NCBI GenBank assembly: GCA_965178125.1
Contig: OZ237749.1
Span: 744,001-808,000 of the forward strand
Source of the DNA: Bilabrum cf. latius
Taxonomy: Eukaryota
Length of the DNA: 64,000 bases
Direction: 5' to 3'
Part shown: positions 1-64,000 of the stretch, one piece after another
How the letters are laid out: every line of letters starts with the position of its first letter
Numbering within the stretch: position 1 is the first letter of the stretch
Notes under the pieces: generated by a model
What the model was told of the DNA's origin: nothing
Databases searched by the model: none
What the model saw: only the letters and a program-made list of their open reading frames with translations
Position numbers and translations under genes: made by a program

Positions 1-3000
1 GTCGGCGTATGGACTGCCTGTGGAGGCATGGGAGGCCAAGGAGCCACTCGAATCGCCTCGATTCGGGAAAGTTGCTGCCAGTGGTGAAGAAACCAAGTCA
101 CCAGAGCCCGAGCTTGACGTGGTGGGGGCAGGCGAACGGATATAAAACGGTACAGCGCTGGCAGCCGGCGGTTCAGAAGAACCAGCAAGGCTTCCGCTGT
201 CCTGCATTGGCCTCTATGCTATCAACTCATCGATACCAGTGCACGTTCCCAGCTCTCGCAGCACTGGCCAGGCATGCTAGTACGCTGAATACACGGGCAG
301 CGCATTCCAGTCATCCATGGATGCATGTTCCACGCCAGAACCAGTTGAAGCAAGGGATGATTCGCCGCATGCAAAGCGCGTCGAGCCACTGTGCACAATA
401 CCTGCGAACTCAGATGGGCCTATTCGATCGGCAAACGACATGTCTAGGAACGGGAACTCAAGCAATGAATGCAATCTGCCCAGCTAGCTGTCGCTTGGAC
501 GCGCCGGGCAGAGCGCCAATTGTCTCAAATTCGTTCGCAGGCATCCGATGTCTCGCATGCTCTCGCGAGACCTTCCCTTCATGAGCGAATCTTCGTGGTA
601 ACTGTTGATTTGGAAAGCAAACTCGCGCTGTCTGCCTACTAGCGTTGTGAGGATCTGGACGGCGTCGCAGTCGCGCAGGCCAGCGGAGGCTAGTTCAGGC
701 TCTAGTAGCAGCTACCGATGCAGACTATTGGAGGTGGCACACAGAGACAAGTCGTCATCGAGGCTCAGAAACATCGAGTCCAGAAGAGTTCTAGTCAGGA
801 CTACTAGAGCGCGCCGGACAGCTGCTTCTGCCTAAACCTGTCTATGACGATCTCCCACGTCAGCGCCCGCGCTCTCATGCCGCGCGCCCTGTATTTCGGC
901 TCGTAAATTTGACCTGCAGGCAAGCAAGCTCACAAAGTGCTCGTCGTGGACGCGGCTAATTGCCTCTGGTGCCAAGCAAACACATGTTGCCAGAGCCCGT
1001 ACCGCGTACTACTAGGCTGGTTCGCCAACACTGGAAGCGTCAATGTTCGCGACGTACTTACTCCAATCCGCTTGACATGGAATCACCGCAGGTAGTTGTT
1101 GACGGATGTTCTCAGGCGACTGCCGCACGGCGTGACCAGCCTCTACCAAACTGAGCAAACGTCCAGTAGCAAACTGCTGGGGGCCATCTAGCTGCTATGA
1201 TGCACCTTGCATGCTCTTGGCCTCGACAATAGATACTATTCTGTGCCTCCACACCATGTTGGGTCGATCGGCAGTATCAACTGCGGCGCTTTCGGTCGGA
1301 TCCAACGGAGGCTGCCTGGCGGCTGGACGCAGCGGGCTCGCCGAACCGGAAAGGGACGAAGCAGCGCCCGGTCCGAAGCTGCTTGCCGGTGGCACAGCCA
1401 TTCCCTCTAGGAAAGACGCCGGGATGGACGACGGTCCAGGCGCTTGCGAAGACAACGGCCTTGCTGATGATGAGGATTGCCTGTAGAACTAGGCAGTCCC
1501 TCCCTGCAGCAATGACATGGCCAGCGCTGCACGAATCTAGGCTATAGCGAGCATGCCTGGCACCAAGCAATCGTTTGCAACGAGCTGCATCTGCCAAGCG
1601 GGTACTTCACAAACGCGTCGCAGTGCAGTGATTGACAACCGAACAGCTGCTATGTCTGCCAGGCATGTCACAGGATTGACGGCAGGCCCATCGTTCGGGT
1701 TGAGCTGCGCACTTGCCAGGTTGGCCTATCGCACGAGCTGCAAGGAGCCTTGATCGAGAAGAGACGCCACTCCGAGCACCACTGCAGAAGTGACCACTAG
1801 GTCCCGTCGCTTTGAATCGATGCGCTCATCTAGCTGCATGCCTGCTTGGATCATGCCGACGCATGCTGCAAGCCAAGCATCAGGGCCTGGTAAAAACCAC
1901 ATTGCTCGATGCAGTTCGTGTTCACAAGCATCCAATAGACCGGGAGGCTCGCCTATTTCATGCGATATAACGCCAAGCTCCGCATGCCAGTGGCGGTCGA
2001 GTCGAAGCGGGCCCGTCCAAAGCACGTCGTACCTATGGTCAACTAGCCCATTCGTCCCAGTGGTAGGCATCGGATAGGCCTCTTCCTCTTCATATCCAGC
2101 CGCATCAGAGCTTTGAGGACCGTAAAACTCGCCTTTTGTGCCAGCCAATGCAGCGACGTGTGGATCTCGCGCTAGCCACCTTTTCCGTCTCTCCCGCATG
2201 GGGGAGAACTCTTGCTTTGAGACACTAAACTGGCTCGGCTCGTGAATCGCGGGCAGCGGTCTGGGCAGCAGGGCCAACGGTACCCTGTACTTCCCAGGCG
2301 AGGATAATGCCGAAACCGCCTCTTCGCATTCAGTTGATTCACCTTGAGGGTACTGGCGCGGATCAACTCGACAGATGCTGCCTACGGCCAGTCTCAACAG
2401 GGCAACCGACCACCAGCAAGCATCCTAACCCTCGCCACCTGGTGATCTACCATCTAGAGATGATGGTTGGCTACCGTTGCCCCTTCCTCCATCTTCGCGA
2501 GACAAACGACCTGAACCGGACCCACGCAGACCACCCGGAGCTGCCGCGGCGTCTGGCACGCTCCGAGTCCGGTCTGTGCTGCGCGCTGATGCGCTTGCAC
2601 TCGCAAAACACGTGCGGGCCAGTGCACTAGTGACTAGCTTACCTCGCGAGATGCGCAGCATTCTTGCGCATTTGCTAGATACTCGGCCTAACCTGAATGC
2701 CACTTGCAAAGCGCTCTGCCTCCACGCTGCCTGCATCGCCATCCGTACTCGATGTTTCTATTCCGATATCGCATGAGCTTGGGAATAGATCCTGCCATTC
2801 ACCACAGACTAGCATGCCTAAAAGCACATATCCATCCACCCGTCGTCTGAGCTGGCCGTCTCCACCAGCTCCTGCGTGGTTCCCGCACACAAGCATTCCA
2901 ACCCAATCGTACAACAAGCCAGGACTGCGTCCATCTCACTGGTTTGCAGCTCGGCGGAGTGGGCAGACACGAGCAGCTTGTTGCATGCAATCACTGTCCT

Positions 3001-4234
3001 GGCTGCATGCAGCGCTGCCTCCTTGCTCATTGGTTCGTTCGAAACATCGCCAGAGGCAGCCAAACCTCCAGTGCTAGTCGAGGCGTCTCCTACAGCCGCA
3101 AAAATGTCGCGGTCAGGACCACCAGATACGGACCCGTCCGACTTCAAATGTTCTGCTGCAGAGCTCAGCTGACGCGATGAATCTATTTTATCGGCTGTAA
3201 GATCGCCCCTTAATTCCGGGCAGAGGGGCTCGAGCGCAGGTGAAGACAGCTTAAGCTTGACGTGCCTGCTCTCCATCGAGTCGAGCGGGATTGCCGCAGT
3301 GTTGCGCGCTGTAGGCGAGGTAATTGTCCCTGAACCTTTGCCTCCATCGTCACCGTGAGTTCCACCTTCGCTAACTTGACGCTTGCGCCTCCTCGTGCGA
3401 GCGCCTAGGCTGTGAGGGAGCGATGCGCCGGTCAAATTCCGCCGCGACCGGGAGAGCTTCATCGAAAGGCATGATGCGATGAGACATGCCGATGGCAGGC
3501 ACGGGGCCAGATCTTGCTTCTGCCCATCTCTAGTCCCATCCAAATGAGAGACAAAAGACTCGAGGATCGCTAGCTCAGACACCAAAAGGTGCAACACTGT
3601 AGTTTCCGTCGAAACCCTCAAAGCAGCAAAGTTTCCTGTCTCCAAGCACTTCTCGAGACCAACCGCTAGCGTGACGCACGTATTAATCGTATACTAGCGG
3701 GAGGTGCTCCCCTGTTCATGCGCAAATCTGACAGAATCGCCTCCTGAGCCAGACTTGACCTCCATGGCCTCGGCTAGACACGACTGCGCTACAGGTTGGC
3801 GTCGAGAGCTTCATACCAAGATCGAAGAATCTTTCAGAAATCCAAAAAGTAAAACCTGCAAATCCTCACCTCTAGACTCGCCATAGCTTCGCTTGGAACC
3901 TCAGTGCCTGACTAAAGCACCCGCATAGCTTCATCAGAGTCCTGCAAGAAGCAAAAGACACAGTAAGGGATCAGTACCCCTTGAACATACTAGGTTTCTA
4001 TAACGTAAAATAAATCGTTTCATTCGTTTACTCACATGGTCAACCGTCCCAGGAGAATGAGCCCCCGAGTGCCTGCGACAAGCAGCAAGTAATCAAGATA
4101 TGAATCGATATGGAGCACAACGTATCAATTGTCTAGCGCGTTCTCCCCCGGTTGGCTCACTAAGACATGATTGACCACTATTCGGCAGCGACGTTTGCGG
4201 GTATTGGCTCTGCCGTGCTGAAGTGTGTCCACAT
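1..4234 (-). CDS. Large protein of unknown function, over 1,300 aa, running off the left edge; exons 4234-4161, 4072-4036, 3941-3870, 3783-<1; TAG read as sense
   Basis: Track ORFs 277-474, 1195-1455, 1726-2397, 2425-2742 and 2818-3645 share one minus frame and each ends in TAG. No TAA/TGA in the gaps I read (1-1194, 3646-3783). Three phase-compatible GTGAG...CAG introns link to the ATG at 4234. No family motif recognised. Confidence 0.75.
3784..3869 (-). other. Spliceosomal intron, 86 nt, phase 0
   Basis: GAG|GTGAGG...GCGCAG|TCG. Removes the in-frame TGA at 3811-3813 and joins EAMASLE|SCLAEAM. Confidence 0.7.
3942..4035 (-). other. Spliceosomal intron, 94 nt, phase 0
   Basis: CAT|GTGAGT...TCTTGCAG|GAC. 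AT-rich, with a pyrimidine tract. Confidence 0.7.
4073..4160 (-). other. Spliceosomal intron, 88 nt, phase 2, splitting a TA|G codon
   Basis: TA|GTGAGC...GTCGCAG|G. The 74-nt exon 1 and 37-nt exon 2 restore the frame. Confidence 0.6.
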
Positions 4235-4300
4235 GGAAATCCTCCCGGGATCGGTCGCAAGTGTGACTAGTGGATTCGCCGGGCAGCAAAAGGCAGTCAC

Positions 4301-4335
4301 GGGTGGCAGGACAGGGCTGGGTGGGCAGGACAGGG
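4301..4335 (+). repeat. Imperfect G-rich tandem duplication GGGTGG(G)CAGGACAGGG with a G-quadruplex motif
   Basis: Copies at 4301-4316 and 4319-4335; five GGG tracts. Confidence 0.6.
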
Positions 4336-4483
4336 TGTAATGCATGTGTGTAAGTTCGAATTGAAATTGAATCACGTGTGCATTGAAGGTGCACACGCGA
4401 AGCACAGCGCTGAATAATCGGATTGCCAGCGGCCTTCCCAACCCGCCTCTAGGACTACGGCATGCCAGTGATGAAACCTTTGC

Positions 4484-5809
4484 TCAGAAAGTATGCATAT
4501 TGAGCTCTACGGGCACCTCGGCGGCCGGGGTCCCTGCGTCCCTGGCTGCCCCGTACACGATGTCGACAGGCGCCCCGTCTGCATCCAGTGACCTCCTCCC
4601 AGCCTCAAGCACCGCGGTCGTCTGCGCAGTGGTGTGGATCGTGGCCAGCTCGCTGTCGAAGTCCTCCGGCTTGGCATCGCCGCTCCTCACCAAGGAGGCG
4701 CAGCGGACAAACTCGGAGATTGACCTGTAGCCGTACCCCGTCTGTCCGCTGAACGCACCGTCAGTGGGAGTGTACTTCATGAACAGCGGGTTTACGGAGG
4801 CATACCCAGAGGCATCGCTCGCGTGTGAGTATCCCCTGTGCGCCTGATCCACCCTCACCTCACCACTTCTCGTCATGACGAAGAACCTTTGCTGGCTGTG
4901 CACGTCGCTTGGGGGCGCCACCCAGCTGGAGGTGAATACACCAGTACCCTTGGCTCCGCTCTTGAGATCCTCATAGTCCACCAGGAGAGTGATTGTGTCC
5001 TCGCATGGTCGCCCGAGCGTCGCATCTGCCACCCCCGTCGCCGCCGACGCCGTCACCCTAACCGGCCTGGCGATGCCTGCGAAGCACCACTCGGCGAAAT
5101 CCACGTGATGGGAGTTCAGGTAGTACGATATGTCGCTCTTGATCCCCGCCCATGCCTTGAATGTTTCCAGCTGCCTCTTCGGCTGTGACATGTAGGAATT
5201 CATGAATCCCATGCTGCCATCGGCCCGGATCCTGTCCCTAGCGTCCACGTACATGGGGTCCCACCGCTTGTGCACCTCAATCGACACCAGAACATTGTGT
5301 TCCTTCGCTGCCTTGGCCAACTCAATGTGGTGCGACAGCTTCATGACAGCAGGCTTGGTAACCAGCACGTGGTGGCCAGCACGGACTGCAGCTAGTGCAA
5401 TGTCGAAGTGGGTATCGTCTGGCGTGAATATTGTCACGCATGATCCAGGTGGGTAGGATGTAAGAGCTTTGTCATATGCTTTGGCGTCCACCTCGTCATC
5501 CCCCGGAAAACTTGCGAATTCGATGTCAAATTTGCTACAAGGGTACGCGTCACGGATCGCCCGCCCCATGTGCTCCCTTATCTTGGGAAATTTCTTGCCG
5601 TTGACCCCAACAATAGCTGTATCTCCGACTAGACCTTTCTTTCGAAGATCGAACACAGTAATTGCAACAACACCTGCAGACTTATCAGACTTCGCACTGG
5701 CAGCTCCAAATCCTGTCGTGTACTCTCCCGATCCAATCATTATCACTGCAGGTGGTGTCCCAACACCGCTGGCAGCCCCTTCATTACCTGTGCCTGCTAC
5801 TCCAGCCAT
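4484..5809 (-). CDS. gaaA: Gfo/Idh/MocA-family oxidoreductase, fungal GaaA-type D-galacturonate reductase-like, 441 aa, intronless
   Basis: Motifs MIGSGEYTTG, SDKSAGVV, TIFTPDDTH, HVLVTKP, EVHKRWDP, SYMSQPKRQLETFKAWAG, SDISYYLNSHH and HSQQRF match the GaaA-like family from memory. Ends in TGA; no in-frame TAG. Confidence 0.85.
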   Translation of the reverse strand: MAGVAGTGNEGAASGVGTPPAVIMIGSGEYTTGFGAASAKSDKSAGVVAITVFDLRKKGLVGDTAIVGVNGKKFPKIREHMGRAIRDAYPCSKFDIEFASFPGDDEVDAKAYDKALTSYPPGSCVTIFTPDDTHFDIALAAVRAGHHVLVTKPAVMKLSHHIELAKAAKEHNVLVSIEVHKRWDPMYVDARDRIRADGSMGFMNSYMSQPKRQLETFKAWAGIKSDISYYLNSHHVDFAEWCFAGIARPVRVTASAATGVADATLGRPCEDTITLLVDYEDLKSGAKGTGVFTSSWVAPPSDVHSQQRFFVMTRSGEVRVDQAHRGYSHASDASGYASVNPLFMKYTPTDGAFSGQTGYGYRSISEFVRCASLVRSGDAKPEDFDSELATIHTTAQTTAVLEAGRRSLDADGAPVDIVYGAARDAGTPAAEVPVELNMHTF

Positions 5810-5892
5810 AATTGTTGCTCACAAAAAGCTAAAATTCTCGGCAGCAGAGGAGTAGACCTCTGCCAGAATACCAGAATAATTTGTAGGATCTG

Positions 5893-5943
5893 CAGTTGCA
5901 GTTCTGGGGGGTTCTAATAGTTTGTAATTCAGTTGCAGTTCTG
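5893..5943. repeat. 14-bp direct repeat CAGTTGCAGTTCTG, two copies, in a divergent intergenic region
   Basis: Exact copies at 5893-5906 and 5930-5943, each shortly after TTTGTA. Confidence 0.7.
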
Positions 5944-6103
5944 CCGATATCCTGTAACGTGTAGTTATGGTCTAGATCCGATTTTATTGAATTCGCAGTC
6001 GGAGACTGAATCGGTCGACACGGTTGGATAAATCTCCCCAACTATAACTTGACTGCTATTCAATAGTAGCCAACGACACGATTGCCTGGCCGCATCGTCA
6101 TAA

Positions 6104-9100
6104 ATGTCGTCTGGATCTGATTCCGTAAACACCCTTGCTGGTCAGGTTGGGTTTGCATCTCATTTGCCTCAAAGTTTGGCTCTCACGGGCCCTGAAAGCA
6201 TGAATGATGCTATATTTCTTGTTGACTAGCTGCTGGCGCGCGTCAAGGAAAAACGGTCCATGAATCGACTGACAGGCCATCCCGCGAGGGGAGCGGTAGC
6301 CACTGGTCCATCTATGGCAGCTGCAGCTGGAACTGCGGCATCTGCTTCGGCCGCTGCCAGCGCTCCCAAGCGATCTAGTTCTGAATTTCAAGCAGCGTCA
6401 CGCCTTGATGAATCCGACGAACTGTGGACTGCTGGACTTGTAGCTGCGGCGCAGTGGGCACTGTACAACAAGAGGTCCATTCGAGGCAAGTTGCAGGATT
6501 CACGGCACATGAAGGATGCTAGGCGTTTATGGAGGCTTGATGCATCGCTCCAGCGGCTCCTGTCTTCTTGTGATTTTGCGTTGCGGTAGGCGAGGACTAC
6601 AGATGCCGGTGGCAGTCCCGAGGGTCTCGGCAAGGCTGCTGCTGCTGCTGTTGCCAATCACAGAAGTGGAAGTGAAAACTTTCCCCCTGCAGGTAGAGCA
6701 AGGTCGTCAACTCAACTTGACTTTGATCCTATTGGAATGGCTGCCGCTGATGCCCTTGGGTTGGATGGGGCTGAATAGGCGCTCGAGAGCCAAGGCCCAT
6801 TCGGATCAGCTGCGGTCTCATCGGCAGATTCTAAACAGGTAGGCATCAGTGGCCCAGCCAAGCCAAATCATGACATTGCGCTTGGCATAGCTATTGATCG
6901 CCGGCGCGGTCGCAACAGGGCTAGCACGGAAATCGGACTCGGGACTGTGGCTTTGCTGCAACATCCCGCTGTTGCCCCTGCGCCCACTGCAGACGTCCAC
7001 GCCACTGAGCCAACAAGCACTGCTGGCACTCTCCAAACCATCAACAATTCATCTACGGAAGCTGGAGCTGATGCAGGTGCTGATGGGGCTACATTCGCCG
7101 GATAGGACGCGACTGGCCGTGGCCCTACTGCTGCCGGGGGTCCGCCTCCACCCATTGCCCTGGCGTCCATTAGAGCTCAAGAAGCGCATGCAGATCTACC
7201 AATCGAGTCATTTAGTGACGCATCCTCTGAAGCGAGCAGCCAAGCCCGCTCATACCGAGCCCCGCGAGGGAGCATGTCGGAGTCTATTAGCCACGATGAA
7301 ATGCTGAGAGCTGATCAGCTCGCGTTGGATGAGTCAGTGGCTCTCAGGGTCATGCATGACGACGGACGCAACGAGCTAGGGCCCGATGCAAGTGATGCTG
7401 GATTCGCTGGTATGGGACTCCGGGCCTCTGATCTTCCCCCCGAGCTGCTTCAGGACCTTTTTGCCGCGACTGCAGTGGCCGCCCGTGAAGAGGAGGAAGA
7501 AAGCCTGCAGTGGTCGATCCTTGCAAGCTTGAGATCCGGTGGTACAACATCAGACAATACATAGTAGTTGGGAACGTTTGGTAGCAGGCATGAAAGCTCT
7601 ACGGGGCTGGATCCTAGCAGTCGGCAGCATCGGCCATCCTTCGATGCGCAGCAGATTGAATCTGACTTCCAGCTAGCGCAAGGCGGCTCCAGCGCGGCCT
7701 CCGACAGATCTCTGGGAGACGCAGCCTTGCATGCTGCAGTTGTGCACATATTGCATGAACTGCGTGGACCACGGCGAACGAACGCTTCTATGTGCACCGC
7801 GGCAATTGGCGTGTCCAATTATGCTCGCATGCCCCACGCGAACCATTTGTTCCAGGTTATGGGCGGGATAGCTGAGCTACTTTCGATTGCACTGAAGCCG
7901 TTTGAGAATGCATTCAATGGTAGTGGTGACGAAAATGTTGCAAAGGGACGCAGTGAAGCTCAGCACGATCTTGGATCAGGTTCTGCTGTTCGACATGGGC
8001 TACGCAGCGATGCGCAGCCCACCTCTGGCGCAGGGGCAGATGAAGCAGGGTCTCGCGCTGCAGCGATGTCTGCAGCAAACAGACCATTCGACATGTTTAA
8101 TCATCATTGTTGCTCGCATGATGATGCTAGACTTGCCTACTTGGCAGGAAAGGCTGCTCTCGATCTGCTCGCAACGTGCAACCCAATTGGATTTCAAGTT
8201 GTCAATCCCGTGAGGCTGTTTCTGTGCCTTCATATGGTGCACGCACTAAGCTCGGCTGGACCGAAGCAAGCTGCATCATTCTCAAGTCAGCGGGATGGTT
8301 TGCACGCCGGCAGTTCTACTTGCACATAGGTGGCCGAGCACGGTAGCCCATCGTCACCAACAAGCGTCTGGCAAGTATGTCAGACGCTGAAGCATCTCTA
8401 CGTGCCTAGCTGTGATTCTTCTGTCGCTGAATCTGTCGACAAGTTGAGCGGGATGTATCCAGACGGAGTTCAGGTTGTGATGACCGTGATCGGACGAATA
8501 TTCGTTGAGGTGCCTAAGGTTGGTCAAGGGGTGCCAGGACCAGACACTCCAGTCGCTGGAAAAGCATCGGGTGGTTCTGACTAGATTCAACCCGGTTTTA
8601 ACTTCTTTGCGTGGCTTTGGCGGAAGTCTAATGGAATATCAGGCAGAAGCGCTGGAACTGCGAGGGTTTTGGGCGGCGCAAAGCAGCGGAAGCCACTGCG
8701 GGGCCTGCGCTCTGCGTTGCTGCCTCTTCTCGTACAGATAGCTGCAGCCAGACCCCGCTTTCCCAGCATCGTAGCCGCACGGTCCGCTTGGGACCGGGCG
8801 CTTGCAGCCCTTCCCCCGGTATTACGTCAGAACGTCGCCCCGGATCCGGTCGCGGCGGGACGATGGGTGCAGGCCGAGTACAGCCTGGTCGATGCACAGC
8901 GTTCTGCCTGCGCAGTTCTAGAGCAGTTCTTGAGACAGCACTCCATGAGCAAGCTGCTGCTTGCATCTGGTGTTATGGAGGTGATTAGTTCTTGTCTTGC
9001 GAGCTCCTTTGCCGACCTGCAAGACGCCGGCACTCGGCTTGCATGCTACTTCTTGTCACCGTCGGATCGAATGCCTGCCCTGCCCTGGATCGATGACCTG

Positions 9101-12100
9101 ACGAGTAGTTCGTTTGGCTCCGCATACGGCGACGATGAAATCCTGTTGGAATCCGAGCAATGGCCGTAGAAACTATTTCCGACGAAATTTGGCGCCTTGC
9201 AGCTGGCTCCATTTTAGATGGCAGATTTTCAGGCAGAGTCAGTTGACACTTCCGAGCTTTGGGCATCTTCGTGTTAGCTGTCTCCTCCATTGTCAGCCAT
9301 TAAGCAGCTAGTGAGTTGCGAGTCTGCAGAAGAACTCCACTCGCTGGCGTTTCAGCTAGCCGGACGTGTGGGGGTAGGAAAGTCTATGGTCACATGGATC
9401 AGCGAGGTAGTGCAGCCGGTCTCTCCCACACGGCAGTATACGGATAGAGTTACGGCAAGTAGTGAGGCTGATGTTGATAATGGTGCTACAGATGACCTTT
9501 CTAGCGTTTCAGAGCAACGCACGATGGACAATTCTAGCGCTAGAAGAAGCCAAGTTGATAGCGAAGGGCCGTTTGCATCCAATGCGACATTTGTGCATTC
9601 CATTGTGGGTCAAAAGCGAGTTATCCGGCGCAGTGCAGTCACGGGTCACCACTTGGATCAGATGGTGTTCATTTCAGCTGCTATGCTTGCAGATCGAGAG
9701 TTTAGAGCAACTTCACTGCGCGCTGGCCTACCGGAAGCCTTGTGCGCAGTCATGCAGCTGCTGGGTAGTTCAGCAAGCCATCTGGTCTTGTCGCCCAGGC
9801 AAGGCATGAGGCGCCAACGCACAGCTTCTGAACTTGTCGACGATTCCGGTGACGAGGAAGGAGGTCCTGAGGCTGGTGCTTATGGACCTAGAAGCAGGTG
9901 TAACAGTAACGGAATCGACAGTTGTGTTGCTGGATCAGGTGCTGGATCAGATGGTACTTCCGATGCATCCTAGTCTGATTCGGGGTCCTCAGACGCAACT
10001 GACAGCAACAGTGTCAATGCGATGCGGTCAAGAAGAAAGGAACTGCTCGTCAGACTTCTGCTAGGAGGAATTTCGTCCAGCTGTTAGTTCTATGGGTCGT
10101 ACAGCGATGCAGGAGCAGCGGACCAGGTCTCGCCCGAGCAAAGCGCCACTATTGCTGCCCAAGCTGGCGTTGTTCTTAATGGAGGAGTCTCGCGGCTTAT
10201 ATCTGCCATTGAGCTGTATCGGCGGGCCGGGTCATTTACGATGGTTCTGCTTCGCGCATTGGCTTGTCTCGCCAGGCACAAGCCATTCGCTGACGTCATT
10301 GGTGACTAGGGCGCGGTGCCGGTGTTGTGTCGCTTGGTGGAGCACGCTAAATAGAGCGAGAAGGCTATCATGTGGGCAACCGCTGAGGTTTTTGCGTGCA
10401 TTGCATGCGCTTCTCTTCCGTCGCGTCGACTACTGCTGACGAAGCGAGCTCTCAACTGCACGTTGAAGATCATGCGTTCCAATCGATCGGAGAGCGCTGA
10501 CGTCATCCAAACTGCACTTCGTGCACTTTCTCAACTCGCCATGATTCCTTGCGAATCGTGCTCCTCGAGCTGTCAGATTATGGATTGGATGATGGGTGAC
10601 GATGATGCGACGCGGGAGGCGCAGGGCAGGCTGCAGTCGATCTGGGTGTAGCCACTGCCTAGTGCAGCCGCTAGTATTGGCGATGCACCGCAATTGGATC
10701 GGTCAAGTTCGACTGCGTCATCCAAAGCAAGAGAGTCTGACAGCCACCAAGATGGAGAGGCGCGTCGGCGTCGTGGCTCGCTCGAGCTGCGTGATGCTCT
10801 GAAACTGGAGGTGGATGCTGCTCTTGATCTCGCCAGGCTCTCTGAAGCTGGCCAAGCCAGTCGCAACCCAGCAGCTTCCGTTTCAATGATGCAAGGAGAC
10901 CAGTCGAGTGGTTTGGAAAGTGCAACGGGTTTCGAGCCCATCTATGATGATCACCTTGGACTCATCTGCGCGATGCCAGCAGAGAGAGGAATGCCGAATG
11001 TTCCCGTGCACCCCCTCCGATTCTGGAAAGTGGAGACCAGCGGTGTTGGTGCAGCTGTCAGGCAAAGAAGGTTTGATTGCCCAGACATTTGCCTCAAGTG
11101 TGGGAAGGGCACAGCCGATTGCATTGAGTCTATCCTTGGCACATTCTCTACGATGGCATCTGCTGCTGCCAAGATGAATGCCTTCGATTCGGTGAAGGAG
11201 TGGGAGGCCTCCATGCAGGGTCCGGCCCGATAGAGTGGTGGACCATCATCTGGAGCAGGTTCTCCGTCCGCCGCCGAGCAGTCAGCTGCCGAATAGCCCC
11301 CACTCTTGAGCAAGCTCTTTGCTGGCGTCGGCAAGGCACCAAAATGGGATAGCTTGGCCAAGAGACTCGCTGGTGCTGAGTGTGCCTAGCCTCGCGGTGA
11401 TGCTGAGCTCGTAGACAAGTCACGCGGTCCGCGCCGTATGTCCAGCACAACTCGCATTGGAACTATGCAGTCCAAGTCGGCTATAGAAGGGGTTGGATTT
11501 TGGTTCAACAGAAAGGAGGCAAGTCGTTATGGTATTGCACCGCTTGCTGCTCTAGCCTTGTACTGGCCTTAGCTCGGGCACGACTCCATGTTGTCCGCCA
11601 TATAGCTCCTGACGTCGTTTAGTGTGACACGAAAAGCTCGGAACTACATTGCTGCAGGTCCGATTTTGTAGGCGTTGCAACTATGCTCGAGATCGGGCAC
11701 CCCTGAGGTGCGTGAAGTGGTATCGAGGCTTGCAAACAGAGTTGGTCTCCCGAACGGTTATGACTACGTGATTAGGGCAACACGCGGCAACTTAAACGCA
11801 GTAAAGTGCTGGCTTTAGTGTGCTACATCACTAGCAAGGTAGCGAAGGTTTTGTACAAAGCTCGCGCGCAGAACGAGGCGGGCGTGGGAGGACCGCCGAA
11901 CATCGCGGCGGCTGCGCTGGAGTCGCTTGGCACGTGTTCGCAAAATGCTGAAGGTGCCAAAACGATACGAAGTTGCGGCTTCATTGCAACAAACTCGATT
12001 GCCTGCTTCTCGTCTAGCTTCGGCCGGGTTGTATGCTTCAGTCTACGATGCCATCACCAGCCAATCAAGTGGCGCGGGCTAGACCAGCGGAACCAGTGCA

Positions 12101-15100
12101 AGCTTCATTGCGAGCACTTGGAAATTACACGTTAGCTCTGAACTGACACGGTTCTTCTCTCAAGGTGCGAGCATGTTGCATGCCCGTGCTCCAAGTAGTT
12201 CAGACCATGGAGAACAGCTGGCTACCCGTTTTGACCGAATCACGTCCGGGCCAGCAGCGGCTGCCTCGGCGGCTAGCCACGTGCTACACTCGCACCACCC
12301 CCTTGCAAGAAGATCAAGAGGCATAAGTCTGCTCGCCAAGCTTCAGCAAGCCTCATCGACGACAGCTTCCTCGTATCGAGCAGCCCTGGTGTCAGTTGCA
12401 GCGACCGGAGCGGAAGCTAGCCTTGACGGCGCGGGGTCTGCGGAAGCGGTTTCGAGACATAGCGGTAGGCTTGGACAGACTATCGGGAGCAGAGCTTGGA
12501 GCCATGATTCTCATGAAAGTGGCGGGGATCTATTGATACGAGATGCCCTGGATGAGACTTCGTCTGAGGAAGAGTGGGCCGATGCATGTGAGGCCTGGTG
12601 GGAAGCTGAGGGCAGGCTGCTGTACCAAGAAGAACAAGCACGATTGACTGGATTGCACGACGGTGGTATGGATCATGATTCTCCATCTACTTCCGATACA
12701 AGCTCAGGAAGTAGCGATGTCGATACCAGCGGGGGAAGCGATGACAGCGCGGCAGATGTTGCCAAGGTTCCGGCCAGCGATGCGACAGCCCATGCCTCAA
12801 CAGAATACGACGGCTGGACCATGGTATCAAAGCAACCTCTCCTTCGTGCAGATAAGCGCATGTACTCTCCATCTGGCGCCTACGCTGCACCTGACCTGAA
12901 CCACGATCTGTTTGAGATTGCGCCGTCGCTTGTGTCGGTGTAGTAGGGGTATCAGACTGACGATGATAGGGAGCTACACGCAGAGTGGGGCCTCGACGAC
13001 CGCCGGCGACTAAACGAGGAGTATGGATCGTATCTTATCAGTAGGCAGTACTACGGTCCATTTGTGCCTTGCCCAGCCACAGAATCTTTACAGTCGTCGC
13101 CTGCCGTAATCGAGTAGCTCGCCAGATCTGCATCGCGCATCCTGTCACGAATTCGGCAAGATGACCTAGAGAGATCTGCAAAGCTCCGTGGTGATTCATA
13201 GTCCAGCGTGGCAATACGCGCACGTGCCATCTTGATGAGCTCTATATTCGGTATCGAGCGTGATGAGCGCGTGCTGCATCGTGTTGTAAAACTCGACTCA
13301 GTCGACCACTTGGCGCTGCTGGAGGACCTCGCTGTTCATAATATAGGTGCGGGTCCTGACGGCGTAAGCCTGTCGCCTGCTCGTAATCGAGCTAAGTCAA
13401 GCTATGGACCTCGCCACTCCGGAAATGTGTCAGCTGCCAGTGGTTTGTCGAGCAATGCAACCCACACCACAGGCGCGGACGATCAAGCCTCGAGATCACG
13501 AGGGGAGTCGTCCCCTGTGCAGCGGAAGCGAGCTCGAGTGATGTCATGCGATGCGACTTTAGAGGATAGCGATGCTGAGCACTATCTTGAGCGTCAAGTG
13601 GGTTCAGGACTTGTTCACTCTGTGCTGGAGCGAATGCTAGTACTGTGCCCTCATGGGTATGAGCGGATGCTCCAATTTTGTCCGGATGAAGAGTAGCCAG
13701 ATAAAGTCAATGTGGGCACCCTGGGCGAACTCACCATGCAGGTTTATGAACGTTCATCTCGACTGCAATCTACCCATGAATTATATAGTCTGATTTAGCT
13801 AGCTCGCTGCTTGGCTGGACAGCCACTGGGCCAGAGGACCGATTGGCATTTGGCATTGCGAAGTTCGATTCTTGAGGGAGCCGCTGCACACCAGGTCAAA
13901 GATTCTGTCTGGAGATGCGCTCCACTGATCACTTCCATCTGTCTGTATGGAGGTCGCAGTCATAATCCACGGCCACGGATGGATAGATAGCCGTCCGTAT
14001 TATCGAAGGGGGAGAGTGGTTCCAAACCTTCCGGAACCGACCGTCAGCCACAGGTACTACTGGATTTGCCTCCTAGCATCCGTTGGCTGGTGCTGGATAG
14101 TACCCGTCCAGAAGCTGCACAAGCAGCGGTGGAAGTCTCTGTGCCTCTATCGTGGTCAAGCGCATTCCAGTACAGTCTGGCGATGCATGTACCTGCGCTC
14201 AGGTCTCGAGTAGTGCAGCATCATTCAACACTGAATTGTGCCCTTCCATACCCTGTTTTTCTGCTTCGTGGTATTGTCGGGTTAAGCTGCCGCTAGCAAT
14301 TCCTAGGCGCAAAGTGGTGCAAACGGCTGTCTGCCCTGATCTTGCGTAAGAAGAAGTATTTCTCCGTTGCAGTGCAGGACGGGTTCATGCATGCATCTGG
14401 GGCAGTTCATAGAGCAACCTCTAGTGCAGCTGACAGATTGGGGGAAGCAAGAGGTTCGTTTGCGTCCTCATCTGTGTCGCATAGAAGATCATAGTCTGGT
14501 GCAGCTTTCCGGTCGAGAACAGAACCCTCAGACGGTACTGCATCGGATCTTCGCACTGGCTTTGTAATACCGCAGATGAAAGTAGATGAATTTCTGGCTC
14601 GAGTTCGCAGTACCAGTGCAGCAGACAATTCGAGTGCCCTGTCCGAATCTGCTGCTGTCGCGTCTTCAGCCGTAGGCCACCGAGGCAGCGCGCACACCGA
14701 CGCAGCCAAGTACTTTCCGCGGCATTCCTAGGTTAGTCGGCTATCAGCAGCCTCATCGCGGAAGCAGTCTGATCCTGTGGTCCTCGCGCATCCAGGTAGA
14801 GCTGCCGATATTGCAGCCTTGGCAAAGCTGCCTCAGCTGGTACTGCCTCCGGTGCCCAGCGTCCGTAAGTCGCACCACCTCCTTTCCGACTTGTCTGCTT
14901 GCGAATTGGGTTGCAAGGATCCGTTTGATCTGCTACAGGGGGCATGGTTGGTGCCACTAAAAACCACGTAGCGGATGAATGCGCTCAGTGAAAGCTGGGA
15001 CCGCATGAGACCTGGACTGGCACACGTGGATGTTAGCTACAGCTACGGCCTTAGACACCTAGATCTGACCAAGTGCTCGCTGGGTGATGAACTAGCGGCC

Positions 15101-18100
15101 ATGGTGCTTCAGGCATGCTGCAGTAGCGAAACACTACTCAGCATCGATTTGTCGGTGAACGAGATCGGGCCTCTTGCACCCAGGACACTAGGTGCATTGA
15201 TTGGAGCAGATGGGCTGCTGCGTCGCTCCTCCACCCTGAGAGCGCTCCATCTGACGGATAACTCGCTGTCAGACGAGTTTTGCGCAAGGCTATTTGCTGC
15301 ATTGTCCAACCAGCGGGGATCAATGTCTAATCCGCTTCTGCAGGCCTGTCGGCACGTGTCAGTTGCCGGAAAGCGTCTGCATGAGAGCGTACTACAAGCG
15401 AGCAGAGTTGATTAGGAAGGGAATCATGAGGATAGGGCTAGCCCGAGTCGAGCGAGCCCGGCCCTCTCCATCCGGGCCCGAGCGGAACGAACGAGGGACC
15501 CGGCACGTGTTTCACAGGGAACAGAGACTCTGCGACACATTCGATATGGTTTGCTCCGCTCCATGTCCACCACTGCATTCTCTGCGAGCAACCGTGCCAA
15601 GAGAGGCAAATCGCGCGGATCAGCCAGATTGCCGTCTCCAGACGCCTTTGACGTACGATAGTCGCCTGAGCATGCCCACAGAAGTCCGAGTTGGTCGGGC
15701 ACTAAGGAGTTGCTAGACTTGAGAGATTCCCATTCACCTAGCTATACCCTTGCGCTGGCTGCCAGATGGTACCAAATGAACGTGTCGACTTGCGCCCCAA
15801 AGCCTACATAGTCAAGACGTGCGAAGCTGAGCCCGATTTCCGCTCCCTTGACCGTGCTAGATTTACGTGAGAATCGCATTGGAAAAGTACCGACTGTGGC
15901 TCGCGGAAGGACTCCAACAAATCTCAATGGTCGCCTTACTCCAGCTGAGCAAGCGCTTGTCCGCCTTGTTTCCAAGAATCGCGTTCTGCGAGAACTCCAG
16001 TTGCAAGGCAACCGTCTGTCGTCAGAGGCTGGAGTGCGACTCTGTCAAGCAATTGAGCGAAAGAATACAACGCTTTGGTTCTGCAGAATGGCAGGAAACC
16101 CATCGGTTTCGATGCGGGATCGTAGGCGCGTGGCAAACTGCCTCCGAGTGAACAGGTCACAATGGATGCAAGCGGCTACAGGCATTTGTGTATAGCGAAC
16201 CACTCCCTATGGTGAGAAGAGCAGCATGGCCTGTGGCTCAAATTCCAATCTGAAAGAGGCGGCCGCGCCTCGGGAGAGGCAAGTATCTCCGATTGGCTCA
16301 GACACAGCAGCATCCTCGGAGATTGCGCACGATCTGCTTGATTCGCCAGAGAAAAGGTAGTCAGCGGTTGTGGAGGATTCAACAGGCACTGCTGCACCAA
16401 ACGTAGCGGGGCAAAGTTCGTACGTAGAGCCCGGCGAATTTTGGGAATCGAAAGCGCTGGAAGGGTTTTCCTCGAGCGATGCGACTGCAGCACAGCCGAT
16501 CGGATCGTGGCAACATGTTGACACCGAGATGCCACTAACCAGCTTGGCCGCAGTTCCTGGGACAAAGTCATACAAAGAATCCCTTGATAGCCCTCCGAGT
16601 TCATCTCCGATCCAATTTGATTCACCGAGGCTTGTATCGGTAGTCTTTGCAATGCCGCTGCGCGCGTACGGGTCTAAAGGAGCCAAAACGCAGGTGCGTA
16701 TCCGCCGATGGGACGTCGAAGATGAGAGAAAGCAAATCCACGCCGCATGCAGGAAAAACTCATCAAACCAGAAGATCATGACATAGTTCTGTTTTGGACA
16801 CCAAAATGTCCTGGAGCAAGTGATCGCTCAGGGATGCAGAGTTCTTGTCCTGTCCGGGCACAGCAACGGCGCTTGCATGTATTTGGAGGGACCGTGTGGA
16901 GGTGCCATTGCCTATGATCTTGGTTAGCTCGAGCGTGAGCTCCAAGAAATAAAAGCACACAACTCTGGTCGCATAAAGATTGATATGGTGATCATCTCTA
17001 TGTGCCAGTCTGCCAGTATTGGCAGGATATTTGAGGCAGCGGGTATCCCTCACGTGGTTTGCATCAACCAAGACTTTCGTGTCCGGTCCCAATCAGCTGT
17101 GCGGTTTACGGCAAGCATCATCAGTTTGCTAGCTCAATCGAATACAGTTGCTGAAGCATTTCGAAAGGCTGTCCACATTGTTGAAAGGGATCCTATGCTC
17201 GGCGTGCAAGAGGGAAAGAGGTAGGCAGCAAGCTTTTTGTTGCTACCTGACGGCGGTGCATCTGCCGCTGGCCAACTTGTGACGCAAGGGTGGGGAAGTC
17301 GCGTTAGAACTGACCGTCCATTTGATGCCAACAGCGATTCTGACGATGATGTGGCTGTGACTTCGGGGGCTGGTGAAGGGCCTGACAACGGTGCTGGACC
17401 TGCACCATTACCCAGGCAACATGACAGAATATTGTTCGGTTCCTGCCGTGCAAGCTTGGCCAACAGTTTGGCTCAGGATGCCCAGCAAAGACGGGAGCAG
17501 CTAGAGCGGGGCGTGAAGCCGTCCGATGCCTAGTAGATCGCTGGGTGGCTGACTGGGCAGCTGGGTGCCCCAACCATTGCCCAAGAACTGCTGCCGTACG
17601 AGCACCAGGCGGGGTCTTCTGCGTATAGCCGCGATGCTGTGCTCGAATAGGATGTTTCTGCACCAGATTCAATAGTGAAAATTCTCGCCCGTGCTGTAGG
17701 CTCACGATCATCGGCTGAGGGATCTGTTCCAGTTCCCGCTGGCACCCTAGAAGACGGAGGCTCGTCGTTCAGGCCTCTCCTCCAGGGCATTCCAAAGCCC
17801 AAGTCTCACATCGTTGGGCGAGAACTCGAAGTTCGCTCCGTCCTGGAGCTAGTAAGTAAGACCAAATTTGGCCTTGTAACGATGCACGGGCACGCATAGA
17901 TTGGCAAGAGCACTTTGGCAGTGTTGGTATCGTAGTATGTTGCCGAGCGCGGGGGGTGTGGTTTATTTGATGATGGAGTCTACTTTATCAATTTTCTGAG
18001 CAGCAGTAAAGCCTCAATAGTTGATACACTGCTTGAGGCTCTCGTAGGAAGACGACTTGCCCATAGCTTGCGGGCTCATGAAGCGCCGAACCATGCCTCC

Positions 18101-19351
18101 AGCCGCGGTGTAGAGTTCAGCAAGCTGCAAGCTGCGTCCGGTAGGCCTGCCCCGATCCATACCGATCGCTCGGCTGGTGAGCCTTCCCGTAGCACCTTGT
18201 AGGCTGCGAACAGGACTGATTGTGCGGACAAACCGATGCATGGCGCCTTGGCCCGGGTGAGGGCGCAAGATACCAGTCGTCGCAGCCGTGCGTGGACCGA
18301 TACAGAGGTTGGCTCGGCTGCGAGCCCACTTGAGCTGGATCGGGTCGATGGGACTGGTCGTCGACAGTCCCATTTCCCTAGTACGGCGGTCCCACCAGAC
18401 AGGGCGCACTTTGGCAAGTCTGTTTCGGCGCGACCAGGCGAGGAGCCGGTTGAGGAGCTAGACCGGATGCAGCTGGTTGTAGATCTCTTGAAAGATAGAC
18501 GCTGCATGCTCGTGCTTGACAACTGCGACGCGCGAGACGACCATGAGCTGCTTAATGTTGTAAAGCATGTTACGCAGGCTGCCACAGGTGTTTTGTTGCT
18601 TGCTACTCGTCGGTACCCCTTCGTTCCGACGCTTTCAGACAGTTCGCTGACGCCGCAGGACGCTGAGGGCAGCAAAGGTGCGCAGGGCTAGCATATCGGA
18701 GCCAGTGCTGCAGTCTCACCTGCAAGTGGCCCGGGTATGTCACGTATATCTTCTACGCAGTGGTGGCCAGATGAGAAAACGTACCGCGTCGACGCGATGC
18801 CACTGCACGACCTTCGAAGACTAGCTGAGCGAGTCCTCGGGCGCACGGGTCTTTCTGCCTTGAACGGCGAAGGAGGCCTTCAATTGCTACACGGACCAGG
18901 CAGCGATGATGCTCGAACTGACACTCTTGATCGCATGGTGAAGTCTAGCGGAGGCAACCCTCAAAAACTTGTGCAAGACGCCGAGCAAATCAAGAAGGCA
19001 TGCAGCACCGTCCAAGTTGAGCTAGATGAGCACTTGACGCCGAAAGACACGGGGGAGGCATATTCCATGCCTGGGACTAGCGGAGCAGTAGCGAACACCT
19101 GGCTTGAGCAAGAGAGGCTGCAGGTCCATGCAGCTGCAGCTGCTGTCGGCGCCCAATCCCAAGCACCCCGCGCCGCGAACCCGAGCATGAGACAGGTCAG
19201 CACAACTTCAGAAGCTCCACAACTTGGTGACATTGGCGACGGGACGGGTCTAGCAGAAGGCAGTCACCGGCATGCTCTGGGCATACCATGGACACCTTTG
19301 AAGCCCGCCGGCGTGTCTGATGGGGAGAGCAGTGGCGGTTATGGGCAATGA
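6104..19351 (+). CDS. Giant intronless protein, about 4,415 aa: UIM/MIU-like motifs, ARM-like repeats, RI-type LRRs, CHAT (caspase-like) domain, STAND/NB-ARC-like NTPase
   Basis: One frame from ATG 6104 to TGA 19349-19351 with about 50 TAGs and no TAA/TGA in the gaps I read between track ORFs. ARM-like IGD*GAVPVLCRLV; LRRs LRHLDLTKCSLG, LLSIDLSVNEIG, LRALHLTDNSL, LTVLDLRENRIG, LRELQLQGNRL; CHAT VLVLSGH and VIISMCQS; Walker A GHA*IGKST; Walker B MLVLDNCD. Confidence 0.85.
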
Positions 19352-19515
19352 CGTGGGACTCGCTTGTACACAATTTGCAGTCCGTGTGATTTTCAAATTT
19401 GGATTTGTCTATAATTTTTGACCGGAATACAATTTTATGTTTATTGTTGGTCTTTCAAGAGGCTCTTAGTCGCTCATCTAAATGCCTGTACCAGTCCGCG
19501 GGGCCCGAGTGCCTC

Positions 19516-22500
19516 TCAGTCTGCCCCGCTCCCGAACGTTTTCAAGAGGTGAGCTCTAAACTTGAGCCTCATCGAGAAGTTGTAGTCCTTGGCGAACCCT
19601 GTGGCACAATTAAGCGATTGTGCGCGCGCGTCAGCCCCCCTGGACGCCAGGCATGCCAGCTCATAGTGAGCGTACGGAATAGCAAAAGAATCACGAGATG
19701 CGCGGCCTCCAAGGCCCACGGCTCCACGAAGACACGCCTCTGCGTCTACCTCATGCCCAAGCAACCCGAGTACCGCTCCACGCAGCAGGAGAGCCACTGC
19801 CAGGTCGCTGGCAAAGGCTTCAGCAACCAGCCGTCGTCCGCACGCACTGTCTATGGCTGCCTGCACTGCTGTCAAGGAACCTGGTGCACCGGGGCCAGAA
19901 GAGCCACTAAATGCAGCCAGTGCGTCTGAGCCACACGGAGAACCGGACAGGGCAGCCAGCACGAACTCAAGTACAGTGGTTGCTGCCACTGGCTGCAACT
20001 ACTCCTTAGCGATACCTGCCGCTACACTGGATCCATCGCTAGGTTCAGCGCCGAGCGAAGAGTTTGAAGCGCCGTACGATAGGCCGCCTGCCTTGAGGAC
20101 GGCCCTGGCTGCATCTCCACACAGCAGGTGCAGCAAGTATGAATCGATCACAGACAAGTACCTCAACTGCATCGATCTAGACACCTACCCAAAGGCGTTC
20201 CAGAGGTACAGCAATTCTAGCGCAGCCATGGTACAGCCTGGGTGGATGCCACTTTCGGGCGAATCTGAGTCAGCGACTGGCTGGCTCCACACGCTACCAC
20301 CAAATCCTTTAGAGTCCGGGCGCGCACTCACACCTTGCGCCTGGACCAGCTCAGACGCGCGTTTTTGCGCATACTACTCTGCGGATATAAGCTTCCCGCC
20401 CAATTTTCGCTCAAGGAGCCCTGCCACAGCCGGCGCGAGCTCGCTAGCGGCTTGGCTGACCTTGCCCATGCCCAGGGCACACACGATCTTCATGTGCTGG
20501 TAGAATGCCCGGGACCACGTGTTCTCTTTGGATAACCTGTCAAACTACGCGCTTGCTTCGCTAAAGCGCAGCAGTGACATGTTGCACAGCCCTGATTCGT
20601 ACAAGACGACGTGTTCAAGCTGCTTGGGCAGGGGTTCGCCCGGCAGTGGTCCGGCCGAGTCGCCTGGGCCAGCCGCCGCCCCACCAGCTCCACCAGACGC
20701 CGCCCCCGTTTCGGCAGAGGTGATCCCTTGATCTGTGGATCGTACCGGCTTAGTCGTTCCACCGTGGTTCGATATCATTTCAAATACCCTCTGCGCGTCT
20801 TCCGGTCGTCCCAGCATTCGCAATAGCCGGCCACCGAGCCACAGGAAGATGACGCTGGAGGGGTACATGTAAAGCACGTGCGCCATGATGTGCTCGGCTT
20901 CCTTGAGTCTAGTTCTGGCACTAGGGGGGAGGAATCCCGGGATGAGTACCTCTGCGATCAGGATGACGAGGGATGCGAGCGGGGAGCGCACCCCTCCAGC
21001 CCGCACCGTGCGGCGCAGGAGGCGCAGCCCAAGCTTGCGATCGTGAGGATACCCAAGCAAGTCCACGAGTCGAAGAACAATTGGCGGCATTGCAGAAGCA
21101 AATATATTGAACACGCCGAGCCCGAAGGATATCCCGCTGGCGACTGACCGAGAAAGTCCCATTCGCTCGCCGGCCTCGACGGCCCTCTCCAGCCGCTCAA
21201 AATGATCCACAGCAGACCGAAGCCCTGATGCTTCTTCAGAAGATCTGGGCGCAGAATCGCTCTTGGAAGCCGCTGCGGACGAGCCACCTGTCGCAGAATC
21301 AACCGCAGGGCTTTCAGCTTTCGAGTCGTAGGCCCTTGCTGATTCGATATCTCGTGGCACCCCGCTGCCGCTGCCCAACCCTCCGCCGCGAATGCGCGCA
21401 CCCTCAGCTCCATCCGCCGCTGATATCGCGCCTGTAAGGATTGAAATTATGTCATCCTTGGCATGGGGCAAGTCTCCAAGGTCATCATTGTCCTCTGCTG
21501 CACCCTCTGCAGAGCTGGCGTCTGCCCAAGCGTACTTGAGGTCGTCGAGCCCTGCCTGTGAGGTGACCTTTAGCAGCTTCGCCTCTGCCTCTTTGTAGAA
21601 CAAATAGGCAGAGCGTACGGATAGCCCGGCGCGCAAAATACCAACCGCGGTTTCCTGCATGAGGTACATGGCAGCGAGAATGAGGGAAGTCTCGGCCCTC
21701 ACGAGGAGGCTCTCTATCTCTGTGCCTGCCCTAGCGAGAGGCTTGCTACTTCCTTTCAGTGCTGCGGTGCCGTCGTCAGTGGCGCCTACGAGCCACATGA
21801 GCCCGCCTACTACGCCTTTACCCTCCCCAGCTACTGGACTAGCGTCTTTGGCGACCTGATGCGCCGCGTGCAGCATTGTGATGGCCTTATCGACGTCGCT
21901 GCGGCGCCAGGTCAGAATGGCACGCATGTACGCAAGCGTGCTCTGCCCAAGTGCAAATAGGGGGATCCGATCGCTTTGGCGCGCAAAGAAGCCCTCGCTG
22001 GCGGCAAATCTATTCAAGAAGAACAGTCCAACGCCGAACTCCCCCGCTACATTCGCGAGCACCGTGTTGCTCGCGTCAATTCGGGCCGACGTCAAGCTTG
22101 CACCTGGTACTACTACACCCGGACTCATGACAGTTCCTGGCGGGCACTTTGAAAGCAGCTCCCGGATGCCTCTCTCGTTTCGTTCTAGGTCAGATTTTGC
22201 TGGTGCTGCCTCTTTCTCATCATCAACTGCGAGTGCCCCGTCAGACATTACTTTCAGCGTGAAGGCAACTGACGCTTCATACAAGTAGGCCGAGGAGTTG
22301 TCAACCTAAACAATAAGATTGCCTCCCGATTGCGTCGGAAGTAGGCATACGCCGGCTAGAGGAGCCTCCTATGCCTTGCATTGGAGCGAGGCTAATTCAG
22401 TAGAAGCCGACCCTGATGCGCTTGAATGCTTCAGCCGAATCCAAACATCATGGGTCCTATTGATAAATGCCTGTGCCCATGAGAATAAGCTCAGGACTCA

Positions 22501-22682
22501 AGCTTGTGCTTAGTCTCGGTTGAGAGGAGGTTGGAACATAGGCTTAGCAAACTCACCCATTCCACGATCTCGGACTCCGGCGCAAGTGGGTGCTAGGAAA
22601 CACACTGAGTACCTGCTGGACACTTAATAGTCCCGCTATATTCTGAGTTCATCGGCTGTGCCTCTGGTGTATGTAGATCCAT
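19516..22682 (-). CDS. TTC39: TTC39/Iml2-family TPR protein with a probable N-terminal GOLD-like domain, about 1,026 aa; exons 22682-22557, 22470-19516
   Basis: Motifs LFFLNRF, FGLGVFNIFASAMPPIVLRLVDLLGY, ENTWSRAFY, KLGGKLISAE*YA, LELLYLWNAFG*, AIPYAHYELA and KDYNFSMRLKFRAH. TAGs at 19999, 20185, 20374, 20545 and further upstream are read through; ends in TGA. Confidence 0.85.
22471..22556 (-). other. Spliceosomal intron in TTC39, 86 nt, phase 0
   Basis: TGG|GTGAGT...GCACAG|GCA. Removes an in-frame TGA and yields the GOLD-like IVEW|AFINRTHDVWIRL. Confidence 0.75.
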
Positions 22683-22768
22683 GCACGCGAAGTTTCTCCA
22701 GTCATTCTGTACTTGGTTCTCATCCTCGATACCGAATTCACGGACGGCACAATTGTAGAGCCTTCAAG

Positions 22769-24948
22769 ATGGGGAAGATTCGAGTAAGCTATAAGCTCCA
22801 TGCATAATATTGCGTGTCCCCGATGCAGTTCAATCAAGCATAGAAATATTGCATTTCAGAGCTCAATCCTGAATCAATATCTCGCAGAAAACAAAGGACA
22901 GGATGTTCATATCACAAAAGGAGTGGAAAGAGCACCACGGGGGTGCTAAAGGTTCAGTTTCAGATGAGGCTCAGCGGCAGCAAGATCTGAAGCGTCAACG
23001 GGTTGCAATCGACGCTTGCGGACTGTCGCTTGCTCCATGCTAGGCTCCAGTCGCTACAAGGATTGGGCACCCGATTCTATACGATTTGCAGAACATTATA
23101 AGGTATGTGAAAAGTCACAGAAAGGATCCAGTGTCAGGTCGGCCCCTTTCAGGCCGTGATCTTGTCCGCGTGCGTTTTACTCGGGGCGAAGATGGCCACT
23201 ACATTTGCCCCGCTACTCGAAAGCCTATAGGGCCTCTTTCGAAGGCATAGATTGTGCTCACCACGGGGAGGGTTTACCTTGCCGATGCCCTGGATGCTCT
23301 ATGCTTCAAGACGAAGTCTTTCCTCGACCCTGTGGATTCGACGGAATTTGACCCGTCCACGGACCTGCTCACTTTAAACGACCCTTCTGACCCGGCATGG
23401 AGAGACATAAAGCGCTGGTCGGAGGAGTTGGGTGCTCCGTCCAAGTTGGATGAAGGAACAGGCGCCGGGGCGGGATCCGTCCGGAGGATGCCGTCTACCA
23501 AGGGCTCTGGACAAGATGCATCCGTTTCGTCGTCTGCGGCATCCGCAAGCAGCAGCAGCAGCAGCAGCATGAAGCTTGATGCGTCTGCTGTAAGAATTCT
23601 TGAAGAGGTTCGGCAGCGTGCTGCCAAGCGAGCTCGCACGGAAGAATCTGGAGAGATCGAGTCCAGCGGGAGACAAGCAGGAATGGAGGCAGATGATCCG
23701 TTTTCGACCAAGGGTGGGCTCGGGTCCTTTGCACCTGCCCCCAAGCGCCTGAGAATTGCCGCCCCGGTTGCATCGATGGCCGCACCAGATGGGTATGGAG
23801 GAGGCGGCGAAGGCACGGGAGATCCCGAGGCAGAGCGAGTTAGAGCGCTGGAGCTGGGAGATGCGTATCACGTGCCACAAGAGTATGAACGGCCCTCCAG
23901 CGCTGACGTTCGGTCTAGTGGTCCTATATCGCGCGGAGCTGGTTTTACCTCAACTGCCATGGCATCTGCAGGAGAGCAAGCACTGCGCTGCCGCAGCGTG
24001 CGCGAGGTGGTGGGTGCTCGTTTGCAGCGACTGAAGGGTTCAGGGAAGAAGGCGTTCCTGCGGGTGACGATCGGAGCCTCGAGCTGGACTAGGCCGGAGC
24101 CTCGCACGAAAGAGCAGTTGCACAAGGCGGCTGCTGCTGTGGAAGAGGTCCTTGGTACGCTGTCTCTGGAGCTCGACGTTTCGAGTGCCCCACTCACCTG
24201 CCACAACTTCCTGCAGCTGGTCAGGCAGGGCAAATACACCGGGGTTGCCTTCCACAGACTGATTCGAAATTTCATGGTGCAAGGAGGAGACCCGACGGCT
24301 TCTGGCAAGGGTGGGAAGTCGTGGGATGGCGGAAAGTTCTTGGACGAGTGCAGGTAGCGCGGTTCGAATGCTTCGCAGCTGAAGCACACAGAGCGAGGTC
24401 TGCTTTCCATGGCAAATGCTGGTCCGGACACAAACGGATCGCAATTTTTCATTCTGTTTTAGCCGGCACCGCATCTGGATGGCAAGCATACGGTCTTCGG
24501 GAAAGTGGTGGGCGGTTAGTCTACGCTACGTGCGGTAGAACTTCTTCCAACAGGTGACGGCAACAGGCCGAAGCGACGAGTGTGCATGTGCAAGTGGGAA
24601 GTATTCGGGGATCCGTTCATGGACGATGCAAAAGAGAGGCGGCGATCTCTGCCCACATCCACTACAAGTAAAGGTGCCGTCAGCGACCCCAAGCAACCGA
24701 AGATTGCGCCTTCGAGCGATGCTGCAGGGTCGGGAGTCCGGCGGATGGTCGGCGACCGGGTAGCAGCATCGTCTGCGGCATCATCTTCCGCATCGTCTGC
24801 GCCCAGATCTGCGACCCAAGGTCTTCTAACGACGGAAGCATCTCTCTTGTCGTCGCACAGGCCTCGTGGACCAGCTTCTGCTGCATAGCGACCATCAAAG
24901 GCAGCCGGTACCGGGCTTTTGGACGGCGGCATGAATGTGGACTGGTGA
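22769..24948 (+). CDS. PPIL2: U-box cyclophilin PPIL2/Cyp60, about 691 aa; exons 22769-22783, 22888-24948
   Basis: [19 protein letters not shown]-terminus; U-box-like [12 protein letters not shown]...[13 protein letters not shown]...TTGRVY...LTLNDP; cyclophilin [55 protein letters not shown]. Ends in the family-typical terminal Trp followed by TGA. Confidence 0.92.
22784..22887 (+). other. Spliceosomal intron in PPIL2, 104 nt, phase 0
   Basis: CGA|GTAAGC...CTCGCAG|AAA. Restores the conserved MGK...KD-M-(F/Y)-I start. Confidence 0.85.
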
Positions 24949-25053
24949 GTGTGTGGAAGCCGGTGTCTGGTTGGGTGTCAGCGAATGGCTGGAATAACTT
25001 GAGCATGGATTTGTCAACGCAATGCAATTACGGTGGACAGTGAATAAATCCGA

Positions 25054-28000
25054 TCAAGACTTCACTTTGTGCAAGCCGGCCTCCATCCACCTCTATCGCG
25101 CCTTGCCCGCCACCCGGCGTAGCAGGCCAGCATCATCAAGTGCGGCAGCTGCGCCCTCTGCCATGTCCGACAGGGAGTCACCTTTGCTCTCTTGCATCGC
25201 GCCTTCTGCATCGGAAGCGCTGGCCTTTGCTTGCTCCCGTTTCGATGCGGCGTCGGCTCTCCGCACGAATTGTTTCGTGAGCGTCCTCGCCCACTCGAGC
25301 AGCACCACTTTCCTGCCGCCGCTCTGCGCCCAGTCTGCGTCCAGCTCGCCACCACCAGATCCCGCAGACGGCCCACCAGACGGAAGAAATAACTCTCCTT
25401 TGGATTCCACCTAAACGAGCCCTTTGCAGTCCTACACGAGCCGATCGTGCAAGCCGTGCACAGCCAGGGCCGACTGCCGCGTGCACAGCCCGCAAGAGAA
25501 GAGCAGAGCGTCAAGCACCTCGGCCGTGCGAATCGCCGCACGCCGGCGCGCCAGGCTCCAATCACCGCCATCCGAACCGCCTCCTTCCTTCGCCGCAGAT
25601 CGCGCAGCCTATTCGCAGCGCATCAGCACCTCGGCACATCGCTGCGCTACAGCCGCGGCCTCTTCTTCGAGGGCAGGGTCACCTGCCCACAAGTCGTGGG
25701 TCCCAGCCACGCCAGGGACCGACACCAGCCGCGATGCAGCCGGCTAGGACAGCGCCACGCAAGATTTCAAGCAGGCAGCGGCCGCCTTGCACCTCCAGGG
25801 CCCCTCGTCATCGAACGGGAAAGCCTCCGTGGCATCGAGACACGCGCGAACAAGGTGCAGCGGGCCGTCTGCTGGGTGCCCGGGAAACACCGCAGTGCTT
25901 GCTGCCAGGCCACAGAGAAGCCTGCCGGTGCGCACAGTAAGCGTCTAGAGCTCCCGGCCTGGACTTCCGCCTCCAGACCCGGCCGCCCCACCGGCGGCCG
26001 CAACCCTGCACCTCATCTACAGCTCAACGCCACTCTCTGCTGCTGGCCCTTCGATCTCAGCGATGGCTCGGCGCAGCATGGCATCTGCCTGTGGCCCGCA
26101 TCCGCTTGACAGTGCGCATTCAGCGGCATGCTGCAACATTTTGCATCGCTCGAGCGGGTCCGACTCGGCTGGCACAGTGACGTGCAGGAATGCGGCGCAA
26201 GCGCGGCTGAATGTCGCGCTCCGCTTCGTGTGCGCCGCAGCACCCTATCCCGCCGCGCCTCGGCGCCTCTGGGCCATGTCTAGCGCACGACGAAGCGTAA
26301 ACGCAGCTGCGTGCGCAACGGCAGCACGCGCCTGAGGGAACGCGTGAAGGGCCCTCCTGGCCGCGCCGAGGAAAGTTAGCCGGCGCTCCACGTCGCGGCC
26401 AAAGTCGGCAGCCAGCACCACGGCGGCGGCAAGTTGCCCGCACCCTCGCCTGTCGCTCTCGGGGCTCATGGCCGACAGCTCGCCAGCGATGGAGCGGCAC
26501 TGCTGCAGGGCGAGATCTGCGAGCACAGGGTCGGCGGAAGGGAGAGCTGCCGATCCACCGACGGACCACGGCCGGATGCCCCGCCTGGCCATGGCCTCTT
26601 CCGCCTCCCTGCACTCCTTCCTGCGTGAGGCCACAAAGGCCTTGCAGAGCGCAAGTCCGACGGCCTGCCTGCCCTCACCCTTTCCCCCAGCAGATGCTGC
26701 ATCCAGAAGGAGAGAGAAGGCTGGGCTTGTCACTAGATTCGCGAGGTCGGCGCCGCCCACGCTGCCTGCCCCTGCAGCGGCCTCATCGTCGTTGCCGCCC
26801 CAGCCCGTGACCCCCGCGTTGTATCCCGCAGACCACTTCCGTACCGACGTGGACTCGTCCACGCTGACGATCTGGTCCCCTGCGGCCAGGGAGGCAGACG
26901 AGTCTTGTGCAAACCCCAGGCCTTCGCAGCCGGCACAGGCAGACCCGGCAGCCCGATCGTCCATGCCGCCGGTTGCCACAATCACTAGCAGCTACTGCAC
27001 ACGCTGGGCAAGCGCATCTGGCAGGCGCCCCACCGACTTGGCTGGCTTGCCACCAGCAGCCCCGGCTCCTGAAGCAGCGCCGCCCGCAGCACCTCTGGCA
27101 GCCAATCTCTTGAGCTCAGCCTAGATTCGCCTGGCTGCCCCCTTGAGCACGACCTGCACCTCCGAAGAGCCGCCGTGTCTGAGAGCAAACAGCAGCATGC
27201 CTGCGCATCGACTGATGTACGCACCCGCGGCGCCCTCCCCGTTGCTGTCCTGGCCCTGCCCCGCCGTGTGTACCGGCAAGGCACCGCCGGCAGCGGCACC
27301 ACCCGGGTCCTCTTTCGGCTTCGCGGCGGCTGACTGCGCGGCCTTGTCTTCGTTCGTGGCAGCAGCCCATGCAGTGGTCAGAAGCGGGCGGATTTTGTCA
27401 GAGGGCGGCTCTGCTCGCGGCTGAGCCAGCCCGCGGCACAGGCTGGCATATAGCGCCGCAGGAGATGCCCCCCGAATGCCAGGCTTGGAGGACTTGGCCA
27501 GCGTAGCGAGCGGCTTCAAATATACCGCTTGCAGACGTCCTGGCCAATGCCACAGAAGAGCCTGCAGCGCGGCTGCCTGTCCGCAGCCGGAGTTGTACGC
27601 CTTCAGCAGCCTCTCGAAGATGGCCTTCTGCGCGGACGCTCCGCCCTCCTCCTCGCCATCCCTGGCTGCAGTCGCAGGCTCTTGCGAGGCCACAGCGGAT
27701 AGGTAGTGCCACGTGGGCGCAGAAAGGGAGGCAGCGAGTCGTGGCTCCAGCCTCACCCCCTGTGCCGTGTCCTCCTCGTCGGGGTCAGCTGGCTGCCCCT
27801 CCTCCCTGACACCCTGCTTGAACAGACTAAGAGAATCCAGCAAGCTGGCAGCGGCGATCCGGCGCTCGTTGCTCAGCGATCGTGCCAGTGCAGCGGCACC
27901 TCCAGCGCTGGCACCCGCCGCCCCGCCGCTCAGGAGGCGCCTGCCTACCCGCGCCACGTACAGCCTCGCGTGGTCTGCCACTAGGGGCGAGCCTAGCCCG

Positions 28001-29219
28001 CGGCACGTCCTCGCGAGCCGCAGTAGCATCGGTGCAAAATCAGCAGCATCAGATAGGAATCTCTGGCACTCTGCCAGCGCTGCTTCCATGTACAGTCGAG
28101 GCAGCATCTCGCGGATGCAGGCCGTCTTGTACAGCCAGTTGCGGCATATTTCCCTGGCTTCGGCAGGCACATCCGAGGCCAAGAACGTGTCGGGGAGTTT
28201 CTGCGGGTCTGTTCCGGAGGCTCGACTCATCTTGGCGTTCGCCCTGTCTGCCGACTCTCGAATGCGGGCAAACACGAGCCTCCCAAAAGTGTCCAGCACA
28301 GAGGTGGCCAGCACGAACATGGTGGGGTACACCTCCGGACTGCCGCGAGGACGGCACAGGAGTTTGGCTGCTTGAACTGCAAGCTTGAGGCTGAGAACCC
28401 GCTGCCCACCCGCCCATGCCCGCCGCAGCTGGGCGTGCATCTGCTGGAGCCTCCCGACGATGTCATTCTGCGAGAGAGCGATGACCTTACCCTGGCGCCT
28501 CTTCTCGGCCCGATCCATCTGCTCGAGTCGGCGGCGGGCATCGTCAAGGTTTCGCTCCTCCTCCTTTGGGGCGTCTAATTCGCCAGCATCTCTCAGAAGC
28601 TCCGCTGAGATGCGCACAGGTGCTCCTCGCCCGCCTGCCGGAGGCCGCAGCATGCTGTTACGGATCATTGGCCACAGCGCGTCCAGCTTCGACGACGCAG
28701 ACAGTGCCTTTACCTTGGCTGCGCTAGTCGGACCAGCCGGAGTTTCAGCGGCACCGGCACCTGCGGCATCTTCGCGTGCCTTGCGTTGCGCAGCTCGCAC
28801 GCCGAGAGGATCATCCGGTCCAGATGTATCAGCCCCAGCACCAGAAGTAGCAGATGAGGATGCAGGTAGAGTCGCAGGCTAGGTATGAGGCTTTTCATTG
28901 GTTCCAGCTGCCAGACGACGACGCGCGTACGCTAGTCCAGCATCATTGAGAGGATGCGACACAGCACCTGACCGCTGCGATTCGTGAGCATCCAGCTTCC
29001 CGTCAGTATCGCAAAGACGGGGCTTCCTACGAGATACATGTATAAAAGCACATCAATTGGCAAGCGATTAGTCCGCTTTTGATGCGGAGAAATCAAGTTT
29101 GACGTCGCTGGATCTCACCATTGCGGCTCGGCTGGATCGGCACCCTAGGTTGCCTGAGTTGGGGCCTTGGGTGGTGTGGCAGCGGCAGAAGCAGGTGTAT
29201 TTGCATCGGAGGATGCCAT
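25054..29219 (-). CDS. VPS35L: Retriever complex subunit VPS35L (C16orf62), about 1,357 aa; exons 29219-29119, 29026-25054
   Basis: W|KPR...HPL N-terminus, YPTMFVLATSVLDTFGRLVFARI, AREICRNWLYKTACIREMLPRLYMEAAL, HTKRSATFSRACAAFLHVTVP, QADAML and VFPGHP. Fragments are joined across TAGs; ends in TGA. Confidence 0.9.
29027..29118 (-). other. Spliceosomal intron in VPS35L, 92 nt, phase 2
   Basis: TG|GTGAGA...CTCGTAG|G. Removes an in-frame TGA and rebuilds the conserved Trp. Confidence 0.8.
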
Positions 29220-29445
29220 GCTAGGTAAATGTACAGCTATGCAGCCTGGAAATGTGCTTTTTTTTGGTGTTGCAGGAAAAATGTGAATTGGAATGTTACG
29301 AGCTAATGTCCCGAAGGGCCATGCGGCCTTTGGGCAAGCGTCGTTGTGGACTTCACGCTGTGTAGGCTTCCCACAAAATGAATGACAAGGGCTACAAATG
29401 TCTCAGGTATCAATGCATCCTGTTTTACCGCACATTGCAAAGGGT

Positions 29446-32400
29446 TCACGACACAACACAGCAACCCCCCCCTCTCCGCACCGCGGACGCATTCGAACCT
29501 GCAGACCCTTGGTCATTGCCAGGGCCACCGACACGGGGCTGTTCTGCGGAGTCGTCGATAATGCTGGCTGCATCCTGCACATGGACCTTGGCGTCCGCAT
29601 GCATATGGCTAGCACCGGGAGGCCGATCGCCGCCCGGGCCGGTACCCGCTTGCGTGCTGTCCTGCATGTCCCTGCCCCTGCCCCTGCTGCCTGTGCCGGT
29701 GCCATCCTCGTCCTGCTCTTCCTCGGGTGTCTTGCCGCCCTGCGAGCCATCCAGCGTGACTCCTTGCTGCAGGCGTAGAACATGCTTCATCTGCTCCGCG
29801 TGTCGCCCAGGCGCGTCCAGTGCCGTGGGATACACCACGCTGCTCCCCCGGCGCCGCGATAGACCAGACTCATCCTCCGTGTTGGAAGACTCGTGGCTCC
29901 CAGTGCCCCCCTTGGTGCCATCGTGCTGCCCCTATCCACCTGAACTTGAGGATGACCCGCCCACCGTGCCTGAAGTGCCGCCCCCTCTGGTCTCACCTGA
30001 CCCGCTGCCGTCTGTCACGACTCTGGCGGCGGAATCCGGATCCTGCAAGTCGACACAAGGCACTTGCTGCGGCACCAGTGCCGGTTGAGAGGCTGCATTC
30101 GTGGATGCGGTCGAGAATGAATTCTGCCCGCTGGCAGCAGGGTCCATGGAGGAAGCGAGCGGCTCGCGCTGGTGGACCTTGGGGGATGAATGCCGGGCCA
30201 CTTCAATCTCGCCAGAGCTCCCGGGCATCCTCCCGTCGTGAGCTCGATGAGAGCCCGACAGCCCGGTATCATCCGTGCTCGTGCGCCCTGATGATGCGTT
30301 GGCACTGCCCGTTGCAGTGGTACCGCACTCCAGTGCGATATGCGGGGCGTGCCGCAGCGCCACCCCACCGAAGCTTGTCATTGCGGTCGCGGTTATGATC
30401 TGGTGCGCTGGAGCACCGGAGCTGCTGCTGCCGCGCTCCAAACCATCGCTGGGACTTGGTGCTCGCATACCAGATCCATAAGCTCCATGCCGATCGCCAA
30501 TCACGGATCGATCATCTGCAATGTCTACGAGCTACGTTGAGGGATTCAGCACACCAGCACGACTGGAACCACCATCCGACTCGACGGAATTTTGAGTGCG
30601 AGAAGCTTTCAGCGACCCGCTTCCGTTCTTGGCCGAGTCTGTGCTTGATTTCGTCTCATCCTATTCAGGTAGGCTGTCCAGCGGGTATGCAAGGTGCTCC
30701 GAGGCCTTCTGCATGTGGCCTGGTCGCTTGGTGTGTCGCGTTGCGGGACTCACTGCCTGCACTCCACTCTGCACGGCAGCACTTGTTCCACTCTCACCAG
30801 TATCTCCCATTGACACGTGCGTGCCGCTTGAATTGCTGCCAGTGCGACCAGTTATGTGCCCAGAAAGCCCATCCTCGGTTGGGCGACCACCCACTGCACT
30901 AGCCCTGGCGGCAGCTGGACCTGGAAAAGCGCTGGAATCGTGGGCTTGGTTTAAGATAGGCTCAAGGGGAGCCTGGCTGCTACCAAATCCGATGCGAAGG
31001 GCCCCAGATGTCTCCTGCGTGGACTCACCGGTCCCTGCTGCGACACCCCTCAGCCTGTCCATCAGGGGCGAGTCAACCCAGTCTGGGCTTGAGCTTACGC
31101 CAGACGGCTGGAGCGTTCCCAATGGCGGCGAGCTGGATGGCTCTCCTGCACCTACTACGAACCTCCTCACCCCATCGAGATCTGGGACGATACCATCTTC
31201 AGGCAGGTCATCGTCAAGGATGGCCATGCCTGGGGGCATTCCTGTGGAGGGTTTTCGCCGCAGTATCATGGTGTTGACTGCTCCTTTCCACTCCTGGCCA
31301 GACTCGCCAGCGGCTCGTCCAAACTCGGGGTCCGTCTGCACGTGACCAGACCCGCTGCGCTTCCTCCAGTTGTCTTCGGTGCTTGTGGCGTGCGAAGTGG
31401 CTGAGCCTATGACCGTGGGACCGAAATCTGCATCCCCGTCACCGGCCATTGGGGTGGGAGCTGCTCCAAGTGACGTGCTACCGTCCAAATCTAGCGAGTC
31501 GGAGCCCACGTGCGAAGAAGTTGACCTGCCCGGGTGCTTGGCAATTCTACCAGAGCGGCCATTGCGTCTCGAGCTCGCAGCAGAGGTGAAGCTCTAGTGC
31601 CTGGATCGTTTCGAAAACGGTGTTCCGGCTCGCAACGACCTCACTTGGGCCCCGTCAGACTTCCGCTTCACTTTCCTAGAGGAGGGATGACTGCCAGTGC
31701 TGTGCATTGAATCAGACACGCTCGTGCCTCCCGCAGTATTCGAGGCTACTTCTGCACCTGATGCTCCTCGGCTGGCGTTTGAAGCAGCGCGCGTAAGATC
31801 CATGGGTGATCCACCGTACGTGTTTACGTTCAAACCGGCCTTTCGATCGTGTGGCGGCGTACCCTGGGTCACATCGCGAGCTACCGTTGAGAGCAGGTGG
31901 AGTGCATCGTCTGGAATGGGCGACGTCCTCTCCTTGGAATTGCTTGATGTCCCTCCATTTTTCTTGGAGTTCGATCGGCTCGATGCAACTACCAGCAGCT
32001 CCTGTTTTGCAGCGGCCTACTGAGAGTCAGTTGCGGGTTTGGGTGCCTGGGCCTTGCTGTCCTCTGAGTGGCTCGAGCTGCCCGACAGACGGGATGGGCC
32101 CGAGTCAATGCTGAAGTCCCTGTCTGCGCTTCGAGCTAATGCTTCAATCTGTCTCGGTCTCTCTAGAACTGGTTTTGCCCTGGGGTTCGGGTCGGAGAGC
32201 CAGTTGGTTCCTATTGCACGCCTCCCTCCCTACCCGTCCTTGTCTTTAGACAGTGGAGTAAACGACGATTTTGTGCTGCCAGACTTCTCGCTCTGCTGCG
32301 AAAATGAGCCTCTCTCTACGTGATCGATGTTATGAATCGAATCGGCAGCCACTGGGGCCCCTGTTGCAAAATCCCTGGTCGTGTTTTCAGAGGACGCATA

Positions 32401-33951
32401 CTTTGCGGTGCCATGCGGCGACTGCACCAGCCCTGCGCCGTTCTTCCTCCACCGCTCCGAGGAATCGCTGTACATACTATCGCCTTCAATGCGCGGAGGA
32501 CCAGCCGACTGCGCTGCCACCAAGGGGTGTCGCTAGCCCAGCTGGCTGGTGTGTCCGGGTGCATGCTGACTGCTGGAGGCGAGGGCGACACCAGGGTCGT
32601 GCTATCGACTCTCACCACCACCATTGGACTCAACTGCAACTCCCTTGGGCTACCCACGCACTTCTTCGAAACTAGAATGCTGCGGGCTCAGGGTCCTCCT
32701 CGGCGACGCGTCTGCTATTTGGTCCTCTCTCGAAATCGACCGGCGGCGACGACCCCTGGCTATCCCGGGGGGACCTGAGCTAGTGTCAGTCGCCGTGTCA
32801 GCATCAAACTCGTCGAGGAGCTCGCCTACCCGCCGGCCTTTGACCCGTTTCTAGTTGCTGTCCCTTTGCTTCCGCCACGAGGATCCTGCCCCAACACCTC
32901 CCGACTGCTCCGGTGCGGGGCCTGGCCCAGCTGCACTGGCGCTTCCACCACCCTTGACCCACTTGCCGCTGCTTCCAGAGCCGCCACTGCCAGTGGGAGT
33001 CACCGAGGGCAGCGATCTCTCAGCGGGCTGCCCGCTCGCACTGGCTGCAGCATCATTCATGACGTCAGACATGCGAAATTCCCTGCCCGGTGGGCTTGCC
33101 AGAGCCTTGGGATCGGTCTATCCGGTGGCTGAGGGACGTTTCGGCTGCTGTTTTGGCTTGAACGCCGGTGGAAGTCGCGGGGCTATGTGTGTGGTTTCTG
33201 GTTTCTCGTTGTGCAGAGCTTTTCCCCAGTTCAAATAGCCGCCCTGGCCCTGCCTCGGTCCGTCGTAGAGGGAGTCCATGGAGGGAGCTGCCGTGGGCTG
33301 CCCAAGGGTGCTGTCCCCAACCTGGTATGCGGTACTGAAGGCGCCACTAGAGCCGCCAAAGGACGTTCCACCACCCATCGACCCGCCGTCGTCGTCCTAT
33401 GCGAGCATAATGCCATCCCCTAGGTCGCCAACGCGTCGGCGGTTCTTCGTTCGATACATACCATCCTGTGAACACAGCAGTGGAGCAACAATTGAGGCAA
33501 TAATCAGCTTTGCTAGGTAGCAGGGCAACATTAGCAAAGATACGTGGCATGCTGGGCCGCACAAAAAAACACTCACAGGATTCTACAGCTGCTAATCTCG
33601 CCACGATCTACCGCCACCACGAGCCTGAGAGTCCTGGTCTGGCACATCATCTGCACAAGGACTTTAAGTGAATTGAATGCCAATCATCAAGATTCAACCG
33701 GCATATCACAACTGTGATCGAGCGCAGCACGGTGTGGTTCTCAACGCATGAGTGCCGCTTGCCTGTTCATGGCACACGTGCAGCAATGCAGAGCTAAATG
33801 CCAACTTCGTAATTCTATACTCACTCTTAGCCATCGACCGAAGCATTTTGGCTCGCTCCATTGCATCGTTGGTCACGTCAGCTACGAATGTTGACGTTTG
33901 GGTTGGTTGCTTGGCTTTTTTGTCTTCCGTTCCTGCTTCCACCTTCTCCAT
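29446..33951 (-). CDS. Ser/Gly-rich, likely disordered protein of about 1,400 aa with a C-terminal CCVVS (CaaX) motif; exons 33951-33825, 33650-33577, 33465-29446
   Basis: Seven track ORFs lie in one minus frame and are joined across TAGs. Ends RRGGGCCVVS-TGA. Two phase-compatible GTGAGT...CAG introns (33651-33824, 33466-33576). The 5' structure is less certain. Confidence 0.7.
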
Positions 33952-34297
33952 GACTACGTAGCTGAACAGTTACGCTCAATCAAAGCAAGCTAGCAATGTT
34001 GGAAGGGGATAAGCGGTCGCAGGAAGAGACCTGCGGAGCAGAAAATGTGCGACGAGTCTGCCTTGCTTGTGGTCGCTCGCTGTCAGTAGTGTGACGAGTG
34101 GCTGCGATCCGGCATTGCGCACGCTGCATGCACGCAGCATGCACTCACTCCTTGACCTATGTTGGGACAATGTACTCACTTTCGCATCAAGATTCATAGG
34201 GTATAAGGCAAAGGTTCTGAGCCATCGTGATAGGAAAATGAGAGAAACTGAAACAAGCATGAAGGGCTGCAGCAGTTCTGAGCCACCATATATTCAC

Positions 34298-37200
34298 TCA
34301 AGCCAACGAACCTCCCACCGCACGGGCGAGCTATTCATCGTACCTCTGAAGTGCCTACATGCGCCTTCTTGCCAGCACCGCCACACCACGGCTTGAAGAT
34401 CGCCGACTCATTTCAGGCCCGTCTCCTCGGGCCTGGGTGCTCACAGCCACACCCCTGCTCGCACCAACAAGCCCCGCGAGACTCCCAACCTGAGGGGGCC
34501 CAGGCAGAGATTGGCTGGCTGAGCCTTCTGAATCGATAGACATAACCTGCTGCGACTCTCTCGGGACGTTGAGACCAACTGAAGCCGCGCCGCCTCTGCT
34601 TGGTGCTCCACGTGCACGTGCACTTCTCTGCGGGCTGCTGCTGCTCGATGACAGCGCGGCGAGGCTGCCCTGGGCCTTCTTTGCATGCACAGCACGAGAC
34701 CGAGAATCAGGACGAGGGCCAGAAAGAGGCCGGTGCGAGCTTATGCCTTGGTCTGACGGGTCCCGTTTACTCCTTAGCTTTTCTTGAGCTGCACGCTGTG
34801 TGATAGGGTCTGCACCAGTTGACACGAACGCAACCGTATCCCGTCCTGGGCTTGGTGGCTCGGCCTGGCCACCTGTTGCACGCCGGGCCATCTATTTGGC
34901 CTGATGGCGATCCTGCTGGCCCAATTGCGCGCTGGCCTTCTCCATGCCCGAGCTAGTGACATGCCTGCTGTACTTGCCGCTGGATCGCCCAGCAGTTGGA
35001 TTCTGACGCTCCTGGGGTCGGACCACCAAATCGTACGGCGAACCGCCCGCACGGCTTGCGACTGCACGAGATGACGAATGCAAAGCCTTACCGCCGAGCT
35101 CCACGACCGGACAGGGAGCACAGTCGAGTAGAAATGGGTGGGACAGTGCTTCCAGAGCAGAGATTCTGCTTCGAGGGTCGTAGTCCAGGCAGCGAGCCAA
35201 GAGATCGACAAGGATAGGCGGGGCCAAAGCCTCGGGCGCAGAAGAAGGAGCAAGTAGTGAGCCTCCTGACGTGCAGCCCTGCCTTGCCTTCGAAATGATC
35301 GAACGGAGCTTCCGCATGAGCGCCGCCGTCGTTGTCTTGGAGATTGTCGCATGTCTCGAAGGTCCTGCTAAACACGGCGCCACGTGACTGAGAAACTTGG
35401 CACTTCGCACCGCTGCTGCAGTTTGACTTGCCTTGGCCGTACTACCCCGCTGCCAAAGATCAGTTGGCATGCGACCAAGCACTCGCTACATGCGCACCAA
35501 CAGTGCAAGGCGCTCCACTCGTTGTGCCTGACCGGCTGCCCCAGCTGCCATGCCTCGTGCGATGCGGATATCATCGGCGTTTGGAAGGAGTATCCCTGCA
35601 GTACCCGCACACAGCTCCAAGAGCACAACTCCCACCGCAAATACGTCGCATGACGGGCTGATCGACTCACCAACTACGATCTCAGGTGCACGGTACCCAG
35701 CCGGCTGCAACTGAAAGTCAGTGGAGTACATTTTCCTGCCTGATCGCGAGAACGAGTTGCCCAAATCAGCCAAGACCACGGAAGGATCGCCTCTGCACGA
35801 CCGCAGCAGTTCCTCCGATCGTGCCGCTCGCGACTCGGACGACGCGGTCGCCAGCGCAGACTCCCGCAGGGCCTCGAGAGCCCTGTCGCACTCCCGAACA
35901 CCCACAGCCGCTGGTGCCCCTTGCAAAAGTACTGCTCGCATTCGGCCGGATGCATCTTTTGCCTTCGACTCTAGCCTCTTTGCTTCCACGAGCTCCTTTT
36001 CTGCGTCGAATTTCGCGATGAGCGCCTTGGCGGTGGCCACGCCAGAGAGAATGTTGTCGGGCTTGACATCAGCGTGCACGATGCCACGTCTAGCAAGGTG
36101 CGCCAGCGCGGTAAACAGGCGCCTCGCTATCTTTGATACAGCCTGCCAGCTGCAAGACGTGGAGCGACGCCCGGGACGCTCTGCGATTGGACGAGCTGCG
36201 CTGCATTGCGAGGCAGCTGCAGTAATGCTTGCAGCGCCTGCTTTACTTGTCCCTGGCTAGCTGCTCGCGAGGTGCTCTGACGGCTGCAGGTCGTACACCT
36301 CCAGCAAAGACGGCCCCCTGAGCTCCATCACGATGCAAAAGTGGCCAAAGTACTGGAAGCAGTCCAAGTACTTTACAAGAGACTAATCAACGCTATCTCG
36401 CATGGGCAGCAGGCCTGCTGTCTGGTCGATGCGAGGAGGCTGCCGGGAGCTGCTGTCAACAGCACTAGCACGACCCTCGGCGTCGGTGGTGCCGCGTCCA
36501 TCGGTCACGGTAGAGGCAGACTGCAGCACGCCACCGACGTGCCGCTGCCTCACCTTGGCGCTGCTTGGTGAAGACGCAGGCGGCTCCGGCTCGAAGAGTC
36601 CTATCGACTTGCGAGGTGGTGAGGGAGATGCTTTGGTAATGGATGATCCATCCTCGGCCGACGGACCAAGGCCAAGATCCGGACTCCGAAGGCTGGAAAC
36701 AGGCTTGCTTTCGTCGATCCGGCGGCGCTTGCCAGGTCTACCAGGACCACGGGAAGGGCCCACCGCTTGAATGGGCTGCGGCCGCCGGCGACCCATAGGC
36801 ATCTCAGGATCATCATCCTCCTCTTCGTCTGAGGACTCCACTGCTTGCCGCGTCGAGACGGCTTGTCTGGAAGAGCTCTCAACGCTGCTGTGACCAGTGG
36901 GAGATGGTAGCATCTCCATTGTACCGTGACTTCGCTTCGCACCGGGCGAGGTAACATTGGCTTGGACGCGGCTGGAGAGAAGCAGGGACGATTTGGCATC
37001 TTGGCCTGATGGCTAGGGCTACTAGACCGGAACTTCATGGCCTATTGGCGTGCGTCTGGCGGCATGCATGCGAGAAAGGCTGAGTAGACCTCTACGCCCC
37101 GATTCTTTAGTGCTTGTCGGGCTGGGTATCGGGGATGAAGGCACATGCTCCCCAGGCGAGCTGACCGCCTTTGAAGTTACATCAGAGGCACGGCTTGGAG

Positions 37201-37984
37201 TAGTAGTGGACCCTAAGCTACCGAGGGTGCTCGTCACAGAGCGCTTTCGACTCGCCGATGCAGCAGGTCTACCGCCGAGCAAGTCGGTCAAGGTGCTCGA
37301 ACGAGGAGATTTAGTGCTACCACTTGCAGCGCTACCCAGCGATGTTTCAGCTTCTTTATTGATCTTCGAGGCTACACCAACCATGCTTTCTGCTGTGAAC
37401 CGAGCGAGAGCCTCCGTACGTAATTCACGCACCGATTTCGTCGGTGACGGCGAAAGCCAGTTGGCCAGCTGCGCCCACTCCGCGGCGCTCCATTCACCAC
37501 ATCCTGCTTCTTGCATTCGGCAGACCTCCTGAACACCAATTTTACCGAATTGGCGGTGCATGACCTTGATGGCGACCATCCGAACCTGTTCGGAGGTTCT
37601 CGTGAAATCGGGCGCTTGTGAGTCCGGCAAAGGTGCAGGGCCTGGTTGGCTAGTCTATCTTGGAGTTCTGCTACCAACAAACGGACTGCTCCACTCATCA
37701 ATCGCTTGAAGTGTGATGCTGAAAGCACCCTGGCCGAGCACTCCCACAATACGGTACCGACCTGCCAGCAAAGGATACTAGTCGGCAAGTTCGACGCGAA
37801 ACCTTCCAGATTTAGCTGATACTCTAACGTTTGTACCATAGGAGCCGTGCTGGTGGCCCAAGTTTGTGTGCACATGCTTCAATCCAACGGTGAGTGCGTG
37901 GCCAACGCGAATCCGATTCCCAATTGTCTGCCGTGCTGCCACCCTTGTTGCCTCCTGGCCGGTAGCATAGGCCTAAAATGCCAT
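34298..37984 (-). CDS. CMGC-group (DYRK/HIPK/PRP4-like) protein kinase with large low-complexity inserts, about 1,228 aa, apparently intronless
   Basis: GRYRIVGVLGQGAFS, VAIKVM, IGVQEV, LVKYLDCFQYFGHFCIVMELRG, IVHADVKPDNIL, VVLADLG, QPAGYRAPE, CDVFAVG and LDYDPRSRISALEALSHPFL are all in one frame when TAG is sense. Ends in TGA. Confidence 0.88.
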
Positions 37985-38154
37985 CAGATTAGGGAGTGCA
38001 ACGTCTCGCCGATGGACTCATTCTTGAGTTAGAATGCACAGGAATTTCCTACTGCATCTTTCCGGGTCTCGAGCCAGTTCCGGTTTAAAATACAAAACAA
38101 TAAGTAACCCTGTTGTATCTGTGCAATCATGCATGAGTAGCGCTACACCAGTGC

Positions 38155-39321
38155 TCACTGCCTATCATTGCCAGCCTCCACCTCCGCCGCCCACTCGCTC
38201 GCTTCCTTCTCCAGGGCACGCAGGTGCTCCCCCACACGCGCGGCAGCCAGGCTGTAGTACTTGTTCCGGAGTTCCAGCTCCCTGTCAGACATGGGAAGGC
38301 TGTAGGAAAGGGGACTGGCTAGGGGTGGAGGGTCAGAACTCGGGTGAGCTAGCACGATATCCCGCCCCTCAGGCGGTGACATGGCACCATCGCTGCCGGT
38401 GCCAGCGCCGCTCATGGCACCCCCCTGTGCAGCAGAGCCTGGGCCATCGGTTCTTGGACTTGAAGCAGCCACTGCACTAAGCTTGCCACTACCACCACCG
38501 CTCCTTCTCTCCCCTTCGCTGCCCCGCTCAGGCAGCCTCGCAGCCTGTATCATCCGCACCTCTTCCGATGCCTCCCTGTGGATGAACCCCTCCTTCTCCA
38601 TCTCATCGCGGTATTCCCTCCGTATATCATCCATGGGGACAGGATCACCCACAAACACCCCAAGCTGTTTCATGAAAACGAGCGGGATTGGAACCTTGGT
38701 TCCGCGTGGCAAGACCTGCTCCATGCCGCGATGATAGAATGGCAAAACGATCGGTGCTTCTCTCGCATCGCATACGAGCCTCCCTACGCCGGTACGGATT
38801 TTGCCCATTTCGCCAATCTTTCGTGATCTTGTACCTTCGGGAAAGAAGTGCACCCATTCCCCTTCGTCTAAGCGACGCACCATATCAGTCATCCAGCCCT
38901 ACATCAATCCGGCGCCCCGCTGGACCGGCAAGACCTTTCCCTTTCTAAGAATGGTAGCCACCGCAGTATTCTTAAAGCATCTATCGGTGGCGCAAGGAGT
39001 GTACCGCATTAATTGTGGCTTTAGGCACTATTCCCAGCTGATCAACGTGGAAAGGGCACCCGGGTCATCGATCGCCGTCGTATGGTTGGAAACAGTCACA
39101 ATCCCTCGCTTCTTCAGCTGGCGCTCCTTATCGACTAACGCTTTCTAGAAGACCTCGGCTCGCCTCAATTCAGTCTTGTTGAGGATATGCATCACAAACT
39201 TGGAGTACACGCCGAGGAACCCAATCATGAGGCGGCTAACCAGGTCTTTCCCATCAGAATCACTCCCAGTTTTGCCTGCATATAGATCTGGATATGGTTT
39301 ACCTGGTTTAGGTGCGGCCAT
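38155..39321 (-). CDS. TAZ: Tafazzin-family phospholipid transacylase, 388 aa
   Basis: VTVSNHTTAIDDP (HxxxxD), MRYTPCATDRCF, VLPVQRGAGLM*GWM, EWVHFFPEG and PIVLPFYHRGM. TAGs at 39145, 39028 and 38899 are read through; ends in TGA. Confidence 0.92.
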
Positions 39322-39562
39322 ATCGCAAGGGCCACTCGAGCCAAGCGAGGTGAAGTCCGGCAGGTGTCTCTGTTGTAGTGGCTCCGGATTTCGCCAGCCG
39401 CGGCCAAGGTGCATGCTGCAGGCTTGTCATGCGGTCAATTGGTAGGACTCGGTTGATGCGAGACAATACGTGATGCCCAGCGCTGCACGGTATAATGGTA
39501 TTCAAGGCTGGATCAAATTCGAGCCACACAAGGGCCAAGGTAGACTACCGGGGTTCTTGCCC

Positions 39563-42500
39563 TCACCCAGTGCCGCGGAAACTGCCCGACTTCTTTAGCA
39601 TCCTGCGCATCTCAGCGTTCGAAGAAGAAGCCTTTGGCATCCCCATGCCTCGGTTTGCCGTTGGTGTCCTTGCGAACCCAGCCCCTACACCAGCCCCTAC
39701 ACCTGACCCCCGGGGCCCACCCATGCCCCTCGGAGAACCCATCCCCCGAGGGCCTCCCATGCCCCTGTGCGCACCACCTCCTGGCAGTGCACCAGGCCTC
39801 CCACGAGACCCTCCTGCCACGAAGGAGCCGGCGCCGACCATCCGTCCTCCAGCGAATCCAGCCCCGGGCCGGGGAGAGCCCATGCCCTTTCCCTCGGCTC
39901 CCGCCCTCCCCTGATGTCGCTGCTGCAGGCGGCTGCCAACTGCGGACGGACGGCGGTCTCCCAACCGCCCCCCGGCTCCGGCAGCAGCATTGTACGGCTC
40001 CATACCTGCCTGTATCTGCGCATGCGTGCCTGAGGTGCCGAGCAGCTTGCCAGCGCCGGCGCCACCGCGCCTGCCCGGTGATCCTGGGAACCTCTTTCCG
40101 CCCCGATTGGCAGCGCCGAAGCCCTCTTCGCCGATGCCACCAGGGTGAGATGTCATCACAAGCTCATCGTGCGCTCCAAAATTATCACCAGAGCTTTGGC
40201 TGGATTGGGTAGGGCCCGCTATGTCGCGACCCGCGCCCTGCCTGCACCTCACGATCAGAAGTGCGGCAATAATGACCACGACGACGCAAGCTATCGCAAT
40301 GCAGATGCCCGCGGCGGCCCAAAACTCGCCGTCCGTCCAGCCATCTCCGTCCCCATCTGTGTCGCCGCCACCAGACGAAGTGACCACTGTTCTGACGCGC
40401 TCTGTCTTGGGAGCTGAGAGCAGAGCCACGCCCGTGGTGCTCGCTCCAGCTTGCTGAAACCTGTCGTCGGTGTTGATCTGGGTGGCCAGGCTACCGGAAG
40501 ATGCGCTGGACTCCACGGCATCTGCCACGTTGTCTGTCACGTCCGATCCCGCTGAGTCTCCAGAGAGCGAGGTTGAGAACTGCACGTTTGTGCCCTGCTG
40601 CAGCCTCCGCCTACTGCCCCCCGAGGAACCGGCGTCGATGGCACCGATGCTGATGTTGGAGGCCGACATGCCCGACCGCTGTTCCTCAGGAAGAGCGGCA
40701 CGCACAATGCCGGCCACGATCTCGCGGAAGGCCAGCTGCAGATCCTAGGATGCAGAGAACACGACGCTGTCCAGGCCAGTCAGCTCCGTGTCGAACTCAA
40801 CTTCCGCCGTCGTGCTGTCCTGCACGATGACAACGGTCGAGACGGGACAGCTTGGGGCCGGGCTCTACGCGGCAGCGGCAGCGCTGTTGGACGGCGACGG
40901 TGAAGCAGTACTTGCTGGGCTGGCAGTCGGGCTGGTGGCCGCTGGAGAGCCCACCACAGGTGAGCTGGACGCGCTAGACCCGGGGCTTTGCGTCACGGAA
41001 GGCGCCATCGACGGAGACGGCGTGCTGCTCACCCCAGCGCTGCAGCTGTCCGTGTAAGCGATCGTCACGATCAGGTCATCCGCAGCCACGGAGCACCCAT
41101 CCGTCACGTAGTATCGGAATACGTACGTGCCAACGTGGGTGGGCACAAACCAAGCGCTCTATCCCGCTGCATAGAATGTCATAGTTTCAGAACCGACCGA
41201 CACAGAAGGAGGCGAACCAGGCAGTGGCGCGGGGACCTGAGCTCCAGGGGGAACAGTCTCAACTGCCCAAGCCGAGGAGAGCTGCCTAAACTGCGAGGGT
41301 GCATCCGCCAGGTTTGAAACTCCAAGCGATGCGATGCCCGCCAGGCTAACGTTCGACGGCAGGGCATCGACGCCGGGTCGCAGCAGGATTGGCGCCACGG
41401 CAGTTGCCGCCGCAGACGGTCCCGTGGGACACACTACCTCGACTCTGAAGGTGCCGGTGGCCGGGGTGCTGCACCCATCGGATACTACAGCCTATACTTC
41501 GTAGCTACCGATTCCGTCCGGGACAAACTGAGCCAATCCACGCGTGGAACTGGACTGGACCCCACTGGCGGCGTCTACGCTAGTGGCGGACGCGATTTGC
41601 AGCTCGGCTGCTCTCGAGAACCCCATCGCGGAGGAGCCAGGACGGCGCACCCTTGGCAGCGTGGGCGAGTCATACAGGCTCCAGGAGTACGTCAGAGCAG
41701 AGGCTGGGGTGTCCGCGTCTGTGGTGCCTCGTGCGTCGAGTCCAACGGTCGAACCGAGCGTCCACACGCCCGAGGTCAGCCCCGTGCCCCTCTCTGCCTC
41801 ATCAAAGTCGTCGTCGCCAGGTCCATCGGAAAGCGGGGCAGAAATGGTACCGGAAGAGACCCTGCTGCTTTCATCGTCTGCTTCGATCTAGACCACGGGT
41901 GACTGGCCGCACGCAACCGTGATGCGGACGGTCTCAGTTCGAGTAGCGGCGGTGATGCCAGTGTTGCTGGAGCCTGCCATGCTGGGCGTCTCGGTGGTTG
42001 AGATTTGAAGCACGTACGTGCCTGCAGCATGCGGGAAGAAACGAGGTGACAGCACGTCAGCACCGTTGGGAAACAGATCCTGCATGGTCGCAGTGGCAGC
42101 ACCAGCCGGCTGAGAGACAACCGACCACTGCACGGAGAGCCCCAAGTCGTCGAGGGTCCTCGCCTGCGCCGGCGTACCCACGAGCTAGCCACGCAAATCG
42201 AGGTATCTCGTCTTCCAGAGGACAAAACCAGCGCCTGGAGTTAGCGACAGCGAGTAATCAGTCCCTGCAAACAGCATAGGCATGTCAGCTCCCACCACCA
42301 CCACTGCGTCTCCCTCGCTCACATAGCAGCCATCGGACGCAGACACCCTTGCCACGTACACGCCCGCCACATCCAACACCGCCGTTGCGGTGATTGACTC
42401 GGAGAAGACACCTTGTGTACCAATAGACGCCGTCTCAGAGCCCAGGGCTGGGGCATCTGCTGGGGGAAGGAAGCCATCCAGCCTGCTAAGCGGCGTGTTC

Positions 42501-45500
42501 TGGTCCACACCAGGCGCACCAATGTCCGTGACGAGTCTTGAGTTTGATGGCACCTGAGTCCAGCGCCATCTCCACAGCCTAGGTGCTCCCTGGGGGTGGT
42601 TAACCACGTCAGCTGAATTTGAGAGGCCAAACGAGACCTCCACGGCTTCGCCTGCTGCTGTAGACACCGTGCCAGCCTAAGGGGCAGGGCTTGGCGTAGG
42701 CAGCGTAGCAGAACCGTCGATCCCGCTCTACCCAGTCTGAGCTCCTGCAGCCACGAGCAGCGGCCCACTTGGCAGCCTAGTATGCACCTGCACGCCGGAA
42801 CCAGGCTCCAGGATGGAGAAGCTCTCCTGCGTGACGCCAGTCATGATTCCACGTACTGCCCCGGTTTCGAGCACGGGCCCATCGGCGCACACCGCCGTGA
42901 CCCGCACGGTGTCGGTGTCCACAGAGCAACCATCGTCGACTGAGATCTGTAGCTCATACGTTCCCAGCCCGTCTGGTGTCAGGGTCGGCATCGACGTTGA
43001 GCTGCTGCCAATGCTGCTGGTGCGGATGTTCGATGCTGACATTGACTAGATTGATGCTGCGTGGCCCACGCGGGACACTGCGGCTGGACTCGCAGCAGCA
43101 CCACCTGGTTTCCGCACAGATGGTATCGACAGAAGCATCCAAGAGTAGATCAATCCATCTGGCGACTCCTCATCGGTCGAGGCCGAGCCGTTGATGCTGG
43201 CTGACGTGCCCAGCACCACCTCGATATCGTCGCCTGCATCTGCCCTTGGTCTCGACGAGCATTCCACCACCAGCCTTGCGACACCAGAGCGGAACGCGCA
43301 GCCAACGAAGGCCTCCACTCTCAGCTCGTAGCTACCAGCGATTGAAGCAGTCACTGCAGGCCGCAACACACCACTATTCTCGATCGTAGCAGACCCGCCC
43401 GCTGGTGTGCTTATCACGGCCCACCTCAGCCCAGTCACGCCGATCGTCTGCTCTTCCGCTTCGCTGAGAGCAACCCCGGTGGAGCTGACTAGTCCGACTC
43501 TATCGAGCTCAAACCGCTGCGCAATGGGAACTAGGTACGAGCCGCCAGTGTCCAGCGATGGCGCCTCTTCCTGAATGCTCCACTCGAACTTGAGCTGGGG
43601 AAGCGCCGGTGCCGCATCTGCTGCGCTTCCCACCGAGTCTGATGACGAGGGTCCATTGTAGTAGGGGCTTGGAAGCCTGTTCTGGGAGTAGCTTTGGCTG
43701 CCAAGGTAGGCTGCATAGTCAAACGCACCCGCGAGATCAACCCATGCCCCGACCGGGACGGTGGCGGACTGCAGCTGCACTGGTGGCGTGGGCGCTGGGG
43801 AGGCTCCACCCGTTCGAGCAGTTGCGTCTGCAATCCTGGACCTTAGCCCGCCTGTAGCAGACACTGGGTTGGTTTCTGGGGCGGCACAAAGCACGTGAAT
43901 GTGTACAACGTCTCGGACGCTCGCACATCCATCGGTCGCGATCAGAACTAGGCTGTAGGTGCCGGTACGCCGTGCAACAAACGAGGGCATCAGCGTGGTT
44001 GCGTTCATGATGTGCGGTACGTCCATGGAGCCAACGCCGAGGCTGAATACCCCACCGGTGGAGTTGCCTGGACCACCCAAGCTTGCCGGAACTGCCTCAT
44101 CGCCGTTCTCCGCGTATGGTACCGATGTGAACTCCCATCGAACAGCCACTGAGCTCGACGCGTTATTTGAAGCGTCTGTCATGCTGCCATTGCCCATCAT
44201 GCTTGCGTTGCCTATATTTTCCTACACGGAGCCATGCAGCTGGATAATGATGCCGTTCTCCTCTGAAGCACCGATGACTGGCAGGCTTCCGTCATCGCTG
44301 ACGTTGCCGGCTGCGAGCACAGTCCCTGCAGTGCCGTTGGGACCATCCAGGGCTACAGCACCCGCGGTTGCCCAGAGCACCTCCAGGTTGTCCCCCGCAT
44401 CGATCTCGGGAAGCTGAGCGCATACAGCCTCCACCTGCATCTCGGCCGTGGAAGATGAGCATCCGTCCGACACGGTGACGCGGAACCTGTACGTACCCGG
44501 GATATCGGGAATGAAAGTGGCCACAGCATTGAAGGCATCTCCGATAGAAAGGCGCTGGGAACCGATCGGCGATTCAATCAGTTCCCACGTAAACGACATA
44601 TCGTCGTGTCCCCACGGGGTCACGCTCGCATCAAGAGTCGCAGTAGCATTGAGCACCGCAGCGGGGCCGATGAAGCCACCGTTGGTGTCGGCAAGGTCGC
44701 CCGTGTCAGCGGACCCGCGGGCAAGCACCGGACGCAATGCGTCGCTGGTCAGCGATCTCGGGGCGCGCAGTGCAATGGGAATGAGCATATCAGCTCCATC
44801 GCCAGAAGGGCGACCAAATTCACCGGCTACATTGGCGGTTGCCTGCTGCAGACTGGCAGCGGAAGTCACGCCGCCGGCACCCGACACCTCCGTCGATGAG
44901 AGGCCAGCTCCCACTCCAGCAAAGCTTGATCCCAGTACTTCATCATCGTCTGAGCCAGAGCTTCCCAGGATCTCACCACCGGCGCCATCAGATGATCCTG
45001 CTCCGAGCAAGGAGGCTCCAGTCAGCGGCACGGTAACCACAGATTCCGAAACTTGCGCAGTAGGCCCAGCGTTGCACGTTGCCACCACCCTTACGGTAGC
45101 AGTAGACACGCCGCAGCTCGCCCTGTCATCGGCAGCGTCAGGAGAGTCTGAAGCAGTTAGTGTGAATTCGTACATGCCCTCCATATCTGGTTCAGCCACC
45201 GCGGCTCCGGGGAATGCTCCAACACCCAGAGGCAGGGGCGCTGGGGCCACCCGGGAGCCCCCTACAGCAGCCAACCGGGAGCCAGTTGGGGCGGCGGTCA
45301 CTCTCCACCGATAATACAAGCCTGCTGCCGTGGCACCCGCCGCTGCGAGCTCAGGGTTGAGAATTACAGGGGCAAACCTGGGAGCAACAGGACCGGCAAT
45401 GACTCCGTCACTGGATTCAAGGGCAACAAGCGCGGATTCTCGCTCCATCGGGCTCAGCCTGGCCAAGTCAACGCTGTTGAGCAGCCCTGGATACCTTCCC

Positions 45501-48500
45501 CACCTGGATACGAAACTAGCCGAGCCGAACGAGTCCTCCGCCGCCATCGAGGCTGCATCTCCTTCAGCGACAGCAGGGGCGTTTGGCATTGTGGCCGGCT
45601 CCCCTGATTCTAACAGGCTCATTGCCCTAGCACTGGCGAATGCAACCGGCGGTGGTCCGCAATTTGCAACGACAAGCACATTGGCGAAACCGGACTCGCA
45701 CCGCATGCCGGCTTCAGCCGGAGGCAGCTCTGCAAGTGGAGTCGACAGGTCACGTCCAGGTGCTGATGACGCAAAGACACGGAAGCTGTAAGTCCCGGGC
45801 ACAGTAGGGATGAAGTACGCAGTGCTGGACGAGCTGTTACCTATCGCAACACCATGGCGAGCAAACTCAGCCACGTCAGACACGCTGGGTGCCGTCGCAT
45901 CTGGATCCGCAGCAAGCACGACATCAGCCAGGTACGCCGATCGTGCCGCCAAAATAGGGGCACTTACGACCTTCCATTGGTAGAACATGCGGGTGCTGGA
46001 TAGCGCGCTCGATGCGAGCGCCCCGGTCACCTGAGCAGAGGCCCTCATGGTCACGCTGCTGGCGAGCATGGCGCCACGGAGGCGATTGACAGCTTCGCGC
46101 ATCGCGGTTGCGCGGGTCTACCCCAAGCCAATGGCTCTTTGAGCAGTCTCGTGCGCTGCACGAGCAGCCTGTGCTCCTGTCCTGGCCTAGTCCATCGTCA
46201 CAGTGATGGATGACTGCTGTACCGTCACAGCCGGGGCCGGCGGACACTTGACTTCCACCTCGACGTCTAGAGAGGCCTCGGAGCAGCCGTCGTGGACGGT
46301 CAGACGGATCTTGTACATGCCGTACGCATCCGGCCGGAACATCGTCACGGCGTCGGGGTTTATGCGCCCCGCGGCGCGATGTGCCTCTGGTCCGCCGCCC
46401 AGCGATCGCAGCAGAGAGATCGCAGCTTCTGTCCCACCTGCGCCGGCCATGTCGTACGAAACAGATGCCGAGGCTACCTGAGCCGCGAACAAGCTGTTCG
46501 ATGTTGCATTCGGGTGCATGAGAGCGGGGCGCATGCTCTGTGAGCCGGTGGGGTATTCTACGACCTGCCATATGTATCGCAGTGGCTGAATGAAAGAGAA
46601 ATCGTCTCGTGCAAGGCCGAGGGCATCTTGCGTGGCATTGGCCGGGTCAGCCTGGTCGAATGACATGGATGCGTTGATGGTGATCTCAGGCATGATCACT
46701 GCACCGGTGCGCTAGGACGAAGCAACAGTAATGCTGTACGTTGCTGTTCCATCCGCTGCCCCATCGTCCTCGAGCCGCAATACGGCAGATTCCTGCGAGT
46801 CCGATGTCTCGCTTGCTCCAGGCGCATCCAGAGAATCATCGGCCTCGGAAAGCACGACATCAAGCACCGGCACGGGCGTGGGATTGCACTGAACTTCCAC
46901 CGTCATCTCGCGCTCGATCGCGCGGCAGCCATCCCAGACGCTCTGCACGATAGTATACACTCCCACGCCTGGCAACTCCAGCTGGGCGCTATTGTTCGTG
47001 GAGATCACTCCAGTGGACGGCGCCTCGTCAAAGAGGCACTGGCCGCCAAAGCTCGAGTGCCGATTGGTTATATCAACTAAAAATTCCTTAGCCCCCGTAG
47101 CAGATCCCGGGCTTTCCTCATATCCGACTGTTTCCTCCGGGCACTCCTAACTCAGCAGAGACCACGACAGCAGCGCCGGCACGGCAGTTAAGCTGCCGTT
47201 TGCGCTTGCGTTGAATTCGATCGTGACAGACCTATTCATGGCCCCACCCTCACTGAAGTCGTCGCCAACGTACTTGATGAAGGTGTGCGTCTCGGGAAGA
47301 GGTGGGAGGTCTGTGGTAGTCATGGGACAGACTACTCGAGCCGTCACATTTCCGCTCACATTGGTGCATCCATCGGACGCCAGAAAGCCCACGGTCCAGA
47401 CCCCAAGCTTTGTGGGGGCAACAGAGGCAGACGCAGCACGAACGGAAGCCTGATGTTCAGTACCATTGCCAACTAGGCGAGTCTCCCCATTGTCCATATC
47501 AGGCCCGTCTAGGAGCATGAGGGCACTGCCAGGCTCATCACCAGCGATCTGGGCAATCGTGCCAGCGCCCGGACCCGAGTAGACTCCCTCGGACTCATGG
47601 AACGCTGAGGTCCACTCCACGTACAAGGCATCGGTGTCAAAGTCTAAGGCTTCGATGGAGAAGTTCAGCGGAGGGATAGTCGACGTCGCGACATCCACCA
47701 CTGACACGAGATCGCTACGTGACAGCAGTCGCGTCAAGTTCAGCACGGGAGCATCGTTACATGCCGAGGCCACGATTGCAACGTCCACCCCCAATCCGCT
47801 GCCATCCGAGGCATTCACGCGTATCATAGACATACCGTGGTGCTCGGTTGTGAACATCGGGCGCTGAATCTTGCTTGCAGGCACTTCAGGCGATAGCGAA
47901 GTACCCGTCTTGACCTCTTCAGCATCGGCTGGTACTAGGGTATCAACGTATTCGAGCAAAAAGGAAGTCCCGGGTAGCACTCCAACAGAAATGGAGGCGT
48001 TGGAAGGCACGCCGGCCGACATGCTCAGCTCTGCAGGTGCCAGTGCAACCTGATGAGAGCCAAGTGCGCCCTCCAGTAGGTGCTCAGACGTGACCACACG
48101 GCTTGAACTAGCCACGGAGAATGAGCCGGACGACAAAAAGGACCCGCTGGCAGCTCGTAGTGCCAAGAAGCGATCTGACTGGTTGGAGCCAGGCGGAGAC
48201 AGGGGACCTGCGGCATAGCCCATGAATGCCCATTCCAGGTCGATATCCTCTTGATTGCTATCAGAGTCTGTTGGAGAGTCTGATCCCAACTGAATCGCAT
48301 CAAACGCCTGCATCCCAGGCACAGGTAGGCCAGTGTCGGCAGTGTCAGTCTGCCATTGAGAGAGCAGCACGTCAATGTTGTCATCATCATCAACATTTTC
48401 GGAGTCATCGACCTCGCCGGCGTACTGGTCCCCGTTGTCCTCTGCAACAAGGGCAGTTTCGTTGGCAGCCTGCGGATCTGGGGCGATGCTTGCCTCGGCA

Positions 48501-51500
48501 AGTAGCGTTACATTCGTTCGTACGACGGTGCAGCCATCAGTGACCGTCACGATGAACATGCTCTCGCCCAGCACCGAGGGCACAAACTCCAGAAAGAAGC
48601 CGTCGTGCGCCGAGCTGGCAGGCAGGCGCAGGCCCGGGTCAGTGAAAGACACGTTGGGGGCGGGCACAAGAGCGGGTACGGGGTTTGCCGGCAACATGAC
48701 GCGCGCTGCGACATCCGTGCTCTCCAGCGGACCCACGAAATCCAAGTACTCAAGGGTGAGGTTCATGCCACCCAGGTCGCCCTGAAAGCCAACGGTACCC
48801 GTCGCGTTGAGAAACACCGGATTAAATGCCCGAGAAGATGCATTCCAGCGGGTCACCAGCTCGCGAGAGGTCAACACAACAGCAGGGGCCGCGGGACACT
48901 GGGACACCACCTCAACCTAGGTCGAGTCATCCGAGCAGCGATCGCTGGCCTTCGCAGTGGCACCCCACCGCCCCAAGAACCTGGGCGTCAGCGACGCAAC
49001 GCCAGATGTACCGCCGCTTGCGAATGCGGCTGAGTCGCCCAGCGTGATGTTGTCAGGTGCTAGCACCTCGGGCCGGAACGAGTACGCGTTGATATCGTGC
49101 TCTGGCGATCCTTGGGCCGGGAATGGCGACAACGGGACAGTGTCAGCCGTGAAAAACTGGACAGAGTCAAGCTCCCAGGTGAGGTCCAGGCTATCCTGAT
49201 CCGCGTCGGTGCTCGTAGTCGCGTTAAGTGCCACGGAAGAGAATCCCAGGCCCTCCCATCGGCTCGTGTACGTGGACTCAGTAGACCCTGCATCTGGTTC
49301 CGCATTACAAGTCACCACAAACACCGCATCATCGCTGCCGTACCTGCAACCATCGTCAGTCACGTACACTACGCGATACATGCCACCGGCCCGGGGTGTG
49401 ACCCGGATCGTGTCGATCAGAGCTACCGAATCATTATTCATAGTCTCGCTCACATTGGTCCAAAGCGGGGACTATCCGCTACCGGAAACCGTGATTGTCT
49501 CAATCTCAAAACGACCGCGGCCGAGCAGAGCAGACGCGTTGTAAAGCTATCCTGAGTGCCCACCGCCATTGACAGTCACAACCGCATCTACGAGTAGCTC
49601 CTCGAACACGGTTCCTGTCCAACTCACAGACACCGGATCACCAGTCAACGGGCTCCCGGTCATGTTGCTGCGCAATACAAGGCTGACCTCAGGTTTGGCA
49701 GGACAGGTACTGCGTATCACAACCGCTTCACGAGCAACGGAGCATCCGTCCGAAGCAGTCAGCTCAACGACTCGGCTACCAGCCGTGTACGGGGTGAAGG
49801 TAGCTACGGTACCATCACCTGCCATGGCAGGCACGCCGCCTTCAGCTTCAGATGCGTTGCCCAGCACTGGATCAAGCACAAACGACCCATTGGTGTCGTT
49901 CCGCAACTGTTCAGGCAAATCATCACCCGTAGTACCGTTGGACAAAAGGGGCTGCACGAACGAGCCGTCAAGCCCCTCGGCCAGATCGCTTCCAGGACTG
50001 GCGAAAGCACGGCCCTAGGCAGATCGCCATCGAAGGAGCGTGGTACCGGTCTGGTTGTCTGCCACCTCTACTTCGATGTCTCGAGAGCCAAACCCTTGCG
50101 CTGGTCCCATCCAAGCCAAATCAATGACATGTGTTACCCCTTCACCGAAGCCGAGGCTGGACTCAGTGCTCGTATGGAGGAATCGGATCGCAGGTGGGGC
50201 GTCGCAGGTGACCTGCACAGCAATGCTGTCGAAGCTGCCTGAGCAGCCGTCGTCGGCGGATACGCTGAAAACGTACGTGCCAACATGGGCGGGTCTGACC
50301 AGCTGCCTGGACGCATTGCCACCTGCGATGGCAACAGCCAAAGGTGCCAGCTCGTCTTCTACCAGCATGAGGATGTCGGTTGGGATCTCAGAAGTTGTTC
50401 CAGTCACTGGCATACCCTGGCCTTGGTCAATATCATCCTCGCCATCCGCGAAGGCAATCGTTGAAAGCAGCCCCTGCAGAACCTCGCCATCAGTGGGCGT
50501 TCTCATTGTGCCGTTGATTCCAACCAGCAGAGACTCATGCACGTACAAGGCACCATTGGGAGGCACAACAAGGACATCGAGCACGCTAGCATCGTCAGCA
50601 ACTGCCTTCGTGCTGTCTGGAAGCACTGCAGGGTCAAGTCCGATGGATCCATCCGGCACGAAGGACTCATCCGGTGCGGCGTACGACACAAGCTACCAGT
50701 GGAACCGCAGCACGTCGTGCTCTACGTCATAGCTCTCAGTCGCATCCAGGACGATTGCGGGTAGCGTGCCATTGGAGTCGGGGAAATCCAGCGGCGTGTA
50801 GTTGGCTGGCAAAGTTCCATTATTGAACGCCGTTGCATTGTCCATGTGCTACTGGGCCTCCTGCTCCGCCGCGGCGACAGCCTCAAAATCTGCGCCATAC
50901 TTCACAGCCAAAGCCTCGTCTTCCGTGCCTGCTTCCCACCCTGCCAACTGAATAGCAACAAGTTCGTCACTTGCATCGATGCTTCCGTTTGTGCCACTTT
51001 CAGCCGGCCCCGCTCTCGCTCTAGCCATCGGGGTACTCGAGCACGCCGAGATGACAGCAGCGTGCACTGTGTCAAACGAGCAGCCATCGCTCACCTTGCC
51101 CTCCAGCAACCAAGCCCCAAGGCGCGCACCGGCAACCAGTGCTTCTGAAGCAGCGATTCCAGCATCCAAATCGTACCCTACGCCGCTGAGGGGGCTGTCA
51201 GACGAGCCGTGAAGCAGGTCAGAGGGGGACCACCCAGGCAAGTCAAGGTCAGCGAACCCGGCATCGGCAGCCACTTGCGGGGGGAGCACCTCGGGTACAA
51301 AGTAGGAGCTTTGATCCCTGCGATGGAGACCTGAGGCAGGGTCTGCATGGTCAGCGGTGAAACCATGGGCGTAAACGTTGCCCGATGCATCCATGGTTCC
51401 GTTTGAAAACGAGTAGACGTACGCATCGGTAGCCACCGAATCTCCGAGCCAGTCGACAACCGACGAAGGCATGATCGAGTCAGCAGAGACCATCGGCATG

Positions 51501-54500
51501 GCAGACGCGTTGTTGATGGCTGCTACTGACAGCAACGGGGCGTAATCCACCAGGGTCCAGTTGAACCTCAACCGCTCGCCCTCTGGATCCGCGCTGTTGG
51601 ATGAATCCAGCAAAGCGTACGCAAAGTCTCCGAGGCCCGTCGTATCCGTGTTAGACGAAAACTTCAGGTCATTGGCGGAATCAAGGTCCACCTTGTAGAC
51701 TCGAGGGGATCCAAGCAAAGCCGTCAACTCCACATCAATAGCGAGCACGGTTCCGTTCGTCGTTTCAATGTAAACGTCGTCAGCAGAAAGGGCCCCCGCG
51801 GTCGACGCCTCGATGGACCTCGAGGCGTTGAAACCCGTCCAGATGGAGGAAACAATCGCCGTCTCATTCGACTGATCGGGTGCTTGGCCTCTGGCAAGTG
51901 CAGCAGTAGAGTCCTGCGCTGCCTCGGCTGCTGGTGTCTCGGAACACACGACTTCGATGCGGATATCGGCAGCGACGGAAGAGCAGCCGTCAGACGCGTC
52001 CACGGAGAAGTCCCACGTTCCCACACTCTTTGGCGCGAGAATCGCATCTCCATCTGCGGTGGACACCAGCTGCGTGTCATCGTCCTGCAGAACAGCCTCT
52101 TCCGTGTTGTTGGCAGGAGAGACAGGCAGCTGGAATGCATCTGACTCAACGGTGTACTCGATCGTAAGGAAGTCTCCGTCTGCATCCGCGGCGGCGGACG
52201 AAAGCTCTACGGGCTCAAAGTGAGACCCATTCCAGACGCTCTGAGTGGCTGCGCCCCCAGCACCCGTCCGCAGAAGGGGCGGGGTGTTGCAAGACGCAAA
52301 CACCGCTGCCTCATCCCTCGTGATGCTGCAGCCATCAGAGACAGCCAGGTTAAACGAAGTGCTGCCGAGAACGGTAGAGGTCGCAGTGGGCGTCGATGTG
52401 CCGTCCCCTGTTATGGAAGCCGACACGTTCCCGATCACGTCCTGCTCGAATACGAACGTGATGTTCTGCTTCGTGCCCAGCGCGAAGCCCTGGTCGACCA
52501 GAGCCTGTGGAATGTCAAACTCTGCCGTGTACTCGGTGTCTGCCGAAGGAGGCGCAAAGAATTGGTCGTCGCCGTACTCCCACTCAAAGTTGTAGGGAAA
52601 CCCAAAGCGATCAACCGGAATGTTCGCTGAGAAGGAAGTCGACTGGAAAGCACCGGTGGTCTTCGTCGGCCTGGACCACTAGCTCACGATGTCTTCCCCG
52701 GCGAAGACGTTCGGTGGCTCCGGGCACTGGGTGGTGACTTGCACCTGGGCCTCCGCCACCTGGCACCCGTCAGTCACCTTGAGGGTCGCGTTGTACGTGC
52801 CGAGCTTCCTCGGGCGGAATGACGGCGAAAGGGTCTGGAACGGGCCGATGCCGTATCCGAGCTCTCGAAGCGTGTGCGGCTGCTCCCTGACGCACAGCAA
52901 GCGCCGCTCGACAGAGCAGTCAGAGGTGCTGAGAGAAAATCGCCCTGTACCAGTCTAGAAAGGGCTGCCGATACGCGTGTCAAGGCTGGGTGAGCTGCTG
53001 TTCCAATAATCGCAGAGCTGCTGGGCGCCTGCTCCGGCGAGAACGTTGCCTGCCAGGTCACAGCCACCAAAGATGCTGATGCCTGTTCCAGCTCGCAGCC
53101 GCCTCCCGTACTCGTCGTACGCGATCACGCCATTCATCACAGCGCTCTGCCACCGCTCCACACACTCAGCCCCGCAAGCAACCTTGTGGTCGGCACCCGC
53201 GGCGGCCCACTCGCGGTAAGCACCCCTGACCTGGCCGGTAGAGTACACCGGGAGCGTGGAGATCGACCCCCTGGACCACCCGCTGCCATGCGATCCTGGA
53301 TCGCAAAGAACAGCCACGAACTCATCGTGGAACGGAAGCTTGGCAGCGCGAGCCCGAGCCTGACACTTGGCGTCGGCTCCCTCGATGCCGCCCAGCTGGC
53401 CCGAGTAGAGCTCCGAGGTGACGAACGTCTCGTGGATGCCACCATCAGTCTCTGACCCAGTCAGCGCAGGGATGGGGTCGTCCGCTCCGATCACCAAAGG
53501 AGCATTGCTGAAGGAGTCGCCGGAGGGCTAGTGCACCAAGGACCACTCAAAGCGGAAGGTGGGAGCGTCACGCGACGCCTCATCCGCACTGCGATCAGCT
53601 GATGCGTGGGACATGGTGCCATCCAAGGTCACGACAGGGAAATTACCAGTTTCGCCCAGTTCCACCGTGACATTCATGCCCGCATGTGCGAGCGGGGGGT
53701 CATTGCACTGCAAGACCGCCACGGCATCATCGCTGGAAGCCACGCAGCTAGACGATACCACGTAGCTCGACACGTACTGGCCTTGCAGTGCCATGCCAAG
53801 AGCCGAAGCGTCGAATGGCGCGCTAAAGTTGTAGTTCTCTGCAGCGATCTCAAGCTGCGTCGATGCCGTGCTGGGGTCGGCGATTCCTGCACCGCTATCT
53901 CCGCCGGCCAGGGCGGCAGCAATGGCGGTGCCTGCAGGGGCTGAAGTCGTGCGCCAGTTTGCGTCGATTCCGTCCATGTTCACAACAAAGAGAGTCTCTC
54001 CGGTAAGGTTAAACCTAGAGATGCAGTCTCGGGTAACATTTCCAGCGTCGCTTTGCGAGCACAGCACAGTCTCGAGCTCGCCGTCTGCATCCTCCATGCC
54101 GTCTCCAACGGTGCCTGCCGTTGCAAATCTGGACCCGATTCGCTCGTTCCAAGTGACGATAGCAGGGGATACGGTTGCGTTTGCGCCTGGCGACGAAGGA
54201 CACTGGGCCTCGACCTTGACCTCTGTGTTGGAGGCGCTGCAGCCATCGCTCACTGTGAGACGGTAGGTGTACACCGTTGCGACGGGAAGGCCATTCGATA
54301 CGCCCGCATCCGCATTGATCTCAGCAGCAGGCACAGTGAGAAGGACAGCTCCTGGCGTCCCGTTGATCGGCATCGTGTACACTGGTGCATCTGGCAGGGC
54401 ACCGCCATAGGAAACGGACGAGCCGAGAGAGGGCTGCTCCTCGCGCACCAGCTCCCACTCGTAGCTAACGATATCACTCAGCCCGTCGGGATCATACGAG

Positions 54501-57395
54501 TAGCTGCCATCGAGCACCACCGGTGCAAACGTGTTGGCGGGCGAGATGGAAGCGGCTCCGGGGGAGGCTCCCACGAAGCGGTAAGATTCATTGAAAACGA
54601 CCATCTGATGTGCCTGCGCGGCGGCAGCGCGCGGGGGCGAGTTACAGCGGACTAGCACTGCAATCTCCGTGCTGCTAGATGAACAGAAATCGCTGACTGT
54701 TAGCCGCACCCGAAACACGCCGCTGGCGGTCGGGCGTAGCATCGCTTGGCTCGTGTTGGTTCCAGTCTAGACAAACGCGTCGGTCAAGTCGGCAACCGTG
54801 GGCTCTGAGGGAAGCCCCATCCCGTTCAACGCACCAACAGGCACCTCGACAACCTCCCAAGCGAACAGAAGGTACTCGTCATCTGCATCAAAGGAGCCGC
54901 TACCGTTCAGGGGGACCATAGGAAACGAGTTCCCGAGACCGCGCTCGACGACGCGATCACCGCCAGCCAGCGCAACTGGCGGGGCGTTGCAGCGCACGCG
55001 GACTGTCACTCTGTCCGCGCGAGTCGTACAGTTGTCCCAGGTCTGTAGAGTGGCGACATAGTCCCCCACGGCATCGGGCAGCAGCAGCCCAGCTGCCAGA
55101 GAGGAGGCCTGGAGGATGCCTGCCTGCGACTGCCTGCACGCGTCACTGAGGGCGTCTCCTGGGCAAGGGTGCAGACCCATATCCGCGTCGGACCGCAGAC
55201 CCGGACCGACCATTGTACCGGCGTCAATGGCTGCCGACAGGTTGCCGTATCCCTAGGGCCTGGCCTCCAGACGCCACCGGTGTCCTGCAGCAGGCACTCC
55301 TTCCGAGGCGTTGGTGGGACCCAGGTCCGACAGAGAGCCATTCAGCACGACAACTGCTGGGGCTGACCACGATGACGACGCATTGAAAGACATTCCGGCA
55401 GCAGATGTGGCCTAGGGAGGCAGCGGCTCGGACATGCCCACCCCGGTGATGCTTCTCGCAGTCGAGGCAGCCCTCGTTCGCTCGGCAAGGTCCTTCAGTT
55501 CACCAGGGACAAAGTGCGCCAGCGCGTTGCCAACAAACAAAAGCACGTCACCGCCAGCACCGAGAGCTTCTCGAGCTGCATCAGTGGATGCCTGGGTCCC
55601 ACCAGTGACGCGACCACCCTCCGCACTGCCGACGGGGGAGTCGTCCGCGCGAGGTACAGCCACACCTCCACGTGTGGGAATGGCGCGAGCGACTGGAAGG
55701 AGCTGTCGGGAGCACGATGCAGTGACTTGCACTGTGTCATATGCGATCCCACAGCCATCCGTCATCACCAGACGGATCGTGTACTCACCTTCCGCATCCG
55801 GCTGGAACATTGTCTCTGGGGAGTATGCCATCGCGACGCCTGCCGACCCCCCCTGAGCCGCGAGAGAGAGTTGCAGTCTGGCACGCCTTGCAGGAGAGGT
55901 TCCATCGATCGTCTCTGCCTACCAGCGCCCCGTCCGCACGGCGGAGGCCTCGGGTGCACCGATGATTTCCCACAGAAAGTCGGTCAGGTTGGCGGCGAAC
56001 TAGGAGGACGCAGCGGACAGAGCCACCTGCGGGAACGGGCCATTGCCGTGGTCGTACCCAGTGCCCATGGAATCTGCGCTGCCCACCATCACATCGGAGC
56101 CCGCATCGGCCACGAGCTCCCCGCCCTGGCCACTGCCCCCACACACGGCAGTCACAGTTACGGTGTCCGTGGAGGCAGGGCAGTCGCCCCTCTTTGCCTC
56201 CAGCTAAAGGACGTACTCGCCGGGAGTGTCCGGCCGGAAATGCATCGTGCCCAGCGGGGCGGCGTCAGGAACGACCAGCCCCGCGCCGCTGCTGGGGTCC
56301 ACAGTCGGGGCGGCCACGTCCCTCCTGTGAGCGGCGGACTGGGGGCCCACGGCGATGCTGGACTCGGTCGGGGAGGAGAGCACGGTCCACGTGTACCTGA
56401 CGGGGGCCCCGCCCCGGAGGAGGGCAGAGGACTGGGCCGCCTCGATCGCGCGGGCGGCGTTTTGGCTGGATCCGGAGCCCAAAAGCTCGTCCTCGGCCGG
56501 GATGGTGCCCGAGGGATCGAGCTCGACTAGCTCGAACTGGCCGGTGGAAGCATTGAACACGGACTGCCTGTCTGCTCCTGCCGCGGCTGTGGGCGCGTCT
56601 CCGCACCTGACCTCCACACGGACCGTGTCTTCGAATGTTTGGCACCCGTCAGACGCCCGTAGCGTCACAGCGAAAGTTCCTTCCCGCGAAGGAAGAAACG
56701 ATGCGGCCAGTGCTCGTTCGCTGTCCGATGCTGATGCGGGCACGAATGGGTTTCCAGGCCCGTGCATCAAATTTGGAGCGACACAAACACCAGCACCCGC
56801 CAAAGATGAAGGAGATTGAGTCAGGTCGACGGCTGCGAGCAAGTTGAAAATAGACTCGAATGGGTCGGGTGAGAGGTTGTTCTAGAAGAAGGAGCAGGAT
56901 CGCACTTCACACGGTCGAGGTCACTGGGTATCCCAGAAATGCACCCCGATCGGCGAATATGATGTTATTCAAACATCAGCAAAACAGCTAGCATCGTAGT
57001 CTTGAACGTTGGTACGAGGGCTCACATTGCACGAAGAACCGTCGCGATGCCACTGTGGACGTCGACCCGTTGCGGTACGCCTGCGCGGCTACTGTCACCA
57101 TCCCAGTTGCGTCAATGGTAAATGGTCCGTTGTATGACATATTCGTCGCAGGAAGCTCGCTACCCCTGCTGATCCCAACAGATATACTTGCATCGCCACC
57201 GGTTGGACCATCAACATAGATTTTTGTCGAAGGGGACAGGAAATACCCGCTCGGGGAAATCCTCGGAGGAGCGACCTACGACTTGGCCCCGATAATCATT
57301 GAAACGCCCACGATAACAGCGAGAAGTCGGTGGAAGCCGGCGCATTGCTTCCCAGAGCTTTGACACGGTGGATCCCTCGCCTGGAATAGGCGCAT
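39563..57395 (-). CDS. Giant type I membrane protein, about 5,880 aa: signal peptide, Fn3-associated-like domain, about 25-30 PKD/KIAA0319-like Ig-fold repeats, DUF1554/endostatin-like domain, TM helix, Gly/Arg-rich tail
   Basis: 22 track ORFs from 39563 to 56842 share one minus frame; the breaks I checked are TAG and the final stop is TGA. Repeat motif F.P...G.Y...L.VSDGC...D.V.V...C; GGIEGADAKCQARA; TM FWAAAGICIAIACVVVVIIAALLIV. The best-fitting intron 56833-57025 links to an exon with a signal peptide. Not every gap was read. Confidence 0.82.
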
Positions 57396-57526
57396 TCCGA
57401 CCGGACAATTTGAGCGAGACAGCTTGCTCGGTATGCAAAGAAAGAATTTTAGGTGTTGCTCGGTTTGCGCGTTCGAACAACGTGAAGTTCTTTGCTCGAA
57501 GGCAACGGACGCATGGCAGTTTCACT

Positions 57527-58150
57527 ATGTTCCGCAAAACTGCGCGGCGCCGAGTAGGTCGCTCGGATTGGTCGCACTAGATTTGAGGCAAGAGACTAAG
57601 AAGTCTATTGGCTTGACGTGCGTGTGTGTTGTTGTACGTGCCCCTAGTGGCGGAACACGAGCTGCAGTTGGTCATGGTGTCGCACGGTGCTGTGCTGAAC
57701 ACTCCAGGGACGCCTTTAGAAAAGGGCTACCACCCAGAGACCTGTTGGGCGGGTCGAATAGCTGCGTTAACATTATTAGGATCTTTAATCCGCGTGTTTG
57801 CATGGCTTGCGGCGGCTTTGACTCACCTAGCCCCGCTGCAGTGGGCAGATAGCTTTGCTGCGGTGTTTCAAGTCGCCACGATTGGTGTGGGGGCAGCCCT
57901 ACAATTGAAGATGCCACCAGCCGCGCTGTCATTATTGGCTGCAATTTTAGGAAGCTTGGCTCCCGTGGTACTAGGCCAGCTTGTTGGCGCAGCCACCTCT
58001 CCACTTGGCATCGGAGCAGTTGCACTTGCAGCTGCTCTTCTTGCGGACTACCTCGCGCTGCTTACGCTAGATTCAGTCAGCAGGAGAAAGGCTTCGCGAT
58101 TATTTTGTTGTCAGAGGCGAAGACAGAGGCTGAATGCTACGAAAAGCTGA
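57527..58150 (+). CDS. Small multi-pass membrane protein of unknown function; start uncertain (ATG 57527 with a possible intron 57554-57667, or ATG 57674)
   Basis: Track ORF 57626-58150 has about four hydrophobic segments and a basic tail, ends in TGA, and fills an otherwise unusually large gap. Confidence 0.5.
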
Positions 58151-58285
58151 TCTGATTTATTGAGGGCTACTCGGCGAGAGCCGTCTTGTTAACGCTAGTC
58201 TTGTTGTCATGTATACACGATACTCTTGGGGGGTGCTGTCCACAATTCTCGCACGAAACAGCGACAAACGCACTGAATTCACGCC

Positions 58286-59634
58286 TCACAGCCTGACTTT
58301 GTCTGCCACCTCGTCATCCTCAGGGTCGGAACCCTCCCCCACCCCGACGGAGAGCAGCCGCTTCTGGAGGGCACCGACCGCCTTGGGCGTCACCACCAGG
58401 ACCCGCGCCTTGAGGATGTCCAGCGGGTTGGCCTGCTCGGCGAAGCACCACTTGAGCCGCTGCAGGTTGCCCGAGGCCAGCTCAAAGTAAGGTGTCATTT
58501 CATCGGGAGCCACGACGAGCATGGCGGGCACCTCGCTCAGCGGGAGGGCCTCCACGGCCATGCTGCGCACTTCCTCCAGCTGGCCCGACGCGACCATCCC
58601 GGCGGCGTCAAACTCAGCGCCGCCTGCAGCCGCATCGCCCCCTTCCTCTGCCTCTTCCGCCTCTGCCTCTGCCTCCTCTTCCTGCTCCTGCTCCTGCTCC
58701 TCCGCCTCGATTTCGTGCATCAGGGCAGAGCGAGCCACCGAGGCCAGCGGGGCACTCCGCCCCCCCTCGGGAAGCAAACTGCCTTCCCCGGTGCTGCGAT
58801 CAGCGGCTGGCACCCTAGTCTCTACGCCAGCGAGCTTCTCGAGGAGGTCCCTGGTCTTGTGCGAGGAGAGATCGTCCACCCCCGAGAGGACTATGAGCCG
58901 GCCGTCGCGTCTGCGGCTGCTCAGCACCACACGCATGGCAAGCCCTCGAATCTTCTTTGGCAGCTAGGTGTCCCACTCTCTCAACCTGGGCGGGTGTGCT
59001 TTGCCGCCCCCCACCCAGATGGGAGATCGGATGGAGCCATGCCTGGAGCGCCCGGTGCCCTTCTACCTCCACGGCTTCCGTCCCCCGCCTCGGACTTCGC
59101 CGCGCTTCTTTCCCTTATAAAGAGTCTTTCTCCGCTTGTTTCGCTGCCATTCTACTACTCTGTGTACGATATCCTGCCTGCATGGTACGTCCCAAACGTC
59201 TTCGTGTAGACCAACAAAGCCAATTCGCTCCCCAGACTATAAATTCATGATGGGCTCGTTAAGCTCGGTTGAGAGCAGTGGCTAGGCACTTCGTTTAGCA
59301 TCCTTATGACTTGCTGCGTTCCATGACAGAGGAGGGTGCGCATCGGAACAAGTAGTGCACTTGCAACATGGCTGCGTGGCCCCGGGGGCTGCGCGCGGGT
59401 GATCTCACCTACTTCGCTCGAAAACTCTGGTGCAAGTACTCCCAACTCAGTCATACTCAAGTTAGGAAGTACATCCACACTATTTTTCGTTGCTTGCGTC
59501 TAGATAGAGCGCAAACACCCAAGGGCACTTGATGCCCGACATGATGTAGTCTCTGCGATGATTCCACCAATTACAGGACGTGTCAACGGCGACAGTACTC
59601 GATAGATGGTTGATGGTCGAAATGAGCGACTCAT
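58286..59634 (-). CDS. MRPL4: Mitochondrial ribosomal protein uL4m, about 417 aa; exons 59634-59409, 59313-58286
   Basis: [63 protein letters not shown] and NPLDIL. Arg/Ser-rich N-terminus resembles a mitochondrial presequence. Intron 59314-59408 (GTGAGA...CGCAG) is inferred. Ends in TGA. Confidence 0.93.
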
Positions 59635-60024
59635 ATTTAGACGAGAACGCCCAGGTTAGACAGAGTGATGGCTACCAGGTTGCTTACGGGTTCGCAGGCT
59701 GTGAGGCATTTCGATCGTCGACCGGAGCTGAGCGTTCGCATCGACGCCATCCAAGTCTTATAGAAACCTACACCAAAAACAGAGATACTACAGCGTAAGA
59801 AGCGTAGTCTATTCGTGCTTACAGGGTGGCTCTGTGGCGAAGGACCAGCGGTTTTGTTCGAGTGAAGCAACATTGTGGATCAGCAAGGGAGCTTGCAACG
59901 GACGGGACCATAGAGCACGGCTGGAAGATAATAAGCAATCCAGTCCGACGGGAATATTTAAGTATATATCTGGGCCTCGAGGAGTTCGTGCGTTGCTGCA
60001 CTGATTCCTTTGCAAGTGCGGATC

Positions 60025-63000
60025 ATGCCAGTGCTCGCTTCCAATCTGAGCATGGCACCGGTTGCCGCAGCTCTCCTGCTAGTTGCAGTTGCAACGTGCT
60101 CTGCATGTCCAAATCAATGCAATGGTCATGGTAGATGCACTGGGCAGACCTGCTCTTGCTTTGAAGGATGGCAGGGTAGTGCTGATTGCTCGCGGCGTGA
60201 GGCAACATTCAATGCGAAGCACGCCATCCATCGCAACATGGCCCAGCGTACCAAGACCATTTTATTCAATTTCACCATGAATCGTACTCTAATTCACGCA
60301 GGTTCTTGTGACAAAGGTGTTGCTTGGTCAGGGCGAGCTACCGCGAACAACGTCGTCCACACCCGCCAGGCCTCCATTGCCGAGTGCTCCAACCATGGGA
60401 CATGCACCGATTCATCCGGGCTGTGTTCTTGCAGCAAGGGTTTCCAAGGAGATGACTGCTCCAAGTAGTCGTGTCCGCGGGGTTGCTCGGCTAGGGGCAC
60501 CTGCCGAACAATGCGAGACCTGGGCCTGTCGTTCGGGAGACGAAACGAGGTGTCGTCTGGAGGATCCATTGCTGCAGGGGATGGCTTTGGGTACTACTAT
60601 ACTGGATGGGAAGCTGATCGAATGAGACAATGCGATTGTGATCGCGGTTATTTCGGGCCAGATTGCTCAGAGAGTGAGAGATTGGGCTCACTATCGCAGC
60701 GTATCGGTCGCTTCACAGCTTCGCTTCGCTGCACACTTCTCTTGCCTGTCCACGTCAAGATACTCCAACATACCGCAGAGGAGTGCCCAAGAGCAGACGA
60801 TCCGCGCACAGTCGGACACAAAGCATTTTCGTTCAGAATCGTCTCTGGCCATCTGCTGCGCGCCATGTAGCCGTCCAGCATGCCTTCCAAGCCGCGGCTG
60901 ACCGTCTCGCTTCTTGGGGTTAACACCGAATTCGACTGGGATGCGACGGCATCACAAGTAGAGGATGCGTTTTCTAGTAGTGGTGCTGCTTAGCAGGTGC
61001 TAGTCCACCGGGAGGCTACCACATCTGTAGCATCGGACCCCGGTGTTGTCGATGGATACACGTTCACGGTATCTGTGCTGTAGTGGGCGGCTGCTGGGAT
61101 GACCAATAACTTCTATCACGACGGGGCTCCAGATTTTACTCCCCAAAATATAGCCTGTGATGTCGGTGGGACCGATCCTCGCGTAGAATTCGCGTCCACT
61201 GGGGATGCTGAGTCTGGCACGCACACGCTACAGGTGGCTGCTGATGGCTCGCTGAGTTACACGGACCCTGATGGCACCGTGACTACAGGAATCGCAATCG
61301 CTGCATCTGTTGAGCTTCCGAATGCGGCATCCCCTTAGATCCAGGCCTCATTCCTGCATACAACAGCGTCCAGTTATGTGACAGGGGAGTCTTGGACCAT
61401 TTTCGCCCCTGCTGGCGAGGCGCACACTAGCTTCAGGTCTGCAGCTGTGTGCAGCATCGAGCAAGTATCCGCGGGCCTCACCCTTTCCGGGGTGTACTCA
61501 GGGTCAGAGCCACTGACATACTACGTTGAAGTGTCCGATGCATCCACGAATCCGAACCAGTTCAGGTGGTGGACAAGTGCAACCGACAGCGCGAAGTCGG
61601 CTGCAGTCAGCATGTCAACCTCTGCCGTTCTGCTATCTCTAGGAATTAGCATTGAGTTTGCAGATACCCTTGGGCACATACAAGGCTAGTAGTGGCAGCT
61701 GCAGGCTTCTGGTCCTACAATCAACATAACTAGTGGGCGAAATAGAGGGTTGGACGCGGCAGGGCTTGCCACTGCGTCGGCCTCCGAGTACGTAGTTCGG
61801 ATTGTGGACGGCACTGCGAGCCCAAACACCTTCGAGTATCAAGTAGATGGTGGTACATGGTCTAGCGCAACAGCAGTATCTCTCGGCGGCCAAACAGTGA
61901 ATTCGCAGCTGTCTATATACTGGACTCACTCGACTGGCTATGTGGCTGGATTTGAATGGACCATCAAACTGGCCGCAGGTGGGCATACGCAGGTGATACC
62001 AAGGCCGACTGCACCGCTGGTTGCGGAGTGGGCTGGAGTGTCGCCTGCAAACAACGAATACGTTGTGTCTATATCGGGCGAGGGCACGCCGAACACATTC
62101 ACCTACTCCGTGAACGGAGCACCAGTGGGTACGGACCACGACATCGTTAGCTACAGCAATGGCAACACAGAGATTGGCACTCTTCGCTTGCGCTTCTACA
62201 GCACTACTGGATTCAAGATAGGGTAGCGATGGAAGATTTCTCTGTCAAACAAAGGCGAGGTGTCTCTGCAATCGGACGGAGCCACCACTCCGTACTCCAC
62301 ATCGAAAGAGCTGGTGGTCCAGTACGAAGGCACGGTCATGTCTTCGGCAAGCAGTAGCATTTATCACGTTGTTGTGGATTCTGTTGATGGGAGTTCTACC
62401 TCTGGCGCAACCTTTTCGTACAGCAGGAACGGAGCAAGTTTTTCGGCAGGGGTTGGCTCTGGCGAGGCGGGTCAGGATATCGTCGCTGCAGGCAGCTCAG
62501 CTTCCAATACCGAGTTGGGTAACGGACTAAAATTACTCTTTGCGGGAACACAGACCTATGCAGTTGGTCAAGCGTGGCAAATCGACGTAGGAAAACCATC
62601 GGTGATTGTGTCAGCTAGCCCGACCTTTCAGGAGTTCAAGATGTGCGCTGGCAGAGGTCTGTGCGCTCCCGCCACTGGGCAATGTACCTGTTTTTCTGGC
62701 TATGCTGGTTCAGACTGTTCGACCATATCGAGCGCAACCGAGACAACGAACCGTAATCCAGGCCATCTAGTGAGCGTGACTGAATCCACCTACACGGGGA
62801 CAGTACTGGAGCTGAGCACGCAGAAGCCAGCTGCACCCGATTTCTACTTCATCCGCGCCTTGGCCAACGGCAAGCAGAAATTTGGAGTCAAGGGCAATGG
62901 AGAAGTAGAATTTGAAGTTTTCACTGCCAACAAAGCCTAGCTTACTGGAGGTGCTACGGTTTCAGGTGGTGGCATCCAGGTAACTGACTTCGGCATCACT

Positions 63001-64000
63001 ATTGACGACGGGGGATTGCAGATTGACGACGGCGGTGCCAGCCTGTTCTCGAAAGCGGACAGAGTGAACACCCACATCATGTCAACAGTGCTCTCAGCAA
63101 CAGGCACTGATGGTTTCACCAATACGCTACTGAAGCTGGAGGTGGAACAGGGCTATCAAGCCTCGCCTACAACCACCAACTTCCACTTCATGCGACTGTA
63201 CGAGACCACAGTGTCGTCCGCGACACCGGCAGTGCGCACACCCACAGAGGTGTTCAATATTCGCGGTGACGGTCGTATCACCAGTCTCGCAGGAGGGGTC
63301 GAGGTCACAACCGGGGGAATCACCGTTTCGGACGGCGGGCTGAGTACCTCCACCAGTGATTCGACTGGAGTGCCACTTGAGGTTTCTCACACATCAAGTG
63401 CGTTCACCGGCTCTGCTTTTGTTGTCGATGTGCCAAATACGGCTCCCTCTTCTTCGTACAATATGATGCTGCTGCAGAGTGGCACAACCGAGCTTCTTCA
63501 GGTGCTGGGCAACGGCTAGCTACACGTGATGCAGGGAGGCATCGACGTGGATGCAGATGGCATCAACATCGATGCCGGAGGTTTGACAATCGCTGATGGT
63601 GGCGGTACCATCCACGATGGCGGTCTTGTTGTCAAGCTAGGCGGAACCACTATAGAATCGGGTGGCCTATTCGTGGACACGAATGGTGGATCAACGCTAT
63701 CAAATGATGACATCTCCGACCCAGCTGTAGTTGCTAGTGCTACTCACGCGTCATACACTGGAACCGTCCTCGACATTAGACACAATGTGGCTCAAGCAAA
63801 CGCAGACATGATTGTGGCTACAGCAGACCATGATGGTGTAGCGGATGAGGTATTCAAAGTGTACGGCAACGGTGACACATACATTGGAGTAACAGCAACA
63901 ACCCAACTTCGGCTTCAGCATGATGGCGAGATCAACATGGTCAACTCGGACTTTATTATACAAGCGGCAACGCCAGGGAAATCTGTGGAAATCGCATCTG
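60025..64000 (+). CDS. Secreted EGF-repeat protein of the tubular mastigoneme (Sig1/OCM1-like) type with a long beta-rich repeat extension; runs off the right edge
   Basis: Signal peptide MAPVAAALLLVAVATCSA; CPNQCNGHGRC, ECSNHGTC, CSARGTCRTMRDL, WEADRMRQCDCDRGYFGPDCS, ECPRADDP and CAGRGLC. One frame to the window end with only TAG breaks. Start is ATG 60025 or 60052. Confidence 0.8.
60197..60301 (+). other. Spliceosomal intron, 105 nt, phase 1, in frame and stop-free
   Basis: C|GTGAGG...CACGCAG|GT. Removal gives DCSRRSCDKG, the expected EGF linker. Confidence 0.8.
60674..60778 (+). other. Spliceosomal intron, 105 nt, phase 1, in frame and stop-free
   Basis: A|GTGAGA...ACCGCAG|AG. Removal gives DCSEKECPRADDP. 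Confidence 0.8.

Follow-up and report, generated by a model that had tools for sequence, protein, structure and literature searches.

Does the genome sampled here read UAG as an amino acid and, if so, as which one? The question is raised by a stretch of 64,000 nucleotides (hereafter the window) in which nearly all long reading frames are broken by TAG when translated with the standard code. The window is nuclear DNA of a eukaryote, GC-rich (54-65%; 58% GC) and intron-poor. Our analysis indicates that nuclear UAG has very probably been fully reassigned from stop to sense, most likely glutamine, that UAA is not a sense codon and that UGA ends all complete genes of the window.

Gene content of the window

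Frames were delimited by TAA and TGA, TAG not being counted as a stop. Twelve long frames result, between 372 and 5785 aa in length (Table 1), whereas the same frames under the standard code fall into fragments of at most 631 aa. A sense TAG is required by 11 of the 12, the sole long frame without TAG being that of the GFO/IDH/MocA oxidoreductase. The original prediction had counted 11 TAG-bearing genes out of 13; the 11 are retained but the convincing genes number 12. It had also named PPIL2, VPS35L, tafazzin and uL4m among the broken genes. These identities are confirmed by PDB matches to 7abi_t for PPIL2 (E 1.6e-62), 8p0v_O for VPS35L (E 4.4e-55), 7zkq_T for tafazzin (E 1.4e-15; 87 homologs in the family) and human mitoribosome chains for uL4m (E about 1e-31). 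Pfam or PDB matches extend across the TAGs in these four genes as well as in TTC39 and the kinase. The presence of uL4m and tafazzin genes implies that the organism has mitochondria.

Table 1 Genes of the window under TAA and TGA stops
Gene	Position	Strand	In-frame TAG	3' end	Introns
Unknown family	1..3810	-	16	outside window	
GFO/IDH/MocA oxidoreductase, D-galacturonate-reductase-like	4484..5818	-	0	TGA	
LRR + AAA_16 (STAND-type NTPase) protein, 4415 aa	6104..19351	+	51	TGA	
Iml2/TTC39	19516..22652	-	7 (spliced model)	TGA	about 22470-22555
PPIL2 (U-box + cyclophilin)	22769..24948	+	6	TGA	22784-22887
VPS35L	25054..29219	-	12	TGA	about 29026-29117
Ser/Gly-rich protein, unknown family	29446..33861	-	14	TGA	about 33465-33575, about 33651-33824
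CMGC-type protein kinase (PRP4/DYRK/CLK-like)	34298..38017	-	12	TGA	
Tafazzin-family acyltransferase	38155..39426	-	3	TGA	
PKD/REJ-repeat surface protein, about 5700 aa	39563..56920	-	30	TGA	
Mitochondrial-type ribosomal protein uL4	58286..59404	-	4	TGA	
Teneurin-like EGF protein, Gly-rich C-terminal repeats	59962..63999	+	10	outside window	

The kinase contains long low-complexity inserts. At the C-terminus of the PKD/REJ protein, reading of the translation by eye shows a hydrophobic stretch of membrane-spanning appearance, followed by a Gly/Arg-rich tail. Frames 57364-58155 and 58277-59242 were not counted as genes, having no family match or lying antisense to uL4.

In-frame TAG codons and the remaining stops

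The 12 frames, 19,725 codons in all, contain 163 in-frame TAG, no TAA and 10 TGA. TGA is strictly terminal: its 10 occurrences end the 10 complete frames and none is internal. The expected counts, derived from the stop density that these stretches show in their two off-frames, are 192 TAG, 74 TAA and 437 TGA. Thus, the frames admit TAG as they would a sense codon but keep out TAA and TGA. These counts bear out the proposal that UAG is a sense codon, made on the basis of more than 100 in-frame TAG overall and about 50 in one 13-kb frame (51 were counted in 6104-19351). They also agree with the warning that standard annotation would fragment nearly all the genes. UAG would represent about one fifth of all glutamine codons. 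The base following TAG does not differ from that following other NAG codons (p 0.18). Site-specific recoding, of the readthrough or Sec/Pyl type, was rejected in view of the 163 sites in 11 genes and of this non-distinctive following base.

Independent contigs and splicing

The letters of a stretch of 19,951 bases (19500-39450) agree across four runs from four studies. One contig of run X1 spans the complete stretch with 0 differences, and the single difference listed for these bases is a G>A, in one low-depth contig. In runs X5 and X8, from other studies, the contigs are gene-sized. Five splice joints are seen in X5, with GT..AG intron boundaries in the orientation of the respective gene; three of them recur in X8 (joint coordinates are 22469/22556 for TTC39 and 22783/22888 for PPIL2). 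The spliced models have a frame open into exon 1, a length that is a multiple of three and a TGA end. From these joints we infer that X5 is RNA-derived; the tool labels it 'RNA? (probably DNA)'. X5 pieces with no other letters cover 52 of the 54 in-frame TAGs of the stretch, and X8 pieces cover 15 of the 54. Because the spliced, gene-sized contigs keep 52 of 54 unchanged, the TAGs are neither assembly errors nor sites of RNA editing. CAG at TAG sites of the mRNA, which the original prediction had named as the observation that would speak against it, was not seen in these contigs.

Alternative readings of the stops

There is a negligible probability that the TAGs stem from faulty sequencing or assembly, become CAG through mRNA editing or mark pseudogenes. 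Besides the agreement of the four runs and the spliced contigs, the interruptions consist of TAG only, with no TGA, TAA or frameshift in 19,725 codons, unlike decay, and the same TAG pattern is found in a relative of 77% identity (L001, see below). A code of the table 6 type, with both UAA and UAG read as glutamine, as is reported of Amoeboaphelidium and many ciliates, would attribute the scarcity of TAA to GC-richness. Such a code fits with the observation that TAA ends no gene and borders three frames on their 5' side only. However, a table 6 translation alters no 3' end, the off-frames hold 147 TAA, and 211 of the 632 CAR codons, a third, are CAA, so that A-ending glutamine codons are not avoided. 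UAA is not a sense codon, the absence of in-frame TAA designates a code of the table 15 type, as had been proposed, and table 6 is extremely improbable. We consider it very unlikely that UAG is ambiguous, as in Condylostoma-type codes, with a sense meaning inside genes and a terminator function near 3' ends. Four TAGs do lie 11 to 20 codons upstream of a terminal TGA, where 1.65 are expected, but no complete frame needs a TAG end and all 10 continue to TGA. In context-dependent codes, codons with a dual meaning are described as under-represented near true stops (PMC11687900); no such depletion of TAG is seen in the last 20 codons here. In addition, the base after TAG resembles that after other NAG codons, and TGA and TAA never occur in frame, in contrast to codes that reassign all three stops. 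A complete reassignment of UAG alone is therefore retained.

The amino acid inserted at UAG

Glutamine is the best-supported meaning of UAG, in line with the original prediction. In uL4m, TAG 59063-59065 corresponds to the Q of the KPWRxKGTGR motif, a residue shared by all 5 of the PDB alignments displayed. In tafazzin, TAG 38899-38901 falls in a column occupied by Q in 84 of 87 homologs. Four TAGs of VPS35L (27121-27123, 26017-26019, 25945-25947 and 25744-25746) face Q in relatives, and human VPS35L itself has Q at one such site. Most TAGs of this gene fall in stretches that cannot be aligned with distant homologs. The relatives are represented by database fragments. P0209, 99% identical to the window VPS35L, carries Q at each of the three window TAGs it covers and terminates immediately ahead of a fourth, and P0351 (72% identical) has Q at the single TAG covered. 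The glutamines of P0209 might stem from a pipeline that translates TAG as Q; this is judged unlikely because the fragment stops exactly ahead of a TAG. Codon inference with Codetta had been suggested for the whole assembly. A Codetta-like score, applied to the 10 alignable TAG columns of the window, ranks Q best (-4.7), 8 bits ahead of the next letter, A (-12.8). As a control, the same score recovered the correct letter for 8 of 8 residues.

The possibility that UAG is a sense codon for glutamate or leucine has to be considered, as both have precedents: glutamate for UAG in one ciliate and for UAR in peritrichs and Blastocrithidia, leucine in the rhizarian exLh and some phyllopharyngean ciliates. 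P0358, 91% identical to the PKD/REJ protein, has Q at 50849-50851 but E at 50693-50695 and 50015-50017. In PPIL2, Q appears in just 0 to 5 of the 113-120 homologs at the five alignable TAG columns, where E, V, K/R, L/M and K predominate, with E in 83 of 116 homologs at column 47 and L in 57 of 120 at column 539. On the other hand, six TAGs are counted on near-invariant Q columns, those itemised being one in uL4, one in tafazzin and three in the L001 GFO gene, to which the site opposite the human VPS35L glutamine can be added. Close relatives have Q at 5 and E at 2 of 7 TAG sites. The exchange of Q for E is common and conservative and, as the fragments of relatives cover only sites at which the relative has lost TAG, changed sites are enriched among them. 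In the column score, E obtains -19.7 and L is not among the eight top letters. Glutamate or leucine thus has a small probability, and glutamine is preferred.

A mechanism may be proposed along known lines, as in the original prediction. UAG but not UAA would be read by a tRNA-Gln carrying a CUA anticodon, for which tRNA-Gln(CUG) is the probable source, and eRF1 would have lost recognition of UAG while retaining that of UGA. No tRNA gene was found in the window, L001 or L017, and Rfam gave no match; the gene for eRF1 lies outside the window.

A related lineage and the placement of the organism

A metagenome contig, L001, carries a GFO ortholog 77% identical to the window gene. It has 28 in-frame TAG across three frames, so that TAG is likewise a sense codon there. 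At the three TAGs of its GFO gene the window reads CAA, CAG and CAG, and Q is found in 17 of 17 other homologs. This gene also ends in TGA. On L001 it is followed by a homolog of the 1..3810 gene (34% identity over 826 aligned residues), with the relative order kept. Gene pieces of the sort that standard annotation produces are already deposited in protein databases (P0208, P0209, P0213, P0351 and P0358-P0360). The sense reading of UAG is common to the window and a related lineage, represented by L001 and several database fragments.

Whether the reassignment is independent, as the original prediction had it, hinges on the placement of the organism, which was taken there for a probable stramenopile. 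In a 42-row PPIL2 tree, the window sits on a long branch (2.32) and in no starred (supported) set. AU tests on this single gene reject neither a placement with stramenopiles (p 0.62, lnL 4.9 above the free quick tree) nor one with fungi (p 0.47). The top named match among tafazzin homologs is Plasmodiophora, which belongs to Rhizaria. PPIL2 and tafazzin searches returned no close named relative, with EukProt-sourced proteins present among the matches. Runs labelled as algae or as protist metagenome contained small shares of the window's words.

We tentatively propose, with slightly less than even confidence, that UAG became a glutamine codon independently, in a newly recognised event, within a clade of aerobic protists that are GC-rich and either branch deep or evolve fast. 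The window and L001 would stand for two lineages at species level, the minimum number in this clade. There, UGA may be the sole working terminator, UAA may be unused, and TAG and CAG may exchange rapidly. The turnover is illustrated by P0209, which is 99% identical in protein yet differs from the window at 3 of 3 TAG sites.

Nuclear code changes are rare and the parting of UAG from UAA is rarer still. A UAG-only lineage outside ciliates and metamonads, GC-rich and with UGA ending each gene seen, would offer a model for an eRF1 that drops UAG but keeps UGA. It would also put to the test the idea that codon capture becomes easier when GC pressure depletes UAG and UAA. In practice, standard gene finders will split about 11 of 12 genes in this organism and its relatives, and its GC-rich contigs may be mistaken for bacterial ones.

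Comparison with known code changes

Reassignment of UAG alone is already known in kind, and the window adds another case. The list of precedents in the original prediction (Iotanema, a rhizarian and a few ciliates) was incomplete: UAG alone is also read as glutamine in Protocruzia, Hartmannula and Trochilia, and as serine in Scotinosphaera, as reported by McGowan et al. (2024, PMC11687900). For the time before 2024, the sources cited here list about five lineages in which UAG alone was reassigned (to Gln, Leu or Ser); a single ciliate class adds three further events. Where such lineages have been described, UAA is the dominant terminator.

In the fornicate Iotanema spirale, UAG is glutamine while UAA and UGA are stops (Panek et al. 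2017, PMC5304391). The mechanism predicted there combines a tRNA-Gln(CUA) derived from tRNA-Gln(CUG) with an eRF1 weakened for UAG, the change being T32G in the GTS motif (PMC5304391). The window is alike in that UAG but not UAA would be glutamine and in the mechanism predicted. However, Iotanema is an anaerobic metamonad with UAA as its primary terminator, whereas the window is GC-rich, carries genes for mitochondrial uL4 and tafazzin and has 10 of 10 complete genes ended by UGA.

The ciliates Hartmannula sinica, Trochilia petrani and Protocruzia tuzeti read UAG alone as glutamine and retain UAA as a stop, and such reassignments are reported to have arisen independently several times (PMC11687900). 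UAA ends 86.9-98.3% of genes in five phyllopharyngean genomes (PMC11687900), as against none of the 10 complete genes of the window. The likeness with the three species lies in UAG being a widely used glutamine codon. In style, ciliate macronuclear genomes probably differ from the window, with its 58% GC, genes of up to 17 kb and 5'-proximal spliceosomal introns.

In the rhizarian exLh (Sainouroidea) and in TARA phyllopharyngean ciliates, UAG is leucine and a tRNA with a CUA anticodon was predicted or found (PMC5304391, PMC11687900). There too UAG alone is reassigned, but the amino acid differs, as the window columns indicate glutamine and score leucine far lower. In crAss-like and other phages, code 15 gives TAG the meaning of glutamine (PMC9523058); these are phage genomes recoded relative to a host with the standard code, whereas the window belongs to the nuclear genome of a cellular organism and has spliceosomal introns. 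The aphelid Amoeboaphelidium protococcarum, a parasite of algae, is reported to read both UAG and UAA as glutamine (Karpov et al. 2013, cited in PMC5304391 and PMC6299283). It resembles the window as a mitochondriate non-ciliate in which a stop has become glutamine, and differs in that UAA is reportedly sense there whereas TAA is not in the window.

Reading frames and stop codons

With the standard code, the long frames of the window (54-65% G+C) are cut into uninterrupted pieces of at most 631 amino acids. When TAG is read as sense, 12 long frames of 372 to 5785 amino acids are obtained. They comprise 19,725 codons and contain 163 TAG, no TAA and 10 TGA, and every TGA closes a complete frame. 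Counts in the other two frames of this DNA (off-frames) are 384 TAG, 147 TAA and 873 TGA. From this density, 192 TAG, 74 TAA and 437 TGA would be expected in frame. In-frame TAG is close to expectation and the other two codons are absent internally; the frames thus tolerate TAG like a sense codon and strictly exclude TAA and TGA. Such a pattern is not produced by chance or decay. TAG is present in 11 of the 12 frames, and it represents 163 of 795 glutamine codons (20.5%) when counted as one. The census thus confirms the original prediction that UAG is a sense codon, that genes are broken by in-frame TAG and that one 13-kb frame holds about 50 of them.

An extension of the reassignment to UAA (UAR = Gln, NCBI table 6) is ruled out. 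One in three CAR codons is CAA (211 of 632), TAA is never found in frame, and reading TAA as sense alters no 3' end. The code is therefore of the table 15 type, as had been proposed. TGA terminates all 10 complete genes of the window, as well as the oxidoreductase (GFO) gene of L001, a metagenome contig matching window genes; none ends in TAA. It is formally possible that a few 3'-proximal TAGs act as terminators. A context-dependent code is argued against by the lack of TAG depletion near gene ends (4 within the last 20 codons vs 1.65 expected) and by the ordinary base that follows TAG. C is enriched after TAG relative to overall codon starts, and this signal vanishes when the comparison is made with CAG (p 0.07) or with the other NAG codons pooled (p 0.18). 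A stop codon terminates more readily when a purine follows it. In the window, the terminal TGA is followed by G in 7 of the 10 complete genes, too few genes to judge.

Gene content, introns and transcripts

The gene names PPIL2, uL4m, VPS35L and tafazzin, first given from the sequence, are each backed by family or structure-database matches. PPIL2 and VPS35L match their human counterparts in the structure database (E 1.6e-62 and 4.4e-55, respectively). uL4 is of the mitochondrial type according to family and structure-database matches, and the tafazzin-family acyltransferase is also supported by its homologs. Family or structure matches further identify Iml2/TTC39, a CMGC kinase, a GFO/IDH/MocA oxidoreductase, a teneurin-like EGF protein and two giant proteins. 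The first giant protein has weak LRR_6 and AAA_16 matches close to its C-terminal quarter, a STAND/NLR-like layout. The second, a surface protein, contains dozens of PKD/REJ-like repeats, each closed by an 'SDGCS'-type motif. Its C-terminal part has a hydrophobic stretch, membrane-spanning in appearance, followed by a Gly/Arg/Met-rich tail with GMGGPRG-type repeats. The best distant matches of this protein are bacterial PKD proteins (25-28% identity). Antisense or off-frame shadow ORFs of 250-630 amino acids overlie real genes in this GC-rich window and could be mis-annotated as genes.

Coordinates of features in the window
Feature	Position	Strand	Remark
GFO/IDH/MocA oxidoreductase gene	4484-5818	-	
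Gap between divergent genes	5819-6103		285 bases, between the oxidoreductase and LRR/AAA_16 genes
LRR/AAA_16 protein gene	6104-19351	+	13.2 kb, 4415 aa; 51 in-frame TAG; highest TAG density of the window (1 per 87 codons)
Stretch compared with public runs	19500-39450		
Intron	22470-22555		
Intron	22784-22887		
VPS35L region compared with P0209	25744-26019		
Intron	29026-29117		
Intron	33465-33575		
Intron	33651-33824		
Tafazzin TAG	38899-38901		
PKD/REJ surface protein gene	39563-56920	-	single frame, about 5700 aa
Frame antisense to uL4	58277-59242	+	only long frame ending in TAA
uL4 gene	58286-59404	-	
uL4 TAG	59063-59065		

A 20-kb part of the window was compared with contigs of four public sequencing runs from four studies. 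Run X1 contains the whole stretch in one contig with 0 differences. In run X5, contigs begin and end close to gene borders, and five joints skip 86 to 174 bases, with GT..AG ends when read on the strand of the respective gene. Run X8 shares three of the five joints. These joints suggest that X5 and X8 are transcript assemblies; the X5 run carries the guessed label 'RNA? (probably DNA)' and no run is recorded as RNA. After splicing, TTC39, PPIL2, VPS35L and a Ser/Gly-rich gene each have a frame that continues without interruption into exon 1, reaches an ATG in it, comprises a multiple of three bases and terminates at TGA. The stretch has 54 in-frame TAGs, of which 52 are covered by X5 pieces and 15 by X8 pieces, without any other letter. 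The sole listed difference, a G>A, occurs in an X8 contig of low depth. The original prediction had named CAG in reads or mRNA as evidence against itself; since the TAGs are unchanged in X5 and X8, no such replacement is seen within the reach of these contigs.

All five introns lie at gene 5' ends, and their G+C content is 40-49% vs 55-65% in the surrounding 4-kb windows. As the start codons of the four genes are in short first exons, ORF-based models would also miss the true N-termini.

The amino acid at UAG

The most conserved columns point to glutamine. The TAG of uL4 encodes x of the motif KPWRxKGTGR, where Q is found in 5 of 5 displayed PDB alignments. The tafazzin TAG falls in a column where 84 of 87 homologs have Q and the other 3 have H. 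Human VPS35L has Q at one TAG site of the window. At the three TAGs of the L001 GFO gene, the window has CAA, CAG and CAG, and Q is found in 17 of 17 other homologs. The alignable TAG columns of PPIL2 do not show Q: in 113-120 homologs the prevailing residues are E, V, K/R, L/M and K, with Q only 0 to 5 times. TAGs of VPS35L are mostly in regions absent from distant homologs, 7 of the 10 columns being gapped in at least 119 of 150 representatives. In the kinase, no TAG lies inside the blocks aligned with the PDB.

A Codetta-like log-odds score over 10 alignable window TAG columns ranks Q first (-4.7), followed by A (-12.8), V (-13.7) and K (-15.6); E scores -19.7. In controls, the true letter was recovered for 8 of 8 residues. 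Canonical Gln codons of the window are also mostly on non-Q columns. Among homolog residues, the share of Q is 16% at these codons, compared with 11% for TAG columns and 3.5% overall. With the proteins of close relatives described below also weighed, UAG very probably encodes glutamine, in agreement with the original assignment.

Database proteins of close relatives were also considered. P0209, 99% identical to VPS35L, has Q at the 3 window TAGs it spans and stops exactly before a fourth. Only 1 other difference from the window is found in 156 amino acids. If its three codons are CAR, this shape would be the expected output of a standard-code gene caller. P0209 would reflect either very fast TAG/CAG exchange between close lineages or haplotypes, or translation with a TAG = Q code. 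P0351 (72% identical to VPS35L) has Q at the one TAG it covers; in P0358, which matches the surface protein at 91% identity, three TAG sites read Q, E and E. Fragments of relatives span only sites where the relative lost TAG, which inflates the share of altered sites, Q to E among them.

Relatives and placement of the organism

The GFO protein of L001 is 77% identical to that of the window and is flanked by homologs of window neighbors. Three long frames of this contig contain 3, 9 and 16 in-frame TAG and no TAA or TGA. Judging from these frames, the reading of UAG as sense is common to the window and L001. Gene order is also the same: on L001, GFO stands between a weak match (27% identity) to the giant LRR/AAA_16 gene and an unknown gene. 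Relatives with 72-99% identity have fragmented protein predictions (P0208, P0209, P0213, P0351, P0358-P0360), which suggests that these organisms share the trait. Among GFO homologs at 44-59% identity, 15 have a complete 3' end, and in 9 of these the frame closes with TAG at the homologous C-terminus; their organisms therefore use the standard code. L019 (62% identity), a contig of a MAG labeled Gemmatimonadetes and the only GFO-like match in the prokaryote genome collection, is not a same-code relative, with 0 in-frame TAG in long frames. P0001, a PPIL2-like protein with eukaryote-type domains, is filed under a MAG labeled Chloroflexi. Its contig looks like a eukaryotic one binned with bacteria.

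The contig is nuclear, as judged from spliceosomal GT-AG introns and genes for mitochondrial proteins. uL4m and tafazzin genes go with aerobic mitochondria. The mitochondrial protein genes exclude the amitochondriate Iotanema as the source. No close named relative was found among the 120 listed PPIL2 matches, the best named ones being haptophyte and ochrophyte proteins, 44-55% identical along one quarter to one third of the sequence. The same holds for the tafazzin homologs, where the best named match is Plasmodiophora, then green algae and Palpitomonas. Searching the Atlas for the GFO protein yielded taxonomically mixed clusters. A PPIL2 tree was built with 42 rows, picked from the 120 listed matches for having a name or a high rank. 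The window sequence has a long branch there and joins no group with support; by path length, its nearest rows include ochrophytes. When it is constrained to group with stramenopiles, the likelihood is slightly above that of the free quick tree (p-AU 0.62), and the constraint with fungi gives p-AU 0.47. Because neither is rejected, the stramenopile placement assumed by the original prediction is only possible.

Decoding of UAG and comparison with known code changes

According to Panek et al. (2017, PMC5304391), the anticodon has to be CUA if UAG is decoded as an amino acid and UAA is not; by this argument, the window organism would need one. A tRNA-Gln with anticodon CUA, one base change away from tRNA-Gln(CUG), would decode UAG, and eRF1 would have lost UAG recognition. 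In Iotanema, the eRF1 substitution is T32G, in the GTS motif. ARAGORN detected no tRNA in the window, L001 or the further locus L017, and Rfam gave no match in the window.

According to PMC11687900 and PMC5304391, UAG alone is reassigned to Gln in Iotanema, Protocruzia, Hartmannula and Trochilia, to Leu in a rhizarian and TARA ciliates, and to Ser in Scotinosphaera. Amoeboaphelidium is reported to have UAR = Gln (as cited in PMC5304391 and PMC6299283), which does not fit the window, where TAA is absent in frame. Searches of openly accessible main texts gave no report of a stramenopile whose nuclear UAG is reassigned, and none of a GC-rich lineage outside the ciliates with UAG to Gln. The window code is of clear interest to specialists. 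The main stop of the UAG-only lineages described in these sources is UAA, whereas the window uses UGA instead. The kind of change, UAG alone to Gln, is known, and the window probably represents a new case of it, with UGA as the main stop.

What the first reader, a model, noticed from the sequence alone, without database searches (positions are those of the whole stretch)
4484..59634. UAA is decoupled from UAG and unused here; all 11 complete genes stop with TGA
Seen: stops at 4484, 19349, 19516, 24946, 25054, 29446, 34298, 38155, 39563, 58148 and 58286 are all TGA, seven followed by G. I found no TAA as a terminal or internal codon. Known: UAA and UAG usually change meaning together (ciliate table 6) because of wobble and eRF1 recognition. 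Inference: UAA is either a rare stop or a nearly vacated codon, possibly an intermediate state towards UAR=Gln or a UGA-dominant termination system. High GC alone may partly explain the TGA bias.
Basis: partly seen in the sequence, partly recalled or inferred. Interest (0 to 1): 0.8.

Follow-up and report, generated by a model that had tools for sequence, protein, structure and literature searches.

The report
TAG codes glutamine; only TGA stops
This is nuclear DNA of a poorly known GC-rich microbial eukaryote that reads TAG as glutamine, ends every gene seen with TGA and never uses TAA, but the sample is too small to say whether TAA is a rare stop or a codon with no job.

Summary
All 11 listed stops are TGA, and 7 of the 10 solid ones are followed by G. 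The eleventh ORF, 57617-58150, is doubtful. In 12 genes (19,303 codons) TAG is in frame 156 times, TAA never, and TGA only at the 10 gene ends.

TAG means glutamine. It sits at the conserved Q of uL4. Opposite orthologues in a relative, L001, it faces Q in 24 of 44 columns, against a 2.4% background. Spliced transcript-like contigs keep TAG unedited and end 1-68 nt past six TGA stops.

L001 has saturated synonymous sites and shows the same pattern: 70 TAG, 0 TAA, 5 of 5 TGA stops.

TAA is therefore not a sense codon: about 96-110 would be expected and none is seen. Whether it is a stop stays open. With 0 of 15, its share is below 18%, and P runs from 0.10 to 0.002 depending on the null.

UAG/UAA decoupling is already known, but every published UAG-only code prefers UAA as its stop. 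I file this as a new member of that kind with reversed stop usage.

The parts
1..3765 (-). Gene cut by the window end (1255 codons seen), 16 in-frame TAG, 0 TAA; its stop is not in the window
4484..5809 (-). GFO/IDH/MocA oxidoreductase gene, 441 aa, no TAG; stop TGA at 4484-4486, next base G
6104..19351 (+). 4415-aa gene (LRR_6, weak AAA_16 match), 51 in-frame TAG; stop TGA at 19349-19351, next base C; orthologue in L001 also ends in TGA
19516..22248 (-). Iml2/TTC39 gene, 910 aa, 4 TAG; stop TGA at 19516-18, next base G; transcript-like contig runs 22658 to 19484
22471..22556 (-). GT..AG intron in the 5' UTR of the TTC39 gene
   Evidence: table 5 (joint 22469>22556, cut +1)
22784..22887 (+). 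GT..AG intron in the 5' UTR of the PPIL2 gene
   Evidence: table 5
22903..24948 (+). PPIL2-type U-box/cyclophilin gene, 681 aa, 6 TAG; stop TGA at 24946-48, next base G; transcript-like contig ends at 25016
25054..28668 (-). 1204-aa conserved gene of unknown family, 10 TAG; stop TGA at 25054-56, next base T; transcript-like contig starts at 25010 and overlaps the PPIL2 transcript by 7 nt
29027..29118 (-). GT..AG intron in the 5' UTR of the 1204-aa gene
   Evidence: table 5 (seen in X5 and X8)
29446..34034 (-). Ser/Gly-rich gene; stop TGA at 29446-48, next base A. The spliced model has two 5' introns (33466-33576, 33651-33824) and 1406 codons starting in exon 33825-34034. An in-frame TAA lies 7 codons upstream of the ATG
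34298..37984 (-). Protein kinase gene, 1228 aa, 12 TAG; stop TGA at 34298-300, next base G; transcript-like contig covers 34297-38018
38155..39414 (-). Acyltransferase (PF01553) gene, 419 aa, 3 TAG; stop TGA at 38155-57, next base G; X8 contig reaches 38132
39563..56767 (-). 5734-aa PKD/REJ-repeat membrane protein gene, 29 TAG; stop TGA at 39563-65, next base G
57617..58150 (+).
58286..59248 (-). Mitochondrial-type ribosomal protein uL4 gene, 320 aa, 3 TAG, one of them at the conserved Q of the KPW.QKGTGR motif; stop TGA at 58286-88, next base G
60025..63999 (+). EGF/teneurin-like gene cut by the window end, 10 TAG, 0 TAA; its stop is not in the window

Best explanation
The window is nuclear DNA of a compact, GC-rich (58%), intron-poor eukaryote. 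Its code has UAG as glutamine, as in NCBI table 15 and the Iotanema type.

Inferred mechanism: a tRNA-Gln with anticodon CUA reads UAG only, because C34 does not pair with A. The release factor eRF1 no longer acts on UAG. UAA is therefore not decoded, which explains its total absence from reading frames.

UGA is the working stop of nearly all genes. UAA most likely remains a stop that eRF1 still recognises but that is used in only a small minority of genes, somewhere between about 1% and 18%.

Inferred reasons for its rarity:
- strong TpA avoidance and GC pressure;
- possibly weaker or leakier termination at UAA, once eRF1 has been reshaped to reject UAG and a UAG-reading Gln tRNA is abundant.

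Shown: UAG = Gln, UAG kept in the mRNA, no in-frame UAA, UGA at all gene ends seen, and the same pattern in a distant relative. Inferred: the tRNA, the eRF1 change, and UAA's residual stop function.
For: - **TAG is sense.** ORFs of 4415 and 5734 aa appear only when TAG is read through. TAG is in frame 156 times in 19,303 codons.
- **TAG is Gln.** It sits at the conserved Q of uL4. Opposite L001 orthologues it faces Q in 24 of 44 well-aligned columns against a 2.4% background. The Gln substitution profile fits best, log-likelihood -80.8 against -140.1 for the runner-up, Lys.
- **No editing.** Transcript-like contigs with GT..AG joints show 0 differing letters in X5 and one G>A in X8. They end 1-68 nt after six TGA stops.
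- **No dual meaning.** TAG is not depleted near stops: 5 of 200 lie in the last 20 codons.
- **TAA is excluded from frames.** 0 are seen in 26,455 codons, against about 96 expected at off-frame density and about 110 if TAR were used like CAR.
- **TGA ends every gene seen.** 15 of 15 complete genes in two genomes whose 4-fold sites are saturated (27.7% identical against 25.3% expected).
- **Composition could account for rarity.** The TA dinucleotide stands at 0.62 of expectation and TTA:TTG is 36:262. That alone could push the neutral TAA share to roughly 14-20%, under which 0 of 15 is not extreme (P 0.10-0.04).
- **Precedent.** Every published UAG-only nuclear code keeps UAA as a stop (passages).
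Against: - No TAA stop was seen at all (0 of 15). Against the intergenic TAA:TGA ratio of 33%, that has P = 0.002.
- GC3 is only about 0.6 and A-ending codons are common (CAA:CAG 204:413, GCA 674), so GC pressure alone is a weak explanation.
- All published UAG-only lineages use UAA as the preferred stop, in 87-98% of genes or in 104 of 119 transcripts. This lineage does not behave like its supposed kin.
- No tRNA or eRF1 gene could be examined.
- In PPIL2, none of the 12 TAG sites of the two relatives falls in a Q-dominated column of 69 outside homologues, and one sits in a column where 60 of 69 have V. This is uninformative rather than contrary, but it gives no support from that gene.
Confidence: 0.52

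Rival explanations
1. UAA is effectively unassigned and UGA is the sole stop. eRF1 has become UGA-specific, as in lineages with UAR = Gln, but only a CUA-anticodon Gln tRNA exists. UAA is then neither decoded nor released efficiently, so it is purged both from reading frames and from gene ends. This would be an intermediate on the way to UAR = Gln, or a stable one-stop code.
For: - TAA is absent in both roles: 0 of 26,455 in-frame codons and 0 of 15 termini in two genomes with saturated synonymous sites.
- The termini result has P = 0.002 if TAA and TGA stops were interchangeable at the intergenic ratio.
- The pattern is conserved across relatives only about 60% identical in protein.
- Stop usage is the reverse of every published UAG-only code.
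- Nyctotherus is a published case of stop codons that are almost unused as stops and avoided as sense.
Against: - Fifteen termini cannot exclude a TAA share of up to 18%.
- Under composition-aware nulls of 14-19%, the result is not significant, or barely so (P 0.10-0.04).
- I know of no nuclear code with a truly unassigned former stop codon. This is recalled, and no such case appeared in the passages read.
- eRF1 and the tRNA set were not seen.
Confidence: 0.3
2. Sampling effect. TAA is a common stop genome-wide (above about 20% of genes), perhaps concentrated in highly expressed genes. This window and its syntenic relative simply lack such genes.
For: - Only 10 or 11 gene ends in the window and 5 in L001 were seen.
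- The five L001 genes are orthologues of window genes, so the gene classes sampled are few.
- No cytosolic ribosomal or other highly expressed genes are present.
Against: - With synonymous sites saturated between the two genomes, the 15 ends are independent draws.
- At a 20% share P(0 of 15) is about 0.035, and at 33% it is 0.002 (one search gives 0.04 for 19%).
Confidence: 0.08
3. UAA is also glutamine (ciliate/table-6-type code, with UGA as sole stop) but is almost never used because of codon bias.
For: - TGA is the only stop seen (15 of 15), as in UAR = Gln organisms such as Cladophora and Acetabularia (passage).
- In green algae with UAR = Gln, TAG is used more than TAA.
Against: - 0 TAA against 226 TAG in frame, while CAA makes up 33% of CAR codons. 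The 95% upper bound for TAA among TAR is 1.3%.
- At conserved Gln columns the codon pairs are CAG-TAG 19, CAA-TAG 5, TAG-TAG 2 and CAA-CAG 17, with none involving TAA.
- An in-frame TAA lies 7 codons upstream of the start codon of the spliced 29446 gene.
Confidence: 0.05

Closest known systems
UAG-only reassignment to glutamine with UAA and UGA kept as stops (Iotanema spirale; Protocruzia tuzeti; Hartmannula sinica and Trochilia petrani; NCBI table 15)
   Same: UAG is a plain Gln sense codon, never a terminator, and UAA is never in frame. The published mechanism is a CUA-anticodon tRNA that does not read UAA (passages).
   Different: In those organisms UAA is the preferred stop: 104 of 119 transcripts in Iotanema, and 87-98% of genes in the ciliates. 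Here UAA accounts for 0 of 15 and UGA for 15 of 15. The genome is GC-rich (58%) rather than AT-rich, and by gene content and structure it is not a ciliate or an anaerobic fornicate. It encodes a mitochondrial-type uL4.
UAR = Gln codes with UGA as the only stop (Tetrahymena/Paramecium, hexamitid diplomonads, Dasycladales/Cladophorales/Trentepohliales; NCBI table 6)
   Same: UAG = Gln and UGA is the only terminator seen (passages).
   Different: TAA is used as Gln in those codes. Here there are 0 in-frame TAA against about 110 expected.
Nyctotherus ovalis: one dominant stop, with the other stop codons nearly unused yet not reassigned
   Same: One stop codon does almost all the work. Another standard stop is seen neither at gene ends nor in frame, and was discussed as a possible evolutionary intermediate (passage).
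   Different: There the dominant stop is UAA and no codon is reassigned. Here the dominant stop is UGA and UAG is already Gln.
Oligohymenophorea sp. PL0344 (UAA = Lys, UAG = Glu, UGA stop) and rhizarian exLh / Scotinosphaera (UAG = Leu / Ser)
   Same: [quoted passage not shown]
   Different: The amino acid differs, and in PL0344 UAA is a sense codon. Here UAA has no visible use.

Membership tests
UAG-only -> Gln nuclear code (table 15 / Iotanema type) | In-frame UAG at positions where relatives have glutamine | tested here: met
   Conserved Q of uL4. Q opposite TAG in 24 of 44 orthologue columns against a 2.4% background. The Gln profile fits best by 59 log units. PPIL2 outside homologues were uninformative: 0 of 12 sites fall in Q columns.
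UAG-only -> Gln nuclear code (table 15 / Iotanema type) | UAG is not used as a terminator and has no dual meaning | tested here: met
   0 of 15 gene ends are TAG. TAG occurs 11-20 codons before stops and is not depleted there. Transcript-like contigs run through all TAGs and end just after TGA.
UAG-only -> Gln nuclear code (table 15 / Iotanema type) | UAA is absent from reading frames | tested here: met
   0 of 26,455 codons in the window plus L001, with about 96 expected.
UAG-only -> Gln nuclear code (table 15 / Iotanema type) | UAA is used as a termination codon | tested here: inconclusive
   0 of 15 gene ends (0 of 16 with the doubtful ORF). The upper 95% bound is 17-18%. No larger gene set was obtainable.
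UAG-only -> Gln nuclear code (table 15 / Iotanema type) | A tRNA-Gln with anticodon CUA, and no tRNA with anticodon UUA | not testable with these tools
   There are no tRNA genes in the window or in L001, and no genome is held.
UAG-only -> Gln nuclear code (table 15 / Iotanema type) | eRF1 that still recognises UAA and UGA but not UAG | not testable with these tools
   The eRF1 gene is not in the 64 kb window or the 22.7 kb relative. A biochemical assay is needed.
UAR -> Gln code (table 6) | In-frame UAA at glutamine positions | tested here: not met
   0 TAA against 226 TAG. TAA is below 1.3% of TAR codons at 95% confidence. No TAA occurs among the Gln-type codon pairs.
UAR -> Gln code (table 6) | UGA is the sole stop | tested here: met
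   15 of 15 complete genes end in TGA. The sample is small.
Context-dependent / ambiguous stop codes (Condylostoma, Blastocrithidia, Amoebophrya sp. Kv) | Codons used as terminators also occur in frame as sense codons | tested here: not met
   TGA occurs only at gene ends and TAA never occurs in frame. Amoebophrya Kv is AT-rich with multi-exon genes and all three stops in frame (passages).

The most novel reading that the evidence does not exclude
This lineage runs a nuclear code with a single working stop (UGA), UAG = Gln, and UAA as a truly unassigned codon that is neither decoded nor efficiently released. That would be the missing intermediate between the standard code and the common UAR = Gln code. 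It would have been reached from the UAG side in a GC-rich non-ciliate eukaryote, and it is conserved across relatives whose synonymous sites are saturated.
Probability: 0.3. Interest if true: 0.85.

Novelty: new member of a known kind. Interest (0 to 1): 0.58.

Why it matters
UAG-only reassignments are rare. The papers I read list fewer than ten lineages, and all of them keep UAA as their main stop. Those authors argue that this blocks any later move to UAR = Gln.

A lineage with UAG = Gln in which UGA carries termination and UAA is vacant would remove that block. It would make the order of events directly testable: tRNA first, then eRF1, then capture of UAA.

It would also be a natural example of a eukaryote working with essentially one stop codon and one free codon, which matters for genetic code engineering.

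Practically, gene callers using the standard code break this organism's genes into fragments. ORFs of at least 150 aa cover 24,831 aa under the standard code against 47,122 aa with TAG read through. Outside homologues are also scarce: the best PPIL2 hit is 45% identical, and the conserved 1204-aa protein has a single hit among 5.8 billion proteins.

Tried and rejected
- **Whole genome.** None is held, so the genome-wide TAA count, the tRNA-Gln(UUA/CUA) search and the eRF1 check could not be done.
- **tRNA scan.** 0 genes in the window and 0 in L001.
- **More DNA of the lineage.** Two genome-contig scans and four viral-contig scans found no relative.
- **Protein searches.** PPIL2 gave 87 hits, the best 45% identical (Emiliania huxleyi and unnamed metagenome proteins), with no close relative. 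The 1204-aa protein gave 1 hit at 35%. Neither places the organism in a clade. The Atlas call gave only 'Eukaryota, commonest Chlorophyta' for the oxidoreductase, which is not phylogenetic evidence.
- **Sequencing runs.** No listed holder is on record as RNA. X5 and X8 are guesses that behave like RNA when laid.
- **TAG sites in PPIL2 against 69 outside homologues.** Uninformative.
- **Small TAA-ended genes in intergenic DNA.** 18 of the 70 ORFs of 50 codons or more that lie at least 60% in intergenic DNA end in TAA. All are short, none has convincing coding score, and the one in the laid region (33752-34012) lies on the strand opposite the 5' exons and introns of the 29446 gene. None is accepted as a gene, and none can be strictly excluded.
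- **A 3'-flank motif that might involve TAA.** None was found. TGCAT is only mildly enriched (6 of 15 flanks).
- **Amoebophrya sp. Kv as the source.** Rejected: it is AT-rich, has multi-exon genes, and has all three stops in frame.
- **Literature.** Searches found no paper on a GC-rich non-ciliate eukaryote with UAG = Gln and UGA-only stops. The library lacks most subscription journals. I did not open the supplements of the 2017 and 2024 papers (per-gene stop tables), and they may hold relevant detail.
Full report
**What the window is**

The 64 kb window is 58% GC. Under the standard code it shows only fragmented ORFs: 111 ORFs of at least 150 aa, 24,831 aa in all. When TAG is read through, the total nearly doubles to 47,122 aa, and ORFs of 4415 and 5785 codons (stop to stop) appear. 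Reading TAA through as well changes almost nothing.

With TAG = Q there are 12 tightly packed genes on both strands. They have eukaryotic content:
- Iml2/TTC39
- a PPIL2-type U-box/cyclophilin
- a protein kinase
- a PF01553 acyltransferase
- a mitochondrial-type ribosomal protein uL4
- a GFO/IDH/MocA oxidoreductase
- an EGF/teneurin-like protein
- a 5734-aa PKD/REJ-repeat protein
- a 4415-aa LRR protein

**Checking the observation**

All eleven listed coordinates carry TGA on the stated strand. Ten of them end the long genes. Seven of those ten are followed by G; the rest are C, T and A.

The eleventh stop, at 58148, ends ORF 57617-58150. This ORF is hydrophobic, has no Pfam match and has a borderline codon score of 0.064, where genes score 0.08-0.21 and wrong frames -0.18 to -0.36. 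I count it as doubtful.

In-frame counts over 19,303 codons are TAG 156, TAA 0 and TGA 10, all ten terminal. TAA is not rare elsewhere. There are 140 in the two other frames of the sense strand, 181 on the antisense strand and 104 in the 6,091 intergenic bases.

The finding's end coordinate, 59634, matches no stop.

**TAG is glutamine and is in the mRNA**

- In uL4 one TAG aligns with the Q of the conserved KPW.QKGTGR motif in all three mitoribosomal chains shown.
- A metagenome scan with the TTC39 protein found one relative, L001 (22,730 nt of a 36,151-nt contig), with 58% identity over the whole protein. Its gene order matches the window: the orthologue of the 4415-aa gene, TTC39, PPIL2, the 1204-aa gene and the Ser-rich gene.
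- In well-aligned columns of the five orthologue pairs, the residue opposite a TAG is Q in 24 of 44 cases, against a Q background of 2.4%.
- The substitution profile of TAG fits Gln with log-likelihood -80.8. The next best fit, Lys, scores -140.1.
- At conserved Gln columns the codon pairs are CAG-TAG 19, CAA-TAG 5, TAG-TAG 2, CAA-CAG 17, CAG-CAG 18 and CAA-CAA 5.
- The 12 TAG sites of the two PPIL2 genes fall in variable columns, or in columns not dominated by Q, among 69 outside homologues. One falls where 60 of 69 have V. That gene adds no support.

Contigs of four public runs were laid on 19301-39300.
- X1 holds the whole stretch in one 69,472-nt record. It may be the source of the window, so it is not independent.
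- X5 and X8 are recorded only as guesses. Their contigs are gene-sized, break between genes, and carry joints with GT..AG ends in the gene's own orientation. I therefore read them as transcript assemblies, which is an inference.
- They show 0 differing letters in X5 and one G>A in X8, so TAG is not edited away.
- They are collinear with the genome through six TGA stops. They end 32, 68, 44, 19, 1 and 23 nt beyond those stops, at 19484, 25016, 25010, 29427, 34297 and 38132.
- There is therefore no room for readthrough of TGA, and the six stops are real.

TAG lies as close as 11-13 codons to the stop and is not depleted there: 5 of 200 lie in the last 20 codons. It is a plain sense codon with no dual meaning.

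**The relative shows the same pattern independently**

L001 is 57% GC. Its five genes have 70 in-frame TAG, 0 TAA and 5 of 5 TGA stops over 7,152 codons.

At 864 four-fold sites under identical amino acids, the third base agrees in 27.7%, against 25.3% expected from composition. Silent sites are therefore saturated. If TAA and TGA were interchangeable stops, the five orthologous ends would be fresh draws.

**What can be said about TAA**

As a sense codon it is excluded. There are 0 in 26,455 codons, where off-frame density predicts about 96 and CAR-like usage of TAR predicts about 110. The 95% upper bound for TAA among TAR codons is 1.3%. In addition, an in-frame TAA lies seven codons upstream of the start codon of the spliced 29446 gene.

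As a stop it was never seen, at 0 of 15 (0 of 16 with the doubtful ORF). That bounds its share at 18% (17%).

How surprising this is depends on the null:

| Null for the TAA share of TAA+TGA | Share | P(0 of 15) |
|---|---|---|
| Off-frame coding | 14% | 0.10 |
| Antisense | 19% | 0.04 |
| Intergenic | 33% | 0.002 |

TpA is strongly avoided, at 0.62 of expectation, and TTA:TTG is 36:262. This favours the lower nulls. On the other hand, GC3 is only about 0.6 and A-ending codons are common, so high GC alone is a weak explanation.

From memory, and not from any call here, eukaryotes of similar GC usually end roughly a quarter to a third of their non-TAG genes with TAA.

**Mechanism**

The best-supported reading is a UAG-only reassignment. 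A tRNA-Gln(CUA) reads UAG but not UAA, and eRF1 no longer releases at UAG. This is the logic laid out, with Tetrahymena evidence, in the passages.

UAA is left without a decoder, which explains its absence from reading frames.

Its absence from gene ends has two live explanations:
- It is still a stop, but a disfavoured one, through TpA avoidance and perhaps leakier release. I give this 0.52.
- eRF1 has become UGA-specific, so UAA is unassigned. I give this 0.30.

A sampling fluke gets 0.08 and a table-6 code with extreme bias 0.05. The tRNA and eRF1 steps are inferred, because neither gene is in the DNA I could reach.

**Comparison with what is known**

- Iotanema (UAG = Gln) and a rhizarian (UAG = Leu), with UAA the main stop: 104 UAA and 15 UGA among 119 complete transcript ends (126 genes examined, 7 truncated), and 56 of 71 respectively (passages)
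- Scotinosphaera (UAG = Ser)
- Protocruzia
- five phyllopharyngean ciliates, in which UAA ends 87-98% of genes. The authors argue that this fixes UAA as a stop (passages).

The present lineage passes the tests for that kind of code except one, the use of UAA as a stop, which is inconclusive. Its stop usage is the mirror image of theirs.

It fails the defining test of table 6, which is in-frame TAA, and that of the ambiguous codes, which is a terminator also occurring in frame.

Nyctotherus ovalis is a published case of nearly unused stop codons without reassignment (passage).

Five literature searches found no description of a GC-rich non-ciliate organism with UAG = Gln and only UGA stops. The library lacks most subscription journals, and I did not open the supplements of the papers cited.

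**Verdict**

The new element is a previously undescribed lineage, as far as these searches reach, in which UGA rather than UAA carries termination and UAA is vacant in every role seen. The trait is conserved across a deep split.

Whether UAA is a rare stop or an unassigned codon needs a few hundred gene ends, the tRNA set and eRF1. None of these was reachable here.

Noticed in passing
window 22471-22556(-), 22784-22887(+), 29027-29118(-), 33466-33576(-), 33651-33824(-): Short GT..AG introns (86-174 nt) sit at the 5' ends of otherwise intron-free genes. Three are in 5' UTRs. Two lie inside the 5' coding part of the 29446 gene, whose true start is in exon 33825-34034 rather than at the ATG of the plain ORF (33531).
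   Followed up: partly
window 25010-25016 and the other gene ends in 19301-39300: 3' UTRs are very short (contig ends 1-68 nt after the stop). The convergent PPIL2 and 1204-aa transcripts overlap by 7 nt. Contig ends are only lower bounds for mRNA ends.
   Followed up: partly
window 25054-28668(-) and L001 2991-7118(+): A 1204-aa protein with no Pfam match is 81% identical between the two relatives although silent sites are saturated. It has only one homologue (35% identical, carrying PF27614) among 5.8 billion proteins searched. This is a strongly constrained gene of unknown function.
   Followed up: partly
window 19301-39300 in runs X1, X5, X6, X8: The same DNA or RNA, with 0-1 differing letters, occurs in runs filed under four different coded organism labels and four studies of 2025. 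The organism may travel with other cultures or samples. I did not try to decode the labels.
   Followed up: no
3' flanks (80 nt) of the 10 window and 5 L001 genes: TGCAT/ATGCA/GCATT words are 3-4 fold enriched after stops (TGCAT in 6 of 15 flanks). This is a weak candidate for a 3'-end signal. No AATAAA-like or TAA-containing motif stands out.
   Followed up: partly
window 39563-56767(-) and 6104-19351(+): There are two giant single-exon genes. One is a 5734-aa PKD/REJ-repeat protein with a C-terminal membrane anchor and a Gly/Arg-rich tail. The other is a 4415-aa protein with LRR_6 and a sub-threshold AAA_16 match near its C-terminus, and it is conserved in L001.
   Followed up: no
window 57617-58150(+): A hydrophobic 158-177 codon ORF with several predicted membrane-like stretches lies in the largest intergenic gap (56768-58285). 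It has no family match and a borderline codon score, so it may be a small membrane protein gene or nothing at all.
   Followed up: partly
window, whole: The TA dinucleotide stands at 0.62 of expectation, and TTA (36) and ATA (93) are the rarest sense codons. This TpA avoidance affects any expectation for TAA.
   Followed up: yes

Follow-up and report, generated by a model that had tools for sequence, protein, structure and literature searches.

UAG as a probable third glutamine codon in a bicosoecid-like nuclear genome, with a candidate decoding tRNA that resembles tRNA-Tyr

Introduction

Only a handful of lineages are known in which the nuclear genetic code treats UAG and UAA differently, and in most of these cases the data are transcriptomes or incomplete genomes that lack the decoding tRNA. 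UAG encodes glutamine, with UAA retained as a stop, in Iotanema spirale (PMC5304391) and in Hartmannula sinica, Trochilia petrani and Protocruzia tuzeti (PMC11687900). The genome described here resembles that of I. spirale in using UAG for glutamine, UAA and UGA as stops, and in the need for a tRNA whose anticodon is CUA. I. spirale is, however, an unrelated fornicate in which this tRNA was only predicted, as a derivative of tRNA-Gln(CUG); its eRF1 carries T32G in the GTS motif, which is intact here, and its dominant stop codon is UAA, whereas it is UGA here (PMC5304391). With the ciliates H. sinica, T. petrani and P. tuzeti, the genome has in common that UAG alone was reassigned to glutamine, but in H. 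sinica and T. petrani a suppressor tRNA was undetected (PMC11687900), whereas a complete tRNA-CUA gene is present here.

UAG has also been uncoupled from UAA in the rhizarian exLh and in TARA phyllopharyngean MAGs (UAG as leucine in both) and in Scotinosphaera (UAG as serine) (PMC11687900, PMC5304391). A tRNA-CUA was found in two of the MAGs with UAG as leucine and was derived from tRNA-Leu, in contrast to the likely tRNA-Tyr ancestry proposed below, and eRF1 of exLh is likewise altered at L69 but carries L69A, in contrast to L69Q here, a residue that also occurs in 6 of 100 homologues. In Tetrahymena, hexamitins and ulvophytes, a tRNA-CUA likewise reads UAG as glutamine, but UAA is a glutamine codon as well (PMC5304391); this UAR code (table 6) differs from the present one, in which UAA stays a stop and a tRNA-UUA was not found. 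The same codon table as here is used as 'genetic code 15' by crAss-like phages, but these are bacteriophages with bacterial release factors (PMC9523058).

Cafeteria roenbergensis/burkhardae shares with the present organism the mitochondrial reading of UGA as tryptophan by a tRNA-UCA, but its genome has about 70% GC and 34-36 Mb, compared to 58% (window) and 48.6 Mb here, and the accessible text of that report does not mention an altered nuclear code (PMC6972860). Its eRF1 contains TASNIKS and L69, where the present eRF1 shows S60V and L69Q. Laboratory amber suppressors are comparable in that tRNA bodies of non-glutamine origin, including mutants of yeast tRNA-Tyr, take glutamine; they differ in being engineered, in relying on the E. 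coli enzyme and in their often faint charging (PMC1483225). For stramenopiles, we found no nuclear recoding in the full-text literature, in which subscription journals are thinly covered and an earlier report may be missing; the accessible parts of PMC10120064 contain nothing on the stramenopile nuclear code, and those of a 2024 stramenopile review leave it unmentioned.

Here, we provide evidence that UAG is a third glutamine codon in a bicosoecid-like nuclear genome. To this reading as a whole, which includes steps at the decoding tRNA and at eRF1 that are deduced from sequence, we assign a probability of roughly 0.9; that the nuclear code itself, with UAG as glutamine and UAA and UGA as stops, is real appears next to certain.

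The analysed window and its genes

The window, i.e. the whole stretch of 64,000 nucleotides that was analysed (G000:C15:744001-808000), belongs to a eukaryotic assembly of 48.6 Mb in 111 contigs. Its GC content is 58% overall and varies between 53 and 68% across 2 kb bins. When TAG is read through, the window is tiled by twelve long and nearly intron-free open reading frames (ORFs), and all ten complete ones terminate with TGA. A Pfam scan of eight window pieces named seven of them (GFO/IDH/MocA, TTC39, cyclophilin, acyltransferase, ribosomal L4, EGF and PKD). The features are:

1..3765, minus strand: ORF open at the window start, 16 in-frame TAG
6104..19351, plus strand: ORF of 4415 codons, 51 in-frame TAG, three TAGTAG doublets
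19516..22248, minus strand: main exon of the TTC39/Iml2 gene, 4 in-frame TAG, TGA stop (PF10300, E 2e-56)
near 22470-22555, minus strand: upstream intron of the TTC39/Iml2 gene, a gene covered by a spliced contig with 0 other letters at its TAGs
22903..24948, plus strand: PPIL2-like cyclophilin gene with 6 in-frame TAG, of which 3 lie inside the cyclophilin domain
25054..28668, minus strand: ORF of 1204 codons, 10 in-frame TAG; spliced contig with 0 other letters
29446..33464, minus strand: last exon of a low-complexity protein, 12 in-frame TAG
33465-33575 and 33651-33824, minus strand: introns of the low-complexity protein
34298..37984, minus strand: protein kinase-like ORF (named from motifs), 12 in-frame TAG, including a cluster at 37013-37024
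38155..39414, minus strand: tafazzin gene, 419 codons, TAG at 39145, 39028 and 38899, TGA stop (PF01553)
39563..56767, minus strand: PKD-repeat protein of 5734 codons, 29 in-frame TAG
58286..59248, minus strand: gene for the mitochondrial ribosomal protein uL4m, 3 in-frame TAG
60025..64000, plus strand: EGF-repeat protein that runs past the window end, 10 in-frame TAG; EGF domains only in Pfam

The ORF at 25054..28668, which lacks a Pfam match in the 589 residues scanned, may encode a VPS35L-like protein. The protein at 60025..64000 had been named mastigoneme-like in the preliminary description of this DNA, and EGF domains alone were confirmed for it. All positions given in that description are correct, including the tafazzin TAG at 38899-38901 on the minus strand within RGAGLM[TAG]GWM, the TTC39 codons at 20185 and 20374 and the PKD-repeat codon at 56204; FKIG[TAG]RW lies at 62224. 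In-frame TAGTAG doublets are present at 7562, 12941, 17531, 61687, 1009 (minus strand) and 37019-37024, the last accompanied by an extra TAG at 37013.

TAG codons at conserved glutamine positions

The proposal that UAG encodes glutamine had been made from the window alone. It is strongly borne out, mainly by evidence that was not available for the preliminary description: alignment columns of dyneins and eRF1, the types of in-frame stops, unedited spliced contigs, a tRNA-CUA gene and a relative with TAG in place of a CAG. The dynein-2 heavy chain, encoded on C10, was compared to 120 homologues and provides 51 well-covered TAG columns. The mean share of glutamine in these columns is 0.234, compared to 0.215 for CAA and 0.214 for CAG columns, while the share of tyrosine at TAG is 0.001. 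Columns with at least 90% conservation face glutamine at 7 of 8 TAG, 8 of 13 CAA and 8 of 13 CAG codons.

A larger set was obtained from the other dyneins, which were compared to 150 cluster representatives and contain 106 TAG columns among 36,217. The log-likelihood for TAG is +90.2 for glutamine, -37.9 for glutamate, -65.2 for lysine, -76.4 for serine and lower for the others, which places glutamine 128 log units ahead of the next residue. As a control, the same procedure returned the standard residue for all 61 sense codons, and glutamine occupies 11 of the 13 TAG columns with at least 80% conservation. The query by which these representatives were fetched had been translated with TAG as glutamine; it was one paralogue of many, and the matches are at most 63% identical. 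The comparison of TAG with CAA/CAG columns that the preliminary description had called for finds, in the dyneins, TAG columns about as enriched for glutamine as those of the two standard codons. Codes with UAG as tyrosine, leucine, serine or glutamate find no corresponding enrichment at TAG columns (mean tyrosine share 0.018), and UAG as tyrosine, which the body of the tRNA might have hinted at, was rejected on the basis of the dynein TAG columns.

The TAG in eRF1 at human Q44 faces glutamine in 90 of 95 homologues, and in uL4m the TAG at 59063 is opposite to glutamine in three structures among the matches listed. The tafazzin TAG at 38899-38901 had been aligned to a glutamine of animal tafazzin, and in 42 homologues (of 46 matches, the four weakest being excluded) this column contains glutamine 40 times, histidine once and a gap once. 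The two other tafazzin TAGs, at 39145 and 39028, fall into unconserved columns with glutamine in 1 of 42 sequences each, and the TAGs within the cyclophilin domain also occupy unconserved, uninformative columns in the three alignments listed. PRP8, with 4 TAG versus 129 CAA/CAG, has too few to inform; two of its TAGs may be opposite to P and H in human PRP8, which would speak against glutamine there.

The tafazzin column is the sole strong argument among those originally put forward. The supposed parallel between the PKD-repeat TAG at 56204 and glutamine in other repeats turned out to be uninformative, since the corresponding position in 23 motif matches is occupied by R (7), T (5), Q (2), S (2), TAG (2) and others (5). 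The same applies to FKIG[TAG]RW, where three repeats without TAG contain E, F and Q. TAG had further been suggested to cluster like glutamine runs. In the twelve window ORFs, TAG-TAG pairs are indeed in excess, with 6 observed and 1.35 after shuffling of the codons (p 0.0015). Outside the window the excess disappears (1 versus 4.7 expected), and clustering was rejected as evidence for UAG as glutamine. Conversely, the adjacency of TAG to CAA/CAG, which the preliminary description had proposed as a test, fails within the twelve window ORFs (6 versus 10.5 expected) and is present outside the window (85 versus 59.9, p about 0.001), in a sample of 163 of 194 ORFs retained by a strand filter that was trained on dyneins and PRP8 and loses some low-GC3 genes. 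The TAGTAG doublets are a local feature of the window, and the adjacency signal appears only with the larger sample. Overall, TAG accounts for 807 of 7957 glutamine codons (10%), and its share falls from 25% to 5% with rising GC3 (rho -0.68, 151 ORFs).

A candidate decoding tRNA

A tRNA gene with the anticodon CUA was detected at G000:C23:907607-907679 on the minus strand by an RF00005 search, in which 63 of 780 candidates were scored. The contig C23 belongs to the host and also carries genes that contain TAG, and the tRNA folds into a perfect cloverleaf with an energy of -25.6 kcal/mol (z -2.7). The gene is single in the genome by DNA search. Patterns of the anticodon arm (CUA, UUA, CUG and UUG) returned as clean nuclear genes one tRNA-CUA, two tRNA-Gln(CUG) and one tRNA-Gln(UUG), while no tRNA-UUA was found by this pattern search of the genome. 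A second CUA candidate on C7, which was seen at a relaxed ARAGORN threshold only and has an intron and poor stems, was discarded, and so was a TTA-like match on C35 that is not a tRNA. Concerning a viral origin of tRNA-CUA, viral contigs contained no exact match to one pattern, which is a weak test. The single nuclear tRNA-CUA would read UAG and, because of a C:A mismatch, would not read UAA.

Eukaryotic tyrosine identity depends on A73, C1-G72, G34 and U35 (PMC9976931, Table 1). tRNA-CUA retains C1-G72 and U35 and has lost A73 and G34, and with two of four determinants gone it falls outside the functional class of eukaryotic tRNA-Tyr. Eukaryotic glutamine determinants are not given in that table. 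Of the bacterial glutamine set, tRNA-CUA contains G73, G2-C71, G10, a pyrimidine at 34, U35 and A37, but not U1-A72, G3-C70, G36 and U38; G73, G10, pyrimidine 34, U35 and A37 are listed as glutamine elements in PMC1483225. One constructed class of amber suppressors inserts glutamine, and amber mutants of yeast tRNA-Tyr accept a little glutamine from E. coli GlnRS (PMC1483225). The genome itself encodes, on C33, a GlnRS that can be aligned end to end with human GlnRS. This GlnRS would charge tRNA-CUA with glutamine, because A73 and G34 are lost while G73, G10, G2-C71, pyrimidine 34, U35 and A37 are carried; such charging is plausible and agrees with the protein columns. The E. coli su3 tRNA-Tyr is said to be the classic example of an A73G switch to glutamine.

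Over 57 fixed positions, tRNA-CUA is identical to tRNA-Tyr(GUA) at 39, to tRNA-Gln(CUG) at 34, to tRNA-Glu at 33, to tRNA-Gln(UUG) at 32 and to tRNA-Trp at 29, and the mean for 24 non-tyrosine nuclear tRNAs is 27.6/57 (sd 3.4). The comparison comprised 25 distinct nuclear tRNAs and, in addition, tRNA-Trp, without the one-step neighbours tRNA-Leu and tRNA-Ser, and tRNA-Tyr is the closest in this set. Long variable arms are expected in tRNA-Leu and tRNA-Ser. We lean towards a descent of tRNA-CUA from tRNA-Tyr(GUA) and not from tRNA-Gln. A duplicated tRNA-Tyr(GUA) would have been converted to tRNA-CUA by G34C, A73G and a glutamine-type D stem.

The same code could also be read by a tRNA-CUA that derives from tRNA-Gln and whose likeness to tRNA-Tyr is due to chance, to convergence or to an exchanged acceptor stem, an alternative that bears on the origin of the tRNA alone and that we hold to be the less probable one but worth serious consideration. 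tRNA-Gln(CUG) is the second-best match at 34/57, the step from CUG to CUA likewise requires one change, and such an origin was predicted by Panek et al., whose paper also cites a precedent (PMC5304391). tRNA-Gln(UUG) of this genome also shares G73 and the complete D stem (8/8) with tRNA-CUA, where tRNA-Tyr reaches only 3/8. This D stem is, however, not glutamine-specific, because the tRNA-Glu and tRNA-Trp genes of the genome match it at 7/8 each. The remaining elements speak against tRNA-Gln as the source. The acceptor stem matches tRNA-Tyr at 12/14 positions (because stem bases pair, this should be counted as 6 of 7 base pairs), the two tRNA-Gln at 6/14 and 2/14, and any other tRNA at no more than 6/14. 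The anticodon stem agrees with tRNA-Tyr at 8/10 and with the two tRNA-Gln at 6/10 and 4/10. Finally, tRNA-CUA and tRNA-Tyr can be aligned without gaps (50/73 positions) and both have a variable loop of 5 bases, whereas it comprises 4 bases in both tRNA-Gln.

The release factor eRF1

PF03463 matched one eRF1 gene and one second gene, which we take to be pelota-like. The eRF1 gene consists of four exons, and its product retains GTS, NIKS, E55, S70 and YxCxxxF. In comparison to up to 107 aligned homologues, with human numbering anchored on NIKS, it contains several rare residues: N30D (0/87), I35V (0/94), S60V within TASNIKS (1/98), F117P (0/105) and K130H (0/107). Both T32 and L69 have been tied to UAG recognition (PMC5304391); here, T32 is intact and L69 is changed, its codon being itself a TAG. 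L69Q was nevertheless rejected as the cause, since glutamine occupies this position in 6 of 100 homologues and in many metagenomic eRF1 sequences without in-frame stops. The release factor has probably lost or weakened its recognition of UAG through changes beside GTS and NIKS, among which N30D, I35V, S60V, F117P and K130H may matter. They are considered candidates and not causes, because this eRF1 is divergent throughout, with 61-68% identity to all homologues except a close relative.

Could UAG be read ambiguously?

UAG could be ambiguous, with a mosaic tRNA that is mischarged so that the codon means mostly glutamine and partly glutamate (or tyrosine); we consider this very unlikely. In its favour, glutamate columns, at a 60% threshold, are commoner at TAG (7/25) than at CAA and CAG together (24/396, p 0.001), with 5/15 among the organism's own paralogues and 3/16 in dynein-2, all from overlapping sets. 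Against CAA alone (5/42), the difference yields p 0.11, and the mean glutamate share is nearly the same at TAG (0.138) and at CAA (0.132), with p 0.34 in a rank test. The excess can be explained by GAG-to-TAG changes at tolerant sites, with minor mischarging with glutamate as the alternative. Retention of C1-G72 in tRNA-CUA would fit a residual tyrosine identity, but a tyrosine signal is absent from the columns (0.018 at TAG versus 0.012 at CAA).

A metagenomic relative, L175, bears on the same question. Over 230 eRF1 codons it shows 81.7% nucleotide and 92.6% amino-acid identity to the present genome, its eRF1 gene ends with TGA, and it contains one TAG where the present genome has CAG. This column is E in 108 of 120 homologues, which could be taken as a sign of ambiguity, but the CAG in the present genome argues for glutamine. 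The exchange, which concerns one codon only, suggests that both organisms have the code in common.

Stop codon usage

In-frame stops were analysed in 91 Pfam matches (DEAD, ABC and dynein AAA_6), including one ABC match on a contig of bacterial appearance. Within 32 of these matches 47 in-frame stops were found, all of them TAG, with 0 TAA and 0 TGA. Among 110 closed ORFs, 97 end with TGA and 13 with TAA, and after the strand filter the numbers are 75 and 10 of 85; genes that end with TAA include those for eRF1, dynein-2 and an axonemal dynein. Reading through TAA was rejected, because it gains little ORF length and no TAA occurs in the 91 domain matches. Reading through TGA yields numerous open frames in DNA as rich in GC as this, yet it was likewise dismissed in view of the absence of TGA from the same matches.

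The intact core motifs of eRF1 are compatible with a dual meaning, in which UAG is glutamine within genes but terminates translation close to the 3' end of certain mRNAs. The test of this is indirect, as the ORF scans never took TAG as a permitted stop; we consider a dual meaning about as unlikely as an ambiguous codon. A TAG within the last 30 codons was found in 12 of 85 closed ORFs, compared to 9.6 expected. The TAG density near ORF ends is neither raised nor lowered (1.8-8.2 per 1000 in the last 50 codons versus 5.0 further upstream), and two dyneins extend past a TAG near their end and finish with a typical C-terminus.

TAG codons in spliced contigs

Contigs from four runs (X1-X4), none of which is on record as RNA, were compared with window positions 19900-39899. 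The contigs of X1, X2 and X3, which come from two studies, behave as cDNA, because they lack GT..AG introns that are still present in the X4 contig; the assembly may derive from X4. Six window genes together contain 47 TAGs, and every one of these is covered by X1 contigs that show no other letter at the codon, although contigs hide rare variants. Four of the six X1 contigs skip GT..AG introns, and these four contain 32 of the TAGs. The tafazzin TAG at 38899-38901 is unaltered in both X1 and X2, whose contigs are intronless here. At the contig level, UAG is present in mature mRNA and is neither edited nor intronic.

With a standard code, the TAGs would have to reflect pseudogene damage, faulty assembly, the ends of introns or RNA editing. 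This alternative can draw on the facts that introns end with YAG, that some ORFs contain intron sequence and that foreign contigs are present within the assembly, but its probability is negligible, given that TAGs occur in essential genes that the searches found once (eRF1, PRP8 and dynein-2) and at glutamine columns, that TAA and TGA never occur in the 91 domain matches, and that the TAGs persist in spliced contigs and agree between the runs of three studies wherever these cover them.

Phylogenetic position

The organism is very probably a bicosoecid. The best named match for both dynein-2 and eRF1 is Cafeteria roenbergensis. In the eRF1 tree (35 of 121 rows), the query falls together with Cafeteria and Bicosoecida sp. 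CB-2014 into a 15-row set that has 99% SH-aLRT support, while oomycetes, a labyrinthulid, a green alga and opisthokonts lie outside it. In the dynein-2 tree (32 of 121 rows), it forms a 97% set of 5 rows with Cafeteria, the query being a long branch; both trees are quick ones without bootstrap. Identity to Cafeteria is 66% for eRF1 and 49.5% for the dynein-2 motor region, which is low, and the organism is therefore another species or genus. The mitochondrial contig C111 uses TGA for tryptophan and contains a tRNA-UCA, and mitochondrial UGA as tryptophan has been reported for Cafeteria and Cafileria (PMC6972860 for Cafeteria). A 1700-base 18S array was observed on C12.

Conclusions

The codon table described here is a known one, found in a lineage for which we encountered no report, with an identified tRNA and an unexpected likely tRNA ancestry. 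The fuller picture, that this is the first altered nuclear code of a stramenopile, common to a small bicosoecid clade and combining a tRNA-Tyr switched to glutamine with an intact eRF1 core, is tentative. Code, tRNA, GlnRS and eRF1 are available together in one contiguous genome, and Cafeteria serves as a standard-code relative for comparison. A practical consequence concerns databases that apply the standard code, because these truncate genes of this lineage (fragments P0289 to P0291).

In the eRF1 of this organism, a few residues stand out as candidates for a loss of UAG recognition that leaves UAA and UGA unaffected. An identity-switched tRNA-Tyr would represent a natural amber suppressor that was recruited across amino-acid families. 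If the tRNA-Tyr origin is true, the view that such a suppressor is a mutated tRNA for the same amino acid would not be a general rule, and the identity elements of eukaryotic tRNA-Gln would become testable.

Gene layout of the window

The genes of the window are tightly packed and separated by very short spacers (e.g., 24945-25060, 34297 and 38132-38160). The features considered here are:

22903-24948 and 25054-28668, convergent genes, the contigs of which meet at 25010-25016
39563-56767, minus strand, PKD gene
58286-59248, minus strand, uL4m gene
60025-64000, plus strand, EGF-repeat ORF

Between the PKD and uL4m genes, an interval of 1.4 kb (56848-58280) contains only short frames; its plus strand possibly harbors a small gene that is spliced and encodes a membrane protein. 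In the EGF-repeat ORF, two stretches within 60025-60800 break up the EGF modules and, judged from the sequence, seem to be two putative introns that are in-frame and stop-free.

Probable foreign contigs and the mitochondrial contig of the assembly

The small contig C95 (17.9 kb; L004, L059, L060), which consists of simple and telomere-like repeats, carries a second 18S type of 1802 bases with 78-83% identity to the 18S array of C12. This 18S, possibly dinoflagellate-like, looks like that of a co-cultured eukaryote. Contig C82 (L115; 44% GC) encodes an ABC transporter operon of bacterial type, lacks in-frame TAG and is probably a bacterial contaminant. The mitochondrial genome corresponds to C111 (L012-L027; GC about 21-28%); it contains a tRNA-UCA and reads TGA as Trp, and no in-frame TAG was found in the recognizable genes examined (nad3, nad5 and atp1).

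tRNA-Met(CAU) genes

Several near-identical tRNA-Met(CAU) genes are located on C3, C5, C7, C9 and C25 (L033, L043, L046, L052-L054). They share an acceptor stem with the neighboring tRNA-Pro(UGG) at C3:1096678. The terminal base of some copies is C73, and U37 is present in one; this suggests further tRNA gene recruitment or, alternatively, pseudogenes.

TAG codons in dynein and eRF1 genes

In the dynein loci L135-L174, Glu columns are mildly more common at TAG codons than at CAG. Two distinct environmental relatives of the Bilabrum eRF1, P0168 and L175, show 88% and 93% amino acid identity, respectively; one column contains Glu in P0168, CAG in Bilabrum and TAG in L175. Further metagenomic eRF1 loci (L199, L200, L228, L229, L243) have in-frame stops at conserved columns and likely represent other recoded eukaryotes.

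In the Bilabrum eRF1 gene itself, the region for the stop-recognition domain carries a pair of in-frame TAGs (L001:1418-1420 and 1585-1587), of which the former lies immediately at the end of an exon. A feedback loop acting on eRF1 is possible, in which weak UAG decoding would lower eRF1 output.

Follow-up and report, generated by a model that had tools for sequence, protein, structure and literature searches.

We propose that the window, i.e. the whole 64,000-nucleotide stretch of DNA that was analysed, is nuclear DNA of an organism in which cytosolic translation treats UAG as sense, most probably as glutamine, with UGA as terminator and UAA not used as sense. In this reading, to which we give a probability of roughly 0.85, the TAG at positions 59065-59063 is codon 159 of a gene for the mitochondrial ribosomal protein uL4m. 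The source would be a gene-dense, intron-poor eukaryote with a GC content of about 58%, in which this codon would supply the invariant Gln of the uL4m loop.

Stop codon usage across the window

In-frame TAG codons are found in 11 of the 12 genes of the window, 164 times in a total of 19,769 codons. There are up to 51 of them per open reading frame (ORF) and they are spread evenly over gene deciles. TAA does not occur in frame in any of the 19,769 codons. In-frame TGA occurs ten times and each occurrence terminates one of the 10 complete genes, so that in this small sample the gene ends are TGA in 10/10 cases, TAG in 0/10 and TAA in 0/10. Off frame, the same ORFs carry 385 TAG, 149 TAA and 878 TGA triplets. 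The 164 internal TAG, the lack of in-frame TAA and the strictly terminal position of TGA together imply that TAG is sense, that TGA is the terminator and that TAA is not sense. UAG is thus a sense codon in nearly every gene, with termination at UGA. TAA may have no assignment at all, or may serve as a stop that is seldom used.

The longest ORF of the window (GC about 58%) has 631 aa if the standard code is applied. When TAG is read through, ORFs of 5785, 4415, 1405, 1332, 1239, 993 and 691 aa appear together with others, and they tile both strands. If TAA is read through as well, no more than two of the large ORFs become longer, gaining 17 and 10 codons on the upstream side. That the ORFs are genuine genes is supported by the eukaryotic domains that Pfam recognises in them, namely Ribosomal_L4, cyclophilin (in a PPIL2-like protein), Iml2/TTC39, Pkinase, Acyltransferase, GFO_IDH_MocA, PKD and EGF. 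The proteins with these domains include a tafazzin-like acyltransferase, a teneurin-like EGF protein and a giant protein with 30 PKD repeats.

A leaky stop with low-efficiency readthrough is one alternative way to explain an internal TAG. It accommodates neither the presence of such codons in 11 of the 12 genes nor the complete lack of genes ending in TAG (0/10), and with up to 51 TAG in one ORF readthrough of this kind would yield essentially no full-length product. This density indicates instead that decoding is near fully efficient, that is, reassignment. By analogy with other codes in which a stop was converted to Gln, reassigned UAG would be read by a Gln-accepting tRNA carrying the anticodon CUA or by an adapted near-cognate, and eRF1 would no longer compete at UAG while still recognising UGA. 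ARAGORN found no tRNA gene in the 64-kb window and no Rfam family was detected in it.

Several of the genes deserve separate mention. The GFO/IDH/MocA gene (4484-5818, minus strand) is the only one of the 12 that is free of TAG, and contains one CAA and six CAG. Some genes may avoid TAG, among them perhaps highly expressed ones. The 5785-aa ORF (39563-56920, minus strand) has 30 PKD-like repeats with a D-G-C motif close to the end of each, and at its C-terminus a transmembrane-like stretch together with a tail rich in Gly and Arg; it includes 30 in-frame TAG. The 4415-aa ORF (6104-19351, plus strand) holds 51 in-frame TAG and gives a single Pfam match, LRR_6. By eye, its C-terminal third carries a P-loop-like GKS and a His...Cys pair, which would be compatible with a possibly caspase-like region.

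Identity of the uL4 protein and conservation of the TAG site

The stop-to-stop frame 58286-59404, with TAG read through, was used as Pfam query. It matches Ribosomal_L4 (PF00573) over profile positions 3-190 of 190 with E=1e-49 and 169 bits, for a cut-off of 25.8. The four best PDB matches are all mitoribosomal uL4m chains, headed by 6nu2_F (9.7e-32) and 3j7y_F (1.7e-31). The bacterial L4 5myj_BF follows closely (4.5e-31) and the chloroplast L4 6eri_AE is weaker (9.4e-19). The entry 6z1p_Ae, which we take to be uL4m of the Tetrahymena mitoribosome, is found at 1.7e-25, below the human uL4m entries. Judged by these matches, the protein is a uL4 of the bacterial/mitochondrial type. It has in common with human uL4m (3j7y_F) and bacterial uL4 the Ribosomal_L4 fold signature and the GGGRKPW-x-QKGTGR loop, and differs from both by a long Ala/Glu-rich insert between the domain halves and by the presence of five TAG codons. 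Its gene is nuclear and solitary rather than part of an S10-type operon.

The KPW(R/P)QKGTGR motif of this loop is present in the window with TAG in place of Q. The original prediction located this TAG at 59063-59065 on the minus strand of the interval 59030-59100, where it reads back exactly. Together with uL22 the uL4 loop forms the constriction of the exit tunnel (PMC4937340, PMC7038982), and UAG 159 would therefore provide, if read as proposed, the invariant Gln at that constriction. In Pseudomonas aeruginosa, deletions of 57-KPW-59 and of 68-RA-69 in this loop are reported to confer macrolide resistance (PMC11484784).

The conservation of the position was assessed by aligning the query, with X at each TAG, to the best 120 homologues listed from a large protein search (MAFFT). 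The TAG column contains Q in 119/120 homologues and a gap in 1/120. The homologue with the gap is P0001, a fragment of 215 aa whose first residue lies downstream of the site, which leaves Q in 119/119 aligned residues. Q also lies opposite the TAG in 3/3 printed PDB alignments, all of them with mitoribosomal uL4m chains. A scan of metagenomes with uL4m returned 17 loci, of which 15 were examined, the partial L016 and L017 being left out. The loop motif is present in 14/15, and among these 14 the site codon is CAG in 8 and CAA in 6. There is no close relative among the 17 loci, the best showing 51% identity. The claim that the TAG falls on a near-invariant Gln of the uL4 loop is thus borne out by the alignment, where the homologue column under the TAG is Q, in a protein with a full-length Ribosomal_L4 profile match. 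Termination at this point would leave 158 of 417 residues and so, as had been anticipated, remove most of the protein.

Structure and expression of the uL4m gene

Contigs of four public runs (X5, X8, X9 and X11) were compared with positions 44001-64000 of the window; for X5 and X8, the classification as RNA runs is a program's guess. One X5 contig (depth 191) and one X8 contig (depth 33.9) join 59313 directly to 59409. The 95 nt that they skip (59314-59408) have CT..AC ends on the plus strand, equivalent to GT..AG on the gene strand, as for an intron. The uL4m gene, on the minus strand, is accordingly composed of a first exon whose coding part extends over 59409-59634 with the ATG at 59634, the 95-nt intron, and a second exon (58286-59313) that carries the Ribosomal_L4 domain and ends with a TGA at 58288-58286. 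The exons join in frame and encode 417 aa with five TAG codons: codon 45 in exon 1 (59502-59500) and codons 86 (59284-59282), 101 (59239-59237), 159 and 192 (58966-58964) in exon 2. The upstream exon, the intron and the fifth TAG were absent from the first description of the gene.

At the 5' side, the spliced X8 contig ends at 59654 and an X5 contig at 59647, and the letters past the X5 end are presumably Illumina adapter. These two ends and the adapter-like letters suggest a very short leader (59635-59654). The N-terminus contributed by exon 1 is basic and Ser/Thr-rich: its first 45 residues include 6 R+K but a single D+E. Such a composition fits a mitochondrial presequence, and the product would be imported into mitochondria.

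The X8 contig that carries the joint (record 18, 1335 nt) corresponds to 59654-59409, 59313-58716 and 58635-58225 and has no deviating letters. It is thus identical to the genome across 58716-59313 and retains the TAG. Contigs X9 record 23 and X11 record 5, from a relative that is about 91% identical, still contain the 95-nt intron and are unjoined. The persistence of TAG in contigs that lack the intron argues against a silent pseudogene as well as against editing to CAG; it argues that the uL4m gene is spliced and expressed with its TAG unedited. An intact second uL4m copy with this locus silent, or a transcript carrying CAG, had been named as the observations that would overturn the prediction, and what was found is a locus whose intron is removed in both the X8 and the X5 contigs and an X8 contig in which the TAG is kept. 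A second copy would make little difference, given that in-frame TAG is present in 11 of the 12 genes.

These data bear on two further explanations. One is that TAG is a stop at the DNA level and is converted to CAG in the mRNA by editing of the U-to-C type. Nothing speaks directly for such editing, but contigs drop rare variants and a minority edited form would be compatible with them. Editing is contradicted by the identity of the intron-less X8 contig to the genome, TAG included, and by the number of sites that would have to be edited (164); moreover, the genomic CAG that relatives carry at one TAG site (see below) fits synonymous drift rather than editing. We regard editing as very unlikely. 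The other explanation is the one that usually comes to mind when an essential gene has one in-frame stop: a pseudogene, or an error of sequencing or assembly. The independent runs X5 and X8 show identical letters with 0 differences, the gene is spliced, and in the nearby giant gene 28 of the 40 listed differences to relatives are synonymous. Pseudogene, error and the leaky stop considered above, taken as one group, are the least probable of all the explanations that were weighed. An expressed gene in which UAG is sense remains the reading that we prefer.

Three sequence features of this region were observed in addition. Between about 58636 and 58715 (minus strand) the uL4 domain is split by an acidic, low-complexity Ala/Glu/Gln insert. 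It contains a 15-nt tandem repeat in 2.6 copies, was masked as a repeat in the contig comparison, and has another length and sequence in the relative represented by P0001. Just downstream of the uL4m stop, 110 nt (58170-58279) are replaced by 104 other letters in X9 and X11; this is a diverged 3' UTR or intergenic segment, whose flanking coding sequence is about 91% identical. Finally, X5 record 9 (depth 110, compared with 31) shows about 15% differences to parts of the giant PKD-repeat gene and skips other parts. Its matches lie within 54132-55125 and 45282-56446, beside X5 contigs that are identical to the window. This record could stem from another, diverged copy of the gene, from another haplotype, or from another strain present in the run.

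Evidence for glutamine

Glutamine is, from the comparison of homologous sequences, the best-supported residue for UAG, and this support depends on two hyperconserved columns and on two comparisons with relatives. The first column is that of uL4m codon 159. The second belongs to the tafazzin-like acyltransferase, where a TAG (38899-38901, minus strand) lies in the context RGAGLM-TAG-GWM. Among the best 150 representatives its column contains Q in 142, H in 6, E in 1 and a gap in 1, i.e. Q in 142/149 residues. The original prediction regarded the uL4m site as the best single indicator of the amino acid. It is indeed a strong indicator, but it is not the sole strong one, the tafazzin-like TAG being equally good.

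Three alignments (uL4m, PPIL2-like and tafazzin-like) were scored over columns that were at least 70% occupied. Gln makes up at least 90% in only 4 of the 926 well-occupied query columns, and the window has TAG at two of these and CAA at the remaining two. The hypergeometric probability of finding at least 2 such Gln columns among the 11 TAG columns is 7.6e-4. Two TAG columns reach a conservation of at least 90%, and in both the conserved residue is Gln. Summed over the 11 TAG columns, the log-odds are +1.6 for Gln, -8.4 for Val, -9.3 for Thr, -10.6 for Ala, -12.2 for Glu and -12.8 for Leu, so that Gln leads the next residue by about 10 nats. In control runs the procedure recovered the true residue for 53/55 canonical codons with at least 6 sites, and in subsamples of 11 sites non-Gln codons were called Gln in 3/9000 cases; true Gln codons were recovered in only 65% of the 11-site subsamples.

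A search with the 4415-aa ORF returned a single protein from 8000 candidates, P0241, a protein fragment of a relative, which is 84% identical over 296 aa and has Q opposite the window TAG at 18689-18691 (plus strand). In the 5785-aa PKD-repeat gene, the TAG at 55919-55921 (minus strand) is CAG in the second X5 contig, in X9 and in X11, owing to an A>G difference at 55921. This is the only one of the 40 listed differences to relatives (of 1843) that hits a TAG; of the other 39, 28 are synonymous and 11 non-synonymous in the called frame. The TAG-to-sense differences seen in close relatives therefore lead to Gln in 2/2 cases (18689-18691 and 55919-55921).

Hydrophobic positions and the possibility of another residue

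The assignment to glutamine does not account neatly for all sites. Mostly hydrophobic columns are found under 4/11 TAG, compared with 0/23 CAG/CAA, 24/340 for the pooled codons of E, K, R, S, T and Q, and 65/83 for Leu codons. The hydrophobic excess of TAG gives a Fisher P of 0.007 and a binomial P of 0.005, values that are post hoc and derived from small samples. Two of the four columns belong to the PPIL2-like protein, a protein that occupies a very long branch (2.09) in the tree. At its TAG 23248-23250 (plus strand) V is present in 90/120 homologues, and at its TAG 24517-24519 (plus strand) L is found in 57, M in 26 and F in 9 (92/120); both are unexpected for Gln. The other two hydrophobic TAG columns are variable. 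For the kinase region, none of the alignments obtained from PDB extends over the TAG sites of the kinase.

An internal profile of the 30 PKD repeats of the giant gene provided a further sample, with 8 TAG in match columns. Of these, 1/8 falls in a mostly hydrophobic column, as do 2% of 50 Gln codons and 43% of 142 Leu codons. By eye, the single hydrophobic-column TAG appears to be one residue out of register, beside a conserved Trp. The repeats cannot name the residue because they are too divergent, true Gln being called Thr there; they show only a polar-like distribution of TAG.

These observations leave some room for UAG to be sense with another meaning, e.g. Leu as in Rhizaria sp. exLh, or to be ambiguous between Gln and a hydrophobic residue. 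Such a reading would explain the contrast between 4/11 TAG and 0/23 CAG/CAA in hydrophobic columns, and nuclear codes with UAG as Leu and UAG as Ser have been reported (PMC5304391, PMC11687900). However, Leu scores -12.8 over the 11 TAG columns where Gln scores +1.6, and would have to be placed at columns that are Q in 119/119 and 142/149 residues. Both comparisons with relatives give Gln, and the PKD repeats place TAG in hydrophobic columns far less often than Leu (1/8, compared with 43% of 142). In addition, only 20-44% of the conserved columns under true Gln codons were reported to be Gln-dominated in Iotanema (PMC5304391), so that mixed columns are expected under Gln codons. Another or an ambiguous residue is in our opinion improbable, although less so than editing. 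The prediction that UAG means Gln is thus supported, but by few sites, and with 4/11 alignable TAG columns that are mostly hydrophobic.

Comparison with known variant codes

A code in which UAG is Gln and UAA is not sense matches a known, rare type of variant. Changes of UAG without UAA have been reported in an uncultured rhizarian, Iotanema, Scotinosphaera, Protocruzia and a few phyllopharyngean ciliates (PMC11687900, PMC5304391). The fornicate Iotanema spirale is described as using UAG for Gln, with UAA and UGA as stops (PMC5304391). UAA is the terminator in 104/119 complete transcripts reported for it (PMC5304391), whereas 10/10 gene ends are TGA in the window. Both have in common that UAG alone is sense, that it is found on hyperconserved Gln positions and never as terminator, and that UAA never occurs in frame. 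Iotanema, an anaerobe, is not known to have a mitochondrial translation system, whereas the genome studied here, with about 58% GC, encodes uL4m and a tafazzin-like enzyme.

Among ciliates, reassignment of UAG alone to Gln has been reported for Protocruzia tuzeti and for two phyllopharyngean lineages (PMC11687900). The codon and the inferred amino acid are the same as here and UAA is likewise not reassigned, but nothing in the data from the window points to a ciliate.

The code in which both UAA and UAG are Gln (UAR, NCBI table 6) is reported from hexamitid diplomonads, some ulvophytes, oxymonads and Amoeboaphelidium protococcarum (PMC5304391, PMC11687900, PMC6299283). It also involves a stop-to-Gln reassignment that includes UAG. 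It was rejected for the window, where in-frame TAA amounts to 0 in 19,769 codons compared with 164 TAG, despite a CAA:CAG ratio of 211:421.

Rhizaria sp. exLh, finally, is reported to use UAG for Leu with UAA and UGA as stops (PMC5304391). In this non-ciliate eukaryote, as in the window, UAG has a meaning separate from that of UAA, and some of the TAG described here lie in hydrophobic columns. In contrast to exLh, the two hyperconserved columns and both comparisons with relatives indicate Gln and not Leu. A literature search that covered few subscription journals returned no description of a GC-rich non-ciliate in which UAG alone is Gln.

Lineage and significance

The PPIL2-like protein was also used to look for the affiliation of the organism. 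There is no ciliate among the named matches of its best 120 homologues listed. A quick tree was built with 36 matches picked by hand from these 120 (27 named and 9 unnamed), in which the query, on its branch of 2.09, joins no supported group. An aphelid origin was considered, as Amoeboaphelidium is reported to use both TAG and TAA for Gln (PMC6299283), but is not supported: TAA is never in frame here, and in the quick PPIL2 tree the query is not part of the fungal clade.

Tentatively, and at odds that we consider clearly unfavourable, the window may derive from a lineage newly recognised as having a variant code, i.e. a GC-rich, intron-poor, mitochondrion-bearing protist outside the ciliates and fornicates, with UAG as Gln, essentially UGA alone as stop and UAA driven out. 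In that case the surplus of TAG at hydrophobic positions might stem from a reassignment that is young or still partly ambiguous.

Variant nuclear codes are rare, and those in which UAG has changed without UAA are rarer still. The practical consequence is that an annotation of this genome with the standard code truncates almost every gene. Truncated fragments are already present among public proteins, namely P0001, whose 215 aa start after the last uL4m TAG of the relative, and P0241. The uL4m and tafazzin-like TAG sites are ready targets for confirmation at the peptide level. A GC-rich organism that terminates at UGA and reads UAG as Gln would provide a contrast to the AT-rich, UAA-terminating Iotanema, and so bear on how eRF1 separates UAG from UAA.
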